Source of the DNA: Rhodosorus marinus CCMP1338
Lineage: Eukaryota > Plantae > Rhodophyta
DNA: 64,000 nt
NCBI GenBank assembly: GCA_029953675.1
Contig: JAMWBK010000011.1
Span: 310,001-374,000, forward strand
Direction: 5' to 3'
Part shown: piece after piece, positions 1 to 64,000 of the stretch
How positions within the stretch are numbered: position 1 is the first letter of the stretch
Layout of the letters: each line of letters starts with the position of its first letter
Translations under genes and position numbers: made by a program
Notes under the pieces: model-generated
Databases searched by the model: none
Seen by the model: the letters and a program-made list of their open reading frames with translations, nothing else
Told to the model about the DNA's origin: nothing

Positions 1-819
1 AGTAATGTTGACAGTACACGTACTACAACCTCTAGATAGTACATGTACGAAGACAGTAATTGTACGAAAAATGCTCACATACCCCTCAAATGATTCCACT
101 ATACAAATATAAACAGTCAGCATTTTCATCCATAAACGAGTGTTGCACTTTAAACCATAGAAACTTTAAAATATATTCATATATTATTTTAATCTATCCA
201 ATCATAATAATCAACCCCTTTTTACATTAAAAACAATACTGTAGGAAGGTTTGTTTATATATTTTTCCCCTCCACTGTAATTGACTCAAATACAGTCAAT
301 ATAAAATCTATTTTCTAGAATATTCAGGCAAAAGTTTAATAAATTTCGTATAATCAGTCATATTCAATCTAATTTATATCATATAAGAGAAGTATTTGAG
401 CCTACTAGGATGGACTAGCCAATCTATTCACCACATCCTTTTTTGTTACATTAAACAGAATCTGTAGAAACGACAGGTGTTCGTCTGAGCATGACCATTT
501 TTTTCAAGGAAAAAAACAACAAATGAAGATATGCGGAAATCGATGCTAAAATCGGGGGGTGGGGTTTTGGGAGGGGGGTTTTGACGTTTTTGGAGAGGGG
601 CCGTTGTGATCGGTGTTGTAATCCGGTGAGTTGATAGGTGACGTTGAAAAAGGATGGTTTTCGATAGGATTTGAACTGGTGAGGCGGAAGACTAGGTGTT
701 GGATGAGGAAGGGGGTAGGTGTGGTTGGTTTAGTTTAGGAAACTTTCTTCAAGGGTGAAGGGAGGTTTGGTATAAAACAGGAGGGGGTTTTTTAAGAAGA
801 AGGATCGAAGGAGGAAAGG

Positions 820-2861
<2,042 letters not shown>

Positions 2862-3603
2862 ACTCCTGTCCGCTAACAAAAAGCCCAAAATAATCGACGG
2901 GACTCTTCATTTGCGTCGCGAAGACGAAGAAACTCCCCCGAAGAATTTTTTTATCAAGTAAAAAAGAAAACTTCTATCGAAAGAAAAGCCTCAAGCCGCT
3001 TGTCAATGCCAAAGACCTCTCTCAACCTGTGTCAATGAAGAAAAGACGCCTCTCCAGGAGCAACGCTCAGTAAGGTTGTTTATACGGATCTCCCAGTCGG
3101 TAATCTGATTTTCGCAGATTTCCACTTTGATCTCTGATTACTACTTGTGGCATTCGCCACCCTGTTCCGGATCAAGCATGCCTACCTATGATCCTCGTCT
3201 AGAGACCATTGTAAGCATCTAGGGACGAGTGCAGAATCTCCAGTTAACCGGTTAACAAGGAGGTCATGTCGGAGACGTTTGTATCAAATCAAACGGAAAA
3301 TGCAGGTCCGATGAGATGACGATAGACAGGCTTTCGATCCAGCCAAGCAACTCTGAAGACGAACTCAGCTGTGGAAACGGTCTTCAATAGGAACATCCGA
3401 ATTCCCTTACGTGCGACGGAGTTCTATCTGGGAATACCCGATGCGGGTTTCGCCTTCAGCTCCTACCTCAACCTTTTCCGTGAAGAGCAGTGTTGGCTTT
3501 GCAACGCGCTTGAACGGGATCTCTAAAGGTTACAAGGGTTTACATAGACTTCTGCTTCGTTCTTACATAGCTTAGTTAGGTCCTAATAGTTCTCAGGTTA
3601 GGT

Positions 3604-4254
3604 CTAGCTCGTATTTGAGTCCGGCGGTTGCGCATCTTGCTGGACACTCTTCTCAGTGGTGACCTCAGCTTGCCTTGTTCTCGAAGCGAGGATTTCCTTG
3701 ATTCTTTCTTCACGCCTCCGAAAGTCCAGCTCTCGCTCCTGTTCGTAGACTTGCCTGATCTGGTCTTTATAAAGAAACGCTCTATTGTAATTGATCATCT
3801 TTGGATCCTCACTCATCAGGTAGCCGTCAAGGCCCTTGTATTGTCGGATCTTCTTGAGCGCCGCAAGGGACATGTTGAAGTGAATATCCGTTCCTAATGC
3901 CTTGGACGGGGTCTGTATCCATTGAATACTAGGTCGACGTCTTGCGACCGCCCTTAACACACCAAAAACAAAACAATCCTCAGACAACAAACAACAACAA
4001 ATCCACCAAACAACAACCAGAAGAGAAAAGGCATAAACCCACCATTGGTTAAACTTCGGCTTGATCAATATTCTCTCCTTCTCTACCTTCGCCCCATGAT
4101 ATAACCCAAGCGTCTGCTCGGGATACGCACCCCTCTCAACCGTACGGAACCTCCCAAACTCTAGCAGACTCTCCTCCCGACGAAACTTGGCACGGTAAAA
4201 CCGCCACGTCGGGTTCTCCGGATAAACCGGAAGCCTCCACTTCCGACCCCCCAT
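3604..4254 (-). CDS. MRPL28: Probable mitochondrial ribosomal protein bL28m, 2 exons (intron 4042-3953)
   Basis: GLYHG near the N-terminus and RRRPSIQW...SKALG...SLAALKKIRQYKGLDGYLM resemble the L28 family pattern (RRxxPNVQ...L.TI...GGLD.YLL). A 90-nt GTGGGT...TTAAG intron removes a hydrophobic in-frame stretch. First ATG is at 4254. Confidence 0.65.
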   Translation of the reverse strand: MGGRKWRLPVYPENPTWRFYRAKFRREESLLEFGRFRTVERGAYPEQTLGLYHGAKVEKERILIKPKFNQWWVYAFSLLVVVWWICCCLLSEDCFVFGVLRAVARRRPSIQWIQTPSKALGTDIHFNMSLAALKKIRQYKGLDGYLMSEDPKMINYNRAFLYKDQIRQVYEQERELDFRRREERIKEILASRTRQAEVTTEKSVQQDAQPPDSNTS

Positions 4255-4587
4255 TCTCAATCAGAAAAGATTATATTCTAATAGCCTATACGCTAAACGC
4301 TATTGCCAACAGGTCTCCCTCTCACATCCACCATTGACTCACAACTATCCTCCCCGACCGATGCCATCAGTTCAATAGTCGGCAATGGTCAATAATCCAC
4401 AAACCCTCGCCTGTCCCAACCAAATTGTCCCAGTGTCCCGTGGTTGGTAGGCCAGAATTAGGGTTGGTCGACGATGGTACATCCCCTTAGAAAGATAGTT
4501 CTTGAATATAGAATATGTTTCGTAAAAATACTGTATTTGGTCACTTTAATATGTAGTTGAACTATAAATAGAGGAAAGATGTCTAGA

Positions 4588-5862
4588 TTAGGTAAGATAG
4601 TGGGCAAGGAGGAGGCCGATGGGGTTGGCGATGATGTAGCCAATGGAGCCGACGAGGACTGCTGGCATGATGAGTGCCAGCCATCCTCTCTCCGATGCGA
4701 ATGCTGCTGCCGTGCCAGCTCCCCCGATGTTGGCGTTGGAGGCGACGAGTAGCTCCTCGACGGGCAGGTGGAGAAGCTTCCGACCGACGAGGTAGACGAC
4801 CGAGCCGTGGATGGATATGATCACACCAGCGAATAGCGCTATAGAAGGTCCGTACGCGATCATCTAAAAGGGACAGGCAGAAGAGATTAAAAAGCAGTTG
4901 TGCGTCCGTTGTTTCTCAGGAGGGTTCACCTTGGACAAGTTCGCAGAGGCCCCAATGGTAACAAAAAAGATGCTGAAGATCACGCTTCCAATTCTCGACG
5001 CTTCGTCAGTTAGAGGAGCGAACGTTCTCGTTCGAAACGATGCAGCAAGCGCGGTGATCACTGTCACTACGGGAATTCCAGAGAATGCCGCTGGCAGTCC
5101 CAGCACATTGGAAAGGGCCATTCCACTCGTCGACAGGACAGTTGCTAGAATGCCCGACTTCAGCATACGAGACCAATTGATTTGGCGCCCTCCTGATACA
5201 GGCTCCGGTAATCTTTTAGAATCGGGGCTTAGGGCGAAGAGGACGGATAGATAGACCGCCATGATCACATTGTCGACTACCAAGCCCGCTGCCACTAATG
5301 TGGAGCTCTCAGCGGTCAACCGCAGCGCCTTCGCGACTGCGAAGTAGTTGACAGTTCCGCCGATGTAGGTCGACGTAAACAGACCCGCGAGGCGTCCAGT
5401 GTGAGCGCCAATTTTGATGAAGCCTGCGGCAACCAAGGCTCCGCAAACAGTGCCCAAAGACCCGATCAGGAAGGCGAGCACAAGCCCTCGTATCGATCGG
5501 ATTCTGCCGAGTGCTCACAAGAGATCAGACGATCAGATAAGGTGGTTGTCGAGCTCGGACGTGGCAGAGCCTCACCTCCTAAGATCAGCTCCGAAAAGGA
5601 ACAGAGAGCAAGCGATCGGCAAAAGCTTCTCCGCGGCGAGGTCGTACAGCGCGTGAGCTGGTGGCATCAGGGTAGAGTTTGAAGCGATCGATGCGATGAC
5701 AATCGATAGCACCGGAGCTGATACACGATCCTTTAGAGGGGCTCTCGAAGCCAAGACGTGGCTCGACACCGCACATGCCGCAATCGACACAGCTACGGAT
5801 CCGTTCGTCAGCATCCACGAGGGGATGAACAGCTCACGTTCACGTCGCTTCTCGCTCCGCAT
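4588..5862 (-). CDS. DUF819-family multi-pass membrane protein, at least 3 exons (introns 5575-5504 and 4929-4864); 5' end uncertain
   Basis: SAPVLSI..ASN, LLPIACSLFLFGADLRR, TYIGGTVNY and ASNANIGGAGTAAAFA are recognisable DUF819 motifs. Splicing at GT-AG sites joins the three ORF pieces in frame. Confidence 0.85.
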
Positions 5863-6826
5863 TTCTTCCACACAAAAGTACACTTGGCCGTTCTAAGACT
5901 CTTCCGATCTCGCTTCCTAGAAGTCGGTCTTACAGTCATTGACTTGACGGAGAATGTGATCGAGAACACAGCCAGATCGGTGTCAAAAGCATCGCACGTC
6001 AGCGCAGAACTGTATCTCCAAGAGGCGGATGGATCCGTCGGGGCTTGAACACAGCTACAGAAAGGTTGATACTAGCAACCAGTCGTTGGGTAGAAAGCTG
6101 ATTGCTGTACGGCAGTTGGAGTAGTGCGAGCCTCTTCAGTAGTTTTCATTAGTCCAACAAGGGCTGAGCATGATCTGCAACGTCCTATTCGTCCGTTCAA
6201 ACTGGGTCGCGGCTTCTTGACCTTCAACAGAAATCGACTCCCAGACTGAAAGGATGAATCAAAGTGCAGATTGTGCTAGAGTCCTGTTGTGCTGGCGAAG
6301 AAACTGGCAGAAGAGGTCCCAGTATTCCCACTGGTATAGCGATCAAGCTTCTACGGAGGAATGGGTGTGCCATTGACAGACGACAATCCCGAAATTGCAC
6401 GCTCAACAAGGGAACTGGCTACTCAAACTAACAGTGAAGACGGCATCTGTATTGTAGCAATAGCATCAGCATTGTCAAGGCCGCACGGTGTGGGTGTACG
6501 ACAGCAGAGATGCAACTTGCTTTGCGCCACAAAGTGTCATCGTTCCAGCAGTCCAGTTGTTCACTAGTTCTTTTAAGACGAATCGCAAAACTCGCCACAC
6601 GGGGCAAACATTTCGAAGCGGTAATATCCCGCCGGCGCCGTCCTCCTCATAGACCTGTACTTGGCGGCTGCGCGAGACTCTAGTAGAAATCAACCGCTCA
6701 TCGCTGACCTGTGGTTTGTAAAGGTAGCTAGTTCATAATACCGGACTGCGCTGCTTTTTCTAATTCTTCTTTCCTGTGTTATGTCTCCACTAGTGTACTG
6801 ATCGGCTCTGCCGCTCATCCTGCAGT

Positions 6827-8028
6827 TTACTTCATGTCGTCGATTTCTAAGACTGCTCGGGTCTCTTCTCCGATTGCTGCTCTCAATGCGTTCCGAGCGA
6901 CCTGTAACGAGGGCGTTGGGTAAGCCTGAGCCATAGCCGATAACTGCAAAAAGTTTCGAGCCTGCCTTACCGTTTCTACGGGCAATGGCTGGGTCAGGGT
7001 GAGCTGAAAAATTGGATACTTCGCCAGAGACTTGATCGGGCTCAGCGAAGTAAGAGCCGCCAGCGGCTGTCCGATGAGCTGCAGCGGGATTTTTCTTTTC
7101 CCAGCATATCGTTCCTGTCGCATATCGAGTTGAACGCGGGATCAGCTTCGTCACGGTTTGCTTGTGATGGTTTGGTTTTTGTGAGATACGGACCCCGTAG
7201 ATCATGCCCGGTCGGAGGATCGTGGAATGGTTCGGGAAGAGCTTCTGTATCTCCTCCTCCGCAGCCCTTTTTCCTTGAAAGTAGCCGTTCATCGGAGGCA
7301 CGGACTCGATGTACTTGTACTGCTTCACGGAGATGAACACGAAGCGCTCAACGCCGTTTTCATTCGCGGCTCTAGCGGCTCGGATGTTGGCAGTCCCGTT
7401 GATCTCGTACGCGTACTTGTACGAACCAAATGCACCAATGCAGCTTACTATGGACCTGTATAGAGCAGCCCTCGAATTGAGAAAATTCGAACGGAAGATC
7501 TGAATTCTCCGTTTTGACAGCTGCTCACTGGATTGGGGATAAGTAGTTGACGTATGAATCCGGTTCTAAAGCATCAGATTTGATCCATTCCACATCTGAA
7601 ATCCATCCATCTTCTCTTTCGGGGCGTCCCGACCTGCTCATTGCCGCCACTTCAAACCCACGGCTCAGTGCTTCCATGCAGACCGCGTTCCCAACAAACC
7701 CGTTTCCGCCAAGCACGAGGACTTTTGACCTCGGAGGAGGAGGAGGAGGTGGTGGTGGTGGCGGCGATGCCTGATCTTCTTTCTTCTTTTCAGAATTCTC
7801 CGCCTTCCCCGTGCTCCCACCGTCGTTGCCATTGAGTTTCTCAGCTGCCGCTGCACCAGACTTCCCGGAAGGACCACCTCCAGCCTTCCCAGCTGCTGTA
7901 GAGAAACGCAGTGCTTGAACAGGCAGTAAAAGCCTCTTATATCGTATTAGACTATTCATAAAGCTCGTTGACTTCCTCAAGACAATTCTCACAGGGCTAA
8001 ACAGTCTCATACCACTGCCTCCTCTCAT
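6827..8028 (-). CDS. NAD(P)-binding Rossmann-fold (atypical SDR/epimerase, Coq11-like) protein, 4 exons (introns 7528-7456, 7193-7115, 6970-6902)
   Basis: KVLVLGGNGFVG dinucleotide-binding motif, RFVFIS, GYFQGKRAAE (YxxxK) and ILRPGMIYG. The long Ser/Gly/Pro-rich N-terminal extension resembles a targeting peptide. Start codon uncertain. Confidence 0.88.
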
Positions 8029-8378
8029 AGCCAAACTGCTCACATTGCTAGCAGCTACTTTTGACCTCAAAATATCCAAAATCCGGTAACAGTATCTACT
8101 AATGATTGGACGTATATCGTTTAATACTGTATTTCATTGGTAAATAAGTACAAACTATAATCCATTCACAAACCTGTATTCTTCCTTTAAATATTTATCG
8201 TTTGTTAATTGGTTAATAGATCTCACTTACACTCGCATAAGATTTTATCGGATTTTAATTGGCTTAAGGTGGAATATAGAGGCTACTAAGATTTGTGGTT
8301 GGTAGTTCTGTTAGTGCAGTTTATGGAGGGTCAACTGAAGGGACGACTGACGGGCTTTTTGGGTTTCTTTCCTTGTAT

Positions 8379-9254
8379 TTAGAATCGGAACGACTGCTGC
8401 CTTCGATCCTTCTTCGAGAAATGACCAGGTTTTGCAGCGAAGGAAGATTCGGAAGACTCTTCAAGGTTTGGAATGACCCTTCTGAGCTCTGGTGCGGAAC
8501 TTTCCACGAACACCGAGTCCGGTTCTTCGTCGATCTCGCTGTCTTCCCCCTTCTCCGGACTTCTTGGACCAAATCGGAGCATAAGCACAACGAGGATTGT
8601 GGTGTAAATCCCCGTGAAATAAAGTTGTCCCCCAGAGGCGATGCCGAGCGATGCGGCGACCCAGACGGATGCCGCGGTCGTCAGGCCGTGGACCTGGCTC
8701 TCCTGGCTCACTCGACTATCGCCCTGTTTCCATATCATCGCAGATCCCAAAAATCCCACTCCAGAAACGATGGCAGCCGAGACACGCGCGGTATCGAAGC
8801 TAGAGGATGACGATTCGAAGCAAAACATTGAGGATATCGTAAAACAGCACGCGCCGAGAGATACAAGCGACATGAGCCTCATCCCAGCAGGCCTATCCGG
8901 TGACCTCCGTTCATACCCGAGAATCGCGCCCAGCACGATCGACAGAATCAATCGCTGACCCTTGTCCGCCTCCCAAAGACTCAAGCCGAGCAGATACCAG
9001 CGCTTCTCGTAGTAGCACTCCGCCGAAGGATAGAGCTTATTATCCCACGAAGATGAGTAAGGATCCGGACCATAGTCGCAGTCCCTCACAAGGACCTCAG
9101 CAAACACGTTGACCACCGAAAACGCGGCCACAAACCCCGCGATCAGCAGGTACAGAAACCCATTCAGCGACTGGTATTGCTTCGGAGCAAAGTACCGATC
9201 CAAGTACCATCTCCACCAGCTCTTAACACCTTCAATGATCTCAGAAACTCTCAT
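8379..9254 (-). CDS. MgtC/SapB-family membrane protein (copy 1), intronless
   Basis: LGYERRSPDRPAGMRLMSLVSLGACCFT, ARVSAAIVSGVGFLGSA and VHGLTTAASVWVAASLGIASG are MgtC transmembrane signatures. Confidence 0.9.
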   Translation of the reverse strand: MRVSEIIEGVKSWWRWYLDRYFAPKQYQSLNGFLYLLIAGFVAAFSVVNVFAEVLVRDCDYGPDPYSSSWDNKLYPSAECYYEKRWYLLGLSLWEADKGQRLILSIVLGAILGYERRSPDRPAGMRLMSLVSLGACCFTISSMFCFESSSSSFDTARVSAAIVSGVGFLGSAMIWKQGDSRVSQESQVHGLTTAASVWVAASLGIASGGQLYFTGIYTTILVVLMLRFGPRSPEKGEDSEIDEEPDSVFVESSAPELRRVIPNLEESSESSFAAKPGHFSKKDRRQQSFRF

Positions 9255-9435
9255 TTCCCGTTTTCTTTGCTTCTGAAACCCTCCAGCTCCACAAGGGCAT
9301 GCCTCTGGACCACCTCTGGCTCAAACCCTACCTGCTCTCCAACTACCCCTACCCGAATCCGATCCTACCCGAAAGAGATTCCGTTAAAGTTCCACTCCAA
9401 AGTCCTAAACTTGACAAAATACGTCGAAAAACGAT

Positions 9436-9584
9436 GGAATAACCCTGAAGCATATTCAGGAGAGTGGAAACCCCTCGCCCCGCGCGAGAAGGAATAAATG
9501 ACCCTGAAGCACGAAAACAGATCACCTGGCCATATTTGAAAAACCTTGGAAAGCGATTCAAAAAGAGGAAATAACCCTGAAACA
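9436..9584. promoter_or_regulatory. Three copies of an ACCCTGAA(G/A)CA motif in the divergent MgtC intergenic region
   Basis: ACCCTGAA occurs at 9442, 9501 and 9574, each preceded within a few bases by GGAA and followed by (G/A)CA. Function is inferred only from position. Confidence 0.4.
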
Positions 9585-10257
9585 TGTCAAGGAGGGACGG
9601 TTGTTTTTTTTTTGTCGTTGGAAATGGTTTGAGATGCTTGACCTAGTTGCTTCTCTGCGCAGAGAGCTATCCTCACTGCGAATGTTTGGCTATGCACTGA
9701 CTGATTAACTGAGAGATGTGTTTTTTACGAGAAACGCGCAGCTCTCTGTTTTGCGGTGGGGAAGGACGCAGGGCCGGAGTGAGCGTGGTGGAGTTGTGAA
9801 CTGCTCTGAACCGCAGACTAACCGACGTGCATCAAGCGTAGAATTTCTCAACGCATTTCGTCCCTCCTCGATTATCATTTGTTTTCGCTATGAGAAGAAA
9901 CGCTCTTCACTCGGAGCTTCGATTGATCTGACCCCTTAGCCACGCGTCCTGAACCTTGTCCGGGTCGGGATTCGAGATACCGAGAGGATAAAAAAGACCA
10001 GATATCATGCTCAGACACCTCTCCTACCCGCTTGCTCAGGAATTTCTCGACCAGGACAGAACATCCCTTCCACCGATCTCCGATCGCCGATCTCAAAATC
10101 CCAACGGAATTGCAAGTTAAACCTCCTGACAGCCTTGTTTAGCGGATCAGTCCTGGCCTCGCGAGGCGGGCACGGGTGAGGTGGCTGAGAGCATACCGAT
10201 TCTCGAGGTTGATAACTCATCTTATTATTATTGTGAAGGACAGTTTTGGACAGAAAT

Positions 10258-11070
10258 ATGAACTTTATTCAACGCCTTTGGGACCGATTTAAGTCCAACT
10301 TTCGTCACAATCCTGACAAGGATGCGTTGATCTACCTTAGTGTCGTCGCCGTGGCGGTGGGGGTATCTCTGGTGTGTATCTTGGAGCCTGTCCTGGTTCC
10401 AGAGTGTGATAGGCCAAGTCCGACGTTCTTTCCGTTCAAGAATCTGAAGTATGATGACAGTCCGTGCCGGAGGTTGAGGTATGGCGTGCTCCTTTGGCTC
10501 ACGCCTATGGACGCGGACATTGGGAGGCGAATGCTGGTCGCGATTGTCCTGGCGGCGCTCATTGGATACGAAAGGAGGTCCCCCGAGCGCGCTGCTGGAG
10601 TAAGAACGATGTCTGTGACGTCTCTCGGAGCCTGCTGCTTTACTATATCCTCGATCTTTGCTTTTGAGTCCGGAACGATGCATTGGGATGCGAGTCGAGT
10701 GACAGCTGCCATTCCCTCAGGTGTCGGATTCCTCGGATCCGCGATCATCTGGAAAGGAATGGTAGGCAATGGCGACGACAAACACCACGAAGTGAGCGGT
10801 ATCTCGACGGCAGCTTCAGTTTGGATATCTGCTTCGATCGGAGTCGCGGCGGGAGGCGCACTGTTCTATACGGCGCTCTTCACCAGCCTCTGCGTGATCC
10901 TGATCCTACGTTTTGGACCGATGACCGAAGATGAGAGGGAGAGCGCAAAAGTCGAAACAGCGCAGTTTGTGAAAACAGAAACCTCGCCTCTGCTCGACAG
11001 AATGGATAAGCTTGCGGTTGAGGACTCCAGGATAACTAGAAGCACGATTTCTATTTCTTCACATACGTGA
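10258..11070 (+). CDS. MgtC/SapB-family membrane protein (copy 2), intronless
   Basis: IGYERRSPERAAGVRTMSVTSLGACCFT, SRVTAAIPSGVGFLGSA and VSGISTAASVWISASIGVAAG. First ATG is at 10258. Confidence 0.9.
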   Translation: MNFIQRLWDRFKSNFRHNPDKDALIYLSVVAVAVGVSLVCILEPVLVPECDRPSPTFFPFKNLKYDDSPCRRLRYGVLLWLTPMDADIGRRMLVAIVLAALIGYERRSPERAAGVRTMSVTSLGACCFTISSIFAFESGTMHWDASRVTAAIPSGVGFLGSAIIWKGMVGNGDDKHHEVSGISTAASVWISASIGVAAGGALFYTALFTSLCVILILRFGPMTEDERESAKVETAQFVKTETSPLLDRMDKLAVEDSRITRSTISISSHT

Positions 11071-12049
11071 AGGTAACAGCGACGATTGAGCCTCCGCTTA
11101 CGGGTGCAGGCTTGAGTTTCATCAACGGATCTGCTCCGCGGGTGGTCACGTCCAACCTGGACAAACTGGCCGCAGAGGTTTCGCTGACCACAGGAATCGA
11201 ATCGAAGGCGACGCTGCACAAAGGCTGACTGAGAGACGGGGGTGCCCTTGCTGTCGCCAAGACGTCAAGTTCAGGGTGCTGAACAGGAAGGGCGCTGCCT
11301 TTTGTTCATTAAAGAAGATTCTTCAGCCGAGTTTGAGCTTTTTTAAGTACACTATTGCGACCTCCCTTTTCGCTTATTAAGAATCCAGGCATCCGTTTTT
11401 TTCAGAGTAAGAGCGACTAGCTCTCCTATCAGCTTTCTACTCAAAGAGCTTGTTCGAGTATAGTCTATTGCTGAAGCCGCTCGGAATACCCGCACAGCTT
11501 CCGCCTTCCTCGCCTATGCCCCTTCAATACTTTTGCACTCGTCGCCCGTATCAAGATCTCTCTCTTCTAAGCTTATCCTCGTGAACTATTTCTATGTGAA
11601 CTATTCTACAACACTAAGCATCGATCAGAGTCACGCACGAATGGGGACCTCTCCTCTCCGCTTGGTCCATGGAGATGTTGATATCTACAGTATCTGGTCA
11701 TATCGTGTCTCGCAGACCTTGGAGAGGGAGCATCGACCCAGCAGCGGCAACTGGAAGGTTTCCGGGAAGCACTTACGGCACGTTTTGGGTGACATTGTTT
11801 TGCAAACCAGTCGGATTGCAAGTTGGCAATGGTCACTTTGAGAGCTTCACTATCGTCGTCGAAAACCCATTCGTTGCCTCAGCTTTGGGACCATCCGCTT
11901 CCCAGCCTTCGCTCCCATCTTCATCAAACTCGTCATTGCAACGACTGAACACTTCGCCGGGGTGGATGGAAACAGACTTGCGGTTTTCCTCCACGGTTCT
12001 GGTTGTCTGTTGCCGCCTCTCATGATTCCTAGCTACAGAAATATATATA

Positions 12050-13054
12050 TCATTTTGGACGGTCAGCCTTTCCCATCAGGTTGTATAGCTTCCTCCAGAA
12101 CGCTTCACTATCTGCTATATCAACATGGGCATTGAGTACGACCTAGTTCGATTGCGAGGGGGGGCGGAAGGGGGAGGGTATGCACAATGTTTTGATCAGA
12201 TATTCAAGGATTTGCTCTTCTCACAAGCTAGCAAAGCAGCTCTTTCGGCCTTACGTCTTTGCTGCAAGCGGCTGGAATCCAGACTTTGTTTTCTATTTCG
12301 TCTTGTAGTTGGTTCGGCGCCCATCCTGATGGTTCCAGTTTTACGTGAGACGGAGGACTCCTCGGGAAATTGGTTGTGAGTTGGTTTGGACCACTCTTAC
12401 CGCAGTAGCGTAGGAATACTTTGACCCTTTCTGGATTGATGGTACCTCTCTCAGCAGCCTCGAGGATTTCCTCGTAACCGCCGCAGAATACGCCTGGGAA
12501 GACTTCGGCGGTGTTTCGGAGATCCGCGTAATCGTGGATGAAGAACAGGGTCTCGCCGACGTCGCCTCCGAAGTAGATTCGATTGTTTGACAGAGCATTT
12601 GGTTCCGTTGACATCTGTGGATTCCGCCAGTGGGGGTCAGTCGTGTTCGCCAAAACGGGGAACCAGAAAGGGCAGTGATCAAGAAACCTACGCTTTTCAG
12701 CTGTGTTTTCATTCTCTTATTGATTATGATCCCATGAGCTCCGTCCTCGTCAGACTGGAGAAGGAGAATCACCGCGTGCCTGAAATAGACTTGATTTTCA
12801 CCAAAAAAATTCGGGTTGGCCAGCAGCAAGCACCCCGGTTCGGCGGAAGTCAGTAGATGACACCATTCACAGTCTTTCTTAACCGCCACGTCCCTCTCCC
12901 CCAGCACCAACTTCGCCCGAAACTCTCTCCAATCCCCGGTACACAACCCTCCTTCCACAGATTCACTCCATACACGACTACACCTGCTCCCCCTTCGCCT
13001 CCTCACGCGACAACGCTCTGTCAAATGACTCCCACTACCAATAAATCCCAACAT
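12050..13054 (-). CDS. DUF179/YqgE/AlgH-family protein with a probable plastid transit peptide, 4 exons (introns 12691-12615, 12400-12326, 12254-12143)
   Basis: DWREFRAKL, GCLLLANP, YFRHAVILLL, GIIINK, IYFGGDVG, FLRYCGWAPNQLQDEI and a final exon FWRKLYNLMG. All junctions are GT-AG and in frame. Confidence 0.88.
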
Positions 13055-14136
13055 CTTCCCACCACATAAATACCTTTCCCCAAACAGATAATCTTCGCCA
13101 CCCACCCTCCGCTCTCCCCGACTCACTCCATGATATCTCTCCAATCAACCACTCAAACAATCTAAGTCAAACCAAAATTCATCCTCTGATGATATCTAAA
13201 CTTAGCAAGATCTCCTCCGCCCTCCCTCCTCCCCCCCCATCAGCAAAACTACCCTGCTGCTGCGAAAGCAGAGCCCCCGTCCACCCACCCCATCAGTTGA
13301 AACATTGAAAACGAGATCTTACCGAGCACGCAAATATTTTTAAAAGCTTACTTCACGAGATAAACCAAATACGAACTCACTATCTGTGATGTTTATTGAA
13401 TTAGTTTGCTAAAAGTAGGGTTTGTTTGATGATTTGTACTTTAAAAAGCATCATGGCGAGATCTGGTGACGTTAAAATTTAATATCATGAGTGAGATACG
13501 CATTTATTGCGGATTACTGTGCAAAAGGATGGAAAATTCCGGTTTTGAAGGGGCTTGTGTGGCGATGTTAGTTTTTTGTTGTTTTAGCCGTTTTGGGGCT
13601 ACGTGGTAGTCAGGGGTTTCTGGGGAGAACTCTACAACGGAAGGCGAGACGGTAGTTGCAAGGTTTACTGTTTTCGCTAAGACGCATAGACAGAAATCTT
13701 TACCGAAATCCTTACCGCCTGGATTAGGAGCTCGTAGATCTCTGCAGAGAGAGGAGGTCACAGGGTTCTTGACCTAGCTCGGAAAGCCATCGTGCTGGGA
13801 GTCGTGGATGGCAAGAGATTCTAGACCCAAATTGGGGCCATCTGAGAATTTATACTTTTGTTTATGTTTTTATAATGTATCTGGACGCGATTGAGCCTAG
13901 AATATTCCTTTTACGTGCAAGCCGCACCATAATATTGCGGAAGCTTCTGCAGAACCGATCGGGTGTGTCCTCCCGGTCGACGTTTTCGTTTCGTTTTTGC
14001 TTTTGCCCACGGGGATGGTGCTCAGTGGACTGATCACTTCATTGGATGCAGATTTAAACATAATCCGTCCAGGTACCCTGAATTGTCCTTAGGACCGGTG
14101 CTCATAGAGCGAGCAAACTGGGAGAGCGGCGGCCCT

Positions 14137-14170
14137 CAGCTCAGGTCAAGGCGTTCCTTGACCTGAGCTG
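14137..14170. repeat. Perfect 15-bp inverted repeat with a 4-nt loop
   Basis: CAGCTCAGGTCAAGG-CGTT-CCTTGACCTGAGCTG, read directly from the sequence. Confidence 0.95.
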
Positions 14171-14565
14171 TAGGCATTGCCGAATAAAGGCTACGCGGTG
14201 AGATGGATGTCGAGCAATGGATTATTCAGTTGGGGATGGCGAAGAAGGCCACAGCGCACATTACAGAGAAGCTCAAGTTCAGCGTGGAGAAAGACGCCAC
14301 GATTCGAAAGGTGTCAAAGCACACCATCTCGTTTCCTCGGCCATTCGCAGGACCATCCTTGGTTTTCAGAGATGGCGGATAGCATCAGCCTACTAGCTAG
14401 CCTAAACCTAGCGCAAAGCTCAAGTCACAAAAGCATCCTCTCAGCGAGAGCACAAGGAGAGGTTACCCTTGTCCCCTTCGCGCAGTAAAATTCCGGGAAC
14501 CAGACGTACTCGCACTATAGACTGCTTGGGAGCAGCGTTGCAATCCGCAACCTGCAACCCAACAT

Positions 14566-16075
14566 ATACAGTTTGTGCAACCTCGACTGAAGTTGAGGAT
14601 ATCCGCACTCTACCCCAAGATGACTGGTTTCGAGACACCCCCAAACAGGTGAAGCCAATTGGACACCTTACAACGCCCAAAACGCTTTGTATGGTGTGCA
14701 AAAAAATAGGTTGCCACTCCAACCCGGCGGAGTAGCAATGCGTATGAACTGCATGCAACATCCGTCCCCTGTTCTTTTATCCAATTCATAGTTCAAGCAG
14801 CGGACGAATCCCGAGTTCTGTCGCCCCCTCCTCAAAACTAAAAGCCTAGCTACGGCGGATAGCTTGAGCCAACCCGCTCGCCACCAAAGCTCGGAGGTGC
14901 CAGGTCACACAAGCTTCCTCTCAACGCCGCCTCGAAGAGAGCGTAAGCAGAAGCGAACGGATTCTCCCCTTTGGACAATCAAAATCACCAGATATACAAT
15001 AAACACTGCCTCCAATCCTCATCCCGCAACTCATCAAATACAATTTTTGGAACCTCGACTAAAGTTATGGAGTGCCCGCCCACTTACACCCCCAAGATGA
15101 GAAGTTTCGAGACAGGCCCGAAAGTGGATGAAAGCAACTTTGTACACCTCAGTCAAAAAAAAAAATCTCTTGTATGGCCTGCAGAAAACTAGGTCGCCCA
15201 ACTCAAACCGATCATATAACCAGCAGATGGCAATACGTATGAAGAACATAAAACATCTGTGTCCCCTTTTCTTTTCTCGAATTCATAGCTGATCAAGCAG
15301 CGGACGAAACCCGAACCCTGTCGCCCCCGCACTCAACCCCACCCACCCCCAAAAAACAAAAGAATTCAAAGCAGCAGCCCGGGAAAGAAAACCAGTTTTG
15401 ATTCACCCCGCCGATCAACTATCTGACACGCTCTTGGGGAAGCTCTACCAATACCACAAAATCTGTTTCCAATGAAAGGCGCTCGTGGCGGTCTTCCTCA
15501 AAACAGGGACCAATTGACTAAAATTTCTGAAACGTGCAAGAGAGACTGACTCCAGTCAACCCCTTCTCTCTCCCCTTGTCTCAACCAAAAGTATGCCCGA
15601 TTCCACCAAATGCGGAAAACTAGGTCGCCCACCTATCACGGATGCGTACCCAGCGCCGATGGCAATACGTACGTACAACACAAAACGTTTGTCACCCTTT
15701 CTCTTCTCCAATTCATCGCTCAAGCAGCGGACGAAACCCCTAGTCTTGTCTCACCCCTCCACCCCCAACAAGACGAATATTCAAAGAAGCAGCCAGCAAA
15801 AAGAGACCAGTTTTGATTAACCACGCTCATCAACTAGCTGACACGATCTCTTTGGAAGTTTTACCAGAAAACACGTTTCCAACGAAAAGCGTTGTTCCTC
15901 AAAACAAGGACAAATCGACTAAATTTCTGAAAACTAGCAAACGATTGACTCCTAACCATCTCTTTTCTCCCTCTTCGTCCTTAAAACAAGGACCAGTTGA
16001 CTAAATTTCTGAAAACTAGTAGAGGTTTTAGACTACGAACTCCGCCCAACCTCTTTTCTCCTCTCGGACTGCACC
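14566..16075. repeat. Degenerate tandem repeat of about 430-500 bp (3 copies) with an internal sub-duplication of about 82 bp
   Basis: CAAGCAGCGGACGAA is identical at 14794, 15294 and 15721. AAAACTAGGTCGCCC occurs at 15185 and 15616. A GACTAAA(A)TTTCTGAAA sub-unit occurs near 15515, 15917 and 16000. Confidence 0.85.
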
Positions 16076-18154
16076 AAAAGCACATCCGATTCAACGACTT
16101 GAGCAGCTCGTGAAACAATCGCCACCGTCATCACACAAGATCAGCGACAACGACTTCCTGGAACGAGGCACACAAATGTACCAAAAAAACAATAACAATT
16201 GAAGGTGGTGTTTGCTTTGGGAGAATCTCAGGGGCATGTTTGGCCCGGAGGATTTGATAAGCACGAATTTAGTTGACGGACAGAGACAACGTTGGGGATC
16301 CGATAAGTATCCTCCCCTCTGGTTGGAGGGACAAGTGTCGGAACGATCGTTTGAGACTTGCAGGTTTTCCCCGTTTTCCAAAAAAGCGAAAACAAACACC
16401 CACACACACTCTCGTGCACTACGTAAAGCGACAAACCTGGTGGCCTTCAAATGTTCACTCCGGCCTCCGCGCAGTTGGTGAATCTTCTTCCCGCCTCCGA
16501 TGAAAGGAGGCAGAACAAAAGCGGGTGGGCGCTTGGCTCTCTCACCTTCCTCTTGTTTTTACAGCAGTGCAAAAAAACACAAGGAGGCCGTAACGACGAC
16601 AAAGGATATGAAAAACCCCTTCCTCATCCCCTCTTCCCGCACCGTTGTCCCCAACAAAATATGCCCACGACCTCGAATGACGCCGTCATTTCCCAAAAAT
16701 TACCTCCCAACAGATACTAATAGACCATATTTTCATTTATCGCACAGCTCACTCCAAAATCACTGCATGGACCAATAAATTCCTTCCCAATAAGCAACGA
16801 AAAGTAAAAGCCATTACAATTTATTTTAATTCACATGCATCTCCACTTACAAAACGAGCACAAATCCATGGACAAACTATTGCTCCGGTCACATTTCCAA
16901 AAAAAAAAGAGGCTTTCCATGCTCAGGTGATGAAAGTAAAGTAAATTCAGGGATTTCGTTAAGGATTGTAAATGCCTTATAAATTCTGTTGGTTTTATAA
17001 GGTCCGGCACAGTTCGGCTGGGGAGTACAGTTTTAAAGGGATGCCCTCAAAATGACAACGAAAATATGGGATTGTTTAAAACTTTATAGCAATTTATAAG
17101 TCGATGAAAATCCTCGCTGTAAAAACGAAATTGGGTTAAAAAGAAATCAAATTTCTAGTGTTGGTGGGTGGATTTTGAATAAATATAAAAATATTAAGGT
17201 CCATAAAAACTGCACTCTTCTCGTGTACTTTGATATTAACCAAACCCCCCCGCGCTTATTTGTTGAGAGAGGGGGGATATTTCTTATGAAAAAACATTTA
17301 TATATATTAGGATTTTTTGTGACAAAAAAAATCAGGGTGGGTAGTTTTGTTCAGATTACTCAAGTATGAAACGTAGACCCTTTTTTGGAGAAAACGCATA
17401 GCTCGAATTAACAGGTAAGAGGAGCGGATGTGGCATCGGGGAGTAACTGTTTTAACTGTTTGATACTGAACTAGGATTGAAATAATAAAATAATAATATA
17501 GTATATATGCTATATGGAAGAATAATTAGATTGTCGTTCGCGAGAATAGGATTTGAAACAAGGGGGGACGGATTTAGGTGCGCTTCACAAGGGGGTATTG
17601 CGCATGGGTGAGACTTGGAACTGTCTTGACAATCTTCTATTAGCGGGTAAGTCAAGATTCCTTTTGGATGGAATCTCTTCTATTTTTTTGGTCAGCAGCT
17701 CGATGCTGGATTGGATCGGGATGATCGTTACAGTCGTCGTTTGGAAGTGACGAGAGGGGTGGATGTCAATGCGGTACGTAGTTGAAAGACAAGAGTGCGA
17801 TCCTACTCTGTGTGGGCGCTGCTAACATCTGGGAGCGAAAGTTGTTATATTTTGAAAACAACTCTCTCGTACACCCTTCTTTTGAGGAACTCTGAGGGGG
17901 GAACGCGGGGGTATCCATTTACTACGTAGTTCCTGAACTGAGCAAGAACACAGCGTGTCGGATTCTTTCCAAACTCCTGTCGCTCCCTCCACCAAACAGT
18001 ATACAAACATATCAACCAGGTGTACCCGAATGGACCCATATCCTCGATATGCCTGCTCAATACTTCCCGTACGATCATGCATCTTTCATGCATAGACTTG
18101 CTGCCAAGTGCCCTATATGACATCTTCGTTCCAAAATCGTCCCACTCCCCCCTC

Positions 18155-18396
18155 TATCGCCCTCTAAGTACCAATTACACGCCAAGCTGAGTATCCGAAG
18201 AAAACCACCTCGTGCAACACTTGCACACAGAAAGGAAAAGATAAAGTGTAATATGTCTTCACCCCAACCTCCCCCTATCGCCCTTAAATTACCAATTACA
18301 CACCAAGCTGAGTATCCGAAGAAAATCACCTCATGGAACACTTGCACACAGAAAGGAAAAGATGATGTTTAATATGTCTTCACCCTAACCTCCCCC
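18155..18396. repeat. Tandem duplication, 2 x 121 bp
   Basis: TATCGCCC...ACCAATTACAC.CCAAGCTGAGTATCCGAAGAAAA...ACACTTGCACACAGAAAGGAAAAGAT...AATATGTCTTCACCC starts at 18155 and again at 18276. Confidence 0.93.
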
Positions 18397-19451
18397 ATCC
18401 TTTTCCATAGAAAACTAAAATACATCCCAAACACATTGAAAACGAAGATTATCCAAATTGTCTGAATCTAAATTATGTATACCCCTTTCTCAATATGAAC
18501 AATCCACAATGTTTTCGATCGACCATTCATTCCAACAAAAATCCTCTCATCTCCCTCGTCGTCATAGAGAAAGAAAAATAGAAATAGTTTTACCATTCCA
18601 ATCCACCAGCAAGGACCCCCTTTTTAACGTGGAAATACTGTCCATCCATTGGTTGGCGCACTGTTAGCCAAAAAAAAGAAAAAACCCATCGTCAAATTTT
18701 TTTCTTATAAATATATTTGAAAATCCACTTTTCTCCGTTTTTATCTTCTTCTCATCCGTGTAAAAAAGTATTTTTTGTACATATAAGCAATCATTAAAAA
18801 CTCTACTATAATATTGAATATCCAATAAGTAATTTTCCGACATATCCAAAATCTTTAAATATACAAGAAATGATAAAGCAGCTTTTGCTCCCAATTAAAA
18901 AACTTCAGATATACAATTCCCTTGCTCAACTTGTCTGATCCCCTCTTATCGTCCGGTATTAATATGAACAACAGGTCCATTTGTAATTAAAAATAGAATA
19001 ATACTTGACCTGTGAAGTATATCACAAGCCCCCTTATCTTTCCATGTTAAAATGGACCTTCAAAACTATTATGGAATAAATGAATACGCTTTTCGAGTCC
19101 GAAAGAGATTTCGTGTCTGTTTTTTATATTTTAATTGAATCCTTTTTCAGGGTTTGTTTTTTCATGGCTATTTTTTTTACTTATCATGAAAAAGATGGAC
19201 TGAATATGTGAAAATTTGTTTGAAAAAGAGCAAAAGGCCGTTTTGCAGGGGTTTGGGTGGAGGTTTTGGTGGAAAGGGTATATAACCAGTGGGTGGGGGA
19301 GGGTGAGGCGCGGCGGACTAGCTGAGGTTAGGGGGACGGGTAGAAGTGAGATGTAGGTTGAGGAGGGAATTCTTGAAAGGGTGTGAGTCTGTGTGTTGTT
19401 TGGATTAGTGACTGCGTTGTTGTTTTTTTGGTTTTGTGTTGGTATTGAACG

Positions 19452-19937
19452 ATGACGGGGAGGAAGGTTGAGAAGCGGTGCTTGGCGTGTGGAAGAACTT
19501 TCAAGTACCGGTATCTTCTGGAGCAGCATAACAGAGTGCACAGTGGCGCTACTCCGTATGTGTGCAAGGAGGTTGATTGTGGTAGGACCTTCAAGTGGCT
19601 GTCGAGCTTGAAGGCGCACTTGAAGAGCCACGTTGTGAACAAGACCATCGGCGACGAGGTTGCCGATGAGGCGAGCCTGACGACAGCAAAGTCGCGCAAC
19701 ACTGGGCTGGAGACTATTCTGGAGGATCTTTTTGATCCAGTAGCTCCTATCGACGAGGAGGAGGCTCTCGATGTTTTCACTGAAGAGAGTGATCCGTGGA
19801 AGACGGAAGACAATGGAAAGCCCTTCGGCTCGCAGGAAGACGCAAATTTCGACGCGTGCTTCAACTTGCTGGACATGGATGGAACCTACTCTGCCTACAT
19901 GGACACGTTCCTCACTGTTATCCCCGAGCAAGTTTAG
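19452..19937 (+). CDS. C2H2 zinc-finger protein (2 fingers plus acidic C-terminus), intronless
   Basis: CLACGRTFKYRYLLEQHNRVH, an SGATPY linker (TGEKPY-like) and CKEVDCGRTFKWLSSLKAHLKSH. TATATAA lies upstream at 19279-19285. Confidence 0.92.
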   Translation: MTGRKVEKRCLACGRTFKYRYLLEQHNRVHSGATPYVCKEVDCGRTFKWLSSLKAHLKSHVVNKTIGDEVADEASLTTAKSRNTGLETILEDLFDPVAPIDEEEALDVFTEESDPWKTEDNGKPFGSQEDANFDACFNLLDMDGTYSAYMDTFLTVIPEQV

Positions 19938-20741
19938 CCCTCGTTAGACCTCGCTCTGCGAAGAAACAACTCGTTGCATATATTGATTTTAACTTGTGTA
20001 CCTAACAACCAATATAAAGAATATTAATCTTTTTTTCGAAAAAAGAAAGGAAATCTACGGCGTAGGAAGAGTTGTACAATCTCGACGCATACCTATAGCT
20101 GTCCCGGAAAAGCCACTAGAAACGCACTCCGCGCAACAAGCTATTGCCGCTTCCGCGTCAAGCCTTAGCCAGCCAGCCAGCCTTAGCCGGGCTCTTGCTG
20201 TGTGGGGGGGATTGCAGGGCAGCGCTGAATTCTGTTGGAATGCTAACCGTCGCAACACACAGCGAGGAAGGGACATTGGCGTTCCACAAAAGCGAACAAG
20301 GGTCTATGTGCAGGGTGCCTTTTCCAGCAGGTTCCGGCACGGTGATGCGAAAGAAGCTCATGACGAGGTTTGTGAAAGCTCGGAAACCTGATTCCTTGTC
20401 TTGGATCTCGCAACCTAGGTCATTTATTAACCCTGAAACACTCTGTAAAAGACGTCCCGTTCGAAAAAGCAGTGTCGCAGTCCAAGATCAACAACCATGC
20501 CAATCGCGAGCACGTTTCTCGCACAGAGGTGCCGGCAATAGGGGAGCAAACATATATACCATGCCAACACACATCAGACGGTTCAAGCGAACAGAAGATT
20601 CGGAGGTTAGCGGTCCAACTCCTGTTTCGTAGTGTGCATCCCTTCCTCCCTGCGCTTCTACGGATATGTAGACTAATAAGTATAAACGATCGTTCGGTTG
20701 TGCAAAACCGATGAGCTGTATCCAACGAGAAAAATGCATGA

Positions 20742-22448
20742 TCAAACAGGACACCACAACTTTCGAGTTCCTTTCTTAACTATTTCACAACTCCGACCTT
20801 TCGGGCATCCCGTGCTTCTGCAGGGGTCGACTTTCCTGCTGCAGTTCATTCCGGTGAAGCCCGTCTCGCACTTGTCGTAGAACAGCCCAGTCACGACCTT
20901 CTTGTTGCGTCCTTTTAGCATCCTAAACGACTGAACCCCACCCGGGTAGTCTACTGAAACAGAGTACGATGCTGCACCACACTTGCCAATTCCAAAGTGC
21001 ATACGGGTACCCGCACTAACACTGTGGGACTGACCATTGGAGCCCACGCGCTGCGCAGTCCTCCGGTCTCCGCACCTAACTGTCACCACAGCACCCATGG
21101 GATGTCTGTCCCAATTCGCAAACGCCTGTTGTGCTCCCGCCCGCGGTCGGCCTACGAGCACAGTTACATAATCATTGTCAAAGTACGGCGTCTGGTTCTC
21201 GTACAACCTCCACGTCGCGTTCCTCGGTCCGACGAGCATGTCCATTCTGCCATCCTCGTTGTAGTCCAAGGCGATTGCTGTGTTCCCGTCCTCGAAATTG
21301 AAGGGTGATTCAGTCCCATGTTTCCCGGCAACCTTAAACTTGCCGTTCTTCTGGTTCAGAAGTAGGAGATCGTTTTTCCTCGGCTCGTTGAACGCCGTTT
21401 GCACCACCACGTACAGGTCCATGTATCCGTCAAGGTTGAAGTCGCCCGCCGTAACGTGATAGTGACGTCCCTCCAGTCTTATCCCTGCTCGCTGACTAAT
21501 GTCCTTGTACTTGCCGTTCGTCTTCTTGAACAAGAGATCATTGGAGCCGACGGCTCCCCAGGCACGTCCTCGGGCAATGTACAGTTCGAGACGGCCGTCC
21601 CCGTCGATATCGACCTCACAAGCGCAGCGTGCATCCTTGTAACCTTCACGGGAGTTATTAGTTTCCCGAATTTCGGGCAGAATGCCGTCGGCAAGCCTGA
21701 ACTTAAAAGGCGCGGTCCTCACGTACAGCTTTACACCATTGAAACCCATGAACAGGACATCCATGTGCCCGTCATCATTGGCATCCAGCGGATATACCCA
21801 ATAGGGCTCCGCAGCCTCCAACCCAGTGTTCTCGCGGACACGGTACCTTCCTTTACCAAGATTCTCATATACAACATGTTTCTTGGCAGGTCCGTTCGGG
21901 ATCCGTTGATTGGCAAAAAGAACGTCCAGGTCTCCATCAAGATCCATGTCAATCATTGCCATAGATCGTGCCCTAAACGAGGCCTCATTAAACCCATAGT
22001 CACCGCGCTGTACCTTCCACTCCCTCCCCGGCTGCTGGGTGACGATCAACGGAATAGCTGGATTTTTACCATTACTGCCTCCCTGAGTCACTATAATGTC
22101 GAGCAGGCCATCGCCATTCAAATCATCCGCAGCAGTAGCGTGGTAGTCTCCTCTGACGAGGCTCCCAAGCCTTCCCTTTTCAAAGCCTTTCTTGCATCTT
22201 CCCCAGTAGAAATCGATGGGGCTCCCATGGTTCCCCAAAATGAGATCCACGCACCCGTCTCCATCCACATCATAAATCGAGCTGCCCCAGTACTTGTTCC
22301 CCTCCGGCCTCCACTCGTTCATCTCACTTCTCGGAATCAGCCCCTTCCGAACAGTCACGTCCTTGAACGTCGGCTTGCGGATCCCCTGACCAAGCGCAAA
22401 ATAGAAAAAGCTCACAAGGAGCACGATCCCAAGTCCCTTCATCATCAT
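20742..22448 (-). CDS. Secreted FG-GAP/VCBS repeat + ASPIC-UnbV (CRTAC1-like) protein with Cys-rich tail, paralog 1
   Basis: Signal peptide, NKYWG, repeated DxDxDGxxD loops, SNGQSHS...MHFGIG and the tail CETGFTGMNC...C..C..C..C. Single open frame of 568 aa. Confidence 0.9.
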   Translation of the reverse strand: MMMKGLGIVLLVSFFYFALGQGIRKPTFKDVTVRKGLIPRSEMNEWRPEGNKYWGSSIYDVDGDGCVDLILGNHGSPIDFYWGRCKKGFEKGRLGSLVRGDYHATAADDLNGDGLLDIIVTQGGSNGKNPAIPLIVTQQPGREWKVQRGDYGFNEASFRARSMAMIDMDLDGDLDVLFANQRIPNGPAKKHVVYENLGKGRYRVRENTGLEAAEPYWVYPLDANDDGHMDVLFMGFNGVKLYVRTAPFKFRLADGILPEIRETNNSREGYKDARCACEVDIDGDGRLELYIARGRAWGAVGSNDLLFKKTNGKYKDISQRAGIRLEGRHYHVTAGDFNLDGYMDLYVVVQTAFNEPRKNDLLLLNQKNGKFKVAGKHGTESPFNFEDGNTAIALDYNEDGRMDMLVGPRNATWRLYENQTPYFDNDYVTVLVGRPRAGAQQAFANWDRHPMGAVVTVRCGDRRTAQRVGSNGQSHSVSAGTRMHFGIGKCGAASYSVSVDYPGGVQSFRMLKGRNKKVVTGLFYDKCETGFTGMNCSRKVDPCRSTGCPKGRSCEIVKKGTRKLWCPV

Positions 22449-23119
22449 AGCTTCCTACAGAGAGACCTCACCTCCCAACAAACAAGATCACTACCTCCCC
22501 AACACCCCCTGCAGACCAAGAGCTTTCACAGTCTTCCGTTCATATAGTCAAAAACCTACCGCGTCCTACCTCAAGACAACCTTGACGTAAAACGCACAAT
22601 CAGATATCGTCACAAAACAATGAGGAAAACAGAAACAGTCGCCTCCGGACGACGTTTCCTTGTCACTCCAACCCGACCATCCAGGTCGCTGTAACATTGG
22701 CCTTTATCGTTTGGCCCGAGTGAGTCATGGGCAAAAAACTCCAACGTCACACATCATCGGTAGACGGAAGACCATGCTCACGTATAGGAGAGCTCCAAGA
22801 AAACACGATATTTTTAATGTTGGAAGAAATCTGCCAGGCCACACTTCAATCCTAACTGTGGTGTGGCCTTACAAATCCTTGCCATCAATCCCCTCCCCCT
22901 CCCCTTATCTCCAGGCTAAGCTGGCGACTGGCTCAGGATATAAGTTTTGTTGATAAAATTATGAGGTGGATATGAAAATTTGGTTGTGTTTTATAAGCCC
23001 GTTAAGGTATTGGAATGTTTTCTTGTTTGTTTCTGATAGTTTCGACTGCATAATGGAGGAGCTTGATTGGCTTTCGCCTCGCGTGGCGAAAATGCGACCG
23101 TTTGTAAGGAAAAATTGAA

Positions 23120-23515
23120 GCGAGTTTTCGGATTGCATCTGTCGATTAACAAGTGATTCATAATCCTTTGAAAAACAGGCGGTCTTTGGGATGATCTTTG
23201 CGGCTTATTTGCACTAAATGCATGCAGAAATACCAGTTTTCGAAGACGTACCGGGAGTGCTTAATTAGAATCATCGTAATTACGTGTAGATCACACGTCG
23301 GTCGTCAGGTGAGCCTATGGAACCAATGGTTGCGTGTTTTCGCAAATTGCGTCTGTCGATTAAACGATGATTCATAATCCTTTCAAAACAGACTGCCTTT
23401 GTTTTGATCTTTGCGGTTTATTTGCACTAAATGCGTGAAGAAATATGGTTTTTGAACACCTAGCGAGTCTGCTTATTAGAATCATGGTAATTACGTGTTG
23501 ATTTCACGTCGGTTG
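23120..23515. repeat. Degenerate tandem repeat, 2 x about 214 bp
   Basis: TCTGTCGATTAA...TGATTCATAATCCTTT...GATCTTTGCGG.TTATTTGCACTAAATGC...TTAGAATCAT.GTAATTACGTGT starts at 23138 and again at 23352. Confidence 0.9.
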
Positions 23516-23759
23516 AAGCTGGATTCAGAATACTTTTAGATATCTTAAAATATGTTCGCGTTTGACAAGATATTCTATTACTTGTTAGATATGTACAAAT
23601 ATGTTTGTTTGAGTGCTTTATCTTGAGCTACCTCAGATATCTCTGAAGTTTGTTGCGAGTCCTGCAAAGTGGGAAGCTAGCCTCCCAGCGGGATGAGACA
23701 AGGGAAGAACGTTCAGAGGGGCTCCTATGTCAGAAACGTGGCACAGCGGCTCTTGAAGG

Positions 23760-24310
23760 GACCAAAAGAAGTCGTGAACGGTCCGAAGGGAACAAGAAGA
23801 GTTGTGAACGATCGACGAAGTCAGGAAAGAGCCTATATATCCCGAATCACCGTAGAGTAGAACCTCTCGACCGTGCCGTTCGTAGTTGGATGAAATGCCG
23901 AGGTTACCGATCGAGATATTCCAAGTGGCCCACACAATGTAAATAACAGCGCGTTGTCGTCCAATATTTTAGCTAGTCGATTGCGGAGGCTCCTGGAGTG
24001 ACAGAAGCCACTTCAACGCCTGGTGGTCCGTGATGATCTTCAATAGTTCGGCACGTACACACGGAACTTCTTCACCAGGAACGCCACACCCGAACACTCC
24101 TTCTCACTAACCGTATACCTGGTTTATGCCTCTGTGGACATGCATGATGTGAAAGGTATTCGTCGAAGTTGACCATCTTCAGCCTTCCGCAGCATTCCTG
24201 CACAACACCACCGGCTTCGACAGTTCCGACCAAACAAACTGACTATTGCGTTTCCTGTAGCTGCGTCCACTTCTTGTCAAAATCTTGGATGACAACCCGC
24301 TGTTGTTTGC
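23760..24310 (-). mobile_element. Decayed Ty3/gypsy LTR-retrotransposon pol remnant (RT thumb, RNase H, integrase core)
   Basis: Manual minus-strand translation gives VIQDF (about 24290) and SQFVWSE. It then gives RYTVSEKECSGVAFLVKKFRVY and KIITDHQALKWLLSLQEP (24120-23984, one frameshift), followed by ILDDNALLF..LGISRSVTSAFHPTTNGTVERF (23925-23860). RNase H preceding integrase is the gypsy domain order. Stops and frameshifts are present. Confidence 0.85.
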
Positions 24311-27300
24311 TCCTCTTCTTGTGTTCCGCGAACTTCCGATCAATAGCGCGCAACAAGTTTCTCCATTTACCTCCCGCTGCACAAGTGAAGCTGATTGGCG
24401 ACCCTTGCGCTTTCTTCAGCACTGACGTACAGCGAAGAAGCTACAAGTCATTAGGATAAGGTACGAATATTTGCCGGAGGCCAGATGAGGATACAATGCG
24501 TGAGAAGGGAAACAAGTCGACGGCTGGAGAACAAGAACTCTCTCCTCAATCGCGAAGCTTGCAAAAGTCTGGGCGTTGAAAACATCAAGGACGAGGCTGA
24601 TGGTTGATGCTGTTAGTATTCCTATCAACCGCTAGCGGAGGCTTGAAAGCTTGAAAAAAATCTAGCCGTTTTGAGTTCGCACTGGGAATTCTGAGGCCTC
24701 ACCTGTTCGCTCGTACGGATTGAGGACCCAATGCGGACTTCAAAATATCACAAACTCTACACGTTGCTTACATTATAAGCATGCAACACGACGTCCACGC
24801 ATGTCTTATTATGTGTTTGGATTGTGTGAAGTGAATCCCTGTGGTATCTCCGTTTATCCCGAGATGCATGCCGACACGGGAAGCACATATATCGTTCGGA
24901 TTAAGGAGGCCTTGGGAAGGAATGCGCTTCTTCTATGTCGTGGAAGGATTATGCCTACAACCGTGAAAGGTTTGTCCCGAACATTGTGGAGAACTTGCTC
25001 AACACATTGCTTAAAGACGTGTGTGAGGTGTCCTTTCAGAAGGGCCTCGGTCCAACTAAGAAGACGCAAATGATGAACCTCCGCATCCGCTTAATCATTC
25101 ACAACACGGATTCTTCTCTTCCATCAAAAAAACGCCCTGTACGCACTCCAAAGTGTCGCGATCGAGAAGGAGGCAGTGAACAGGGTAGGTTCCACAGACA
25201 AACCACAGGCAAGCAGGACTAGTTGAAGCGGCAGGAAAGGACAAAACGGGTGCAAGAGTGGGCTTCAACTAAGCATGAACTCCTTAACCATTGCAAGACC
25301 GCTGCCATCAAGTCACGCGCCCTTATATGATAAGCATTACACCTGATTCAAAGCCATCGACTTAGCCAACCAGAAACGTCTGAACTGACTACGACAGCCA
25401 AAGGCGTCTGAAACAACTTGCCCAATCCTCCACCCCCACAATCCAGCCCAAAATATTTCTCAGCAATGACGACCCCGAACTGGGAGCACCTTGGTCGTCC
25501 CTCCTCAGTACTTGCGGACCCTGTTCACACCACCGCCAAAAAACTTCAAAATTCAAATCGGGAAAAAAACCCTAGTTTTCTGCCTATAAGAATAAGTCCA
25601 ATTGGAGTTTTCGAAGTCCGCGGTTTAAGGGGGCTGAGGAAAACCTGCCTTAACAACATGAATGTAATTTCAAATAAATTTCGGGAAATTGACAGATGGA
25701 GTTAACTTTCTTATTCTACCCCTAAATCAAAGAGATATGTCTTCACTACACAAATGGCCAAATGCCATTTTGGGGAGGGTCCCCAGTCCTGACCTTAATT
25801 TGAGAAGCATATTTCAATAAATATGCCGAAATACATCAATTTCGTTCGGTTTCGGTAAAAAATTCTAAGGCAAAGCTATCAAAACAGTGGAAAATTTCTT
25901 AAATGTAAATCTATATGGACTAAACAAATCAAAACTATTGGCTCCTTGTTGTTTTAGTCGATTTTTTACACCATGAACGTGTTAGGCGAAGGTTACGTAG
26001 AGACTATTGCCGGGGCCCAGAGTCACCAGATACCTTTCGCCATTAGCCCTTTAGTGTGTCAGCTAGTGTGGAACATTGGTCATGATGGATTTGGGCCCCG
26101 GTCCGGGATGTTGAAAAACAAAAAACGGTCCCAGAAGAAAAAATCTATAGTTAGGCGTTTTCCTGTCTGATATTGTCCTCTCTGGGGGGGAGGTCGAGGG
26201 CCAAAACACAATGTAGCCAATGTTCCTTGGGTCACGAAAAATTTTAAGAAATGAAAAGTTGGATAAGATGGCGTCTCTGGTCGCGACGTAGTGGCCTGCT
26301 GGGGAAGATATACCCTAGACATCTTGTTTTAATGAACAAAAGATATTGTGGGGAGAGACGGATTGTGCAGCTGCAAACCTGATCTGGCTCTTGTGGGGTG
26401 GGGATGGGATAAGGGACATCAAGAGCGGACTAGTTGCCCGAATCCAATCGTACAGACGTGTGCACCCCGGCTGAAGAGGTCCTTTTCCTCTTGACTTGCC
26501 GAGCTTGGGTATATTGATCGTAGTAGGTTGGAAACCTAGCCTTGTTTTTGTCTGGAATCTTGCAGAACGCAAACCTTCCCTCGTAGATGAAAGCCAGGGC
26601 GCACTCCGTGGATTCAGGTTAACTGTGAAAAGTGAGAAAATCATTTTGAAAATTGGCCTGCCGGAGTGGGAGTCGATACTGTGCACCTCGACCAGCCTTA
26701 TCAAGTGCAGCCTGGGGAATCGTAAATTCAATATTGTGCGTGGAGAAGACTGTCCTTGTTGAATTTTTTTTTTTCAACACAGAGTTCACAGTTGGTTGTG
26801 TTTTGTTTATCAAATAATCTATCTCTGCTAAGGCGCTGTAAGTATCTATCCAAACCTCTTTTTTCACTTGACTGTTTGCCACAGAGTAAGCTGGCTGATT
26901 TGGATGTAGATGGCTGGAGCTCGTTCTGATTGTGTCTATGGTTGGCTGATGCACATGATTTACATACTCGCCTCCACAATATTTGGTTCGCATGCGCCAC
27001 GAGCGGAACAAAAGGAGCCATGTTGTGAGGTGATGACAGCAATATCATGAGCTCATATTTATTCGCGGAAGACCTTAATCCCGCGAAAAAAAACTTGTGG
27101 AGGGTGTAGTGAGTGCCAGGATTCGTCCACGCAGTTTCAGGAGATTTCCTCAAAGTACAATGACGAGTTCCAACGATGGCACTTTGAGCGCAGAGTACAA
27201 GCCACATCAAGAAGCGGCAAAAATGTACGAAGGATTGTCCACTACACCCAATCCAAAAACGTTTTTGAGTAAATCCAGCCTGTTAAGGGTCCAAACCCGT

Positions 27301-27945
27301 CCCTCAGAAAAAACCTTCACTCACTTTTTTTCGCAGCCACCCCCATACGCCTTCAGCAAAACGAACAGTAAATCCGCCCACGTCCAGATAACGATATCTA
27401 AAAGTAAGGAAGCATTAAGTTGGTACTACGTATATCGCCTCCCCCCCGCTGCTCCTCTTTTTACCCGACGAGGTTAGCCGACAACCGCCCTCACTCGACT
27501 GCCGCTCAACAATCCCCCGTTGATAAAAAACAAATCTATCAAGTGAATATATCGACTAGTGTTTAAAAAAAGGATACAGAAAAGTTTTTATTTTTCGGAA
27601 ATATGACCTCTTCGGAATCGTTGAAAAAACGAAGAAATAGGTTGATTAATGTCTCGAATTATTGCACCCTATGGGATTGAAATGTCGATGAAATTGTTAG
27701 GACCTTGGATTTGTTGGAAAGTGGTATTGTTTTCGGGGGTTTTGCACGCGAGGGAGTTGGAATCGAAGGGCAGGGTTGTTGGCCTCGCTTGAATGGTTTG
27801 GTTGGTGGTTTGAACTCGGAAGCGTATATAAAGGATTCAGGGGTAGTATTGAAGCCCGCTGGCTGCGTCGATGATGCAGACCATTCGCTAGTGGGAAGAA
27901 GTGCTTCTTTTGGAGAAAGTGGTGAAGTTTTTCCGGCTTTGAAAG

Positions 27946-28753
27946 ATGAAGGCTGGTGCGTTTGGTGTATTTTTTCTGCTTGCGGGATGCCTTTATATGG
28001 TATCTGCCATGGAGGGAGAGACTACTCTGGCTGAGCGCAACAGACGTTTCGGGAGTGCAAGTGACTTCGTATTCAACTTGAAAGGAGTTTCAGCAGATTT
28101 TACTCGCGCGGGAGCCAGGATCCAGGGTGGAGATGTCTCCAAGTTTCCTGCGTTGGATAATCTTGGAGTATCCAATACGCTCTTCACTATTAAGCCTTGC
28201 GGAAGTAAGATTGTAGACGTTCATTTTCATTCTTTCTTCCTTGAGTTCCGAGCTGAACTGTTAGTGAAAATCTTCCTTACCGTAGTGAATCTTCCACATT
28301 ACCACCCGCGAGCAACTGAGTTGATATACGTTATCAAAGGGCAGGATCTCACCGTAGCATTCGCGGAAGGTAAGTTTTCCTGGACATGCATGTTTGCTGG
28401 CACGGAACTGACCACGCTTATTTTCGCAAACTATAGAGAACTCTGGACGGAGTGCGGTTGTCAACGTAGTGGGTGAGGGAGACAATGCCGTATTCCCTCA
28501 GGGACTTCTACACTACCAAATCAACCTCAACTGCGAGCACGAGGTGCAGTTCCTCTCATCCCTGAGCAGCCATGACCCTGGCGTTGTGACAGTTCCAGAC
28601 CGCATGTTCGGTTTCGACGACACGGCCCTGGCTGTCGTCTTCAACAACCCGAGAATGAAAAGGTTTAGGAGACAGCGCTTGACCAATCTTAGATCTCTAT
28701 CACATCAGTGCATCGCGGATTGTAGGCGAAAGGGATATTCCATCGCTGCTTAA
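27946..28753 (+). CDS. Secreted spherulin-1/germin-like cupin A, 3 exons (introns 28205-28285, 28370-28436)
   Basis: Signal peptide; spliced germin box 1 PCGMNLPHYHPRATE; box 2 VFPQGLLHYQIN; SHDPG. Confidence 0.92.
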
Positions 28754-29204
28754 AGCAGCTTGAGTATTCAGATAGAATTGTGTTTCTAAACAAAAAAATG
28801 TTTGTATACGAAAGGATAACCAACTCGGAAGCGGAGAGTTGAATAGGGAGTCTGTGATGAAGACATCAAGCTCGACTCACGATGTCGAAAACGAGCGCCT
28901 TATAATGGCTAAACGGTCAACCACGTATTCAGGTGTCCAAAAATGCTGCTCAATATCTTCTTCGACTAGCATTCACCAATTCCCTGTAACGGCAAAGCCT
29001 CAGAGATTATGCTACTCGAACGCACAAACCTTTGAGCGTGCACTCTACAGCCGTCTACTGCTCATCGTTGGCCAGACAATGGAAGCTGCTCCCCGACGAC
29101 TGTGAACAACGTTCTTTACTCCCACGAACCAACCAACGTCCGAAGTCATGGATTTTTATTCCCATAGAACTATCCTTTACGTAAGAAAGTGTATGCGCAG
29201 CTCC

Positions 29205-30850
29205 TACTCTGTTTCTACCCACCCAACCAAGTCTTCCAACTCCTCTCAACGCTCACTCCTCAAGGCCCCACCTCTCCTACCTCAAGATATCAGCAAAAAA
29301 CGAACACATCTCCCTTAACATCTATGAAACTGGAATTATCGAACAAAAAAGCGGGTGTCTACAGATGTATCTAAAGATATGTACACAGCAAGCAATGTAA
29401 ATATCTAAACCGCGAGAGCGAGTTGGGGAAACGTAGAAACTAGTTTCGACGGGTTGAGGAAAGCTCTTTGAGATTGTGCACAGAAATTCCGTTCGTGCAT
29501 GGCAACTAGTTGGCAACTGTCAGTGCACTCAGCATCCGCGGCATCGACCGCTGGCTGTTCCCTGCAGCTTGAAGTCTCCGCGGACGTACTGGAAAAGTTT
29601 TTTTCTTTGAGCTGCGGTGATGCGGTAGGGAGCTGTAGAATCTGTATGGGGTGGGGTGTGATCTCGAGGAGACTCGACGTATTGGGGCGTTTTTCGTCTC
29701 TTAGTCTTGCCTTGCACGGAGGGTCGATTCGAGCTTTGTATCCCCAGGGTCCGAAATCTATGGCTGCCAGTTGCAGGGCGTGGTGATAGTGATTCCTCTG
29801 CCCCGGTGAAAAGGTGACAAGGGCATTCGCTCGAACAGCCGGTTTGCATTTTGGAACGAGGCACGTCGGTGTTTGCGAAGACTTCCGATCCCGGAGGCTC
29901 TAGCTCCGTTGAGCTTGCTCGAAAGGAAATCGGTAGTAGATCTTGCACCCGGTCCTTCCGGCTCGTCGAAAGTCACAACATGGCGCGGCTTTCGGCACAA
30001 GGTTTCCACCGAATAAGAAACAAATCGCTCTAAACATCATGCCTAGTGCACAAGGAGCGGTGTGATAAATCCTGCAATAAGGAATTAAATGGATCTTGGA
30101 CCAATCCCTCTCAGGGGATTTTGAGTCTCACACACGAATTCGCCTTGCAACTTTTCAACTCGAGCGTGGAGCATCAAGGAAGAACACGCTCACCCTAAAA
30201 CGTGCTACCCCATGGTTGCTCGAAGGTCCACTCAACAAAAAGCCAACAAGATGGTCGAGATGATGAAAGTAAAATTTTGAAACCGACGTAACTAACATCC
30301 GATTCACAATGGACACGCTTTCAACCCAACGAAAACAAACCAAAAACAAATCTTCAAACACGAAAGATATCAAAGCCTGATTCACTTCCAGGATTACATA
30401 CCTACCGTTACCACTAACACAACCCTCACACAGACCCAAAAGTTCATGCCGACCACTCAGACAGCCACTTCCCACGGTACCATGGCGATCTGTGGATACT
30501 CAAAAGCAGCATGCTCGCCGAGGCGTACCACCGCTGCCTGGGCTTGCAAGCCGTTGGACCCTACCTCCTAGTTATCGTTGCGCCTTTCGTAGCGCTTTTA
30601 GGGCTATGTTAGTAACCACCACATACCATAGCGGTCACCCCGCGCACCAATCTCCCCGACTCTCACAAACCCCCAAAACGAACAAAACAAATTGCCAGCA
30701 GCGAAAACAAACCAAAAAAGCCGACCCGCCCATTTCATCCTTTTTCAATTATAAAACCACCACATCGTGCCTAAGTCAACACATCTGCTTAATATCCAAA
30801 AGAGCAAAAATAAAATAATAATTTCCGACTTTATCGAGAGCTGTAAAATT
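29205..30850. repeat. Segmental duplication, copy 1 (partner about 32295-33920)
   Basis: Collinear shared anchors: GTCTTCCAACTCCTCTCAAC, GTTTCGACGGGTTGAGGA (29443/32540), TTTGAGTCTCAC (30120/33285) and CCTCACACAGACCCAAAAG (30424/33604). Offset is 3.09-3.18 kb. Confidence 0.88.
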
Positions 30851-32192
30851 TGGTTTGTTAGTATGTCAACCTAACCCCTACTTTTTACGACTAACTTGCA
30901 CGTAAATATTTCTATTATGTAATATAGAACACTAATTTTCCGTTTCAATACCCCCCTAATTTCAAACCATAAATCATGTTATCCTTTTCGTTAATAAAAA
31001 CCGCCACATCGCCATCTCTCAACAGAAAAAATAAATATATATATAAATAATTCCCAACACTTTCAGAACTGACTCTACTAAGAGAATGCTCTTACCCCTA
31101 TTTTAAATATCTACATCCTTCTGAATATTTCTTGTTTTCATTATTCAACACTATTTTTGCAAGGTAACGCATCCCCCTATAGATTACAATCGAAAATAAT
31201 ATAGTTTTCTATATAAAATATCAATGAAGGAATCTGAGTAAACGCAGCTTCATTCATTTTTTAATGCTAAATTGGATTTTGATTTAGTTGGAAACCAGAA
31301 AACGAAGAAGGGATCATAATTTATTTTCGTCGTACAATATTTAACGATACAACTGTCGATCGCAGCTGTTTTGAAAGCTTTTGGAACCCAGACCAAAAAA
31401 AAGATTAAGATTATTTTCGTTATACAATATATAGACTAGGCAAAGTCTAGGAATGGAGGCAACTCTGAAAGTAGCTCCCTCAGCAGCATCTAAGGTTTGG
31501 TTGGGGAGTTCATTTCCCTACGCTCTGTCGAATATGAAAACTTCCCAGAACCGGAAGGTGGAATTCCCCGCCTACTCCCCAACCCCCCTCCACTCAAACC
31601 GAGTTCCCTACCCTGTGAATTGATTCCCAGGACCATCCAATGCGCTGCAAACATTTGGCCGGATGAGTTCTTGCGCAGAATCGATACTAGCACTGGAGGA
31701 TAATGCCAACTTCCACATGCTAGTCGAAGTCCACAAACGGGAACAGCTCCCAATGTAGCTCTCCTAGCCGTCATATCCACGAGGAGATCAAGAAACTTTT
31801 GGCTCGGGAGAAAACAAGAAGAATTCTCTTCAACTAGAATTAGTAAGCAAAAGAACCACATTGTTGGATTTTTTTGAAAGAGACACTGGGAGCGTCGCCT
31901 TGATTCGAACGTTGCTGCCTGGTCGCATGGCGGATTCGCCCTACATATTGGTTTCCAGGATTTTGGCTCCGTGGGCGAAACGTGTACGGCCACAATAGAG
32001 TAGCCATGTTATCAGAGGACGACCGTATCTCAAGAGCTTATATGGAAGCCCTAATCTCTCGGAAATCCTCTGGAGAGGGTTGGTGGGGCTGGATTTCTCC
32101 ACGGAGCTTCACCAGTCTCCTGGTTGAAGTTTCAGCAACCTCACTTTGTACCATTAACACTTGTTTCCTTTTTTACGCTATTTACACTTTTT

Positions 32193-32276
32193 ACGGTCTT
32201 CCCGCGGGGACTGTATCAGTGGCAGATCATCACCAGCTGCCACCCGATCCAATTTATCTCTGCGTTGAGCCATGCT
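32193..32276 (+). pseudogene. Fragment of germin-like cupin exon 3
   Basis: TVFPRGLYQWQIITSCHPIQFISALSHA aligns codon for codon with cupin C exon 3 (TVFPEGLPHWQINTSCYPVQFISALSHA). No intact upstream exons are visible. Confidence 0.85.
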
Positions 32277-32294
32277 AGAAAGTGTATGAGCACC

Positions 32295-33920
32295 TAATCT
32301 GGATTCTACCTGCCAACCAGGTCTTCCAACTCCTCTCAACTTTCACTCCGCGGCTGCCCCACTCAACTTGCTCTCCGGCTAGATATTTACTTGGCTTTTT
32401 CGGTTAGATATCTTTAGATACATATATACATGGGGATTGTTTTGTTCAATAATTTGAATTTTTCAGATATGTTGGGGAATATCTGAGATTTTTTGCCTGA
32501 GATCTTGGACTTGGAGGGGTTGGAGAAACGTAGAAATTAGTTTCGACGGGTTGAGGAAAAAGTTGGTGAGATCGTGCACAAAAATTCTGCTCGTGCAACC
32601 AGCTGGCCGCTGTCAGACAACGCAGTGTACGCCGCATCGACCGCTGGGTAATCCCTCCTCGAGACCACTGAAGACCTAGCGGAAGGAGGCTTTTTTTGAG
32701 CTGCGGTGATGCGGGTAGGGAGTTGTGGAATCCGATGAGGAGGGGTTTGTTATTCCGGTGAGGTGGTGTGTAGGCATTCTGAGGCTTGTATTGGGGTTCT
32801 TATTGGCTAGTTTCGTCCTTCGAGAGAGGAGGAACAATTTGGGATTCGTATCTCCTCGGCTTCGAACAGCATTGCTTCTAGTTGGTAGGCGTGGTGACAT
32901 TGCTTCCCCGGTCCCGGTGAAACACGGTGATAAGGGTATTCGCTGGAACAGGCGCACGCCGGTTCGCGTTTTGGGACGCGCCACGTGCTTTCTTGCAAGG
33001 AATCCCGATTCGGCAGGCTCTAGCTCCTTTGAACTTGTACTTATGGAATTAGCTATGATGATCGTACACAAATTCCTTCCTGCTTGTGGAACGTCAAATG
33101 ATGACCCGGCGTTTGGTGTATGGAATCCACCAATCAAGAAAAACTCCGTCAAAGCACTATGCACAAGGAGCTGTTTCATCGACAAGCAACCGCTGAACAC
33201 CACCATCGGTACCCAAAGAGCACGAACTGTCCCGCAATGAGGAAACAAATGAAACGTCCCCCGGCCAAATCGCTCACCGGGTAGTTTGAGTCTCACGCGC
33301 GAATTCACCTTCAACTTTTAAACTCGAGCGTGGAGCACAAAGACGTTCACCCTAAAAACGTGCTACCCCATCGTTGCTCAAGGACCCACTCAAGGAAGCA
33401 AAAAGTCAACAACATCGTCCAGATGACGAAAACAAAAAAAAAGAATTTTGCCGGCGACGCTGATCCAAGATCCGATTCACATCCGACACGCATCAAACCC
33501 CAAGCCGAAAAACCGAAACCAAAAAGGCACTCCTCGAACACGAAAGACATCAAACCTACTTTCCACTTTCGAGGTTTCGGTACCTACCGTTACTAACAAA
33601 AACCCTCACACAGACCCAAAAGCTCATGCCGGACTTAGCCGCCCGCCACAGTCCTCACTCACATCGCGACGAATCTCCCCGCAAACGCCCACAGACCAAA
33701 CGAAACCCCACCAAAAACAAATTTTAGCCAAACGCCCAAAACGTACTTTATCAATGCCAACCCTCCCGAAAAGGGTCAATCCACTCGCATTTTATCCTTT
33801 TTATTTTATAAAGAAACCTCGTATCTGCCTAATTCACTATATATCGATAAATATCTAATGAGCAAAAACAAATCAATAATCCACATTTTTTTGAGCGAAG
33901 TTGTAATGTACCCCCTCTAT
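32295..33920. repeat. Segmental duplication, copy 2 (partner about 29205-30850)
   Basis: Same collinear anchors as copy 1. Confidence 0.88.
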
Positions 33921-36571
33921 TTTAACATTAAAATGCCTGTAAATATTAAGTTTGTCAATATACCAACCATTTTTCCGTTTCGCATATCACCCCCTCTATG
34001 GAATGAATGTCAAATTGTAAAGCTACAGTTTTTTCAAACAAACAAAATTTAAATACCAGTTTTTTAATGGCAAATTGGGGTTTGAAGGCTTTTGTAATCA
34101 CGACAATGAAAAAAGTGCATAATTATTTTCGTTAGACAATATTTCTGCGTCGTTTACTTTTCAGGCTGGAAAAACAAGCAGAATTCTAATCAATAATATT
34201 GGTAAGCCAAAAAACGAACTATTGTATTTTGGAATAAATAGTGAATATTCTAGTTGCTTCGTAGGTCATGACAGGTGACGACTTATCCTTTTTCTTATCT
34301 GGAAGCACCATGTTTCTATGGACTTAGCATAGTCCCATGTTACCATGCCGAGAGTAATATGAAACAGGAAACCCGGGCCAGAGTTGGTTTATGATTTTGA
34401 TATGGTTTGTTTTTCTGGCGTGACTTCGTCGTTTTCGTTTTTATTTTATTTTTGAAATGTTTGAAAGGGTTTGTCGTTTAGGGAGTTTTTAGATATGTTC
34501 TGGGACAGATTGGGAATGTTGCTGTGAAGGGGGAAGAAGACGAACCGGGTATGAAGTGCTGTTTGAATTCACGGGTCCCCAACAGTGCACTTCGGATAGT
34601 GCTCTTGGATCGACGAGGTTGAACGTGAGCTGGTCTTTTGCGATCACGTCCGCGATGTGGTATGACTCTTGAGATCTGGGTTTTTGACTGGGATGGGCCG
34701 AGCTACGTACCCTCGGCCGAGTCTGTTTGTTGTAAAATTTGAACGGCGGAAGTGGAGGTGTGGAAAACGCTTCTACTCGTTGAAGCATGGGTGCGGTTCT
34801 GCTGTGGGTTCCCACCGAGAATTCAGGCTAGTTCCGTTTAGTCACGAGTAGCTGAGAGTTGGGTTCTTCGGCACGACCTGTCCGCATCGGCTACACGTCG
34901 GATTTTTGATCTAGTAGCAGAGTTTGCTTGTCCTTCTTCATTTGGCTCTAATTGGGTTCGCTAGAGTTTTGCTGTCTTTTTGTTGTCGAGAGTGCCCTTG
35001 CATGGATATCATAGAAGTAAGCAAGTCTACGGACTCCATGTCCGTAAGGCCAGTTGCGCACACCCTCCGATATCTGTTCGAATTCGCACTAAAATCCGGT
35101 TGTTTATATGAAAAAATGGACCCTGTAGTTAAATTTGATTATGAAGCACAAGCGCTAGGGCCCTGTGACTCTGTCTCCTTCCATGTTAATCCTTGTTTCA
35201 CGTCACAACGTAGCAGTGAACATTGTCTCTGGTCGTCAAGCGACGCTCTACCTACCTTGCCGATTGCAGCATCACTGATAGGCATATAGACGCTTTGTGT
35301 AATCAGCCGCTTGCTACCAAACCGCTACAGTGTTTCAGTCCCACCCTAGGCACGAACAACAAACAAACCCTACTGCGTAGCGTGCGCTCAGTGCACGATA
35401 CTTCCTACAAGGTGAGGGACTGTCGCGGCATATCTCTCTATCAGCGTAGAGGCATTTACCCCTCACTGTGAGTCCAACGAAAACCGCCAACCTCCGCCCC
35501 AATCTGATAAAACTCTCCAAAAACCCCCCGCTGGTAAAGAGTTCTTCAATCCTAGCGAAAAAGAAGAACCAAAACAAAAGCAAATGAGAGCCCTACCGAA
35601 CGGGTAAAAAGGAAAACGGCATCCCACGTAGCCACACATCTCCCCACTACATAAAAATCGATACTTAAAAAACCTGTTGTATCGACCCCCCCTCCAACAG
35701 CTCGCCCCCTTTGCGACCACGTTCACCAAAACACAATACCCAAATCAACTCCATACTATCTAAATCTATAACGCTCACCCCCGCCATTCTGTACCTTAAA
35801 AAACATCCAAAAAACACACGAAAACTTCCATTCCCATTCGACAATCTACGAAATCTGTTAGAACTGCAAGTTCCCTTAATAGGTTTTAAAAATATAATTA
35901 TCGATGTTCGAAAGAAGAGGTGAAATAATTTCATATTTTAAATGAATAGTGTCACTATCCCCAATCTATTTGTATTTGCAGGTAATTTTTAGTACGTTGA
36001 GCGAACAGCATTTTTTTTTGATTTTGTCCCTTTTTTTGGCCCGAAAATTACTGGCCTTTTCGACGGAAAGAGTGGTCTTACGTTTTTCTTCGAATTTTTT
36101 TTCGGGCCAAGCAGGTTTTTTTAGACCTTGCCTCTGGTTGATGGAGTATAGTGTAACAGTGGCCTTGGTTTCACCTTTTTTTTTGGCCCCTGAAATGGAT
36201 TTGGTGATAGCAAACGCTCTCCTGATGGACTTTTTTTTCTTGTGCGCTTTTTGGATTTTTTTCCTTTAAGCGAGTAGTAACATTGGAAACCATACTGATG
36301 AGATTTTTGGCCCGCAGTGATGAGAACTGGTTTTTATAAGAGGGAAAGGAGGAAATTCGTAAAAATGCTCAAAATCCGGATCGTTTTATAGGTTTTTGTG
36401 AGGTGACGTCTTGTGAGCAGAAAGGGTTTATAAACGACCGACCAACAGGTTTAGGTTGGACATGGAGCTAGAGATGGATAGATAGTGAGGTGCAGCGAAG
36501 ATCCGACATAGTACTTACGCCTTTTTCAGGGGTGCTGAATACCGATCGCGTAGATTTCTGAGTGCGAAGCA

Positions 36572-37390
36572 ATGAAGACTGGAACGTTCTCGTTTTGTCT
36601 AGTTTTGGCAGTCTCTGCCTTGGCGGTCTCTGCAGGGTTTGACCCGTCCAAGGAAGTGAGGGACATACGCGCTGAACTTTTCCCACATGCGAAGGACTTC
36701 AAATTTAATCTGGCAGACGCTCCGGCGTCGAACAACGGAGTGGGAGCGAAGATTCAGGGCGGTTCGCAAGGCAGGTTTCCCGCTTTGAACGGGCTTGGGG
36801 TGTCCTACACACTCTTCACAATTGACCCCTGTGGAAGTACGTAGCATATCCCGATCAGAGATATATGGGTCAAGACCACTTGCTGACGTATCTGACATTT
36901 GAAACTCTCTTAACGTGTATAGTGAACCTGCCTCACGTTCATCCGAGGGCGACGGAGCTCATCTATATAATCAAGGGATATGGTCTGACCGTTGGATTCA
37001 GCGAAGGTACGTTATCACGGAACCCATTCTTTGCCTTCACGAGTACACCTCTAACCATGGAACACATGAACTTTGCTCCTCTCAATAGAAAACGGCGGCC
37101 GTGTGCTCGTGAACCGCAAGCTGAAGAAGGGCTGGACTACGGTCTTCCCGGAGGGACTGCCTCACTGGCAGATCAACACCAGCTGCTACCCGGTCCAGTT
37201 TATCTCTGCGCTGAGCCATGCGAGTCCCGGAGTTGTCACTGTGCCAGACAGGTTTTTGGGCACCAGCATCCCGGACTACGTCCTGTCGGTCGTTTTCAAC
37301 GTACCCAAAGAAGATGTTCAGGATATCCGGGACAGGTTGTCATCTAGAGATCTCGAGGCCGAGTGCAAGAGGAGGTGTGGAATCCAGTGA
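36572..37390 (+). CDS. Secreted spherulin-1/germin-like cupin C, 3 exons (introns 36837-36922, 37007-37088)
   Basis: Signal peptide; spliced PCGMNLPHVHPRATE; VFPEGLPHWQIN. Intron positions match cupin A. Confidence 0.92.
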
Positions 37391-38090
37391 ATAGAAAAGG
37401 ACTATACTCATCCTTAGTTGTTTTACATAAATGAAGAGCTGAAGCTGTTATATCTGGAAATTGGTCACTGAGCACTACTATAGCCTCTATCCCGGAAAAT
37501 TCTGTTCTCACCACATTGGCAACACCCGCCCACTGAAACAACTGAATTTCGTCCTAACTCGGAAGGGACGAAGTTTCTCGGCTTCTGATCCCGCATCAAA
37601 GTTATCCTGACCCGAACAAGCCTCAAGAAAACGTCATCCTCACAGGCCAATTTTCACACAAACTGTTTGCTCTTTTCAGCCAGGAGGACGAAAACAGTGG
37701 ACGCCCTCTAGACTTCAGAGTTTCCATTCCGGACAAAAAAATACCAATCTTTCACTGTACGTAGTGTCCCGTGCTCTCAATAATGTCCCGGAGTGACTGT
37801 GCCGTGGACCATGCTCACCTACAGGACTGATTGAGCGTTCAGCCCTGGGAAGAACCCGTTTCACAACCAGCTGCCGTTTCAGCTTGTACAACAGAAAGAC
37901 GAAGGTCTTCTTATCCCACAGCTTAAGAACGCCGCGTTTTCGAAATAAAAAAACCACGTGAAACGCTGATCTAAACATTCAAAACAACAAAGCTTCACGA
38001 CCGCTGTACGTTCCGACTTTCAGTTCCACAACGAATCAGAAAAACCTTGCGAATCCACGGACTTCCATTGAGGTATACTTCCTCCTCCGT

Positions 38091-38380
38091 CTCCCACGAA
38101 TGTTCAGGACAGTATTCACCGGAGAAGAAACTTCCGAATCTATGACTTGCGTTGAAAGAAACCTCTTTCTTTGTCAACCACGCATGTTCAGGATATTGTT
38201 CACCGGCAAAACAAACCCAAATCCAAAACTTCGCTCGCGTGATAAACCGCCTTGTCCATCTCCCACGCATGTTCAGGACACTATTCAGCGGGGAACAACT
38301 ATACTAAATTCATTGTCAAAAATCTCCTTGTCCCGTCTACCACGCATCGTCGGGACAGTATTCACGAGAGAACAAACCGC
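38091..38380. repeat. Four-copy repeat with a conserved core of about 40 bp and a period of 77-85 bp
   Basis: The core CCACG(C/A)AT(GTT)CAGGACAGTATTCAC starts at 38094, 38178, 38263 and 38340. The sequence between cores is much more variable. Confidence 0.85.
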
Positions 38381-38885
38381 AGCTCCCCCTCTCCCGGCTC
38401 AACAATCCGTACATGGTAAACACGAAACCAGCTGAACATATAAAAGCGTCATCTTCTTGTTCAATCTAAAAATCAAATATTGACTAGAAGATATGTTATT
38501 TAGAAATAATCATAATTATCAATCTTTTATAAAGATTGATTAACCGGTGACGATTACTGGTGAACTAGTTGTTGTTTTTTTTTGCTGACAATTTGTTGGA
38601 AATAAGTTCTAAATTTCAAATACAAGGTCGCATGAATATTAATAGAATTTTGGGCTGCTTAGTTCGCGGGTTTTTGTGCGCTCAGCCGTTGGGATTTGGG
38701 TCCTGTTGGTGGTGATCGGGGATAGGGATAGAGTGGATATTAAAAGGGTGAGTCAATGGGTGGGGTTCCCCTTGGACACATTCTAAGGGTTTGTTTTTTT
38801 GTTTATGGTATGAGATCCCCTGCTGTGTGCTGCCGGTAGTTCTGTTCTCGTTTGCTTTTGAGGGAGGTGCGGGAAGTGGGGAAAC

Positions 38886-39730
38886 ATGAAGACGGGTTTT
38901 GGTGGTGCGATTTTCACGATCATTGGGAGTCTTTTTCTGCAATCTGTGTGCGCGCACCCGTTGACTGCGCTCGAGAAACGAATTGATGACAACCCGTACG
39001 ACAGCGATTTTGTCCTCAACCTGGCAAATGTTTCTGCCACGGACAACGGCTTGGGAGCGAAGATCCAAGGGGGAGCAGTGGACCAATTCCATGCCTTGGA
39101 TGGTCTCAGAATATCAAACAGTATGTTCACGCTAGATGCATGTGGAAGTAAGTAGTGCAACAGGCTCAAGCTGTGTTTGCCAGTCTCGATTTACCACTGA
39201 TCCACCCGGGCCCCTCCCACCTCCGCAGTGAATCTCCCGCACATCCATCCACGAGCTACCGAAGAAATCTACGTTATGGCTGGTACCAACCTCACCTGCG
39301 GATTTTCTGAAGGTATTTTTAACGATCTGCTTATCTCCTTCCACTGCCGCCGTGGACTGATCTGCCCTTCTTCTCATCTCCAGAAAACGGTGGAAGAACT
39401 ATTATGAACACAATTAGCCAGGGTTGGAACGCCGTTTTTCCGATGGGTTTGCCACACTTCCAGATTAATAACAGCTGTGAGGAGGTCCGGTTCCTCTCAT
39501 CCTTGAGCCACGAAGATCCTGGTGTAATCACGTTGCCGGACCGTATCCTGGGATTCCCGGACAACGTCTTGCAGACAGCTTTCAACATCGGACACTATGG
39601 TAACGGTACCGATCAGTTCAAGGCTAAAATCGACATGCGAGAGATTCAGAAGAAATGTCTGCAGACTTGTAAGCACTCCACACCACCACATAATAGTACT
39701 GCATATAATACGACGACGACTTGGCACTAG
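38886..39730 (+). CDS. Secreted spherulin-1/germin-like cupin D with Thr/His-rich tail, 3 exons (introns 39148-39228, 39313-39383)
   Basis: Signal peptide; spliced ACGMNLPHIHPRATE; VFPMGLPHFQIN; HEDPG. Intron positions match cupins A and C. Confidence 0.92.
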
Positions 39731-40109
39731 AGGTCCTAAATGCGTGTCGCAAGGCTGTGGATGAACGATCAAGAGCAATACGGGGGGAGTCTTCCTGCTC
39801 ACTTCACAAGAACATTCTGTTGAAGAAAAAAACTAAAAGCTTCTGTATTCAACATTGCCTCAGTTGAAATCCGAACTACCGCAATCCCTGCTGTCCAGCA
39901 ACATTCCTGCTGGACTGTTGCTGGACAGCTATTACCACACAGCTGCTGGTACAAAAAAAAAAGGGGCAAACTCTTTGTTTGCACTTTAATATCCAAGCTC
40001 TCCTTAAAAAGTTTTCAAATTACAAACCCCCATCCGGTCCGATTGTGACAGTCTAGTGATCGGCACTTCCCGGCGGGTTTCTTCACGTCCATCGACAAAG
40101 ACATAGCAG

Positions 40110-41767
40110 TTAAGCCGGCAGTTTACAGAACCTCCTCGAGTTCCCTCGAGTGTAAATCTCACACAGTCCCATTCTCGGGCAGGGGTTTGCAGAACAACCA
40201 GGGACCCTTTTCTTGCATTGGGCACCTTCAAATCCTTTGGGACATCGGAAGAATAACCCTACATTCTTGATCCGGTCCACTAGAGTAGAGGCAGTAGCAG
40301 CCTTGATCCCGTTTACGTAGTGTACTGTGATCTTCTTGACCTTTGTGCATTTTCCCAGCCCGAAATGGAGCATATTGTAGTGTGAGGCGCTGTGTGATCG
40401 ACCTGGAGAGTTAACTCGCTGCGTAAATATTTGGTCTCCGCAGAAAACCCTGACCAAAGCACCCATCTCTGACCTCAACCAGCTTGCATTCCACCTTGAC
40501 GGCCGTGGAGCACCCACTCTAACAATGATCCAGTGATTATTGTCAGTAGGGGTCGTGTTCTTGTAGTACCTCCACGTGGAGTTCATTGACCCGCTTATGA
40601 TATCTAGTTTGCCATCCATTTGCACGTCCACTGCATGAACGTTGTCTCCGTCTTCATTTTTGTTTCTGGACTTCATACCCGTCCTCCCAGCCGGCACCTC
40701 TGAAAACGTCTTATCGCAATTGTTTAGCATCAACTTATCGTCTTGTCTACCCTCCAAACCCGTGTTCACGGTAACATAGAGGTCAACACAGCCATCGTTG
40801 TTGAAGTCTCCCGCGGTTACGTGAACGTTATACCCGCCGAGAACAAGTCCCGCTGCGCTCGTCCTGTCAACGTACTTTCCGTTGACATTCTCGTAAAACG
40901 TGTTGGGTATGCTCCGGCCGGACGAGCCCCTAACGAAATAGAGATCCAGATCCCCATCATTGTCATAGTCGAACTGGACCATTGCCCTGACGTTCTTGAT
41001 CCTCTCCTGGCGTGGAAGAATTGTGGACGGCTTGAATTTATAGTTTCCCATGTTCTTCCATACTTCGACTCCAGTATACTTCATGAAAACGAGGTCCAAT
41101 CTGCCGTCGTTGTCCAGGTCAGCAACATCGAACCAGAGGCCAGCTACGCCCTCCATTCCGGTATTCGAAACCTTCTTGAATTTACCATCGGGACGGCGCT
41201 TGTACAAAAGATGCGCCTTGTTTTTTCCTGGAATAAATTGGTTTACAAACAGAACGTCATCCAACCGTTTCCGTTGAAATCAAACGACGCGATGGATCTT
41301 CCCCTCATGGGCTCCAGGTCAATGAAAAATGCCTGTCCCTGCGTCTGCCTCATATTCCCTTTCCCAAAGGTTTCAATGACTGTTGGGAGTGTGGGGCTTG
41401 AACCCCTCTGGCCTCCTCTCGTATGGATAATATCCAAGTGCTTATCACCGTTCAGATCAAGCGCAACCGCCCCGTGGGTGTCCTGCTTGTACACTCTGGG
41501 ATCAACGTACGTAAAGCCACGTGCTCCATTGCTCCAATACAGCTCCGCATTATTCCCATGATTCGGACAGTAAAGCTCATAATATCCATCCCCGTCCAAG
41601 TCAGCCACAGTCATTCCTTGATACTTATTCGCGTACAGCCTCCAATCCGAGACTTGATTCAGTGGAAGAAGCCCCTTAGCTCTAGAAACATCCACAAACT
41701 TGGGCATCGCGGCGTTGACCACCGCTAAAAGGGCGAGGCCCAGCACCAATGCAGTCCAGTGCTTCAT
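40110..41767 (-). pseudogene. FG-GAP + ASPIC-UnbV paralog 2, interrupted by a 1-bp frameshift at about 41261 (pseudogene or assembly error)
   Basis: ORFs 41243-41776 and 40110-41264 are the N- and C-terminal parts of one paralog. Adding one G to GGT TGG ATG AC restores DFNGNGWDDVLFVN. No other lesion was seen. Confidence 0.85.
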
Positions 41768-43396
41768 CGTGCTCAACCAAAACGCGAGTTAACCAAAAGT
41801 AAGTTACCAACACTTTCAGCCAGTTCAGGCTGGTTTAAGTTACCCGCAAAATTGGCGATTACACCAAATTCCAAACCCTGCCACACCCTGCGTACCTCCC
41901 CACCGTCTTCGCCAGCAACTATCAACTCTTGACCTTGGCCTTATCACCCCCCAAAAAAACCCTACTAAAAACGAGGAAACCACATCCCAGAGAATAAACT
42001 TCTTTTTCTCAAATTTCCATGAGGCCAAACTTCCCAACGTGCCGTTGGCCAATGCTACCTTTTTCTCCAGTGTGAGGAGGAAGTCAATCATTTCTGATAT
42101 AATATAGATTGATTTTGATGGGGAGGACACAATGATTGGTTATTGAATTTATTCTCGTATTTGGTAATATTTTTGATCTTTTGACGAAGGACGCGCGATG
42201 GAAGACTCTCCTTTTTCGTTACGAGTTTTTTTTTGCTAAGCAGGGAAGTGTGGCTACTGGTTGGGGTTGGGCCATTTGTGAAGCGAGATCCGTTTATTTA
42301 AGACGTACTCTTTAAATTAAGAGTATAAATGGATGTGGTAGGACGAATAGTTTAAAATATTTGGTATATATCTCATGAATATGAACAGTCAAGCATGTTT
42401 TGGAATAGATCAACCGTATCTCTATGAGAATGGAAGAGAAGGAGGGGGGGAGGGGATTTCGATGTTTGGTGTTGGATGTCTTTGCAAATGTATGCCTTTT
42501 TTTCTGTTCAAAATCTGTTGCTTTTGTTGCTGACAATTAGTTTTAAGTAGAGTTCGCCACCCCCCTTTTTCCTGAAAAGGCACCGAAGTCGGTTCCTTAC
42601 AAAGATCAAATTTCTGGTCACAATAAGAAAGAGGGAGAAACAATTTTGAGGTGGGATGGTACTATTGTACAAAACCAGATGTACTAGTATCAATGAAAGT
42701 AATTTTCTATAGCTATAATGATGTTCAGGAATGGCGCTCTGGGGTTCTTTTCAGGAACGTTTACAAGGAAATAAAATTATCGATTAAAAATGTTTTTACG
42801 CATTATCGTTCACGATGGCGTATCCCACGTGCCTTCGTTTTATAATAATATTTTGTAAGCCGTTTTGGGACGTCGTCCAATTGCTGAAAAACTGCTCTCG
42901 ATTCGTTTGTCCCATTTCTCAATTGGGACGATGTAGTTTTAGCAAATGGCTGCAGACATATTTTTCAGGGTAGTCCGTGCCCTACTGTTAACAACGGCAG
43001 TAAGCGTGTAGGAAGCAGCGAGCGGACTCGATAGTTTTTGTGTGCGTCAGGCTTCTGCAGTAGTGCAAGTCCTCCGCCGTGAAACATTGCTTCTTGCCAG
43101 TTGACAAAAACACTGTAAACATTGCCTGACCAACCTTATCCAGCTCGTACGATGCGGTGTATGTTTATTACCGGGCGATGCGCAAGTGCGTGACTGCTCC
43201 TTCAACTATGCTGGATATGATCTACTTGGACATCGGTAGATGTGGCACGTTCGTGTTTTCTAACAAAAAAACTCAAGCTAGATACTTCCTCCTTACAGAC
43301 GGTTCGTGGAAAGCTGCAGATTCCAAGTCGGTGGGTTTCATTTTATTTCTGATACACTTGTCAGCCTGCCATTGCCATGTCTCCCCAGCTACTGCT

Positions 43397-43992
43397 GCAG
43401 TGCTGCTAGCTACGCAACAGAACATGATTGGTGACGCAAAAGGTTGGCACACTCGAAATCTAGTTTTCAGCTGTAACATCTTACAGACTGAGGTTCATCT
43501 CACTTCTACCTAAAACGTTACTCCTCAGATTGGGTGGTTGCGTACATGTCTCTTGAACTGATGTAGTGCTGCTAGCTACTCAACAGGACATAATTGGCGG
43601 CGTGCAAAAGGTTTTCACACTCGAAACCTAGATTTTAGTTATAGTACCTTCTCAGGCTGTGGTTCATCTCGACTTTTAGCTGAAATGTTAAGATTCAGAT
43701 TGGCGCATTTGTGTACATGACCACGCGAAATCTAGTGCCTAGTTATAGTATCTTACAGACTGTGGTTCATCTTAGCTTCTAGCTAAAACGTTACTATTCA
43801 GATTGGGGGTGGTTATGGATATGTCTCTTGAACTGTTGTAGTGCTGGGTGCCAGCTACTCAACAGGACATGATTGGTGGCGCAAAAGGTTTTCACACTCG
43901 AAACCTAGTTTTTAATTATAGTATCTTACAGGCTGTGGTTCATCTCAACGTCTAGCTAAAACGTTAAGACTCAGATTGCATGGTCATGTACA
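43397..43992. repeat. Higher-order tandem repeat with structure [AB][AB][B][AB]
   Basis: GGTTCATCT occurs at 43492, 43661, 43764 and 43937 (periods 169, 103, 173). GCTAC.CAACAG occurs at 43409, 43575 and 43854 (periods 166, 279). Confidence 0.9.
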
Positions 43993-44006
43993 TTTGTCGT
44001 CGTTCC

Positions 44007-45752
44007 TCAAAACTGGCGTCCCGTCATGGGGCAATAGATTGGCGGCATGTCGGGGCTTGTCGTTACTTCATAGGAAATGCCAGTGACTCCTTCCCACCTG
44101 CTGAGGGTACACGGCTGGATGGGTACGTCACAGTCTCTCCCAGCCTTGTTTGGGAAGCAGGGGAAGTACAAGCCAGTTTCAAATATTCTGTTGGCCCCCA
44201 AATTGCCCCGTCGAACGACAGTAACTCCACGGGGGTACTTCACTTCGATCTCCTGGACATTCGAACAAGATCCCAGCCCGAAGTGCAAGGTATCGTAATA
44301 ACTCTGGGAATGAGATTGTCCAGGTGCGGCAACTCGACGCATGTGGATAACCCCATCACACATTACTTTGACCAATGCGTTCAACGGGTTCCTCTTCACG
44401 ATCGGGAAATAGGTGCTGGCTCGGGGAAAGCCCACCCGCAAAAGGAGGTAGTTGGAGTTCTCAGTCATCGGCATCGTGTTCTCGTAGAAGGACCAGGATG
44501 CGTTTTTAGGTCCGACCATCAAATCAAGCTTCCCGTCCAAGTTGTAATCGAAATTCATAGCGTTGTTGCCATCGCTGCCTGGTGGGAGGTTTTGATCCAA
44601 CTCTGTCCCTGGGGTGCTCACGAAGGTTCCGTCGCCGCGATTGAGGAGTAAAAGGTCCGGCACCCTTGGTGCACTGAATAAGGTGACAACACTAACATAC
44701 AAGTCTACATGCCCGTCGTTGTTGAAGTCCCCACAAGTTACGAACTGGTGCCTACCGCCAGCGGGAAGACCTCGCTCCTCCATAATTGGAAAGTAGATAT
44801 TGTCCCTCTTTTCAAATAGTATGTCGCTCACAACCTTGTCGGTTTGGGCCCTTCCTCGCGCCAAATACAGATCCATGTCACCATCATGATCGAAATCAAT
44901 TTCACAAAAAGCGTACGCCCCGTTAATCCTACTGCCGCCATTTGGGAAGGCGTTCTCCACCTTTTGGAAGGTGAAAGTGCCAGTTCCTCTCCACAACTCT
45001 ATTGAAGTCCACAGCATGAGGATGACATCCATATAACCATCCTCATCGTAATCGACAAGCGTAAACCACGCCGCGTTCGTGAGGTCAAAGCCCAGAGGGC
45101 CCTGTGCAGGGGCCTGTTCCTCAAACTTCCCGTTGCCGAGATTCTCGTAAAGCAAGTGAATTGGACCGGTTGTGTTTGGAATTCTCCTGTTCACGTGTAA
45201 TAGGTCCAAGAATCCATTCCCATTGACATCCAGAAACGCTACAGATCTACCCCGAATGAACTGCTCTCCCAGGCCAAATTTTTCTCCCTCATCGCCTTCG
45301 AGCTTTGTGACGTGCTTCCCTTGGGATGTTTCAAGAATCAGTCCTGTGCCCGGCGCAGATCCGTTCCTTCCACCTCGCGTGATAATGACGTCCAGATCTC
45401 CGTCGTTGTCCAGATCCGCAGCAGCAGTTCCATGAAGATCTCTATTGTACAGCCCGGGCGCCTCAAACTGATAGTCGTTCTCATTTATTGACCAGTACAC
45501 CTCGACACCATCTCCATGGTTACCCGGAAACAGCTCGTACCTACCATCTCTGTCCAGATCAGCGACAGTCATTCCCCAATACTTGTTCTCCTGATTAATC
45601 TCTGGGTCGGGGTTTTTCCTCGTCGGAGGGGGTCTGAAATGAATATCCATCCCAAACCGCGACCCAATTTCGATGAACGAGGGAGCCGTCTGCCCACTCA
45701 CGCAGAGCAGAATACAGGCAAATCCGAAAAACATTACACTGGTCGCCATCAT
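44007..45752 (-). CDS. Secreted FG-GAP + ASPIC-UnbV protein, paralog 3
   Basis: Signal peptide, ENKYWG, DxDxDG loops, APGQSHSQSYYDTLHFGLG and a 4-Cys tail. Intronless. First ATG is at 45752. Confidence 0.9.
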   Translation of the reverse strand: MMATSVMFFGFACILLCVSGQTAPSFIEIGSRFGMDIHFRPPPTRKNPDPEINQENKYWGMTVADLDRDGRYELFPGNHGDGVEVYWSINENDYQFEAPGLYNRDLHGTAAADLDNDGDLDVIITRGGRNGSAPGTGLILETSQGKHVTKLEGDEGEKFGLGEQFIRGRSVAFLDVNGNGFLDLLHVNRRIPNTTGPIHLLYENLGNGKFEEQAPAQGPLGFDLTNAAWFTLVDYDEDGYMDVILMLWTSIELWRGTGTFTFQKVENAFPNGGSRINGAYAFCEIDFDHDGDMDLYLARGRAQTDKVVSDILFEKRDNIYFPIMEERGLPAGGRHQFVTCGDFNNDGHVDLYVSVVTLFSAPRVPDLLLLNRGDGTFVSTPGTELDQNLPPGSDGNNAMNFDYNLDGKLDLMVGPKNASWSFYENTMPMTENSNYLLLRVGFPRASTYFPIVKRNPLNALVKVMCDGVIHMRRVAAPGQSHSQSYYDTLHFGLGSCSNVQEIEVKYPRGVTVVRRGNLGANRIFETGLYFPCFPNKAGRDCDVPIQPCTLSRWEGVTGISYEVTTSPDMPPIYCPMTGRQF

Positions 45753-47900
45753 CCTCAACACAAGTCCTGCAACTGCTCTCTAGAAAGAGGCCCACCGAAA
45801 GTATATCAAAATTCCTCCACCAACCGGAAACCCCACCAGTACAGAAAAAACCAAACCACAGTGGGTTTCAAGAGGTCAACTCGTACCTCAGCTATCTAAC
45901 AGCTCACCAGCCCTCTCCCCTGAGCCCTCCCCCCCGCCCCCTTCCCGCACCTATACATACCTCGAACGACCACTTACTCCAAGTCTTCAAAGACATCTCC
46001 TCCTCCGAAGAAAAACTATTTCACTTAATTAAAACTAATCAAAAACTCTTTCCAACATCCGATATTGGCGTTTTCCACATCACAGGTTGACGTACGACGT
46101 CTTTCCGGCTCCTGTTTAATTGTTTTATCCTTCTTTTTAGTCCCACGGTTCCATAAATTAACGTCTTACAAAATAAAACTTCTGTTCATTTCGTTTTCCA
46201 CATCTAAAAAAATCAAGCCATTTTACCCCCTTTTTTTAATTCAAAAAATATAATACCCACCCACCCACACACCCCCCCTCAAAAATCTAGTCTCTGAGAG
46301 GGGTTTTTTGGGAAGTCTTCACAGTCTCCTTTCTTACTGAGAAAAGTAAAACTGGGAACTATATATTGCAAAGTTTCGAGTTTGTAAAATAAACGGTCCC
46401 CTTACTCCGGGAAAGAAAACTTTTTTTTTACAAAATCCTAAAAAGCCCTGTAAAAATACGACAAATAAATATTCTACGAGGAATCCTTATATTGACTACC
46501 CCCTCCCCTAGATATTTCACGTAAAAGTAACGGAGTTTCCAAAATTTTCATTTCTTTGAAATATTTTGTAATTTTTTGTTTGTGGCTGGGTTCCATAGGG
46601 TAAAATTATTTGTGAAAAAGTAGAAGCTTGTCTATGGGGTCTTTTACTTCTACCCCCTTGAGGAATAGGTCCTTACAAAATTTATATAGTCGAATAAGTT
46701 TACGAATATTGTGAAATGCGGTTCGTAGAGTAAAATTGACTCCCCCATCTGGGGGAGTACATATGGAACACTAAGATTCAAGAAAAATACAAAATATAGT
46801 TGTCGCTGTCAGGAAGGACTCGTCCCCTTCGTTGTTTCTTCTGCAATTCTGTTTTTGGACGCCTGTTTCCTCGATTTTGGGTTCTGGATTCCTCTTTTTT
46901 TTGCCAGTTTGCTCAGGCCAAAAGAAACACAAGTCCGATGTTACCTGCCAGGCTGTCGGGACTGGCTATATGGCGAAATGCTCCGACTGGGAGCCATAAT
47001 GAAGCAAGCGGCGCTCCCGGTAAATGAAGACGCTGCTCTCCCGTCTTGTTGGTCTTTGCCAAACGGATAAACCAAGAAGCAAGTTTGCCACTCCAGGTCT
47101 CAAATGAGAACACACAGTCTGCCTCCGCTGCCCGACTCCATCCGCTTCGCAACCAGTTGGGGATGGGGAAACCCTCCCCCACCAACTCGAATTCCCTTTT
47201 CTAAAAACTTTTCCCAACAACAGCTGTTACTAGAAAAGTACCTTGCCAGTAAATGCTTAGGCGTCCCTTAGGGAGAGTATTTCGTTTGGCGGTTGATTTT
47301 TGGGCGCCACATACAGCCGCCTTTGATGCCCATGTTCTGAAATTCTGCTGACACAGAACGCGAAGTTTTGCAACCTTTTTGAGAGAGGACAACTGTCCTT
47401 GAATTTGTAAGGCGTGAATCATATCACCCTGAGGCGGAATGTGGTACTGAATTCGCTTGTCGTTGCACGATCTGCCGGAGGAGGGCTAAGTATTGGAACG
47501 CGATGATTTGCCCTACGATATCTATGAGGCTGCACGAACCGTGAAATTCTCCACGGCTTGTTCTCGATTTGGTCGCTTGCTACTGGCCATGCAGTCAGAG
47601 GCGAATGACTGGTCGCTTGTATTTTTTTTTTCGGATTCGTTATTTTAAGAGTGTGGGCGGCTTCTGGGCCCGCGGTTTTAGGAGTTCCTTCCGCGGATTG
47701 CGCCTTGGGGAACTCCCCTTTGTTGGGTATGTGCTGATTCTGTCGCCCAGCAAAAGCGCAACCGGAACTCCGGAGCAGTGCTCTGCTGTTCTCCAAGCTT
47801 TGATGGGTTGAATGAAAGGCTTTTTCTTCTTTTATACAATTAGCATTTTACACTATATGTTGGTTTCGGAGGAGTCCACTGGTTCTCCATTTCGTAAGGA

Positions 47901-49619
47901 TCAAAACTGTGGACCGGTCATTGGGCAGTAGATCGGATCCATGTCTGGACTGGTTGTCTCCTCGTACTCAATATTTGAGTATCCTAGCCATTTTTTGGTG
48001 AGACAGGGCAGGATGGTTTCTTTGCAGCCTTTTCCCGCCTTATTCGGGAGACAGGGAAAGTAGAGCCCTGACTCAAAAATCCTGTTGGCCCCCAAGTTCC
48101 CCGTCCGTTGAACGGTGACTCCACGCGCATACTTTACCTCGACTTTCTGCACGTTTCGACAGGATCCCAGTCCAAAGTGCAGTGTGTCAAAGTAGCTCTG
48201 AGAATGGGACTGCCCTGAGGCAGCTACTCGACGCAAGTGTACCACGCCATCGCATGTCACCTTCACCATCGCGTTCAATGGGTTCCTCTTTACCACCGGG
48301 TAGAATACGCTGGCGCGCGGGGCGCCCACTCTTACCAAGATGTAGTTGAAGTTCCTTGCTCTCGTGGAGGTGTTCTCGTAGAAGCTCCACGAAGCGTTCT
48401 TTCGACCTACCAGCAGGTCTAGCCTGCCGTCCAAGTTGTGGTCGTACGCCATGGCGTTGTTGCCGTCGCTGTTCGGAGGTAGATTTCGATCGAGCGCGGT
48501 CCCGGGAACGCTCCTAAAGGATCCATCTCCAAGGTTCATGAGCAGCAGGTCTGGAATCTGAGGAGGTTTGAACAGCGTTGCTCGACTGACGAAGATATCG
48601 ACGTGTCCATCGTTGTTGAAATCGCCGCAAGTAGCGTGGTAGTGCCTGCCGCCTACGGGCAGACCTCTCTCTTCGGAGATTGGATAGTAAATGTTATCCC
48701 TCTTCTCCCAGAGGATGTCGCTGACTACCTTATTTTCTTGTCTCCGTCCTCTAGCCATGTAAAGGTCCATGTCCCCATCCCCGTCGAAGTCGATCTCACA
48801 GTTGCAGTGAGCCCCCGTGACGTCAGCGCCACCATTTGGGAACGCGTTTTCTACCTTAACGAAAGTGAACCTACCAGTTCCTCTCCACAACTCGATTGAC
48901 GTCCATAACATTAGGATAATGTCCATGTATCCGTCTTCGTTGTAGTCGACCAGTGAGAACCAGGCCGCGTTGGTGAGCTCGAACCCGACTTTTCGCCCCA
49001 CAAACTGTCCATTGCCCATATTCTCGTAGAAGAGATGAATGCCATCGGTGGCTCTCGGAATCCTCCTGTTCACGTACAGGAGATCCAGATGCCCGTTCCC
49101 CTTGGCGTCGAAAAATGCTGTAGATCTTCCCCGGATGAACTGCTCGCCGAGGCCGAACTTCTCACCTCCCCCTTCGTCAAGCTTCTGAAAGTCTCTGGGA
49201 GGGAGCGCTTCAAGTATCAGGCCGGTTCCTGGAGCACTTCCATTTCTACCTCCACGGGTAACGATGACGTCGAGGTCCCCGTCGTTATCAAGGTCCGCAC
49301 ATGCCGTTCCATGGATATCTCTGCGGTACAGCCCCGGACTCTGAAACTCGTAGCTATCGTTGTCATCCGCCCACCAGAACTCAAGTCCATCCCCATGGTT
49401 GCCCAGAATCATCTCATATCTCCCATCGCGATTCACATCACACAATGTCATTCCCCAGTACTTGTTCTCCAGTTTGAACTCCGTCTTCTTCGGCGACTGG
49501 GTGTAGTTTCGAAGCCCAAACCTGTCACCGACCTCTTCAAACACCGGAATCCTCAATGATCTCGACGCTGATGCGACACAGATCAGTCCAAGAACCAGTA
49601 GCAGACTCCAGGCGTCCAT
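47901..49619 (-). CDS. Secreted FG-GAP + ASPIC-UnbV protein, paralog 4 (closest to paralog 3)
   Basis: MDAWSLLLVLGLICVASA signal peptide, ENKYWG, SGQSHSQSYFDTLHFGLG and a 4-Cys tail. Intronless. Confidence 0.9.
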   Translation of the reverse strand: MDAWSLLLVLGLICVASASRSLRIPVFEEVGDRFGLRNYTQSPKKTEFKLENKYWGMTLCDVNRDGRYEMILGNHGDGLEFWWADDNDSYEFQSPGLYRRDIHGTACADLDNDGDLDVIVTRGGRNGSAPGTGLILEALPPRDFQKLDEGGGEKFGLGEQFIRGRSTAFFDAKGNGHLDLLYVNRRIPRATDGIHLFYENMGNGQFVGRKVGFELTNAAWFSLVDYNEDGYMDIILMLWTSIELWRGTGRFTFVKVENAFPNGGADVTGAHCNCEIDFDGDGDMDLYMARGRRQENKVVSDILWEKRDNIYYPISEERGLPVGGRHYHATCGDFNNDGHVDIFVSRATLFKPPQIPDLLLMNLGDGSFRSVPGTALDRNLPPNSDGNNAMAYDHNLDGRLDLLVGRKNASWSFYENTSTRARNFNYILVRVGAPRASVFYPVVKRNPLNAMVKVTCDGVVHLRRVAASGQSHSQSYFDTLHFGLGSCRNVQKVEVKYARGVTVQRTGNLGANRIFESGLYFPCLPNKAGKGCKETILPCLTKKWLGYSNIEYEETTSPDMDPIYCPMTGPQF

Positions 49620-51021
49620 TTCCGTTGTCTCCAAACCCCGAGCAGGGGTCTCTCAGGACCTTTGCTGATCGAAGCCGGCGGAGAACTTGTACCCGTCGAT
49701 ATCACCAGTGCAAAGATAAGACTACAGACTTCCTCATCGCCTCTGCGTCGTCCAGCTATTGTCCAGACGTCTTCAAGCCGAGCAGTACAGCTCCCCTCCC
49801 AAAGCGATGCCATTCTGAAACCGACCGTCAACTGCCGGTAGAGCACTAGACGCGAAACTGCATCAAATGATTCAAGTCTTTTCAATATCATCTAAAAAGG
49901 AAGAAATTAGTTTTATCCAGCTAATTAGGGACAATTTTACAGATATTCATAGCTAGTTCGAGAGCTACCCCCCCTTTCCTTAATTTCCAGTTACCGCGCA
50001 AAATAAGTCCGTAAAGTTCAAAAAAGTGAAATATTGGTTGAATAGGATCCGTCTTTACCCCTGTGACGAAAGAATCACGCTGAACGGCCCTCTTGAGGAT
50101 TGGTATAAAATGTTTTTATTTCAATATCAAAGATAAAGTATTTCGTAAATAATATCATTTTTTCGATCGGAAAAGCCAATTGAAAGTGGTGACACTCTTA
50201 GAGCTGTTTTTATAATTATATGCGAAGAGAGCAAATAATGAATTTAGATATAAAAAGAGGATTTATGTTTTGTTTTTCGTAACGGTCAAATTTGGACGTT
50301 TGCGTTGAGAGAGAGGGAAGCGAGGCGCTTGGTCCGATGCCACTATTGAGCTGGTTAGTAGGCACAAGGGTTGATCAACCTGAACTACAAGCTTCTACAT
50401 CAAATGCTGGACGAAAATTTGAACCTGGAGGACGAGACAGCGTGTCCGGAAGAACTAAACTCCCTAGGCGCAGCTTGAACTTTGCGTAGTGGTGTGGACG
50501 GACGATTGTGATCTTCTCTGCCTCTCTGCAACTGACCTCTGGCTTGGGCGGAGGGCAGCGTGTTTCAGTGTCATGTTCAGATGCAGGGTTGCTAAAGCGA
50601 TGGCGATCCCCATTCCGTCGCGTGCGCCCAGGCAAAGTCTAAGTTGTTGAGTCGAGGGTAGCCGAAGCTCAAGCTCGATGCGGTATGAGCCTATTGCTTT
50701 AGCTATGGGAAAGAGTTCCATTCGTCTGCAGCTGTTCTGTTTTAAAAAGAGGGTCCTTCCATAGCTCTCGTTGAACACCTTTCAAAACCCCAAGCGACAA
50801 ATGCCGAGGGCTCGAGTTGGAAATTTTTTCGACTTAAAAACTGTATTTAGTAAACCAATTGCTGTTGAGCCCGACATGTCTTCCGGCAGGGCTCCCGCAT
50901 TTACAGACTCTAGATTTCGCTCGTTGACGTGGACTTGACTGTATCAAGAAGGAGCCAAATCCGTCGTTCTTGAAAGGGCAAAAAGCCCTGTTAGTGTACA
51001 TTGGAAGACCCGATTTCAGTT

Positions 51022-52356
51022 TCAACGGTCAAGTCCTTGTTCCTTTCTGTAGGTTTCCCAAGTTTCTTTGGACTCTGGTATCCAAGGCCACCGCCTGCCT
51101 GCCCTTTCACGCAAGCTTAGAGTCTCCGGGCACGCCTCGCAGATACCGAAACACCACTTCTCGTATCCCTCTGGCGGCCAGGTTTCACATATTGGGTTCA
51201 CCCCTGGACCTCCCTTGGGCGTGTACTTGTAGTCATCACAGGAACAGCCGTCCTCGCGGTTGAGGAGGCTCTCGTTCCAAGCCGGACACTCGGCAAAAGC
51301 GGCGCACAGCTCGGCAAAGTTCTCCACCACCTCGCAGATCTTATCGCTGGTACCCTTTTCACGAGCTGCGCTTGTATCAACGCGTTCCAGCCCAAGGAAA
51401 TCCAGAGACTGGTGATAGACATCGGTGGGATACGTGAGGTAGTCCTCATAGGGCTCCTCCAGAACGCAGCCGTCGGAGATCTTCTTGATCCCGTCGACCT
51501 TGTATTGGTGCGCCTTCCAGCTTCGGGTCATGATACAGTGGAGGTTGGCCATGTTGGTGATCTCGTAGGAGCATCCTACGCCAGTACTGCACCGATCTTC
51601 AAGAGCTTGCAGACCCTCTTCGCTGTTCGTGTTGATCCCGCCGATGGAAGTCTTGTCTCCGAGGTAGTGGTAAGCGTAGCGACCGATTGCCCTCTTCAGG
51701 TGATCCCTTCGGTAGTTGAAGATGATTTTGGTATCGAATTCATCGATGATCTTCTTGAACTCCTCTGGATACTTCAGAACCGGGAGGATGCCCAGCTTGA
51801 AGCCCGGCATTTTGCCCTTTTCCAAAACCATGGTGAAATATTCCCTGATCCACTCTATCCCTGCCGTGACGTTTCCAGACTTTGCCCTGAACTTGGGTTG
51901 GTTCATGGGTTCGAAAGTTCCGACCGCATCCGGGCCTCGGTCCCAGTATACTTGCGGGTGCTCAACAAGCTGACTGATCAGCGCTGTGCTTCCCGCGTGA
52001 GACGTCATGATGATGAAAAAGCTCCTCGCAGGTTTCTTATTCTCGTTGCATGCAGGAATTCTCCTGGAAAGGTGGTCGAACTCGTTCTTCGAACCCTTCC
52101 TGTTCAGCTGCTCATTCACTTGCTCAACTGCCTTCCGGTCTTCTTCAACATTTCCATAGTCCTCATAGATGTCCGACAATACTTCCTCACCCCTCGTCGG
52201 CTTCTTATGCTCGTCAACTCGCGTCGAACCCGGTATCCCAGGAAGCTGCCCCTGAATCACAAACAGAGCAACCATAAATACCCCAATCACAGCAAACGGC
52301 TTCCAGTTCAACGAACTCGAACCCCTCCTCGACGGCTTCCCACGTGCCACCGCCAT
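51022..52356 (-). CDS. Type II membrane (Golgi-like) PAPS-dependent sulfotransferase, Stf0/NodH-like, with Cys-rich C-terminus
   Basis: Short basic N-terminus, TM segment FAVIGVFMVALFVI and a stem region. FFIIMTSHAGSTAL is 5'-PSB-like; FEP and GFK follow; IFNYRRDHLKRAIG is 3'-PB-like. Intronless. Confidence 0.78.
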   Translation of the reverse strand: MAVARGKPSRRGSSSLNWKPFAVIGVFMVALFVIQGQLPGIPGSTRVDEHKKPTRGEEVLSDIYEDYGNVEEDRKAVEQVNEQLNRKGSKNEFDHLSRRIPACNENKKPARSFFIIMTSHAGSTALISQLVEHPQVYWDRGPDAVGTFEPMNQPKFRAKSGNVTAGIEWIREYFTMVLEKGKMPGFKLGILPVLKYPEEFKKIIDEFDTKIIFNYRRDHLKRAIGRYAYHYLGDKTSIGGINTNSEEGLQALEDRCSTGVGCSYEITNMANLHCIMTRSWKAHQYKVDGIKKISDGCVLEEPYEDYLTYPTDVYHQSLDFLGLERVDTSAAREKGTSDKICEVVENFAELCAAFAECPAWNESLLNREDGCSCDDYKYTPKGGPGVNPICETWPPEGYEKWCFGICEACPETLSLRERAGRRWPWIPESKETWETYRKEQGLDR

Positions 52357-53654
52357 CTCAGCTACAAAACTCCCCGCAAACCACAACACAACCAAAACAA
52401 AAAACCCAACCTTCAGATTTCAACCATTCCCCAACAAACCCAGGAACAAGTCCGACACCATCTAAAACCCCAAACCCGCCTACTCCTCTCTATAAGCACT
52501 CCTCAAACAGATCAGTCCCCAGCTCACAAAGAACAGACCCTCCCCCCCCATCCTCCCCCGTCTCCCTCCCCCCCAAAAAACCTAACCGAAGAATCCAGAG
52601 GAGACAGATCGATTTATATACATCCAAAACCGAATGCCAAACCCCGAAAGTCAACACAAAAAATTGACCTCTCAAAAAGGAAAAAGTTCGGCCACCACAT
52701 CACCACACACGTCAACAAAAACTCATTTACCACGCAAACACAACAAGAGAAAATCTACTCAACTAATTAAATATATACTATTATTCAAAATTAAAATATA
52801 TTTATAGTTGTCATATCTTTGCTCGTACATTAGAGTTATTGTATATCATTTTTGGTTGATAAGAGAGGATTTAGGTAGTGACAGTTAAATGAGATAATTT
52901 TGTTGTCTTACTCAATATTTTCTAAAATAAATAATTGTATTTATACTTTAACTGTCTTCTTAAGTTTCGTTGATTTTGTCCTCCAAATTAGGATATATAT
53001 AAAAAAAAAATGTTTTAAGATATGACGATTAATTTGGTGATCGGGGAGAAACTTTAGATTATTAAAAGAAACTTTGACTTGGAGAGAACGGGTCGAAATG
53101 TGTTGAAAAACGGACCCTTTGACTGAGGGTGAAGATGTTGTAGTTTTGAAGAAAATAGACGCTTACTTGTGTTTGGACAATATTTGAAAATAATGAGATT
53201 TTTTTGGGGGGGGGGATTTGAACGGATGGGCATGGCAGAAGTAATAGTGGACTTAACTGTCGCATGGGAATGTGTTAAAAATTGCTAATCTAATCAGGAT
53301 TTAGCACCTTTTTTGAGCAGACGCTTAGAGTTGACGTTGAAAATAGGCGACTTCTGGATATGGTTTTTTGGAAATATTTTTTCTTGGCGGACACGTGTCT
53401 GAAATGTTTTCTTTGGGACGGTCCATTCTGGATTTATGTCCCATGGGGTTGGGGGGTTGCGGAGAGGTCTGAGGGGCCAAGCTTTGGCTAGTCCCGTCCT
53501 GTTCTTGGCTATCTACTGTGTAGGAACTGGCGTACTCTAGCTGATCACTTCCGGCACACGTCTGGCAGCAACAGTGAAGGGCTACTGCGGCTTTTCCACT
53601 TTACAGATTCTCATCAAAACTTAGATATCACGTCACAGGGCATATGAGGGTTGG

Positions 53655-55331
53655 TTAGATCGGGCAGTAGTAGTTTCTGTTCAATAGAGTCTCGCATCTC
53701 ATCCCCTGTGGACATTTTCCGTCTCTGCACTGTGGGATTCTCCTTGTACATTGCTTGCCGATGAATCCCCTCGGGCAGGGCCAGTACTGACCCACCTCGA
53801 TCACGCGGTCAACGCCGAAGAAGTTGCCCTTGGATACGGTGACTCCACCGACGTATTTGACGGAGATTCGAAGGATCCGATTGCACGTGCCGAGGCCAAA
53901 GTGGAGGGTATCCATGTAGCTCTGTGAGTGGGAAGATCCATGTCCGTCAACACGCTTAACGAAGACGCGATCCTTGCAGAAAACCTTGACCAGTGCTCCG
54001 AGGGGTGTCTTCTTTAGCCACGGTCGGAAGTGACCAGCCAGCGGCGTTCCGACCCTGATAATGACCCAATGGTTCCCGTTCTGCGGGGTTTGATTCTTGT
54101 ACAGACGCCATGTAGCGTTGAGATTACCCGTGAGGATGTCCAGACGGCCGTCCATGTCGTAGTCAAACACACCAGAGCTGTCGCCGTCCTCTCTCCTGCT
54201 CGGTGGCTCTGTCCCATGCCTGGGAGCGACTTTGAACGTGCCGTCGCCTCTGTTGAGCAGCATCAGATCGCGAAGACGAGGCGCGTTGAAGAACGTCACT
54301 CGCGTGATGTACAGATCTTCGTAGCCGTCGTTGTTGAAATCCCCGTGTGAAACGTGAAAGTGTCGGCCGGAAAGCTTGGCTATGCCGGCCTTCTCCGCGA
54401 TGTTCACAAACACACCCTTGCGCCTCTCTAGCAGGACGTCGGGGAAGGGCTTATGCCTGGCGCCTCGAGCAAAGTACAGGTCCATGTCACCGTCGCCGTC
54501 CATGTCGAACTCGGCAATACACCGAACGTTGCTCATCGTTTTCCAGCCGGGGATCATGCCCACGTTCCTCCGAAACTTGAACGCCCCGGTTCCGAGCCAC
54601 AGTTCAACTCTATCAAAGGCCATCAGTATAATATCCATCCATCCATCGCCATTGACGTCTAGAAGCTTAAACCAGAGCGCATTGACGCGCTCAATACCAA
54701 CATTGGGTGTGAAGGCGAACTTTCCGTTCCTGAGGTTTCTGTACATCAGGTGTGCGGAAGTTGCGGAGATGTTCCGCTGGTTTACGTAGAGCAGATCCAG
54801 GTAACCATCCCCGTTCATATCCAGAGCAGATATGGAACGCCCTCGCATCCCTTTCGTAGCTATACGAAACTTTTGCCCCTCGTCCCGGGTCCATGTTCTG
54901 TCCTTGCTGACATCGAAAACCACGGGCTTGGCGGGCTCCTTGCCGGACTTGCCCCCTCTCGTGAAAATCACGTCCATAACATTGTCATTGTCCATATCCA
55001 GCGCACAAGTGCTGTGAATATCTCTCAAAGCCAGCCTCGGATTCATGTACTGAAACCGCGCCTGCCCTTGCGACCAGTACCACTCCGCATTGTTCCCGTG
55101 ATTCGAAAGCAGAAGATCATACCTCCCATCTCGATCCACATCCACAATCGAACTTCCCCAGTACTTGTTCAGGGTTGGACGCCGCCTATCCGTCTGTCCC
55201 AGCCTCAACAGCCCAACCGGCCCGGACACGTCGCGATACGTTGGCACTACAACCGGCTGACCCAACCCCAGACCCACAACAAAAACAGCCACAAAAATAC
55301 ATCCAAGTCCAAGAGACCTCATCCTGTTCAT
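53655..55331 (-). CDS. Secreted FG-GAP + ASPIC-UnbV protein, paralog 5
   Basis: Signal peptide, LNKYWG, DxDxDG loops, GHGSSHSQSYMDTLHFGLG and the 6-Cys tail CPRGFIGKQC...; intronless. Confidence 0.9.
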   Translation of the reverse strand: MNRMRSLGLGCIFVAVFVVGLGLGQPVVVPTYRDVSGPVGLLRLGQTDRRRPTLNKYWGSSIVDVDRDGRYDLLLSNHGNNAEWYWSQGQARFQYMNPRLALRDIHSTCALDMDNDNVMDVIFTRGGKSGKEPAKPVVFDVSKDRTWTRDEGQKFRIATKGMRGRSISALDMNGDGYLDLLYVNQRNISATSAHLMYRNLRNGKFAFTPNVGIERVNALWFKLLDVNGDGWMDIILMAFDRVELWLGTGAFKFRRNVGMIPGWKTMSNVRCIAEFDMDGDGDMDLYFARGARHKPFPDVLLERRKGVFVNIAEKAGIAKLSGRHFHVSHGDFNNDGYEDLYITRVTFFNAPRLRDLMLLNRGDGTFKVAPRHGTEPPSRREDGDSSGVFDYDMDGRLDILTGNLNATWRLYKNQTPQNGNHWVIIRVGTPLAGHFRPWLKKTPLGALVKVFCKDRVFVKRVDGHGSSHSQSYMDTLHFGLGTCNRILRISVKYVGGVTVSKGNFFGVDRVIEVGQYWPCPRGFIGKQCTRRIPQCRDGKCPQGMRCETLLNRNYYCPI

Positions 55332-56342
55332 CCTTCCGATTACCTTAGATAGTCTTTGGGTTTATACAGTACAGCTACCGCTGTCTAAACGAACGTACAC
55401 ACCCGTCCCAACCCATCCCCACCGCCCGACTGCACCGACCCCCTCATCCCCCCACTATTGCGCAACTCTAACAAAACGGCTTCAGTAACCCTCGACCTCG
55501 AGAAAATAAGGTTCTCCACCCCCTAACTAGAGAACCAACTCCATAGTACCTCAATATATAAAAATAGTTTTCAAGCTTACCCTTTTTCTGACAGGTATGC
55601 ATAAAGGGGTATAAATCTGTATCCATACTCTATCGATAATTAAGTAGGGTCAATTTATGATTCTTTACGAACCCCCTTGTTTGTATTTTCATAATGCGTT
55701 GTTATTTTTATATACATATATTACAATATAATTGCTACCCCTAATGGAAAATATATTTTATAGTATTAATGACACAGAATAGGATTTTTGTTGTGTTTAG
55801 ACGGTAAGTGTGCATTATCTGTGAAGCTGCTGCGGGCAAATTTATGGAGAAGTTTTATGGAAGAATTATTGAACATTTTCCTAGTACATTAGTACATTAG
55901 TAAAAATCGCGAGCATGTACTGTTCTAGAAACCCTTCGTGTGGTAGAAGGCGGGTTTGCTCCCTTGTCAAAGGAAAGATCGATGATCATTGATCATCGAC
56001 TTTTCTTGAGAGAACCCATAGGATCCTCTGATGCCCCGTTGTGAATATCACCAGAGAAGCTGTCCTGCAGCTGTCATTGGAGAGAGGGAATCGTTTGGTA
56101 ACCGAGCTGAATGTGGTCATCGGTCCCGAACTGTTGCGGTGAGGTTTTAGTTCGGGACTTTTTTGGCTGGTTGGACGAACCTCATTTGATCGGATACATG
56201 GATTTCCAAAGCTCACCAACCTTTCCGTATCGGGAGAGGCGTTATCCGCACCTCAGTCGGCCGCAGATAAGTTCCGGCGTGGGTCATTCAGAGTGTTGAT
56301 CAAATATACTATACAGACAAGTTTACTTTTCATCTTGTGGAA

Positions 56343-58016
56343 TCATCTTCCTACGATACAATAGTAAATCGTGTTCTTGTTGTTCTTAAAGAACATACGT
56401 TCGCAGCGCTGCCCTCCGCATCTCTTGAGGCTGCATTTGGGGTGCGTCAGTTTGCATTTGGGTCCGTTGGTGCCCTTGGGGCATTTACAAACTTTTCCAA
56501 TCGTGATAATCTTGTCCACGGACAGGCCGATTTCCCTTACGAGCCTGACGCCTCCCATGTAGTCCACGATGATCGATTTGATCTGCTTCTCCTGCCCGAG
56601 ACCAAAGTGCAGGGTATCCATGAACGCCTGTGAATGGGAACGACCCGGCGTGGTCACTCTCCGCATGAACTTCTTGTTCTTAGTGACAACCGTAACGACA
56701 GCACCCATTGGGCTTCTCTTCAGTTTCGGGTTGAGGTTGATAGCCGTTGGACGTCCCACTCGGACGATGACGTAGTGGCGATTACCCGGAGGAGTCTGAT
56801 TTCGGTATAGATTCCAGGTCGAGTTTCTCATTCCGCTGAGAATATCAACCTTTCCATCTAGGTCAAAGTCGAACGCGATCGAGTTGTTTCCATCCTCGTA
56901 CTGATTCTGCGATTCGGTTCCAGTGTTCTTCACCTGGACAAAGTCCATTCCCTTTCGGCTTAGGAGCATGATATCATTCTGGCGGCGTGTGTTGTAGTCC
57001 GTGTTCACGGTCAAGTAGAGGTCGATGTAGCCGTCATTGTTGAAGTCGCCATAGGTCACGTGCCCGTTATGGCCGAGCAAGCCCAGGTTTGTCTTCGAAG
57101 TGACGTCTACGTACTTGCCTCCGCGGTTCTCCAACAACGTGTTAGGGATATTGTACCTTCCGGGGAATCCTCGAGCGAGGAACAGATCGAAATCACCGTC
57201 GTTGTCGTAGTCAATCTCCGCAACGGAGGTCGTGCGCCAGACCCTGTTTGCCGGGAAGACGTTCTCCTGCCGGACAAACTTGAAGCTCCCCGTTCCGGCG
57301 TAGACTTCGAGCGTTCTCAGGTGGAAAACAAGGAAGTCGAGATTTCCATCGTTGTTGTAGTCGATCAGCGTGTGGGTCCATCCCCCAATAAACTCAAGTC
57401 CGGTGTTCTCACGAAGTCTGAACTTGCCGCGGCCCATGTTTTCATATACATAGTTGCCCCGCGGGTCATCCAACTTATCCTGGTTGAGGAACACGAGGTC
57501 CAGGTCGCCGTCGTGGTCGATATCCAAAAAGGTCGGACACCTGCCCCTCATGGTCTCCTTTCCAAACCCAAAGCTCGTGCCAGCGTCCTTCCTGAAGGTC
57601 TTATCCTCGTTCACCTTGAAGTAAATCGGCAACCCAGGCTTCCGCCCCCCACTTCCGCCAATCGCCACTACTACGTCCATCATGCCGTCGTTGTCCATGT
57701 CCGCTGCCGCCGTCCCATGTACATCATGAAGATACAACCTCGGATCCTTCGACTTAAACATATTATGCCCCTCCGAGTAGTACCACTCCACGTTGTTCCC
57801 GTGGTTGCTCAGGAACAAATCGTACCTCCCATCACAGTCGATATCCGCGATCGTCGCACCGTAATACTTCGACATCTCAGGACGCCTTCTATGATTCTGC
57901 GCAAGCGTCTGGATCCCACGAGCTGCGGATACATCGTTGAACGCCGGCTTCACTGCAGCCTCACACCCAACCCAAACCAATGAAAAAAAAATTATCAAAT
58001 CCCTAAAAACCCCCAT
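56343..58016 (-). CDS. Secreted FG-GAP + ASPIC-UnbV protein, paralog 6
   Basis: Signal peptide, SKYYG, ADIDCDGRYD, PGRSHSQAFMDTLHFGLG and a 7-Cys tail; intronless. Confidence 0.9.
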   Translation of the reverse strand: MGVFRDLIIFFSLVWVGCEAAVKPAFNDVSAARGIQTLAQNHRRRPEMSKYYGATIADIDCDGRYDLFLSNHGNNVEWYYSEGHNMFKSKDPRLYLHDVHGTAAADMDNDGMMDVVVAIGGSGGRKPGLPIYFKVNEDKTFRKDAGTSFGFGKETMRGRCPTFLDIDHDGDLDLVFLNQDKLDDPRGNYVYENMGRGKFRLRENTGLEFIGGWTHTLIDYNNDGNLDFLVFHLRTLEVYAGTGSFKFVRQENVFPANRVWRTTSVAEIDYDNDGDFDLFLARGFPGRYNIPNTLLENRGGKYVDVTSKTNLGLLGHNGHVTYGDFNNDGYIDLYLTVNTDYNTRRQNDIMLLSRKGMDFVQVKNTGTESQNQYEDGNNSIAFDFDLDGKVDILSGMRNSTWNLYRNQTPPGNRHYVIVRVGRPTAINLNPKLKRSPMGAVVTVVTKNKKFMRRVTTPGRSHSQAFMDTLHFGLGQEKQIKSIIVDYMGGVRLVREIGLSVDKIITIGKVCKCPKGTNGPKCKLTHPKCSLKRCGGQRCERMFFKNNKNTIYYCIVGR

Positions 58017-58086
58017 TTTTCCCCCTCCAACCCCCCAAAAACCAAAGATTCCAAATAATTTGCCTCACAGCTCACCTGCCCACCCC

Positions 58087-58119
58087 GCTGCTGCGAAGCA
58101 GCAGCAATGCCCTTTTATA
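58087..58119 (-). promoter_or_regulatory. Putative TATA box (TATAAAAG) and GCTGCTGC hairpin upstream of paralog 6
   Basis: CTTTTATA at 58112-58119 on the + strand, and GCTGCTGC-GAA-GCAGCAGC at 58087-58105. They lie about 70-100 bp upstream of the ATG. Confidence 0.45.
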
Positions 58120-59858
58120 CCCACCCATTCCAATACCGGCACCATCCTGCTCTCATCCGTGTCACATCTTACAACTCAAAACCTCCCGCAATCGCCACAG
58201 AACAAAAATATCAATTTTCCTTGCCAACATTCTCAAAAAACCCGAAAAAGAAGATAGTACAATATAGTATTTAACAGTACGATAATAGTACAAGAAAGAT
58301 GATTATTTTCAAAACTTTTGATGACAAAAAAAACACGGTCGGCTTCGATTGTGTTTTGGTAATCAAAGAAGCGTTTGGGTGGATTAGCGAATAGATATTG
58401 GGAGAACTGAGTTTTCGTCCTAATTAATTTTTAATTCATAAGTTACGTCCTATGGAATGGTGGAAATATTATAGATGTAATTCGGAAAGTTTTGATATAT
58501 TTTTGGTGAAATCAGATGGTTTAGAGGAATAATTTACGAGAATAAATGAATAATTTTGGACAGGTAGCTAATCAGTGTTTTGGGTTGGCGTGAGGTTGCT
58601 TATTTAATTTATTTATATGAATATTTATATATTGTAATTGGGAATTTTATTGTGGATGGGGTTTTTAATTGAATTATTCTTGGTTTTTGGCGAGCAGCTA
58701 GCTGGTGGTGGTTTCGTTTTTTCCATGATTGGGCAACTGCGGGAAGGGTGGGGGTAGCTTTTTGAGTTCCAGGTACAACTACGCCTTCATCACCAAGCTC
58801 AAGCCGACCAACAGGACTATCTCTCTCTCTGCGACAGGGTTTGAGCGTAGTAAACAGCGCTAAACTGCATAAACCTAGTGCAGTTTCGCTTTAGCGATTG
58901 TACAGTGGCAAGATGAGGACAGCGATATCTTCCGACTCTGTTTTGTTTTGATCTGGATCAGTGTGGTGTTGCATTTTTTTAAGTCCTCTAACGGATCCAC
59001 CACCAACAACCGCCAGCGAAGCGCGCTCTTCCCCCGCACCCACGAAAAAAAGGAGCTTTCAAAAGAAATCACTCCTGCCCAACAGCAAACCACCCTCCTC
59101 CCCAAACAGGCCAAACAGAACCAACCACAATTCTCAGCAAGCAAAAGAGCCAAGCTCTCTCCCAAACACCTCCAACATGGAACATCCAACATCAGAGTCC
59201 AAAAAAAGAAAAACCTCAAAATGCCCCAAAACCCGCCACACCAAAAGAGCCCCTACGCTCACCCCCCGCACTCCACCCCAACCCCAAATCCCCCAAGAGC
59301 TCCCCCAAAACCCCAAAAACCCCGAAAAATCCAATCCCAATCCCCCCACGCAAGAACCCCCCAAAAACCCCAAAAATCGGTTGTGCAAAAAATATAAAAA
59401 AAAATATCCAAACGGTGGGAGGCCACGACCCTTTCCCATCTTCTTCCCCAACATCGATCCACAAATCCATAACTGACTCTTAGCAAAACCTCCCGCAAAA
59501 GTAAAACTGACTGATCTAGAACATATATTGATTGCATGCTGGTTTTATTTTAGAATTTTCAGTTTCTTACATAATTTGTAAGCATCTTTTGTTTTTTAAC
59601 GAAGGCGTTTGAGTCAGAGAGCTAGCAGTGGTTCTCCCAATGGCGGCTAACACAAAACTGCTTGTAGAAAATATTGGTTTGTTCTTGGGAGGTATAATTA
59701 GAGACAGGGTGTCCTTGTTAGGGTTTTATAGTACATTGTTAGTATTGGTTTTGTACAAACATGGTATTTCAGGGGCCCGGGCGGGGGGGGGGTGGGATTA
59801 GGATAGGGGTGCGGAGGAGGCGATGGATGAGCAGCGGGGATTCTTGTTAGTGTTTCTT

Positions 59859-61538
59859 TTACTGTCCAGGTGGTACTTTGCAGTAGTATTTTTTGCCGGG
59901 GTTGTCTGTGAAGAATGCGGTCTCGCAGCGTGTGCCGGCGCAGCTCTTCATGCTGCACTCTGGTTTCTTTAGGGCGCAGTTGGGCCCGGTTTTGTTACCT
60001 GAGCATTTACACTGTCTTCCGATGAGGATCGTGGAGTCTACTGTTATCCCCCCTTCTCGGATAACCCTGACTCCGCCGTTATAGTCGATGGTGATCTTCT
60101 CTATCTTGTCCCTCTTGCCCAAGCCGAAGTGCAGCGTGTCCATAAAGGCCTGTGCGTGGGAACGTCCAGGGGTGGACACCCGCCTTATGAAGACTCTGGT
60201 GGACGTTAAAACTCGAACTACAGCATGCATTGGACTCCTCTTCAGGTTCTTGTTCAGCACCCGTGCGGACGGCCTTCCAACCTGGACGAGGAGATAGTGG
60301 CGCCCTCCGTATGGCGTCCTATTCTCGTACAAATTCCAAGTTCCATTCCTGGCGCCTGAGAGGATATCCACCCTCCCGTCATTATCATAGTCAAACGCGA
60401 TTGAATTGTTTCCGTCCTCGTACGGATTTTTGGACTCCGTTCCGGTCCTCTTTTCCTTGACAAACCGCTTCCCAGCCTGGTTGACCAGCATGATATCATT
60501 TTTTCGAGGTCTCTTCTTATCAACAGTTTCAGTTATGTACAGATCAATGAAACCGTCGTTGTTGAAATCGCCGTAAGTGACGTGCCGGCTGTGGCCAACG
60601 ATGTCAGAATTCGTCTTCTTCTCCACGGCCACGTACCTTCCACCGCGATTTTCCAAGAGGATGTTCGGAGCCTCGTACTTGCCGGGGAATCCCCTTGAGA
60701 GGTAGAGATCGAAATCACCATCGCCGTCGTAATCGAATTCGGCCATCGATGCTACTAGCCTCAGGTTAATGTCCGGCAGGATGTTCTTCTTCAGATTGAA
60801 CTTGAAGCGACCAGTTCCAAGGTAGACATCCGGGCCTGGAACGTCGAAGACAATCAGATCCAAGTTTCCGTCGTTATCTATGTCCAGCACGAGGTGCTTA
60901 AACCCAAAGATCTTCTCTAAACCAGTCTTGTTGCGCAGCCGAAATTGACCGTTCCCGAGGTTTTCGTAGACGTAATGGCTCCTGTTGCTGTCCAGCTTGG
61001 GAGCGCTAAGAAAGATCAGATCCAGATCACCATCATTGTCGATATCAATGTAAGTCGCGGTTCTGCCACGTGTCTTTCCCTGGTCAAGTCCCCACTTCTC
61101 ACCGCGGTCTGTCTTGTACGTCTGGTCCTTGCCAACGTGGAAGAATATGGGAAGCCCTGGTTTGGTCCCTCCACTGCCCCCAAGCGTGAAGATCACGTCC
61201 TTGACCCCATCGTTATCCAAATCCCCAGCAGCAGTCCCGTGGACATCATGATTTTTCAGCTTCGGATCCATAGACGTGAACTTCTTCGTCCCCTTGGACC
61301 AGTACCACTCGGCATTGTTCCCATGGTTGCTCAACACCAAATCGTACCTCCCATCACAATCCAAATCCGCTATAGTCGCTCCAAAATACTTGCTGTCCTC
61401 CGGACGCCGCCTGTGGTTCTCCTCAAGCGTCTGAATTCCCCTCAACTTGGACACATCCTTGAACACAGGCTTCACCGCCCCTTCACATCCAACCCACACC
61501 AATAGATAAATTAAAACAAACACAGAAACCCTCCCCAT
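59859..61538 (-). CDS. Secreted FG-GAP + ASPIC-UnbV protein, paralog 7
   Basis: MGRVSVFVLIYLLVWVGCEGA signal peptide, SKYFG, ADLDCDGRYD, PGRSHAQAFMDTLHFGLG and a 7-Cys tail; intronless. Confidence 0.9.
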   Translation of the reverse strand: MGRVSVFVLIYLLVWVGCEGAVKPVFKDVSKLRGIQTLEENHRRRPEDSKYFGATIADLDCDGRYDLVLSNHGNNAEWYWSKGTKKFTSMDPKLKNHDVHGTAAGDLDNDGVKDVIFTLGGSGGTKPGLPIFFHVGKDQTYKTDRGEKWGLDQGKTRGRTATYIDIDNDGDLDLIFLSAPKLDSNRSHYVYENLGNGQFRLRNKTGLEKIFGFKHLVLDIDNDGNLDLIVFDVPGPDVYLGTGRFKFNLKKNILPDINLRLVASMAEFDYDGDGDFDLYLSRGFPGKYEAPNILLENRGGRYVAVEKKTNSDIVGHSRHVTYGDFNNDGFIDLYITETVDKKRPRKNDIMLVNQAGKRFVKEKRTGTESKNPYEDGNNSIAFDYDNDGRVDILSGARNGTWNLYENRTPYGGRHYLLVQVGRPSARVLNKNLKRSPMHAVVRVLTSTRVFIRRVSTPGRSHAQAFMDTLHFGLGKRDKIEKITIDYNGGVRVIREGGITVDSTILIGRQCKCSGNKTGPNCALKKPECSMKSCAGTRCETAFFTDNPGKKYYCKVPPGQ

Positions 61539-61632
61539 TTTTCTTACCCCCCCCAAAAAAATAAAAATTCACGTCCCACGATTCACCCAAGCCTACCAAA
61601 CCTCCCCCCCTCTGCTGCTGCTTACCCAAACC

Positions 61633-61680
61633 CTATATACTACATGTGCTCCTACACCATAGCTGCTGCTTCGCAGCAGC
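61633..61680 (-). promoter_or_regulatory. Putative TATA box and GCTGCTGC hairpin upstream of paralog 7
   Basis: TATATAG on the minus strand at 61639-61633, and GCTGCTGC-TTC-GCAGCAGC at 61662-61680. Confidence 0.4.
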
Positions 61681-62443
61681 CGAACGTCCCGGCTCGCTAT
61701 TTGTCTCTCAGAGTCCGCTAGTAACTATGATGGCTATATTTGTTTGGAAAACAAAATCGGAAACGTAACATTTGTCTTTTGTAAGGATGAATTGGCCGGA
61801 TGAAATGATGAGAACATGATTATTAAATTATTTTCATCGATTGGAAAATCCCAATCAAATGGTTGGTTGAAAGGTTGGACAGGCTGTAATAGACAGCCTG
61901 TCCGATGTTGAGAATTCTGTTCTTGGGTATGGTTTTCCTTTACGGGATTTGGTATGGTGCTTTACTTTACTATGGGATGGAGTTGGATTGGGTTTGCCTT
62001 TTCTGTTGAGCAAGGTTTGACCTTGTTGGTTTCTGTGTAGTAGATGGGAGGTCTTGTGGTGGTTTCCGTTTTTGAACATTGTCTAGGCCTTTGGCGGGTG
62101 TTGTGGCGGGGAGGAGATTATGACTTGGTTGGCGGGTTGGAACTTTTTCCTTGCTCGGGCGTGTTTTGGAATGGGATCAGTGCTTAAAGGTGGTCGCTGC
62201 GATCTCGGTTTGCCGCCGTAGTTTGCAGAGAATCATATTGTTTTTACTAGATTCAAGTACTCAAAGTTAGCTGCTTGAGTGCACAATTTTGCTGGACAAA
62301 GGTTGGGTTGCCTCCCGGCTCTTGAAAAGCCCAATATTTTCTGCTTCAAGCGTATCTTTCGTGCTCCTGGTTTCTTAAATACTGGTCCTACCCCTGTTAA
62401 AGCCGGACTAAAGCTCCCAATCATCCTGGCACCAAGCTCGCGG

Positions 62444-64000
62444 TCATGGCACCTTCCTCCCCACGACGCAGTAGTAGATTAATCGTCTGTTACCGTTTAA
62501 GAACCCTCGTTCACATCGCCTTCCGGCACATCTCTTCCAGCCGCAAACTGGTGCTGGTAGTTTGCAATTTGGGCCGTTCGTTCCTTTGGGACATTTGCAA
62601 ACCTTTCCAATCGTGATAATTTTGTCAACCTGTATGCCGATTTCTCTGATCACAGTGACGCCTCCCATGTACTCCACTATGATTCTCAAAACCTTAGTCT
62701 GAGTCCCGAGCCCAAAGTGGAGCGTCTCCATGCATGCCTGAGAGTGTGACCGTCCGGGGGTTGAAACTCGCTTCATAAAGATTCCCCCGGGAGTCACCAC
62801 TTTAACAACTGCGTACATGGGGCTCCTGTCCATTTTTGGGTTCATTGACGCGCAGGCAGGTCTGCCTACTCGGACGATGATGTAGTGCCGGTTACCCTTC
62901 GGAGTCGTATTTCTGTACAAGTTCCAGGTCGAGTTTCGATTGCCGGACAAAATATCCGGCTTTCCGTCGTTGTCAAAGTCGAACGCAATCGAATTGTTGC
63001 CATCCTCCCACGGATTCTTGGATTGTGTCCCCACATTCCTCGTCTTCGTAAAGAACTTACCGCCGTTGTTGAGCAGCATCAGATCCTGCATACGCCGTTT
63101 CTTGTAGTCGGTGGTAAAAGTCACGTACAGATCGTCCCATCCATCGTTGTTGAAATCAGCAAACGTCGCGTGTCGATTGTGCCCGAGTATGTTGACACCC
63201 GTAGAATTGCTGACGTCAACAAAGATTCCGTTGCGATTTTCCAGCAGGATGTTCGGCATGTTATACACCCCGGGGTAGCCCCTCGTCATGTACAGATCAA
63301 AATCTCCGTCGCGGTCGTAGTCAAACTCCACGATGGACGTCACCAGCCTCATGTTAATGTTCGGCAATATCTTGTTGTTTTTGATGAACTTGAAACCCCC
63401 AGTACCCAAGTAGACGTCGACTCGTTCGATCATGAAAACCAGGATATCGATGTTCCCGTCGTTGTTAATGTCAACAATAGTGTTCGTGAATCCTGGTCGC
63501 ATTTCTAGTCCTGTGTTTTCTCGCAGACGAAATTTTCCATTCCCAAGGTTCTGGTAGACGTAATTTTTCCTTCCGCCGTCCAGCTTCTGCTGGTTGATGA
63601 ACATTAAATCAAGCTTGCCATCGTGGTTCAAGTCCACAAAGGCAGCCGTTCTCCCGCGCATCAGCTCGTTGCCGAATCCGTACTTGAACCCAGCGTCCCT
63701 CTTCCACGTGTGATTCTTCTTGACACTGTAGTAGATTGGAACTCCAGGTTTTTGCCCCCCACTTCCGCCAATCGTGAATACCACGTCCATGATTCCGTCG
63801 TCGTCCAAATCCCCAGCAGCGGTCCCGTGCACGTCGTGCATATAAAGGCGAGGATCCATGCTCTCAAACATGTTGTGCCCTTTCGACCAGTACCACTCCG
63901 CATTGTTCCCATGGTTGCTCAGGATCAAATCGTACCTGCCATCACAGTCCAGGTCAGCAATCGTCGCCCCATCGTACTTGCTCCCCTCTGGCCTTCGCCT
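62444..64000 (-). CDS. Secreted FG-GAP + ASPIC-UnbV protein, paralog 8 (5' end lies beyond the window)
   Basis: The frame is open to the window edge (RRRPEGSKYDGATIADLDCDGRYDLILSNHG...). PGRSHSQACMETLHFGLG and a 7-Cys tail are present. Confidence 0.9.
   Translation of the reverse strand, partial: RRRPEGSKYDGATIADLDCDGRYDLILSNHGNNAEWYWSKGHNMFESMDPRLYMHDVHGTAAGDLDDDGIMDVVFTIGGSGGQKPGVPIYYSVKKNHTWKRDAGFKYGFGNELMRGRTAAFVDLNHDGKLDLMFINQQKLDGGRKNYVYQNLGNGKFRLRENTGLEMRPGFTNTIVDINNDGNIDILVFMIERVDVYLGTGGFKFIKNNKILPNINMRLVTSIVEFDYDRDGDFDLYMTRGYPGVYNMPNILLENRNGIFVDVSNSTGVNILGHNRHATFADFNNDGWDDLYVTFTTDYKKRRMQDLMLLNNGGKFFTKTRNVGTQSKNPWEDGNNSIAFDFDNDGKPDILSGNRNSTWNLYRNTTPKGNRHYIIVRVGRPACASMNPKMDRSPMYAVVKVVTPGGIFMKRVSTPGRSHSQACMETLHFGLGTQTKVLRIIVEYMGGVTVIREIGIQVDKIITIGKVCKCPKGTNGPNCKLPAPVCGWKRCAGRRCERGFLNGNRRLIYYCVVGRKVP

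What the first reader, a model, noticed from the sequence alone, without database searches (positions are those of the whole stretch)
20742..64000. Expanded array of at least eight secreted FG-GAP/ASPIC-UnbV (CRTAC1-like) proteins
Seen: eight co-oriented minus-strand paralogs of about 550-580 aa. All share DxDxDGxxD loops, a C-terminal SHS...HFG(L/I)G domain and a Cys-rich tail. The seven whose 5' end is in the window have a signal peptide, and KY(W/Q/Y/F/D)G follows near the N-terminus in all eight. They fall into three sequence subgroups (1/2/5, 3/4, 6/7/8), and the array runs off the window. Established: FG-GAP/VCBS repeats form Ca2+-binding beta-propellers as in integrin alpha, and the ASPIC-UnbV combination defines vertebrate CRTAC1 and many bacterial proteins. 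Inference: this is a lineage-specific, diversifying family of extracellular adhesion or matrix proteins. I know of no described function for such an array in algae.
Basis: partly seen in the sequence, partly recalled or inferred. Interest (0 to 1): 0.85.

Follow-up and report, generated by a model that had tools for sequence, protein, structure and literature searches.

The report
Red-alga array of secreted calcium-propeller proteins
A unicellular red alga carries an old tandem array of at least 13 genes for secreted calcium-binding propeller proteins of the CRTAC1 family. Their nearest bacterial relatives sit inside gene clusters for digesting red-seaweed wall sugars, which suggests the proteins bind or modify the alga's own sulfated sugar coat.

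Summary
The window is Rhodosorus marinus contig JAMWBK010000011.1 (window = record minus 310,000). It carries eight minus-strand paralogs with a signal peptide, seven Dx[DN]x[DN]GxxD loops, an UnbV_ASPIC domain and a Cys-rich tail. All pass Pfam thresholds.

An AlphaFold model of g5 (pLDDT 91.7) matches the murine CRTAC1 crystal structure 9ETN best (TM 0.71).

Corrections:
- g2 carries a frameshift.
- The proposed subgroup 1/2/5 is not a clade.
- The array continues outside the window to at least 13 copies in about 80 kb.
- The duplicates are old (synonymous sites saturated) and under purifying selection (dN/dS about 0.2), not measurably diversifying.

New lead: the red-algal proteins group with bacterial lipoproteins from marine agar and carrageenan degraders (100% NJ bootstrap against 70 generic homologs). 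In 6 of 8 such bacterial loci the gene lies beside agarase/porphyranase, sulfatase or 3,6-anhydrogalactose catabolic genes, against 0 of 78 control loci. The group shares an invariant Lys/His/His/Arg/Arg/Arg signature that generic relatives lack.

A sulfotransferase gene sits inside the algal array.

Most likely these are secreted proteins that bind or remodel sulfated matrix glycans. This is inferred, not shown.

The parts
20742..22448 (-). g1, CRTAC1-like paralog, 568 aa, intact
   Evidence: ORF. Pfam FG-GAP_3 2e-32 and UnbV_ASPIC 26.5 bits. Seven Ca loops. No transcript at 90% identity or above was found.
40110..41767 (-). g2, CRTAC1-like paralog interrupted by a frameshift near 41,250-41,264. 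It is either a pseudogene or an assembly error.
   Evidence: Two overlapping ORFs in different frames with continuous homology. GenBank-aa and 348-aa genes. No cluster mates or transcripts.
44007..45752 (-). g3, paralog, 581 aa (P0005). Its tail has only 4 Cys.
   Evidence: A JGI transcript-like contig is at least 90% identical.
47901..49619 (-). g4, paralog, 572 aa, sister of g3 (68% identity)
   Evidence: MMETSP transcript P0136.
51022..52356 (-). Sulfotransferase-like gene, 444 aa, with an N-terminal membrane anchor, lying between g4 and g5 (context)
   Evidence: No Pfam or PDB hit here. UniProt names its 90%-identity cluster mates 'Sulfotransferase domain-containing protein', and they are transcribed.
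53655..55331 (-). g5, paralog, 558 aa. This is the copy that was modelled.
   Evidence: Pfam. AlphaFold pLDDT 91.7 and pTM 0.92. Foldseek top hit 9ETN.
56343..58016 (-). g6, paralog, 557 aa. The GenBank model of 510 aa omits the signal peptide.
   Evidence: The complete 557-aa MMETSP transcript P0140 supports the longer ORF.
59859..61538 (-). g7, paralog, 559 aa
   Evidence: The MMETSP transcript P0003 is in the same 90% cluster.
62444..64000 (-). g8, paralog cut by the window end. The full protein P0002 is 557 aa and has a signal peptide.
   Evidence: MMETSP member P0131.
27946..28753 (+). Germin-like cupin gene 1, with a signal peptide (context; interleaved second tandem family)
   Evidence: Cupin_1.
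36572..37390 (+). Germin-like cupin gene 2 (context)
   Evidence: Cupin_1.
38886..39730 (+). Germin-like cupin gene 3 (context)
   Evidence: Cupin_1.

Best explanation
Architecture. These are genes for soluble secreted proteins. Each has a signal peptide, then a seven-bladed FG-GAP beta-propeller with a calcium loop in every blade, then an UnbV_ASPIC beta-sandwich. In Rhodosorus only, a short disulfide-rich tail with EGF-like sequence follows.

Origin of the array. The copies are ancient tandem duplicates, at least 13 in about 80 kb, each kept under purifying selection.

Subfamily. They belong to a distinct branch of the CRTAC1/ASPIC-UnbV family that red algae share with marine bacteria that degrade red-algal galactans.

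Inferred mechanism. Calcium rigidifies the propeller from one face. The opposite face carries a subfamily-invariant ring of basic residues: K56, H78, H106, R163, R165 and R289 in g5 numbering, contributed by blades 1, 2, 3 and 5. That ring engages an anionic sulfated glycan of the cell coat. The protein therefore binds, cross-links or enzymatically remodels the sulfated polysaccharide matrix, and the paralogs differ in specificity.

Shown: domains, fold, secretion-type features, array structure, age, transcription of five copies, the bacterial neighbourhoods, and the residue signature.

Inferred: the ligand, the face on which the signature sits, and whether the proteins bind or catalyse.
For: Domains and fold.
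- Pfam domains in all eight copies.
- AlphaFold model with pLDDT 91.7. Its best PDB match is murine CRTAC1 9ETN (E = 1.7e-25, TM 0.71). Next come the fungal GlcNAc-binding propeller lectins PVL and AAL-2, and integrin alpha.
- Seven Ca motifs per protein. These are the 'calcium blades' described in PMC3123361.

Secretion. Signal-like N-termini with no other TM segment. NxS/T sequons are present in every copy.

Array and age. Saturated dS and dN/dS of 0.18-0.20 come. DNA similarity is confined to coding sequence at 65-69%.

Transcription. Transcripts at 90% identity or above exist for g3, g4, g6, g7 and g8.

Subfamily. Red-algal proteins plus marine-bacterial proteins form a group with 100% NJ bootstrap against 70 generic homologs.

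Bacterial neighbourhoods.
- Reichenbachiella: GH86-type porphyranase, sulfatase, GH117-like gene, and anhydrogalactose dehydrogenase and cycloisomerase.
- Saccharophagus degradans: GH86, GH50-type agarase, the same catabolic genes, and a TonB receptor.
- Further loci L008, L009, L010 and L012.
- Of 78 generic-family control loci, none has a GH86 or GH117-like neighbour, and the few hits to the other query genes are weak (24-37% identity).

Residue signature. It is near-invariant in the subfamily, at most 11% in generic homologs, and invariant in 12 Rhodosorus paralogs.

Local context. A sulfotransferase gene lies inside the array. Red microalgal walls are sulfated galactose/xylose/glucose/glucuronate polymers, and sulfated heteropolysaccharides are reported for Rhodosorus.
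Against: - No binding or activity data exist for any member of the subfamily, and animal CRTAC1 itself has no settled biochemical function.
- Two of eight bacterial loci (Flammeovirga, Marinimicrobium) show no galactan-related neighbours. L005 and L009 are close relatives and so not independent.
- Rhodosorus is not known to make agar or 3,6-anhydrogalactose, so the bacterial substrate and the algal ligand may differ.
- The position of the signature residues on the face away from the calcium loops is deduced from their register in the FG-GAP repeat and from integrin topology, not from coordinates, which the tools do not expose.
- The trees are neighbour-joining on simple distances. Relationships inside the subfamily are unresolved, so gene transfer and its direction are open.
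- No Pfam carbohydrate-binding module was found in the bacterial N-terminal domain.
Confidence: 0.5

Rival explanations
1. Protein-protein adhesion or matrix scaffold proteins, as usually assumed for animal CRTAC1 and integrin-like propellers. The propeller would bind protein ligands, and the EGF-like tail would mediate matrix assembly.
For: Best structural match is CRTAC1, then integrin alpha. The proteins are secreted and have an EGF-like Cys-rich tail. One out-of-window copy, P0011, adds a Pro/Thr-rich mucin-like stalk. CRTAC1 is described as an ECM protein with an integrin-like domain and an EGF-Ca domain.
Against: Identity to CRTAC1 is only 17%, and the subfamily signature residues are absent from it. 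The tail is missing from all other red-algal and bacterial members, so it cannot define the core function. The bacterial sister proteins sit in polysaccharide-catabolic loci, not adhesion loci.
Confidence: 0.22
2. True enzymes rather than lectins. They would be a new propeller-based activity on sulfated galactans, for example desulfating ring closure (sulfurylase-like), a lyase or a hydrolase. Algae would use it to mature the wall and bacteria to degrade it.
For: Invariant His/His/Arg/Arg/Arg/Lys constellation at equivalent blade positions. Tight linkage to 3,6-anhydrogalactose catabolic genes and sulfatases in bacteria. Propeller enzymes appear among the fold matches (aldos-2-ulose dehydratase). 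Red-algal GH16 enzymes provide a precedent for enzymes shared with bacterial degraders (title and abstract of PMC9771727).
Against: No known catalytic motif. No polysaccharide lyase or hydrolase appears among the top 50 fold matches. The known carrageenan sulfurylase II is a different, about 32 kDa family (from memory; one search shows 263 aligned positions). The bacterial proteins are lipoproteins, which also fits surface glycan-binding proteins.
Confidence: 0.15
3. A recognition or defence repertoire: soluble receptors that diversify to recognise microbes or their glycans.
For: Large tandem family of secreted repeat proteins. The paralogs are highly divergent, 33-71% identity.
Against: The duplicates are old, with saturated dS and average dN/dS near 0.2. 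There are no recent copies and no DNA-level similarity outside coding sequence. The putative site residues are invariant across paralogs. Orthologs in other strains are at least 90% identical.
Confidence: 0.08

Closest known systems
Vertebrate CRTAC1 (cartilage acidic protein 1 / ASPIC / LOTUS); crystal structure 9ETN
   Same: Secreted. FG-GAP calcium propeller followed by an UnbV_ASPIC domain with the HFGLG motif, then a small Cys-rich module. It is the best fold match (TM 0.71) and the only PDB sequence hit.
   Different: Only 17% identity. CRTAC1 lacks H78, H106 and R163 of the algal/bacterial signature. The Rhodosorus tail gets no Pfam EGF hit and shows no Ca-binding EGF consensus. CRTAC1 is single-copy or has few copies, not an array.
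Bacterial 'CRTAC1 family' lipoproteins of agar/carrageenan degraders (Saccharophagus degradans P0022, Reichenbachiella carrageenanivorans P0144, Flammeovirga P0018, Alteromonadaceae M269 P0033)
   Same: Closest relatives outside red algae (over 200 bits). Same group at 100% bootstrap. Same K/H/H/RGR/R signature.
   Different: Bacterial lipoprotein signal, an extra N-terminal domain of about 130 aa, and an insertion of about 120 aa in the propeller. No Cys-rich tail. Single genes within catabolic loci rather than arrays.
Other red-algal ASPIC/UnbV proteins (Gracilariopsis, Agarophyton, Porphyra, Pyropia)
   Same: Same architecture up to the UnbV_ASPIC domain, with signal peptides, at 30-33% identity.
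   Different: About 500 aa and end right after UnbV_ASPIC with no Cys-rich tail. One to three copies were seen, on different contigs, so no array is evident.
Fungal seven-bladed calcium-propeller lectins (Psathyrella velutina lectin PVL, Agrocybe AAL-2)
   Same: Seven FG-GAP-like blades with Dx[DN]xDG calcium loops. They bind sugars. Second-best class of fold matches (TMt about 0.5; PMC3123361).
   Different: No UnbV_ASPIC domain and no tail. No detectable sequence membership. Their sugar-binding residues were not compared.
Integrin alpha head propeller
   Same: Seven-bladed FG-GAP propeller with calcium hairpins.
   Different: Integrins have calcium sites in only 3-4 blades, plus thigh and calf domains, a TM helix and a beta subunit. 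None of these is present here.

Membership tests
CRTAC1 / ASPIC-UnbV family (Pfam architecture FG-GAP repeats + PF07593) | FG-GAP / FG-GAP_3 repeats above Pfam gathering score | tested here: met
   All eight copies: FG-GAP_3 at 45.7-132 bits against a cut-off of 26.9.
CRTAC1 / ASPIC-UnbV family (Pfam architecture FG-GAP repeats + PF07593) | UnbV_ASPIC domain C-terminal to the propeller | tested here: met
   All eight copies: 24.4-38.0 bits against a cut-off of 23.4. Several are only just above threshold. The HFG[LI]G motif is conserved.
CRTAC1 / ASPIC-UnbV family (Pfam architecture FG-GAP repeats + PF07593) | Overall fold like the solved CRTAC1 structure | tested here: met
   Foldseek against 9ETN: E = 1.7e-25, TM 0.71 in both normalisations, rmsd 9.0 Å. 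The next hit is at E = 8.6e-10.
Vertebrate CRTAC1 proper (orthology) | Closest relatives are metazoan CRTAC1 | tested here: not met
   Nearest relatives are red-algal and marine bacterial proteins. CRTAC1 scores only 40 bits at 17% identity.
Vertebrate CRTAC1 proper (orthology) | C-terminal calcium-binding EGF domain | tested here: inconclusive
   No Pfam EGF hit on five tails. A tail profile does match Notch and Delta EGF repeats (best single-repeat E about 0.002), but the match spans the end of one EGF and the start of the next. No DxD/NEC-type Ca-EGF consensus is visible.
Red-algal / galactan-degrader subfamily (defined here) | Signature K56, H78, H106, GGxxGxxP(126-133), R163-G-R165, R289 (g5 numbering) | tested here: met
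   Conserved at 90-100% in 61 subfamily sequences and at 0-26% in 70 generic homologs. Invariant in 12 Rhodosorus paralogs.
Integrin alpha subunits | Propeller followed by thigh and calf domains and a transmembrane helix | tested here: not met
   The proteins end 45-90 aa after UnbV_ASPIC, and there is no TM-like segment beyond the signal peptide.
Red-algal galactose-sulfurylase II (Chondrus multigene family) | Homology to the about 32 kDa GS-II proteins | not testable with these tools
   No GS-II sequence was available. The literature gives a 263-position alignment for the family, which does not fit a propeller protein of about 530 aa. The candidate identity was dropped on size grounds only.
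Secreted eukaryotic glycoprotein | Cleavable signal peptide, no membrane anchor | tested here: met
   Hydropathy: the N-terminal 15-aa window scores 2.1-3.0, elsewhere at most 1.7, and no C-terminus is hydrophobic. This is a heuristic; SignalP was not available.

The most novel reading that the evidence does not exclude
The red-algal and bacterial subfamily is a previously unrecognised class of calcium-propeller proteins dedicated to red-algal sulfated galactans. Possibly it is a new enzyme family, for example acting on galactose-6-sulfate or 3,6-anhydrogalactose units. It would have been exchanged by horizontal transfer between red algae and the bacteria that eat them. The alga would use it to mature its wall and the bacteria would use it in agar and porphyran utilisation loci.
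Probability: 0.15. Interest if true: 0.8.

Novelty: new variant of a known kind. Interest (0 to 1): 0.45.

Why it matters
Red-algal wall biosynthesis and remodelling is poorly understood at the protein level. Reviews state that only the galactose-sulfurylases have been characterised biochemically.

An uncharacterised, conserved component of bacterial agar and porphyran loci that has a 13-copy secreted counterpart in a red alga gives a concrete and cheap hypothesis to test by expression, glycan binding and activity assays. It could reveal a new glycan-binding or glycan-modifying fold.

It also gives a functional handle on the CRTAC1/ASPIC-UnbV family, whose biochemical role is unsettled even in animals.

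If the glycan link fails, what remains is an ordinary lineage-specific expansion of an already annotated domain family.

Tried and rejected
- Extra or degenerate copies in the window: tblastn found none.
- Intron as the cause of the g2 split: rejected. The two frames overlap within a few bases and there is no room for an intron.
- Pfam EGF or any other domain on the tails: nothing significant.
- Genome-wide copy count by protein search: the word-indexed searches missed known window paralogs (g1, g4 and g6 were absent). A profile query did worse. So 13 is a lower bound, and no copy on another contig was seen.
- Identity with galactose-sulfurylase II: dropped on size. The primary paper was not held.
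- Carbohydrate-binding module in the bacterial N-terminal domain: no Pfam support.
- The genome-contig scan used generic calcium-loop patterns and returned mostly generic family members. These were reused as a control set.
- Shared upstream promoter motif among the eight genes: none. The upstream regions are merely G/T-rich.
- tRNAs: none.
- dN/dS for in-window pairs: synonymous sites are saturated, so only out-of-window pairs and g7/g8 gave numbers.
- Bacterial contamination as an explanation: rejected. The genes lie on a 1.44-Mb contig among intron-containing eukaryotic genes and match transcripts in R. marinus MMETSP transcriptomes.

Full report
**Source of the window.** Protein look-ups place the window on Rhodosorus marinus (a unicellular red alga, Stylonematophyceae), assembly GCA_029953675.1, contig JAMWBK010000011.1 of 1,442,050 bp. 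Window coordinate equals record coordinate minus 310,000. The assembly comes from the minicircle-mitogenome paper PMC10250338. That paper does not mention this gene family.

**The observation.**
- Six-frame ORF listing and tblastn show exactly eight family members, all on the minus strand, and no extra fragments.
- All eight pass Pfam gathering thresholds for FG-GAP_3, FG-GAP and UnbV_ASPIC. UnbV_ASPIC is often only just above threshold, at 24.4-38.0 bits against 23.4.
- Every copy has seven calcium-type loops at a spacing of about 50-58 aa, a KYxG motif before blade 1, SH[SA]...HFG[LI]G in the UnbV_ASPIC domain, and a Cys-rich tail.
- g8 runs off the window. Its full product, P0002 of 557 aa, has a signal peptide.
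- A hydropathy scan shows one N-terminal signal-like segment and nothing else membrane-like in all 13 known copies.

**Corrections to the observation.**
- g2 is frameshifted at about 41,250-41,264. Its reading frame changes inside the third calcium loop, and GenBank annotates two genes. It has no transcript or cluster mate. It is therefore either a pseudogene or an assembly error.
The groups 3/4 and 6/7/8 are real.

**Extent and age of the array.**
- Beyond the window the contig carries five more copies. They are P0012, P0007, P0011 and P0006 on the plus strand and NDN08_007108 on the minus strand. A flotillin-like gene lies among them.
- That makes at least 13 copies in about 80 kb.
- Pairwise protein identity is 33-71%.
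- DNA similarity is limited to coding sequence at 65-69%.
- Synonymous sites are saturated for all in-window pairs. The youngest pairs give dS of about 1.0-1.2 with dN/dS of 0.18-0.20.
- The array is therefore old and conserved, not recently or measurably diversifying.
- Rhodosorus copies are monophyletic relative to other red-algal homologs at 88% bootstrap, or 98% when two unidentified transcripts are included. In the larger 131-sequence tree Rhodosorus alone gets only 44%; the 98% figure with the two transcripts holds. The expansion is therefore specific to this lineage.
- R. marinus MMETSP or JGI transcripts at least 90% identical exist for g3, g4, g6, g7 and g8, but not for g1, g2 or g5.

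**Structure.**
- An AlphaFold2 model of g5 built on a 53-sequence alignment is confident, with pLDDT 91.7 and pTM 0.92.
- Foldseek against the PDB puts the murine CRTAC1 crystal structure 9ETN far ahead of everything else (E = 1.7e-25, TM 0.71). Fungal GlcNAc-binding propeller lectins (PVL, AAL-2) and integrin alpha heads follow at E of about 1e-9.
- 9ETN is also the only PDB sequence hit (E = 1.7e-9).
- The proteins are thus members of the CRTAC1/ASPIC-UnbV family by architecture and fold, but they are not orthologs of animal CRTAC1.

**The Cys-rich tail.** Other red-algal and bacterial members lack it. It has no Pfam hit. A profile of 13 tails matches Notch and Delta EGF repeats across an EGF-EGF boundary. 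It is EGF-like in sequence, restricted to this lineage, and cannot be shown to be homologous to the EGF-Ca domain of CRTAC1.

**The new lead: nearest relatives.**
- The nearest non-algal relatives are 'CRTAC1 family' lipoproteins of about 610-750 aa. They come from marine bacteria known for degrading red-algal polysaccharides: Saccharophagus degradans, Reichenbachiella carrageenanivorans, Flammeovirga, Gilvimarinus and an Alteromonadaceae bacterium.
- In a 131-sequence NJ tree, red-algal and these bacterial proteins form one group with 100% bootstrap against 70 generic bacterial homologs.
- Inside the group, red algae are not resolved as monophyletic. Horizontal transfer is therefore possible, but neither it nor its direction is shown.

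**The new lead: bacterial gene neighbourhoods.**
- Reichenbachiella: GH86-type porphyranase, sulfatase, a GH117-like gene, and the Aldedh plus MR_MLE pair typical of 3,6-anhydrogalactose catabolism.
- Saccharophagus: GH86, a GH50-type agarase, the same catabolic genes, and a TonB receptor.
- An Alteromonadaceae MAG: three sulfatases plus Aldedh and MR_MLE.
- Two metagenomic contigs: one repeats the Reichenbachiella gene order. The other has a GH117-like gene (78% identity), GH2 and galactokinase.
- A gammaproteobacterial MAG: cytochrome P450 plus ferredoxin reductase. From memory, this resembles the 6-O-methyl-galactose demethylase system of porphyran loci.
- Two loci show no link.
- Of 78 control loci that encode generic family members, none has a GH86 or GH117-like neighbour, and the few hits to the other query genes are weak, at 24-37% identity.

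**The new lead: residue signature.**
- The subfamily carries near-invariant residues that generic homologs lack: K56, H78, H106, G126/G130/P133, R163-G-R165 and R289.
- All are invariant in the 12 aligned Rhodosorus paralogs.
- H78, H106 and R163 are absent from mouse CRTAC1 in the HMMER alignment.
- They occupy equivalent registers relative to the calcium motif, at -8/-6 or +13/+14, in blades 1, 2, 3 and 5.
- In FG-GAP propellers the calcium hairpin lies on one face. This is established for integrin alpha and recalled from memory.
- That register places the signature residues on the opposite face near the axis, which is the usual ligand or active site of propellers.

**Local context in the alga.**
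- Between g4 and g5 lies a type-II-membrane-looking gene. UniProt names its 90%-identity cluster mates 'Sulfotransferase domain-containing protein'.
- Three secreted germin-like cupin genes and a cupin remnant lie between g1 and g2.
- Red microalgal walls are sulfated heteropolysaccharides rich in galactose, xylose, glucose and glucuronate. Sulfated polymers are reported for Rhodosorus.

**Interpretation.**
- Best explanation (confidence about 0.5 for the ligand part, above 0.9 for the structural part): these are secreted, calcium-stabilised propeller proteins that bind or remodel the sulfated glycan matrix. An ancient array has been retained for differing specificities.
- Whether they are lectins or enzymes is open. 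I give about 0.15 to a true enzymatic role.
- The generic protein-adhesion reading remains possible (about 0.22). A defence-repertoire reading is unlikely (about 0.08).
- I considered and dropped an identity with the Chondrus galactose-sulfurylase II family, on size grounds.

**Novelty and score.**
- The family and its domains are already annotated in public databases as ASPIC/UnbV or CRTAC1 family. The array as such is a new member of a known kind.
- Three things were not found in the searchable literature: the distinct red-alga/galactan-degrader subfamily, its signature, and its placement in agar and porphyran loci. Together they make it a new variant with a testable function.
- Interest is 0.45.

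Noticed in passing
window 51022-52356 (-): A 444-aa gene with an N-terminal membrane anchor lies inside the array. It has no Pfam or PDB hit here. UniProt names its 90%-identity cluster mates in R. marinus transcriptomes 'Sulfotransferase domain-containing protein'. It may be a Golgi carbohydrate sulfotransferase.
   Followed up: partly
window 27946-28753, 36572-37390, 38886-39730 (+); remnant at 32192-32276: Three intron-containing germin-like Cupin_1 genes, at least one with a signal peptide, plus a 28-codon cupin remnant. They form a second tandem family between g1 and g2. Segments 29422-30451 and 32519-33631 are 68% identical duplicates.
   Followed up: partly
window 56343-58016 (g6); L001 2081-3835 (out-of-window copy P0012): Two GenBank gene models look wrong. 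The g6 model (510 aa) starts at an internal Met and loses the signal peptide, whereas a complete 557-aa transcript exists. The P0012 model is spliced into a non-homologous C-terminus, although a single intact 585-codon frame is present.
   Followed up: yes
L002 10001-12055 (P0011, outside the window): One paralog (684 aa) carries a C-terminal Pro/Thr-rich extension with about seven TEGPTDTA repeats. It looks like a mucin-type stalk.
   Followed up: no
L005, L006, L008-L010, L012 (bacterial loci): An uncharacterised 'CRTAC1 family' lipoprotein is a recurrent component of agar, porphyran and anhydrogalactose utilisation loci in Bacteroidota and Gammaproteobacteria. I found no paper that discusses it.
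   Followed up: partly
window 8379-9254 (-) and 10246-11070 (+): Two divergently oriented MgtC-family genes. A DUF179/AlgH-like gene lies at 12228-13054 (-) and a small C2H2 zinc-finger gene at 19452-19937 (+), next to g1.
   Followed up: no
window 43391-43993 and 18147-18396: Short non-coding tandem or dispersed repeats. Units of about 85-260 bp at 77-85% identity lie just downstream of g3, and a 121-bp unit occurs twice at 18150-18396. Their meaning is unknown.
   Followed up: no
L002 14012-17755 (P0006 and NDN08_007108): Two convergent paralogs only about 320 bp apart were assembled into one MMETSP transcript contig (Transcript_23721). This suggests overlapping 3' ends.
   Followed up: no

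Follow-up and report, generated by a model that had tools for sequence, protein, structure and literature searches.

What brought genes for secreted proteins of several unrelated families together at one locus of the red alga Rhodosorus marinus: selection for a shared function at the cell surface, or local gene duplication? We analyzed a window of 64,000 nucleotides, bases 310001-374000 of contig JAMWBK010000011.1 (assembly GCA_029953675.1); all positions below follow window numbering. An earlier note, made from the sequence alone, had described the first 13 kb as organellar and housekeeping and every intact gene from 20.7 kb onward as encoding a propeller, cupin or sulfotransferase of the secretory pathway. 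The housekeeping part of the first description fits the genes found there, namely an ATP-synthase alpha/beta-family gene, a DUF819 gene, an epimerase gene, two MgtC genes and a DUF179/AlgH gene. The gene list was likewise confirmed by Pfam, public annotation and a codon-usage scan, which together revealed three gene families only between 20.7 kb and the window end: 8 CRTAC1/ASPIC-type propellers (one frameshifted and one crossing the window end), 3 germin-like cupins with 1 relic, and 1 type II sulfotransferase (Table 1). Their N-termini resemble signal peptides or, in the sulfotransferase, form a signal anchor. The public annotation was read for positions 10742-32448 and 34007-64000, and from 20.7 kb to 32448 and across 34007-64000 it holds no gene besides these families. 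The codon-usage scan, run across 22.5-64 kb and including 32449-34006, gave no additional clear coding signal; its single weak peak (59149-59454, minus strand) lies inside low-complexity spacer. Open reading frames in the gaps, including the one at 32676-33314, had no match in Pfam. The neighbourhood is a real set of cell-surface and secretory genes made of known families, and no description of it was found in the papers searched.

Table 1. Genes and relics of the three families in the window (window numbering).
Feature	Product	Position	Strand	Evidence and remarks
p1	propeller, 568 aa	20742..22448	-	FG-GAP_3 (2.1e-32), FG-GAP, UnbV_ASPIC; NCBI 568-aa call
cupA	germin-like cupin, 219 aa	27946..28753 (exons 27946-28204, 28286-28369, 28437-28753)	+	Cupin_1; exon model equal in length to NCBI 219-aa call
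relic	cupin, exon 3 only	32192..32278	+	87% DNA identity to cupB 37138-37224; tblastn 79% over 28 aa
cupB	germin-like cupin, 216 aa	36572..37390 (exons 36572-36836, 36923-37006, 37089-37390)	+	Cupin_1; exon model equal in length to NCBI 216-aa call
cupC	germin-like cupin, 230 aa	38886..39730 (exons 38886-39147, 39229-39312, 39384-39730)	+	Cupin_1; exon model equal in length to NCBI 230-aa call
p2	propeller, frameshifted	40110..41767	-	two overlapping ORFs in different frames; split by NCBI into genes of 174 and 348 aa
p3	propeller, 581 aa	44007..45752	-	Pfam; acidic (pI 4.8), variant C-terminal tail; 68% identity with p4
p4	propeller, 572 aa	47901..49619	-	Pfam; NCBI 572-aa call; tandem partner of p3 in tree
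ST1	type II (Golgi-type) sulfotransferase, 444 aa	51022..52356	-	family profile; topology
p5	propeller, 558 aa	53655..55331	-	Pfam; copy modelled with AlphaFold2
p6	propeller, 557 aa	56343..58016	-	Pfam; N-terminus aligned with p7 and p8
p7	propeller, 559 aa	59859..61538	-	Pfam
p8	propeller, 557 aa	62444..64117 (window ends at 64000)	-	Pfam; NCBI 557-aa call; clade with p6 and p7

The FG-GAP propeller identity proposed earlier stood at the level of the family and could be refined to the CRTAC1/ASPIC type. All eight propellers in the window match Pfam FG-GAP_3, FG-GAP and UnbV_ASPIC, and the family profile matches murine CRTAC1 (9etn) with E=7.9e-48. An AlphaFold2 model of p5 (pLDDT 91.7, pTM 0.92) retrieved the same structure as best Foldseek hit (E=2.7e-25, TM 0.71 over the full length), followed by integrin alpha-V (0.42); its neighbours also include fungal FG-GAP propeller lectins and a beta-propeller sugar dehydratase (4a7k). 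In the common architecture, a signal peptide-like N-terminus precedes a seven-bladed FG-GAP/VCBS beta-propeller, which is followed by a UnbV/ASPIC beta-sandwich and a Cys-rich tail; four to seven Dx[DN]x[DN]G calcium motifs recur at intervals of ~55 aa, about one per blade. Individual copies depart from this pattern or from the public calls. A one-base frameshift near 41262 divides p2, both halves of which match FG-GAP_3 and the C-terminal half UnbV_ASPIC; p2 is a pseudogene unless the assembly is wrong here. The NCBI call for p6 is shorter (510 aa) and lacks the signal peptide, and the start codon of p8 lies outside the window. With seven calcium motifs, a pI of 9.0 and a signal peptide-like N-terminus, p1 has no close partner in the paralogue set.

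Vertebrate CRTAC1 (cartilage acidic protein 1) is likewise secreted and joins an N-terminal calcium-binding FG-GAP/VCBS propeller to a UnbV/ASPIC beta-sandwich, yet it shares only ~17% identity with the algal propeller in structural alignment. The algal tail is Cys-rich with no Pfam EGF match, in contrast to the EGF-Ca domain of CRTAC1-A (PMC8536980), and the alga carries 13 genes in one array as opposed to one or two in vertebrates. Homologues of CRTAC1 are reported to range from cyanobacteria to humans (Redruello et al. 2010, as cited in PMC8536980). Bacterial proteins of the "CRTAC1 family" or ASPIC-UnbV type, from marine Bacteroidota and Gammaproteobacteria, contain the same three Pfam domains and are 26-28% identical over ~80% of the length. 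Most of those listed exceed the algal proteins in length (about 610-885 aa among the upper hits, although some fall below 600 aa). They lack the algal Cys-rich tail pattern, and one of them adjoins glycoside hydrolase genes.

The other two assignments of the earlier note were borne out as well. All three cupins carry Cupin_1, and, as in plant germins, germin-like proteins and Physarum spherulins, a signal peptide-like stretch precedes this single domain. The match of cupA to barley germin/oxalate oxidase (1FI2, E=1e-21) spans ~140 residues and keeps all four metal ligands, the activity class (oxalate oxidase, superoxide dismutase or none) not being readable from it. Box A (HxHPRATE) and box B (PxGxxHxxxN) of the algal cupins retain the His, His, Glu and His manganese ligands, and the germin boxes are conserved in cupB; cupC is acidic with six NxS/T sites. 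Unlike germins, they belong to a red-algal subtype marked by an EEN..GGR motif common to Rhodosorus and Pyropia. Their introns are GT-AG, of spliceosomal type, and no intact reading frame was found around the relic. Germin-like genes of plants are also tandemly arrayed, for example in the rice chromosome 8 cluster.

The sulfotransferase assignment holds at the level of the profile. Queried directly against Pfam and PDB, the ST1 sequence gave no match; its family profile aligns with NodH (9vki, E=1.7e-5) along the entire catalytic domain and also matches the CurM sulfotransferase and tyrosylprotein sulfotransferases, and distant family members score above cutoff for Pfam Sulfotransfer_3. Shared with these PAPS sulfotransferases are a strand with an "SGS"-type PAPS-binding loop (HAGST in ST1) and the conserved Arg of the 3'-phosphate site. 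A 19-residue basic tail, a single hydrophobic, transmembrane segment (residues 20-36) and 14 luminal Cys give ST1 the type II topology of Golgi sulfotransferases, from which family it differs by a long Cys-rich C-terminal extension. The nearest relatives of ST1 and of a second paralogue, ST2, are found in stylonematophycean red algae (Rhodosorus, Bangiopsis, Purpureofilum).

Secretory routing was assigned by hydropathy alone, and on this basis the earlier proposal is upheld for 20.7-64 kb: every propeller and cupin opens with 12 residues of strong hydrophobicity and has no transmembrane segment further on, and ST1 has a signal anchor. The products would pass through the ER and Golgi to the cell surface or mucilage. 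There the propellers may be scaffolds stabilised by calcium, a predicted ligand, and would probably bind glycans or further constituents of the matrix; the cupins may be germin-type manganese enzymes, either oxidase or superoxide dismutase. In the Golgi lumen, the sulfotransferase would transfer sulfate from PAPS to a glycan or protein.

The window covers the left part of a larger neighbourhood of ~76 kb in the nuclear genome, which runs from 20.7 kb to ~97 kb and thus ~33 kb beyond the window end. By tblastn over 107 kb we mapped 13 propeller copies, 2 sulfotransferases, 3 cupins and 1 relic. Five propellers and ST2 lie beyond the window, together with a non-secretory flotillin gene; an unrelated 173-aa gene is also found within the extended array. 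The contig measures 1.44 Mb and ordinary eukaryotic genes flank the array. Cluster genes and flanking genes have the same GC3, so the cluster is native.

Amino-acid identity among paralogues is 34-71%, corresponding to 29-66% difference at the protein level. In a neighbour-joining tree they cluster by position: p3 and p4 group with p13, and p6, p7 and p8 stand beside p9-p12 across an inversion point. Self-blastn similarity is confined to coding sequence and ends at its borders. The duplicates are old, not recent. Position grouping, this level of identity and the loss of DNA similarity at coding borders show that the genes multiplied in place by ancient, repeated tandem and inverted duplication, which accounts for most of the clustering. 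Twelve genes in a row from three families depart strongly from a random order, and this departure comes from tandem duplication. The locus is an old tandem CRTAC1/ASPIC array of 13 genes with an embedded cupin array and two sulfotransferases; we consider it probable that the three families share a destination and lie together mainly through local duplication. The earlier note had offered, as its alternative, an accumulation of secreted-protein duplicates in a fast-evolving region; accumulation fits the tree, with the duplicates being old.

The interpretation favoured in that note was a co-regulated extracellular-matrix island, whose families would be kept together to act on one structure. Family identities and secretory routing stand, while a module building a Ca2+/sulfated-glycan sheath seems to us unlikely. 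The scheme, equally doubtful, is that the sulfotransferase would make a sulfated polymer or sulfate proteins, calcium-dependent propellers would bind the product and cupin-derived H2O2 would cross-link it. All 12 genes at 20.7-64 kb are secretory by hydropathy, and the basic pI (9.0-9.6) of 8 among the 13 propellers would be apt for an anionic matrix; the lectins among the structural neighbours also count in favour of the island. That every gene in 43 kb is secretory goes somewhat beyond what three independent tandem arrays need. A sulfotransferase adjoins a propeller of the p3/p4/p13 clade twice (p4 with ST1, and p13 with ST2 at ~4.4 kb), at similar divergence (44-46% for the propellers, 48% for the sulfotransferases), although one segmental duplication could yield both sites. 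Synteny in red algae is divided. In Pyropia vietnamensis a cupin of the same subtype, with NLPHxHPRA(T/S)E and EEN..GGR motifs, lies 6.4 kb from a propeller gene, whereas cupins and sulfotransferases are both absent within 10 kb of the propellers of Gracilariopsis chorda, Porphyra umbilicalis and Agarophyton chilense. The all-secretory gene content, both sulfotransferase pairings and the Pyropia linkage are compatible with selected linkage; the duplication explanation takes them as inertia or coincidence. Also at odds with an island are the flotillin and 173-aa genes that interrupt the extended array, and its long spacers (0.3-6 kb): the upstream regions of cluster genes, when compared, had no common motif, sharing low-complexity words only. 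Solved relatives of ST1 include carbohydrate as well as tyrosine sulfotransferases.

Alternatively, the propellers could be glycan-processing or glycan-sensing proteins instead of structural matrix, their expansion reflecting diversified substrate specificity, a reading that we rate as quite improbable. Remodelling of the alga's own polysaccharide, or interplay with associated bacteria, would be examples, no better favoured. Named matches outside red algae include CRTAC1-family proteins of Flammeovirga kamogawensis and Saccharophagus degradans, both degraders of marine algal polysaccharides. Directly flanking one of the bacterial homologues are GH43/GH2 glycosidase genes on one side and an AraC regulator with a galactokinase on the other, but such a neighbourhood is not transferable to eukaryotic paralogues at 26-28% identity. 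Similarly, the sugar dehydratase and lectins among the structural neighbours are set against the finding of no catalytic motif in the propellers, and CRTAC1, the nearest solved structure, has no known enzymatic activity.

Finally, an array produced by bacterial contamination or assembly duplication, as the frameshift in p2 and the abundance of the propeller family in bacteria might suggest, is close to refuted by the position of the genes between ordinary eukaryotic genes of a long contig, the cupin introns, the matching GC3, a divergence among copies too great for collapsed or duplicated reads, and orthologues in independent transcriptomes. Transcript-derived proteins 80-95% identical to p7, p9, p10, p13 and ST1 are evidence of expression, with the closest to ST1 at 95%; p7 is expressed, as shown by P0007, an MMETSP transcript product with 92% identity to it.

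The run of genes that fills the window from 20.7 kb to its end continues on the neighbouring part of the contig. When the window was joined to neighbouring contig stretches and searched with tblastn, we found 13 CRTAC1/ASPIC-type propeller genes (p1 to p13), three germin-like cupin genes (cupA, cupB and cupC), one cupin relic and two putative sulfotransferase genes (ST1 and its paralogue ST2) between 20.7 and 97 kb. The gene order beyond the window is p9 and p10 (plus strand), a flotillin gene (Band_7/Flot), p11 and p12 (plus), p13 (minus), a 173-aa gene and ST2 (plus), after which ordinary genes resume (CN_hydrolase, B-box, RBFA, DRMBL). The earlier note had stated that every intact gene from 20.7 kb to the window end encodes a secretory-pathway protein. 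This holds up to the window end, where the propellers, the three cupins and ST1 are all predicted to enter the secretory pathway, but it does not extend to the whole array, in which the flotillin gene between p10 and p11 is the only clearly non-secretory member. The gene list of that note stood overall, with the corrections that p2 is frameshifted, that p8 starts outside the window and that a fourth cupin is present as a relic.

Features of the window and of the adjoining array. Positions are those of the window unless marked as contig bases.
Feature	Position	Strand	Description
MgtC-family gene	8379-9254	-	
MgtC-family gene	10246-11070	+	
Diverged repeats	14541-15932		Units of ~325-358 bp, 71-72% identity
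Repeated unit	18150-18396		121-bp unit, twice, 90% identity
C2H2 zinc-finger gene	19452-19937		Left border of gene run
p1	20742-22448	-	FG-GAP_3, FG-GAP, UnbV_ASPIC
Duplicated segment, first copy	29422-30451		Non-coding
Cupin relic	32192-32278		Exon 3 fragment, 87% identical to cupB exon 3
Duplicated segment, second copy	32519-33631		Non-coding
p2	40110-41767	-	FG-GAP_3, FG-GAP, UnbV_ASPIC
Direct repeats	43391-43993		Units of ~85-170 bp, 77-85% identity
p3	44007-45752	-	FG-GAP_3, FG-GAP, UnbV_ASPIC
p4	47901-49619	-	FG-GAP_3, FG-GAP, UnbV_ASPIC
ST1	51022-52356	-	Putative sulfotransferase ORF
p5	53655-55331	-	FG-GAP_3, FG-GAP, UnbV_ASPIC
p6	56343-58016	-	FG-GAP_3, FG-GAP, UnbV_ASPIC
p7	59859-61538	-	FG-GAP_3, FG-GAP, UnbV_ASPIC
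p8	62444 to past window end	-	FG-GAP_3, FG-GAP, UnbV_ASPIC
cupA, cupB, cupC		+	Cupin_1 on exon pieces; three exons, GT-AG introns
Flotillin gene	contig bases 389909-391333		Band_7/Flot
p11	contig bases 393389-395443	+	684 aa

Public annotation covering window positions 10742-32448 and 34007-64000 lists no genes besides the propellers, cupins and ST1 in the 20.7-64 kb part. Open reading frames of the long gaps, including 32676-33314, had no Pfam match, and the codon-usage scan, which recovered all known genes, gave no extra clear coding signal at 22.5-27.9, 28.8-36.5 or 41.8-44 kb. Its sole other peak was weak and falls at 59149-59454 (minus strand), within a low-complexity spacer. No tRNA genes or Rfam families were found within the window. 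The first 13 kb carries an ATP-synthase alpha/beta-family gene, DUF819, an epimerase, two MgtC-family genes, divergently arranged about 1 kb apart, and DUF179/AlgH. The gene-free stretch between the DUF179 and zinc-finger genes holds the diverged repeats listed in the table, and the direct repeats between p2 and p3 are absent from Tandem Repeats Finder output (score 80).

The window propellers, described earlier as FG-GAP proteins, are more specifically of the CRTAC1/ASPIC type. FG-GAP_3 scored 92-132 bits in the full-length copies (Pfam cutoff 26.9), and the UnbV_ASPIC domain (PF07593) follows the propeller in all eight window copies at 24.4-38 bits, several of them barely over the cutoff of 23.4. 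Each protein contains 4-7 calcium motifs (Dx[DN]x[DN]G) about 55 aa apart. A profile of the family matched murine CRTAC1 (9etn) with E=7.9e-48 over both the propeller and the UnbV/ASPIC domain, and an AlphaFold2 model of the 558-aa p5 (pLDDT 91.7, pTM 0.92) folds into seven blades and then a beta-sandwich. With this model Foldseek returned 9etn_A as the top match (E=2.7e-25, TMq 0.71, TMt 0.72); the next match, integrin alpha-V, scored 0.42, and fungal FG-GAP lectins were also among the neighbours. Weak sub-threshold Pfam matches to a toxin-complex TcB region stem solely from the common FG-GAP/VCBS repeat type. All 13 propellers are predicted from hydropathy to carry a secretion signal, with 12-residue maxima of 2.5-3.7 at the N-terminus and no later transmembrane segment. 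Eight of the 13 are basic (pI 9.0-9.6) and five acidic.

The C-terminal 45-80 residues are rich in cysteine in 12 of 13 propellers (4-10 Cys), many with a C..G..G..C motif, and nine of the C-terminal tails, when searched, gave no match to the EGF family even at E up to 10. The EGF-like domain of CRTAC1 is missing from some fish forms. The algal copies thus share the family fold, the propeller and the UnbV/ASPIC domain with CRTAC1 but appear to lack the EGF-like calcium-binding domain of CRTAC1-A. One article (PMC8536980) gives CRTAC1-A this EGF calcium-binding domain and cites CRTAC1 homologues as occurring "from cyanobacteria to man". The tail of p11 is Thr/Pro-rich, with no cysteine in the last 80 residues and about 100 residues of C-terminal TEGPTD-like repeats unique among the paralogues; it is a mucin-like region that probably carries O-glycans.

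Two gene models differ from the public calls. A one-base frame change near 41262 (41255-41270, minus strand), at ...AACGGTTGGATGACG..., interrupts p2, which public annotation splits into 174-aa and 348-aa genes; p2 could be a pseudogene or reflect a one-base assembly error. For p6 the public call of 510 aa starts 47 codons downstream of the start of a 557-aa open reading frame, and the longer model looks right since its N-terminal signal peptide aligns with those of p7 and p8.

The rebuilt cupin products (219, 216 and 230 aa) have the same lengths as the public gene calls. Besides its Cupin_1 matches, cupA aligned with barley germin/oxalate oxidase (1FI2) with E=1e-21 over about 140 residues, including HxHPRATE and PxGxxHxxxN, and the four metal ligands (His, His, Glu, His) together with germin boxes A and B are invariant in all three cupins and in a Pyropia cupin. 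As all three also have signal peptide-like N-termini by hydropathy, the germin-like label of the earlier note is correct. The 8-kb gap between cupA and cupB had appeared empty. A 1.1-kb non-coding segment is duplicated there at 68% identity, the cupin relic lies beside its second copy, and the gap therefore contains what is left of additional, now decayed, cupin duplications.

The sulfotransferase was the weakest of the three family assignments. On its own, the 444-aa ST1 matched neither a Pfam model (E up to 10) nor any PDB sequence, and its AlphaFold2 model from a five-sequence alignment was unusable (pLDDT 36.7). An exhaustive profile search yielded 218 relatives, of which the nearest with a named source come from Rhodosorus, Bangiopsis and Purpureofilum, all Stylonematophyceae, and the most distant, roughly 250 aa long, score above the Pfam Sulfotransfer_3 cutoff. 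When a 74-sequence profile was compared with the PDB, the 13 best matches were all sulfotransferases, among them NodH (9vki; E=1.7e-5, 211 profile positions, aligned across the full domain with its PAPS-binding loop), the CurM sulfotransferase (1.2e-5) and tyrosylprotein sulfotransferases (~1e-3), with weaker matches to 3rnl and StaL. HAGST at residue 120 (5'-phosphosulfate loop) and R216 (3'-phosphate Arg) are nearly invariant. A short basic tail (19 residues in ST1) precedes a hydrophobic segment at residues 20-36 in ST1 and 16-32 in ST2, and 13 of the 14 cysteines after this segment are invariant in the five-sequence alignment. Prediction of ST1 as a type II, lumen-facing sulfotransferase is well supported, and its acceptor may be either a glycan or protein tyrosine; the assignment first made for it holds in profile-level homology and in topology, with direct Pfam or PDB matches absent. 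A third homologue search, made with the 74-sequence alignment, returned only five proteins, none of which marked a new locus in red algae. The one sulfotransferase relative with genomic context (P0208, on a 6.6-kb Logan contig) is flanked by the unrelated genes ATP11 and TMEM208, and a metagenome scan turned up 244-aa sulfotransferase relatives at two AT-rich, bacteria-like loci that had neither propeller nor cupin. The protein P0070 proved to be bacterial.

The array is old and was built in place, and a recent burst of duplication is ruled out. Pairwise amino-acid identity between propellers is 34-71%, and DNA similarity between copies is confined to coding sequence. The propeller tree follows the map: p6, p7 and p8 on the minus strand are sister to p9-p12 on the plus strand, facing them across a 6.2-kb spacer, p3 and p4 are tandem partners with p13 as their sister, and p1, p2 and p5 each lack a close partner. 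Transcripts from other Rhodosorus material encode proteins 80-95% identical to p7, p9, p10, p13 and ST1, which places the origin of the paralogues before that divergence and shows that they are expressed. Recent horizontal acquisition was rejected, since GC3 values equal those of flanking genes and homologues occur across red algae.

The plain reading, and probably the right one, is that neighbouring arrays of secretory genes share a common destination. The co-regulated extracellular-matrix module of propellers, cupins and sulfotransferase proposed in the earlier note is unlikely, although two observations exceed what tandem duplication alone would give: the sulfotransferases keep to one propeller clade, ST1 adjoining p4 and ST2 standing 4.4 kb from p13 (sister to p3 and p4), and in Pyropia vietnamensis 6.4 kb separates a propeller gene from a Cupin_1 gene. 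Against it, k-mer counts over 18 upstream regions, a comparison of low power, revealed only low-complexity words in common (A/T runs and G-rich words). We also compared five propeller genes at four loci of other red algal species, Gracilariopsis contributing two adjacent propellers. Among these loci a cupin lay near the propeller in P. vietnamensis only; the Gracilariopsis, Porphyra and Agarophyton loci had neither a cupin nor a sulfotransferase within 10 kb of the propellers by annotation or tblastn, which tends to weigh against a module. The Rhodosorus and P. vietnamensis cupins have an EEN..GGR motif in common as well as the germin ligands. In that genome (BAAFKR010000005.1, retrieved locus 17359-19235), a 207-aa gene, a MIR-domain gene and the germin-like cupin of the same subtype lie downstream of the propeller.

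Both propeller-sulfotransferase pairs show similar divergence (44-46% for the propellers and 48% for the sulfotransferases) and may derive from one ancestral adjacency through segmental duplication. The adjacency is long-lived; long survival does not show selection. We consider it quite improbable that the propeller-germin and propeller-sulfotransferase linkages were selected and that red algae have kept an extracellular-matrix gene cluster since before the split of Stylonematophyceae and Bangiales. The CRTAC1-like, calcium-dependent propellers would then be targets or partners of a dedicated Golgi sulfotransferase and of germins that produce H2O2, and the locus would amount to an operon-like set of matrix genes in a eukaryote, built around a homologue of an animal cartilage matrix protein. 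A functional linkage would make this a rare eukaryotic matrix-building gene cluster; otherwise the locus is an ordinary case of secreted-protein genes expanded in tandem.

Rhodosorus marinus is unicellular and belongs to the Stylonematophyceae, a group of red algae that has received very little study. To our knowledge, little has been learnt about the proteins of red-algal mucilage and cell walls. The locus offers a list of candidates at a single address, with 13 CRTAC1-like propellers predicted to be secreted, three germin-like proteins and two lineage-restricted putative Golgi sulfotransferases. It is a tandem expansion of secreted-protein genes, which is a known kind of locus, and the three protein families are themselves known, the propellers being labelled "ASPIC/UnbV domain-containing" in public annotation. 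The CRTAC1 architecture is best known from animal cartilage and bacteria, and in this single-celled alga it has given rise to a large tandem family. The genome paper (PMC10250338) mentions none of the propeller, cupin and sulfotransferase families. In the literature searched, we found no description of a 13-gene array of this type in a unicellular red alga or of germin and sulfotransferase genes embedded in a propeller array, and the lineage-restricted sulfotransferase family appears undescribed.

Relatives of the propellers outside red algae point to a possible function. Those with names include CRTAC1-family proteins of Flammeovirga kamogawensis and Saccharophagus degradans, which degrade algal polysaccharides. 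Another bacterial CRTAC1-family homologue (Logan SRR26459403_23174, 630-9188) directly follows GH43 and GH2 glycosidase genes and precedes an AraC regulator and a galactokinase, an arrangement that resembles a polysaccharide-utilisation locus. Taking these polysaccharide-degrader relatives, the glycosidase-flanked homologue and the FG-GAP lectins among the structural neighbours together, it is a reasonable guess that the algal propellers bind or process glycans.
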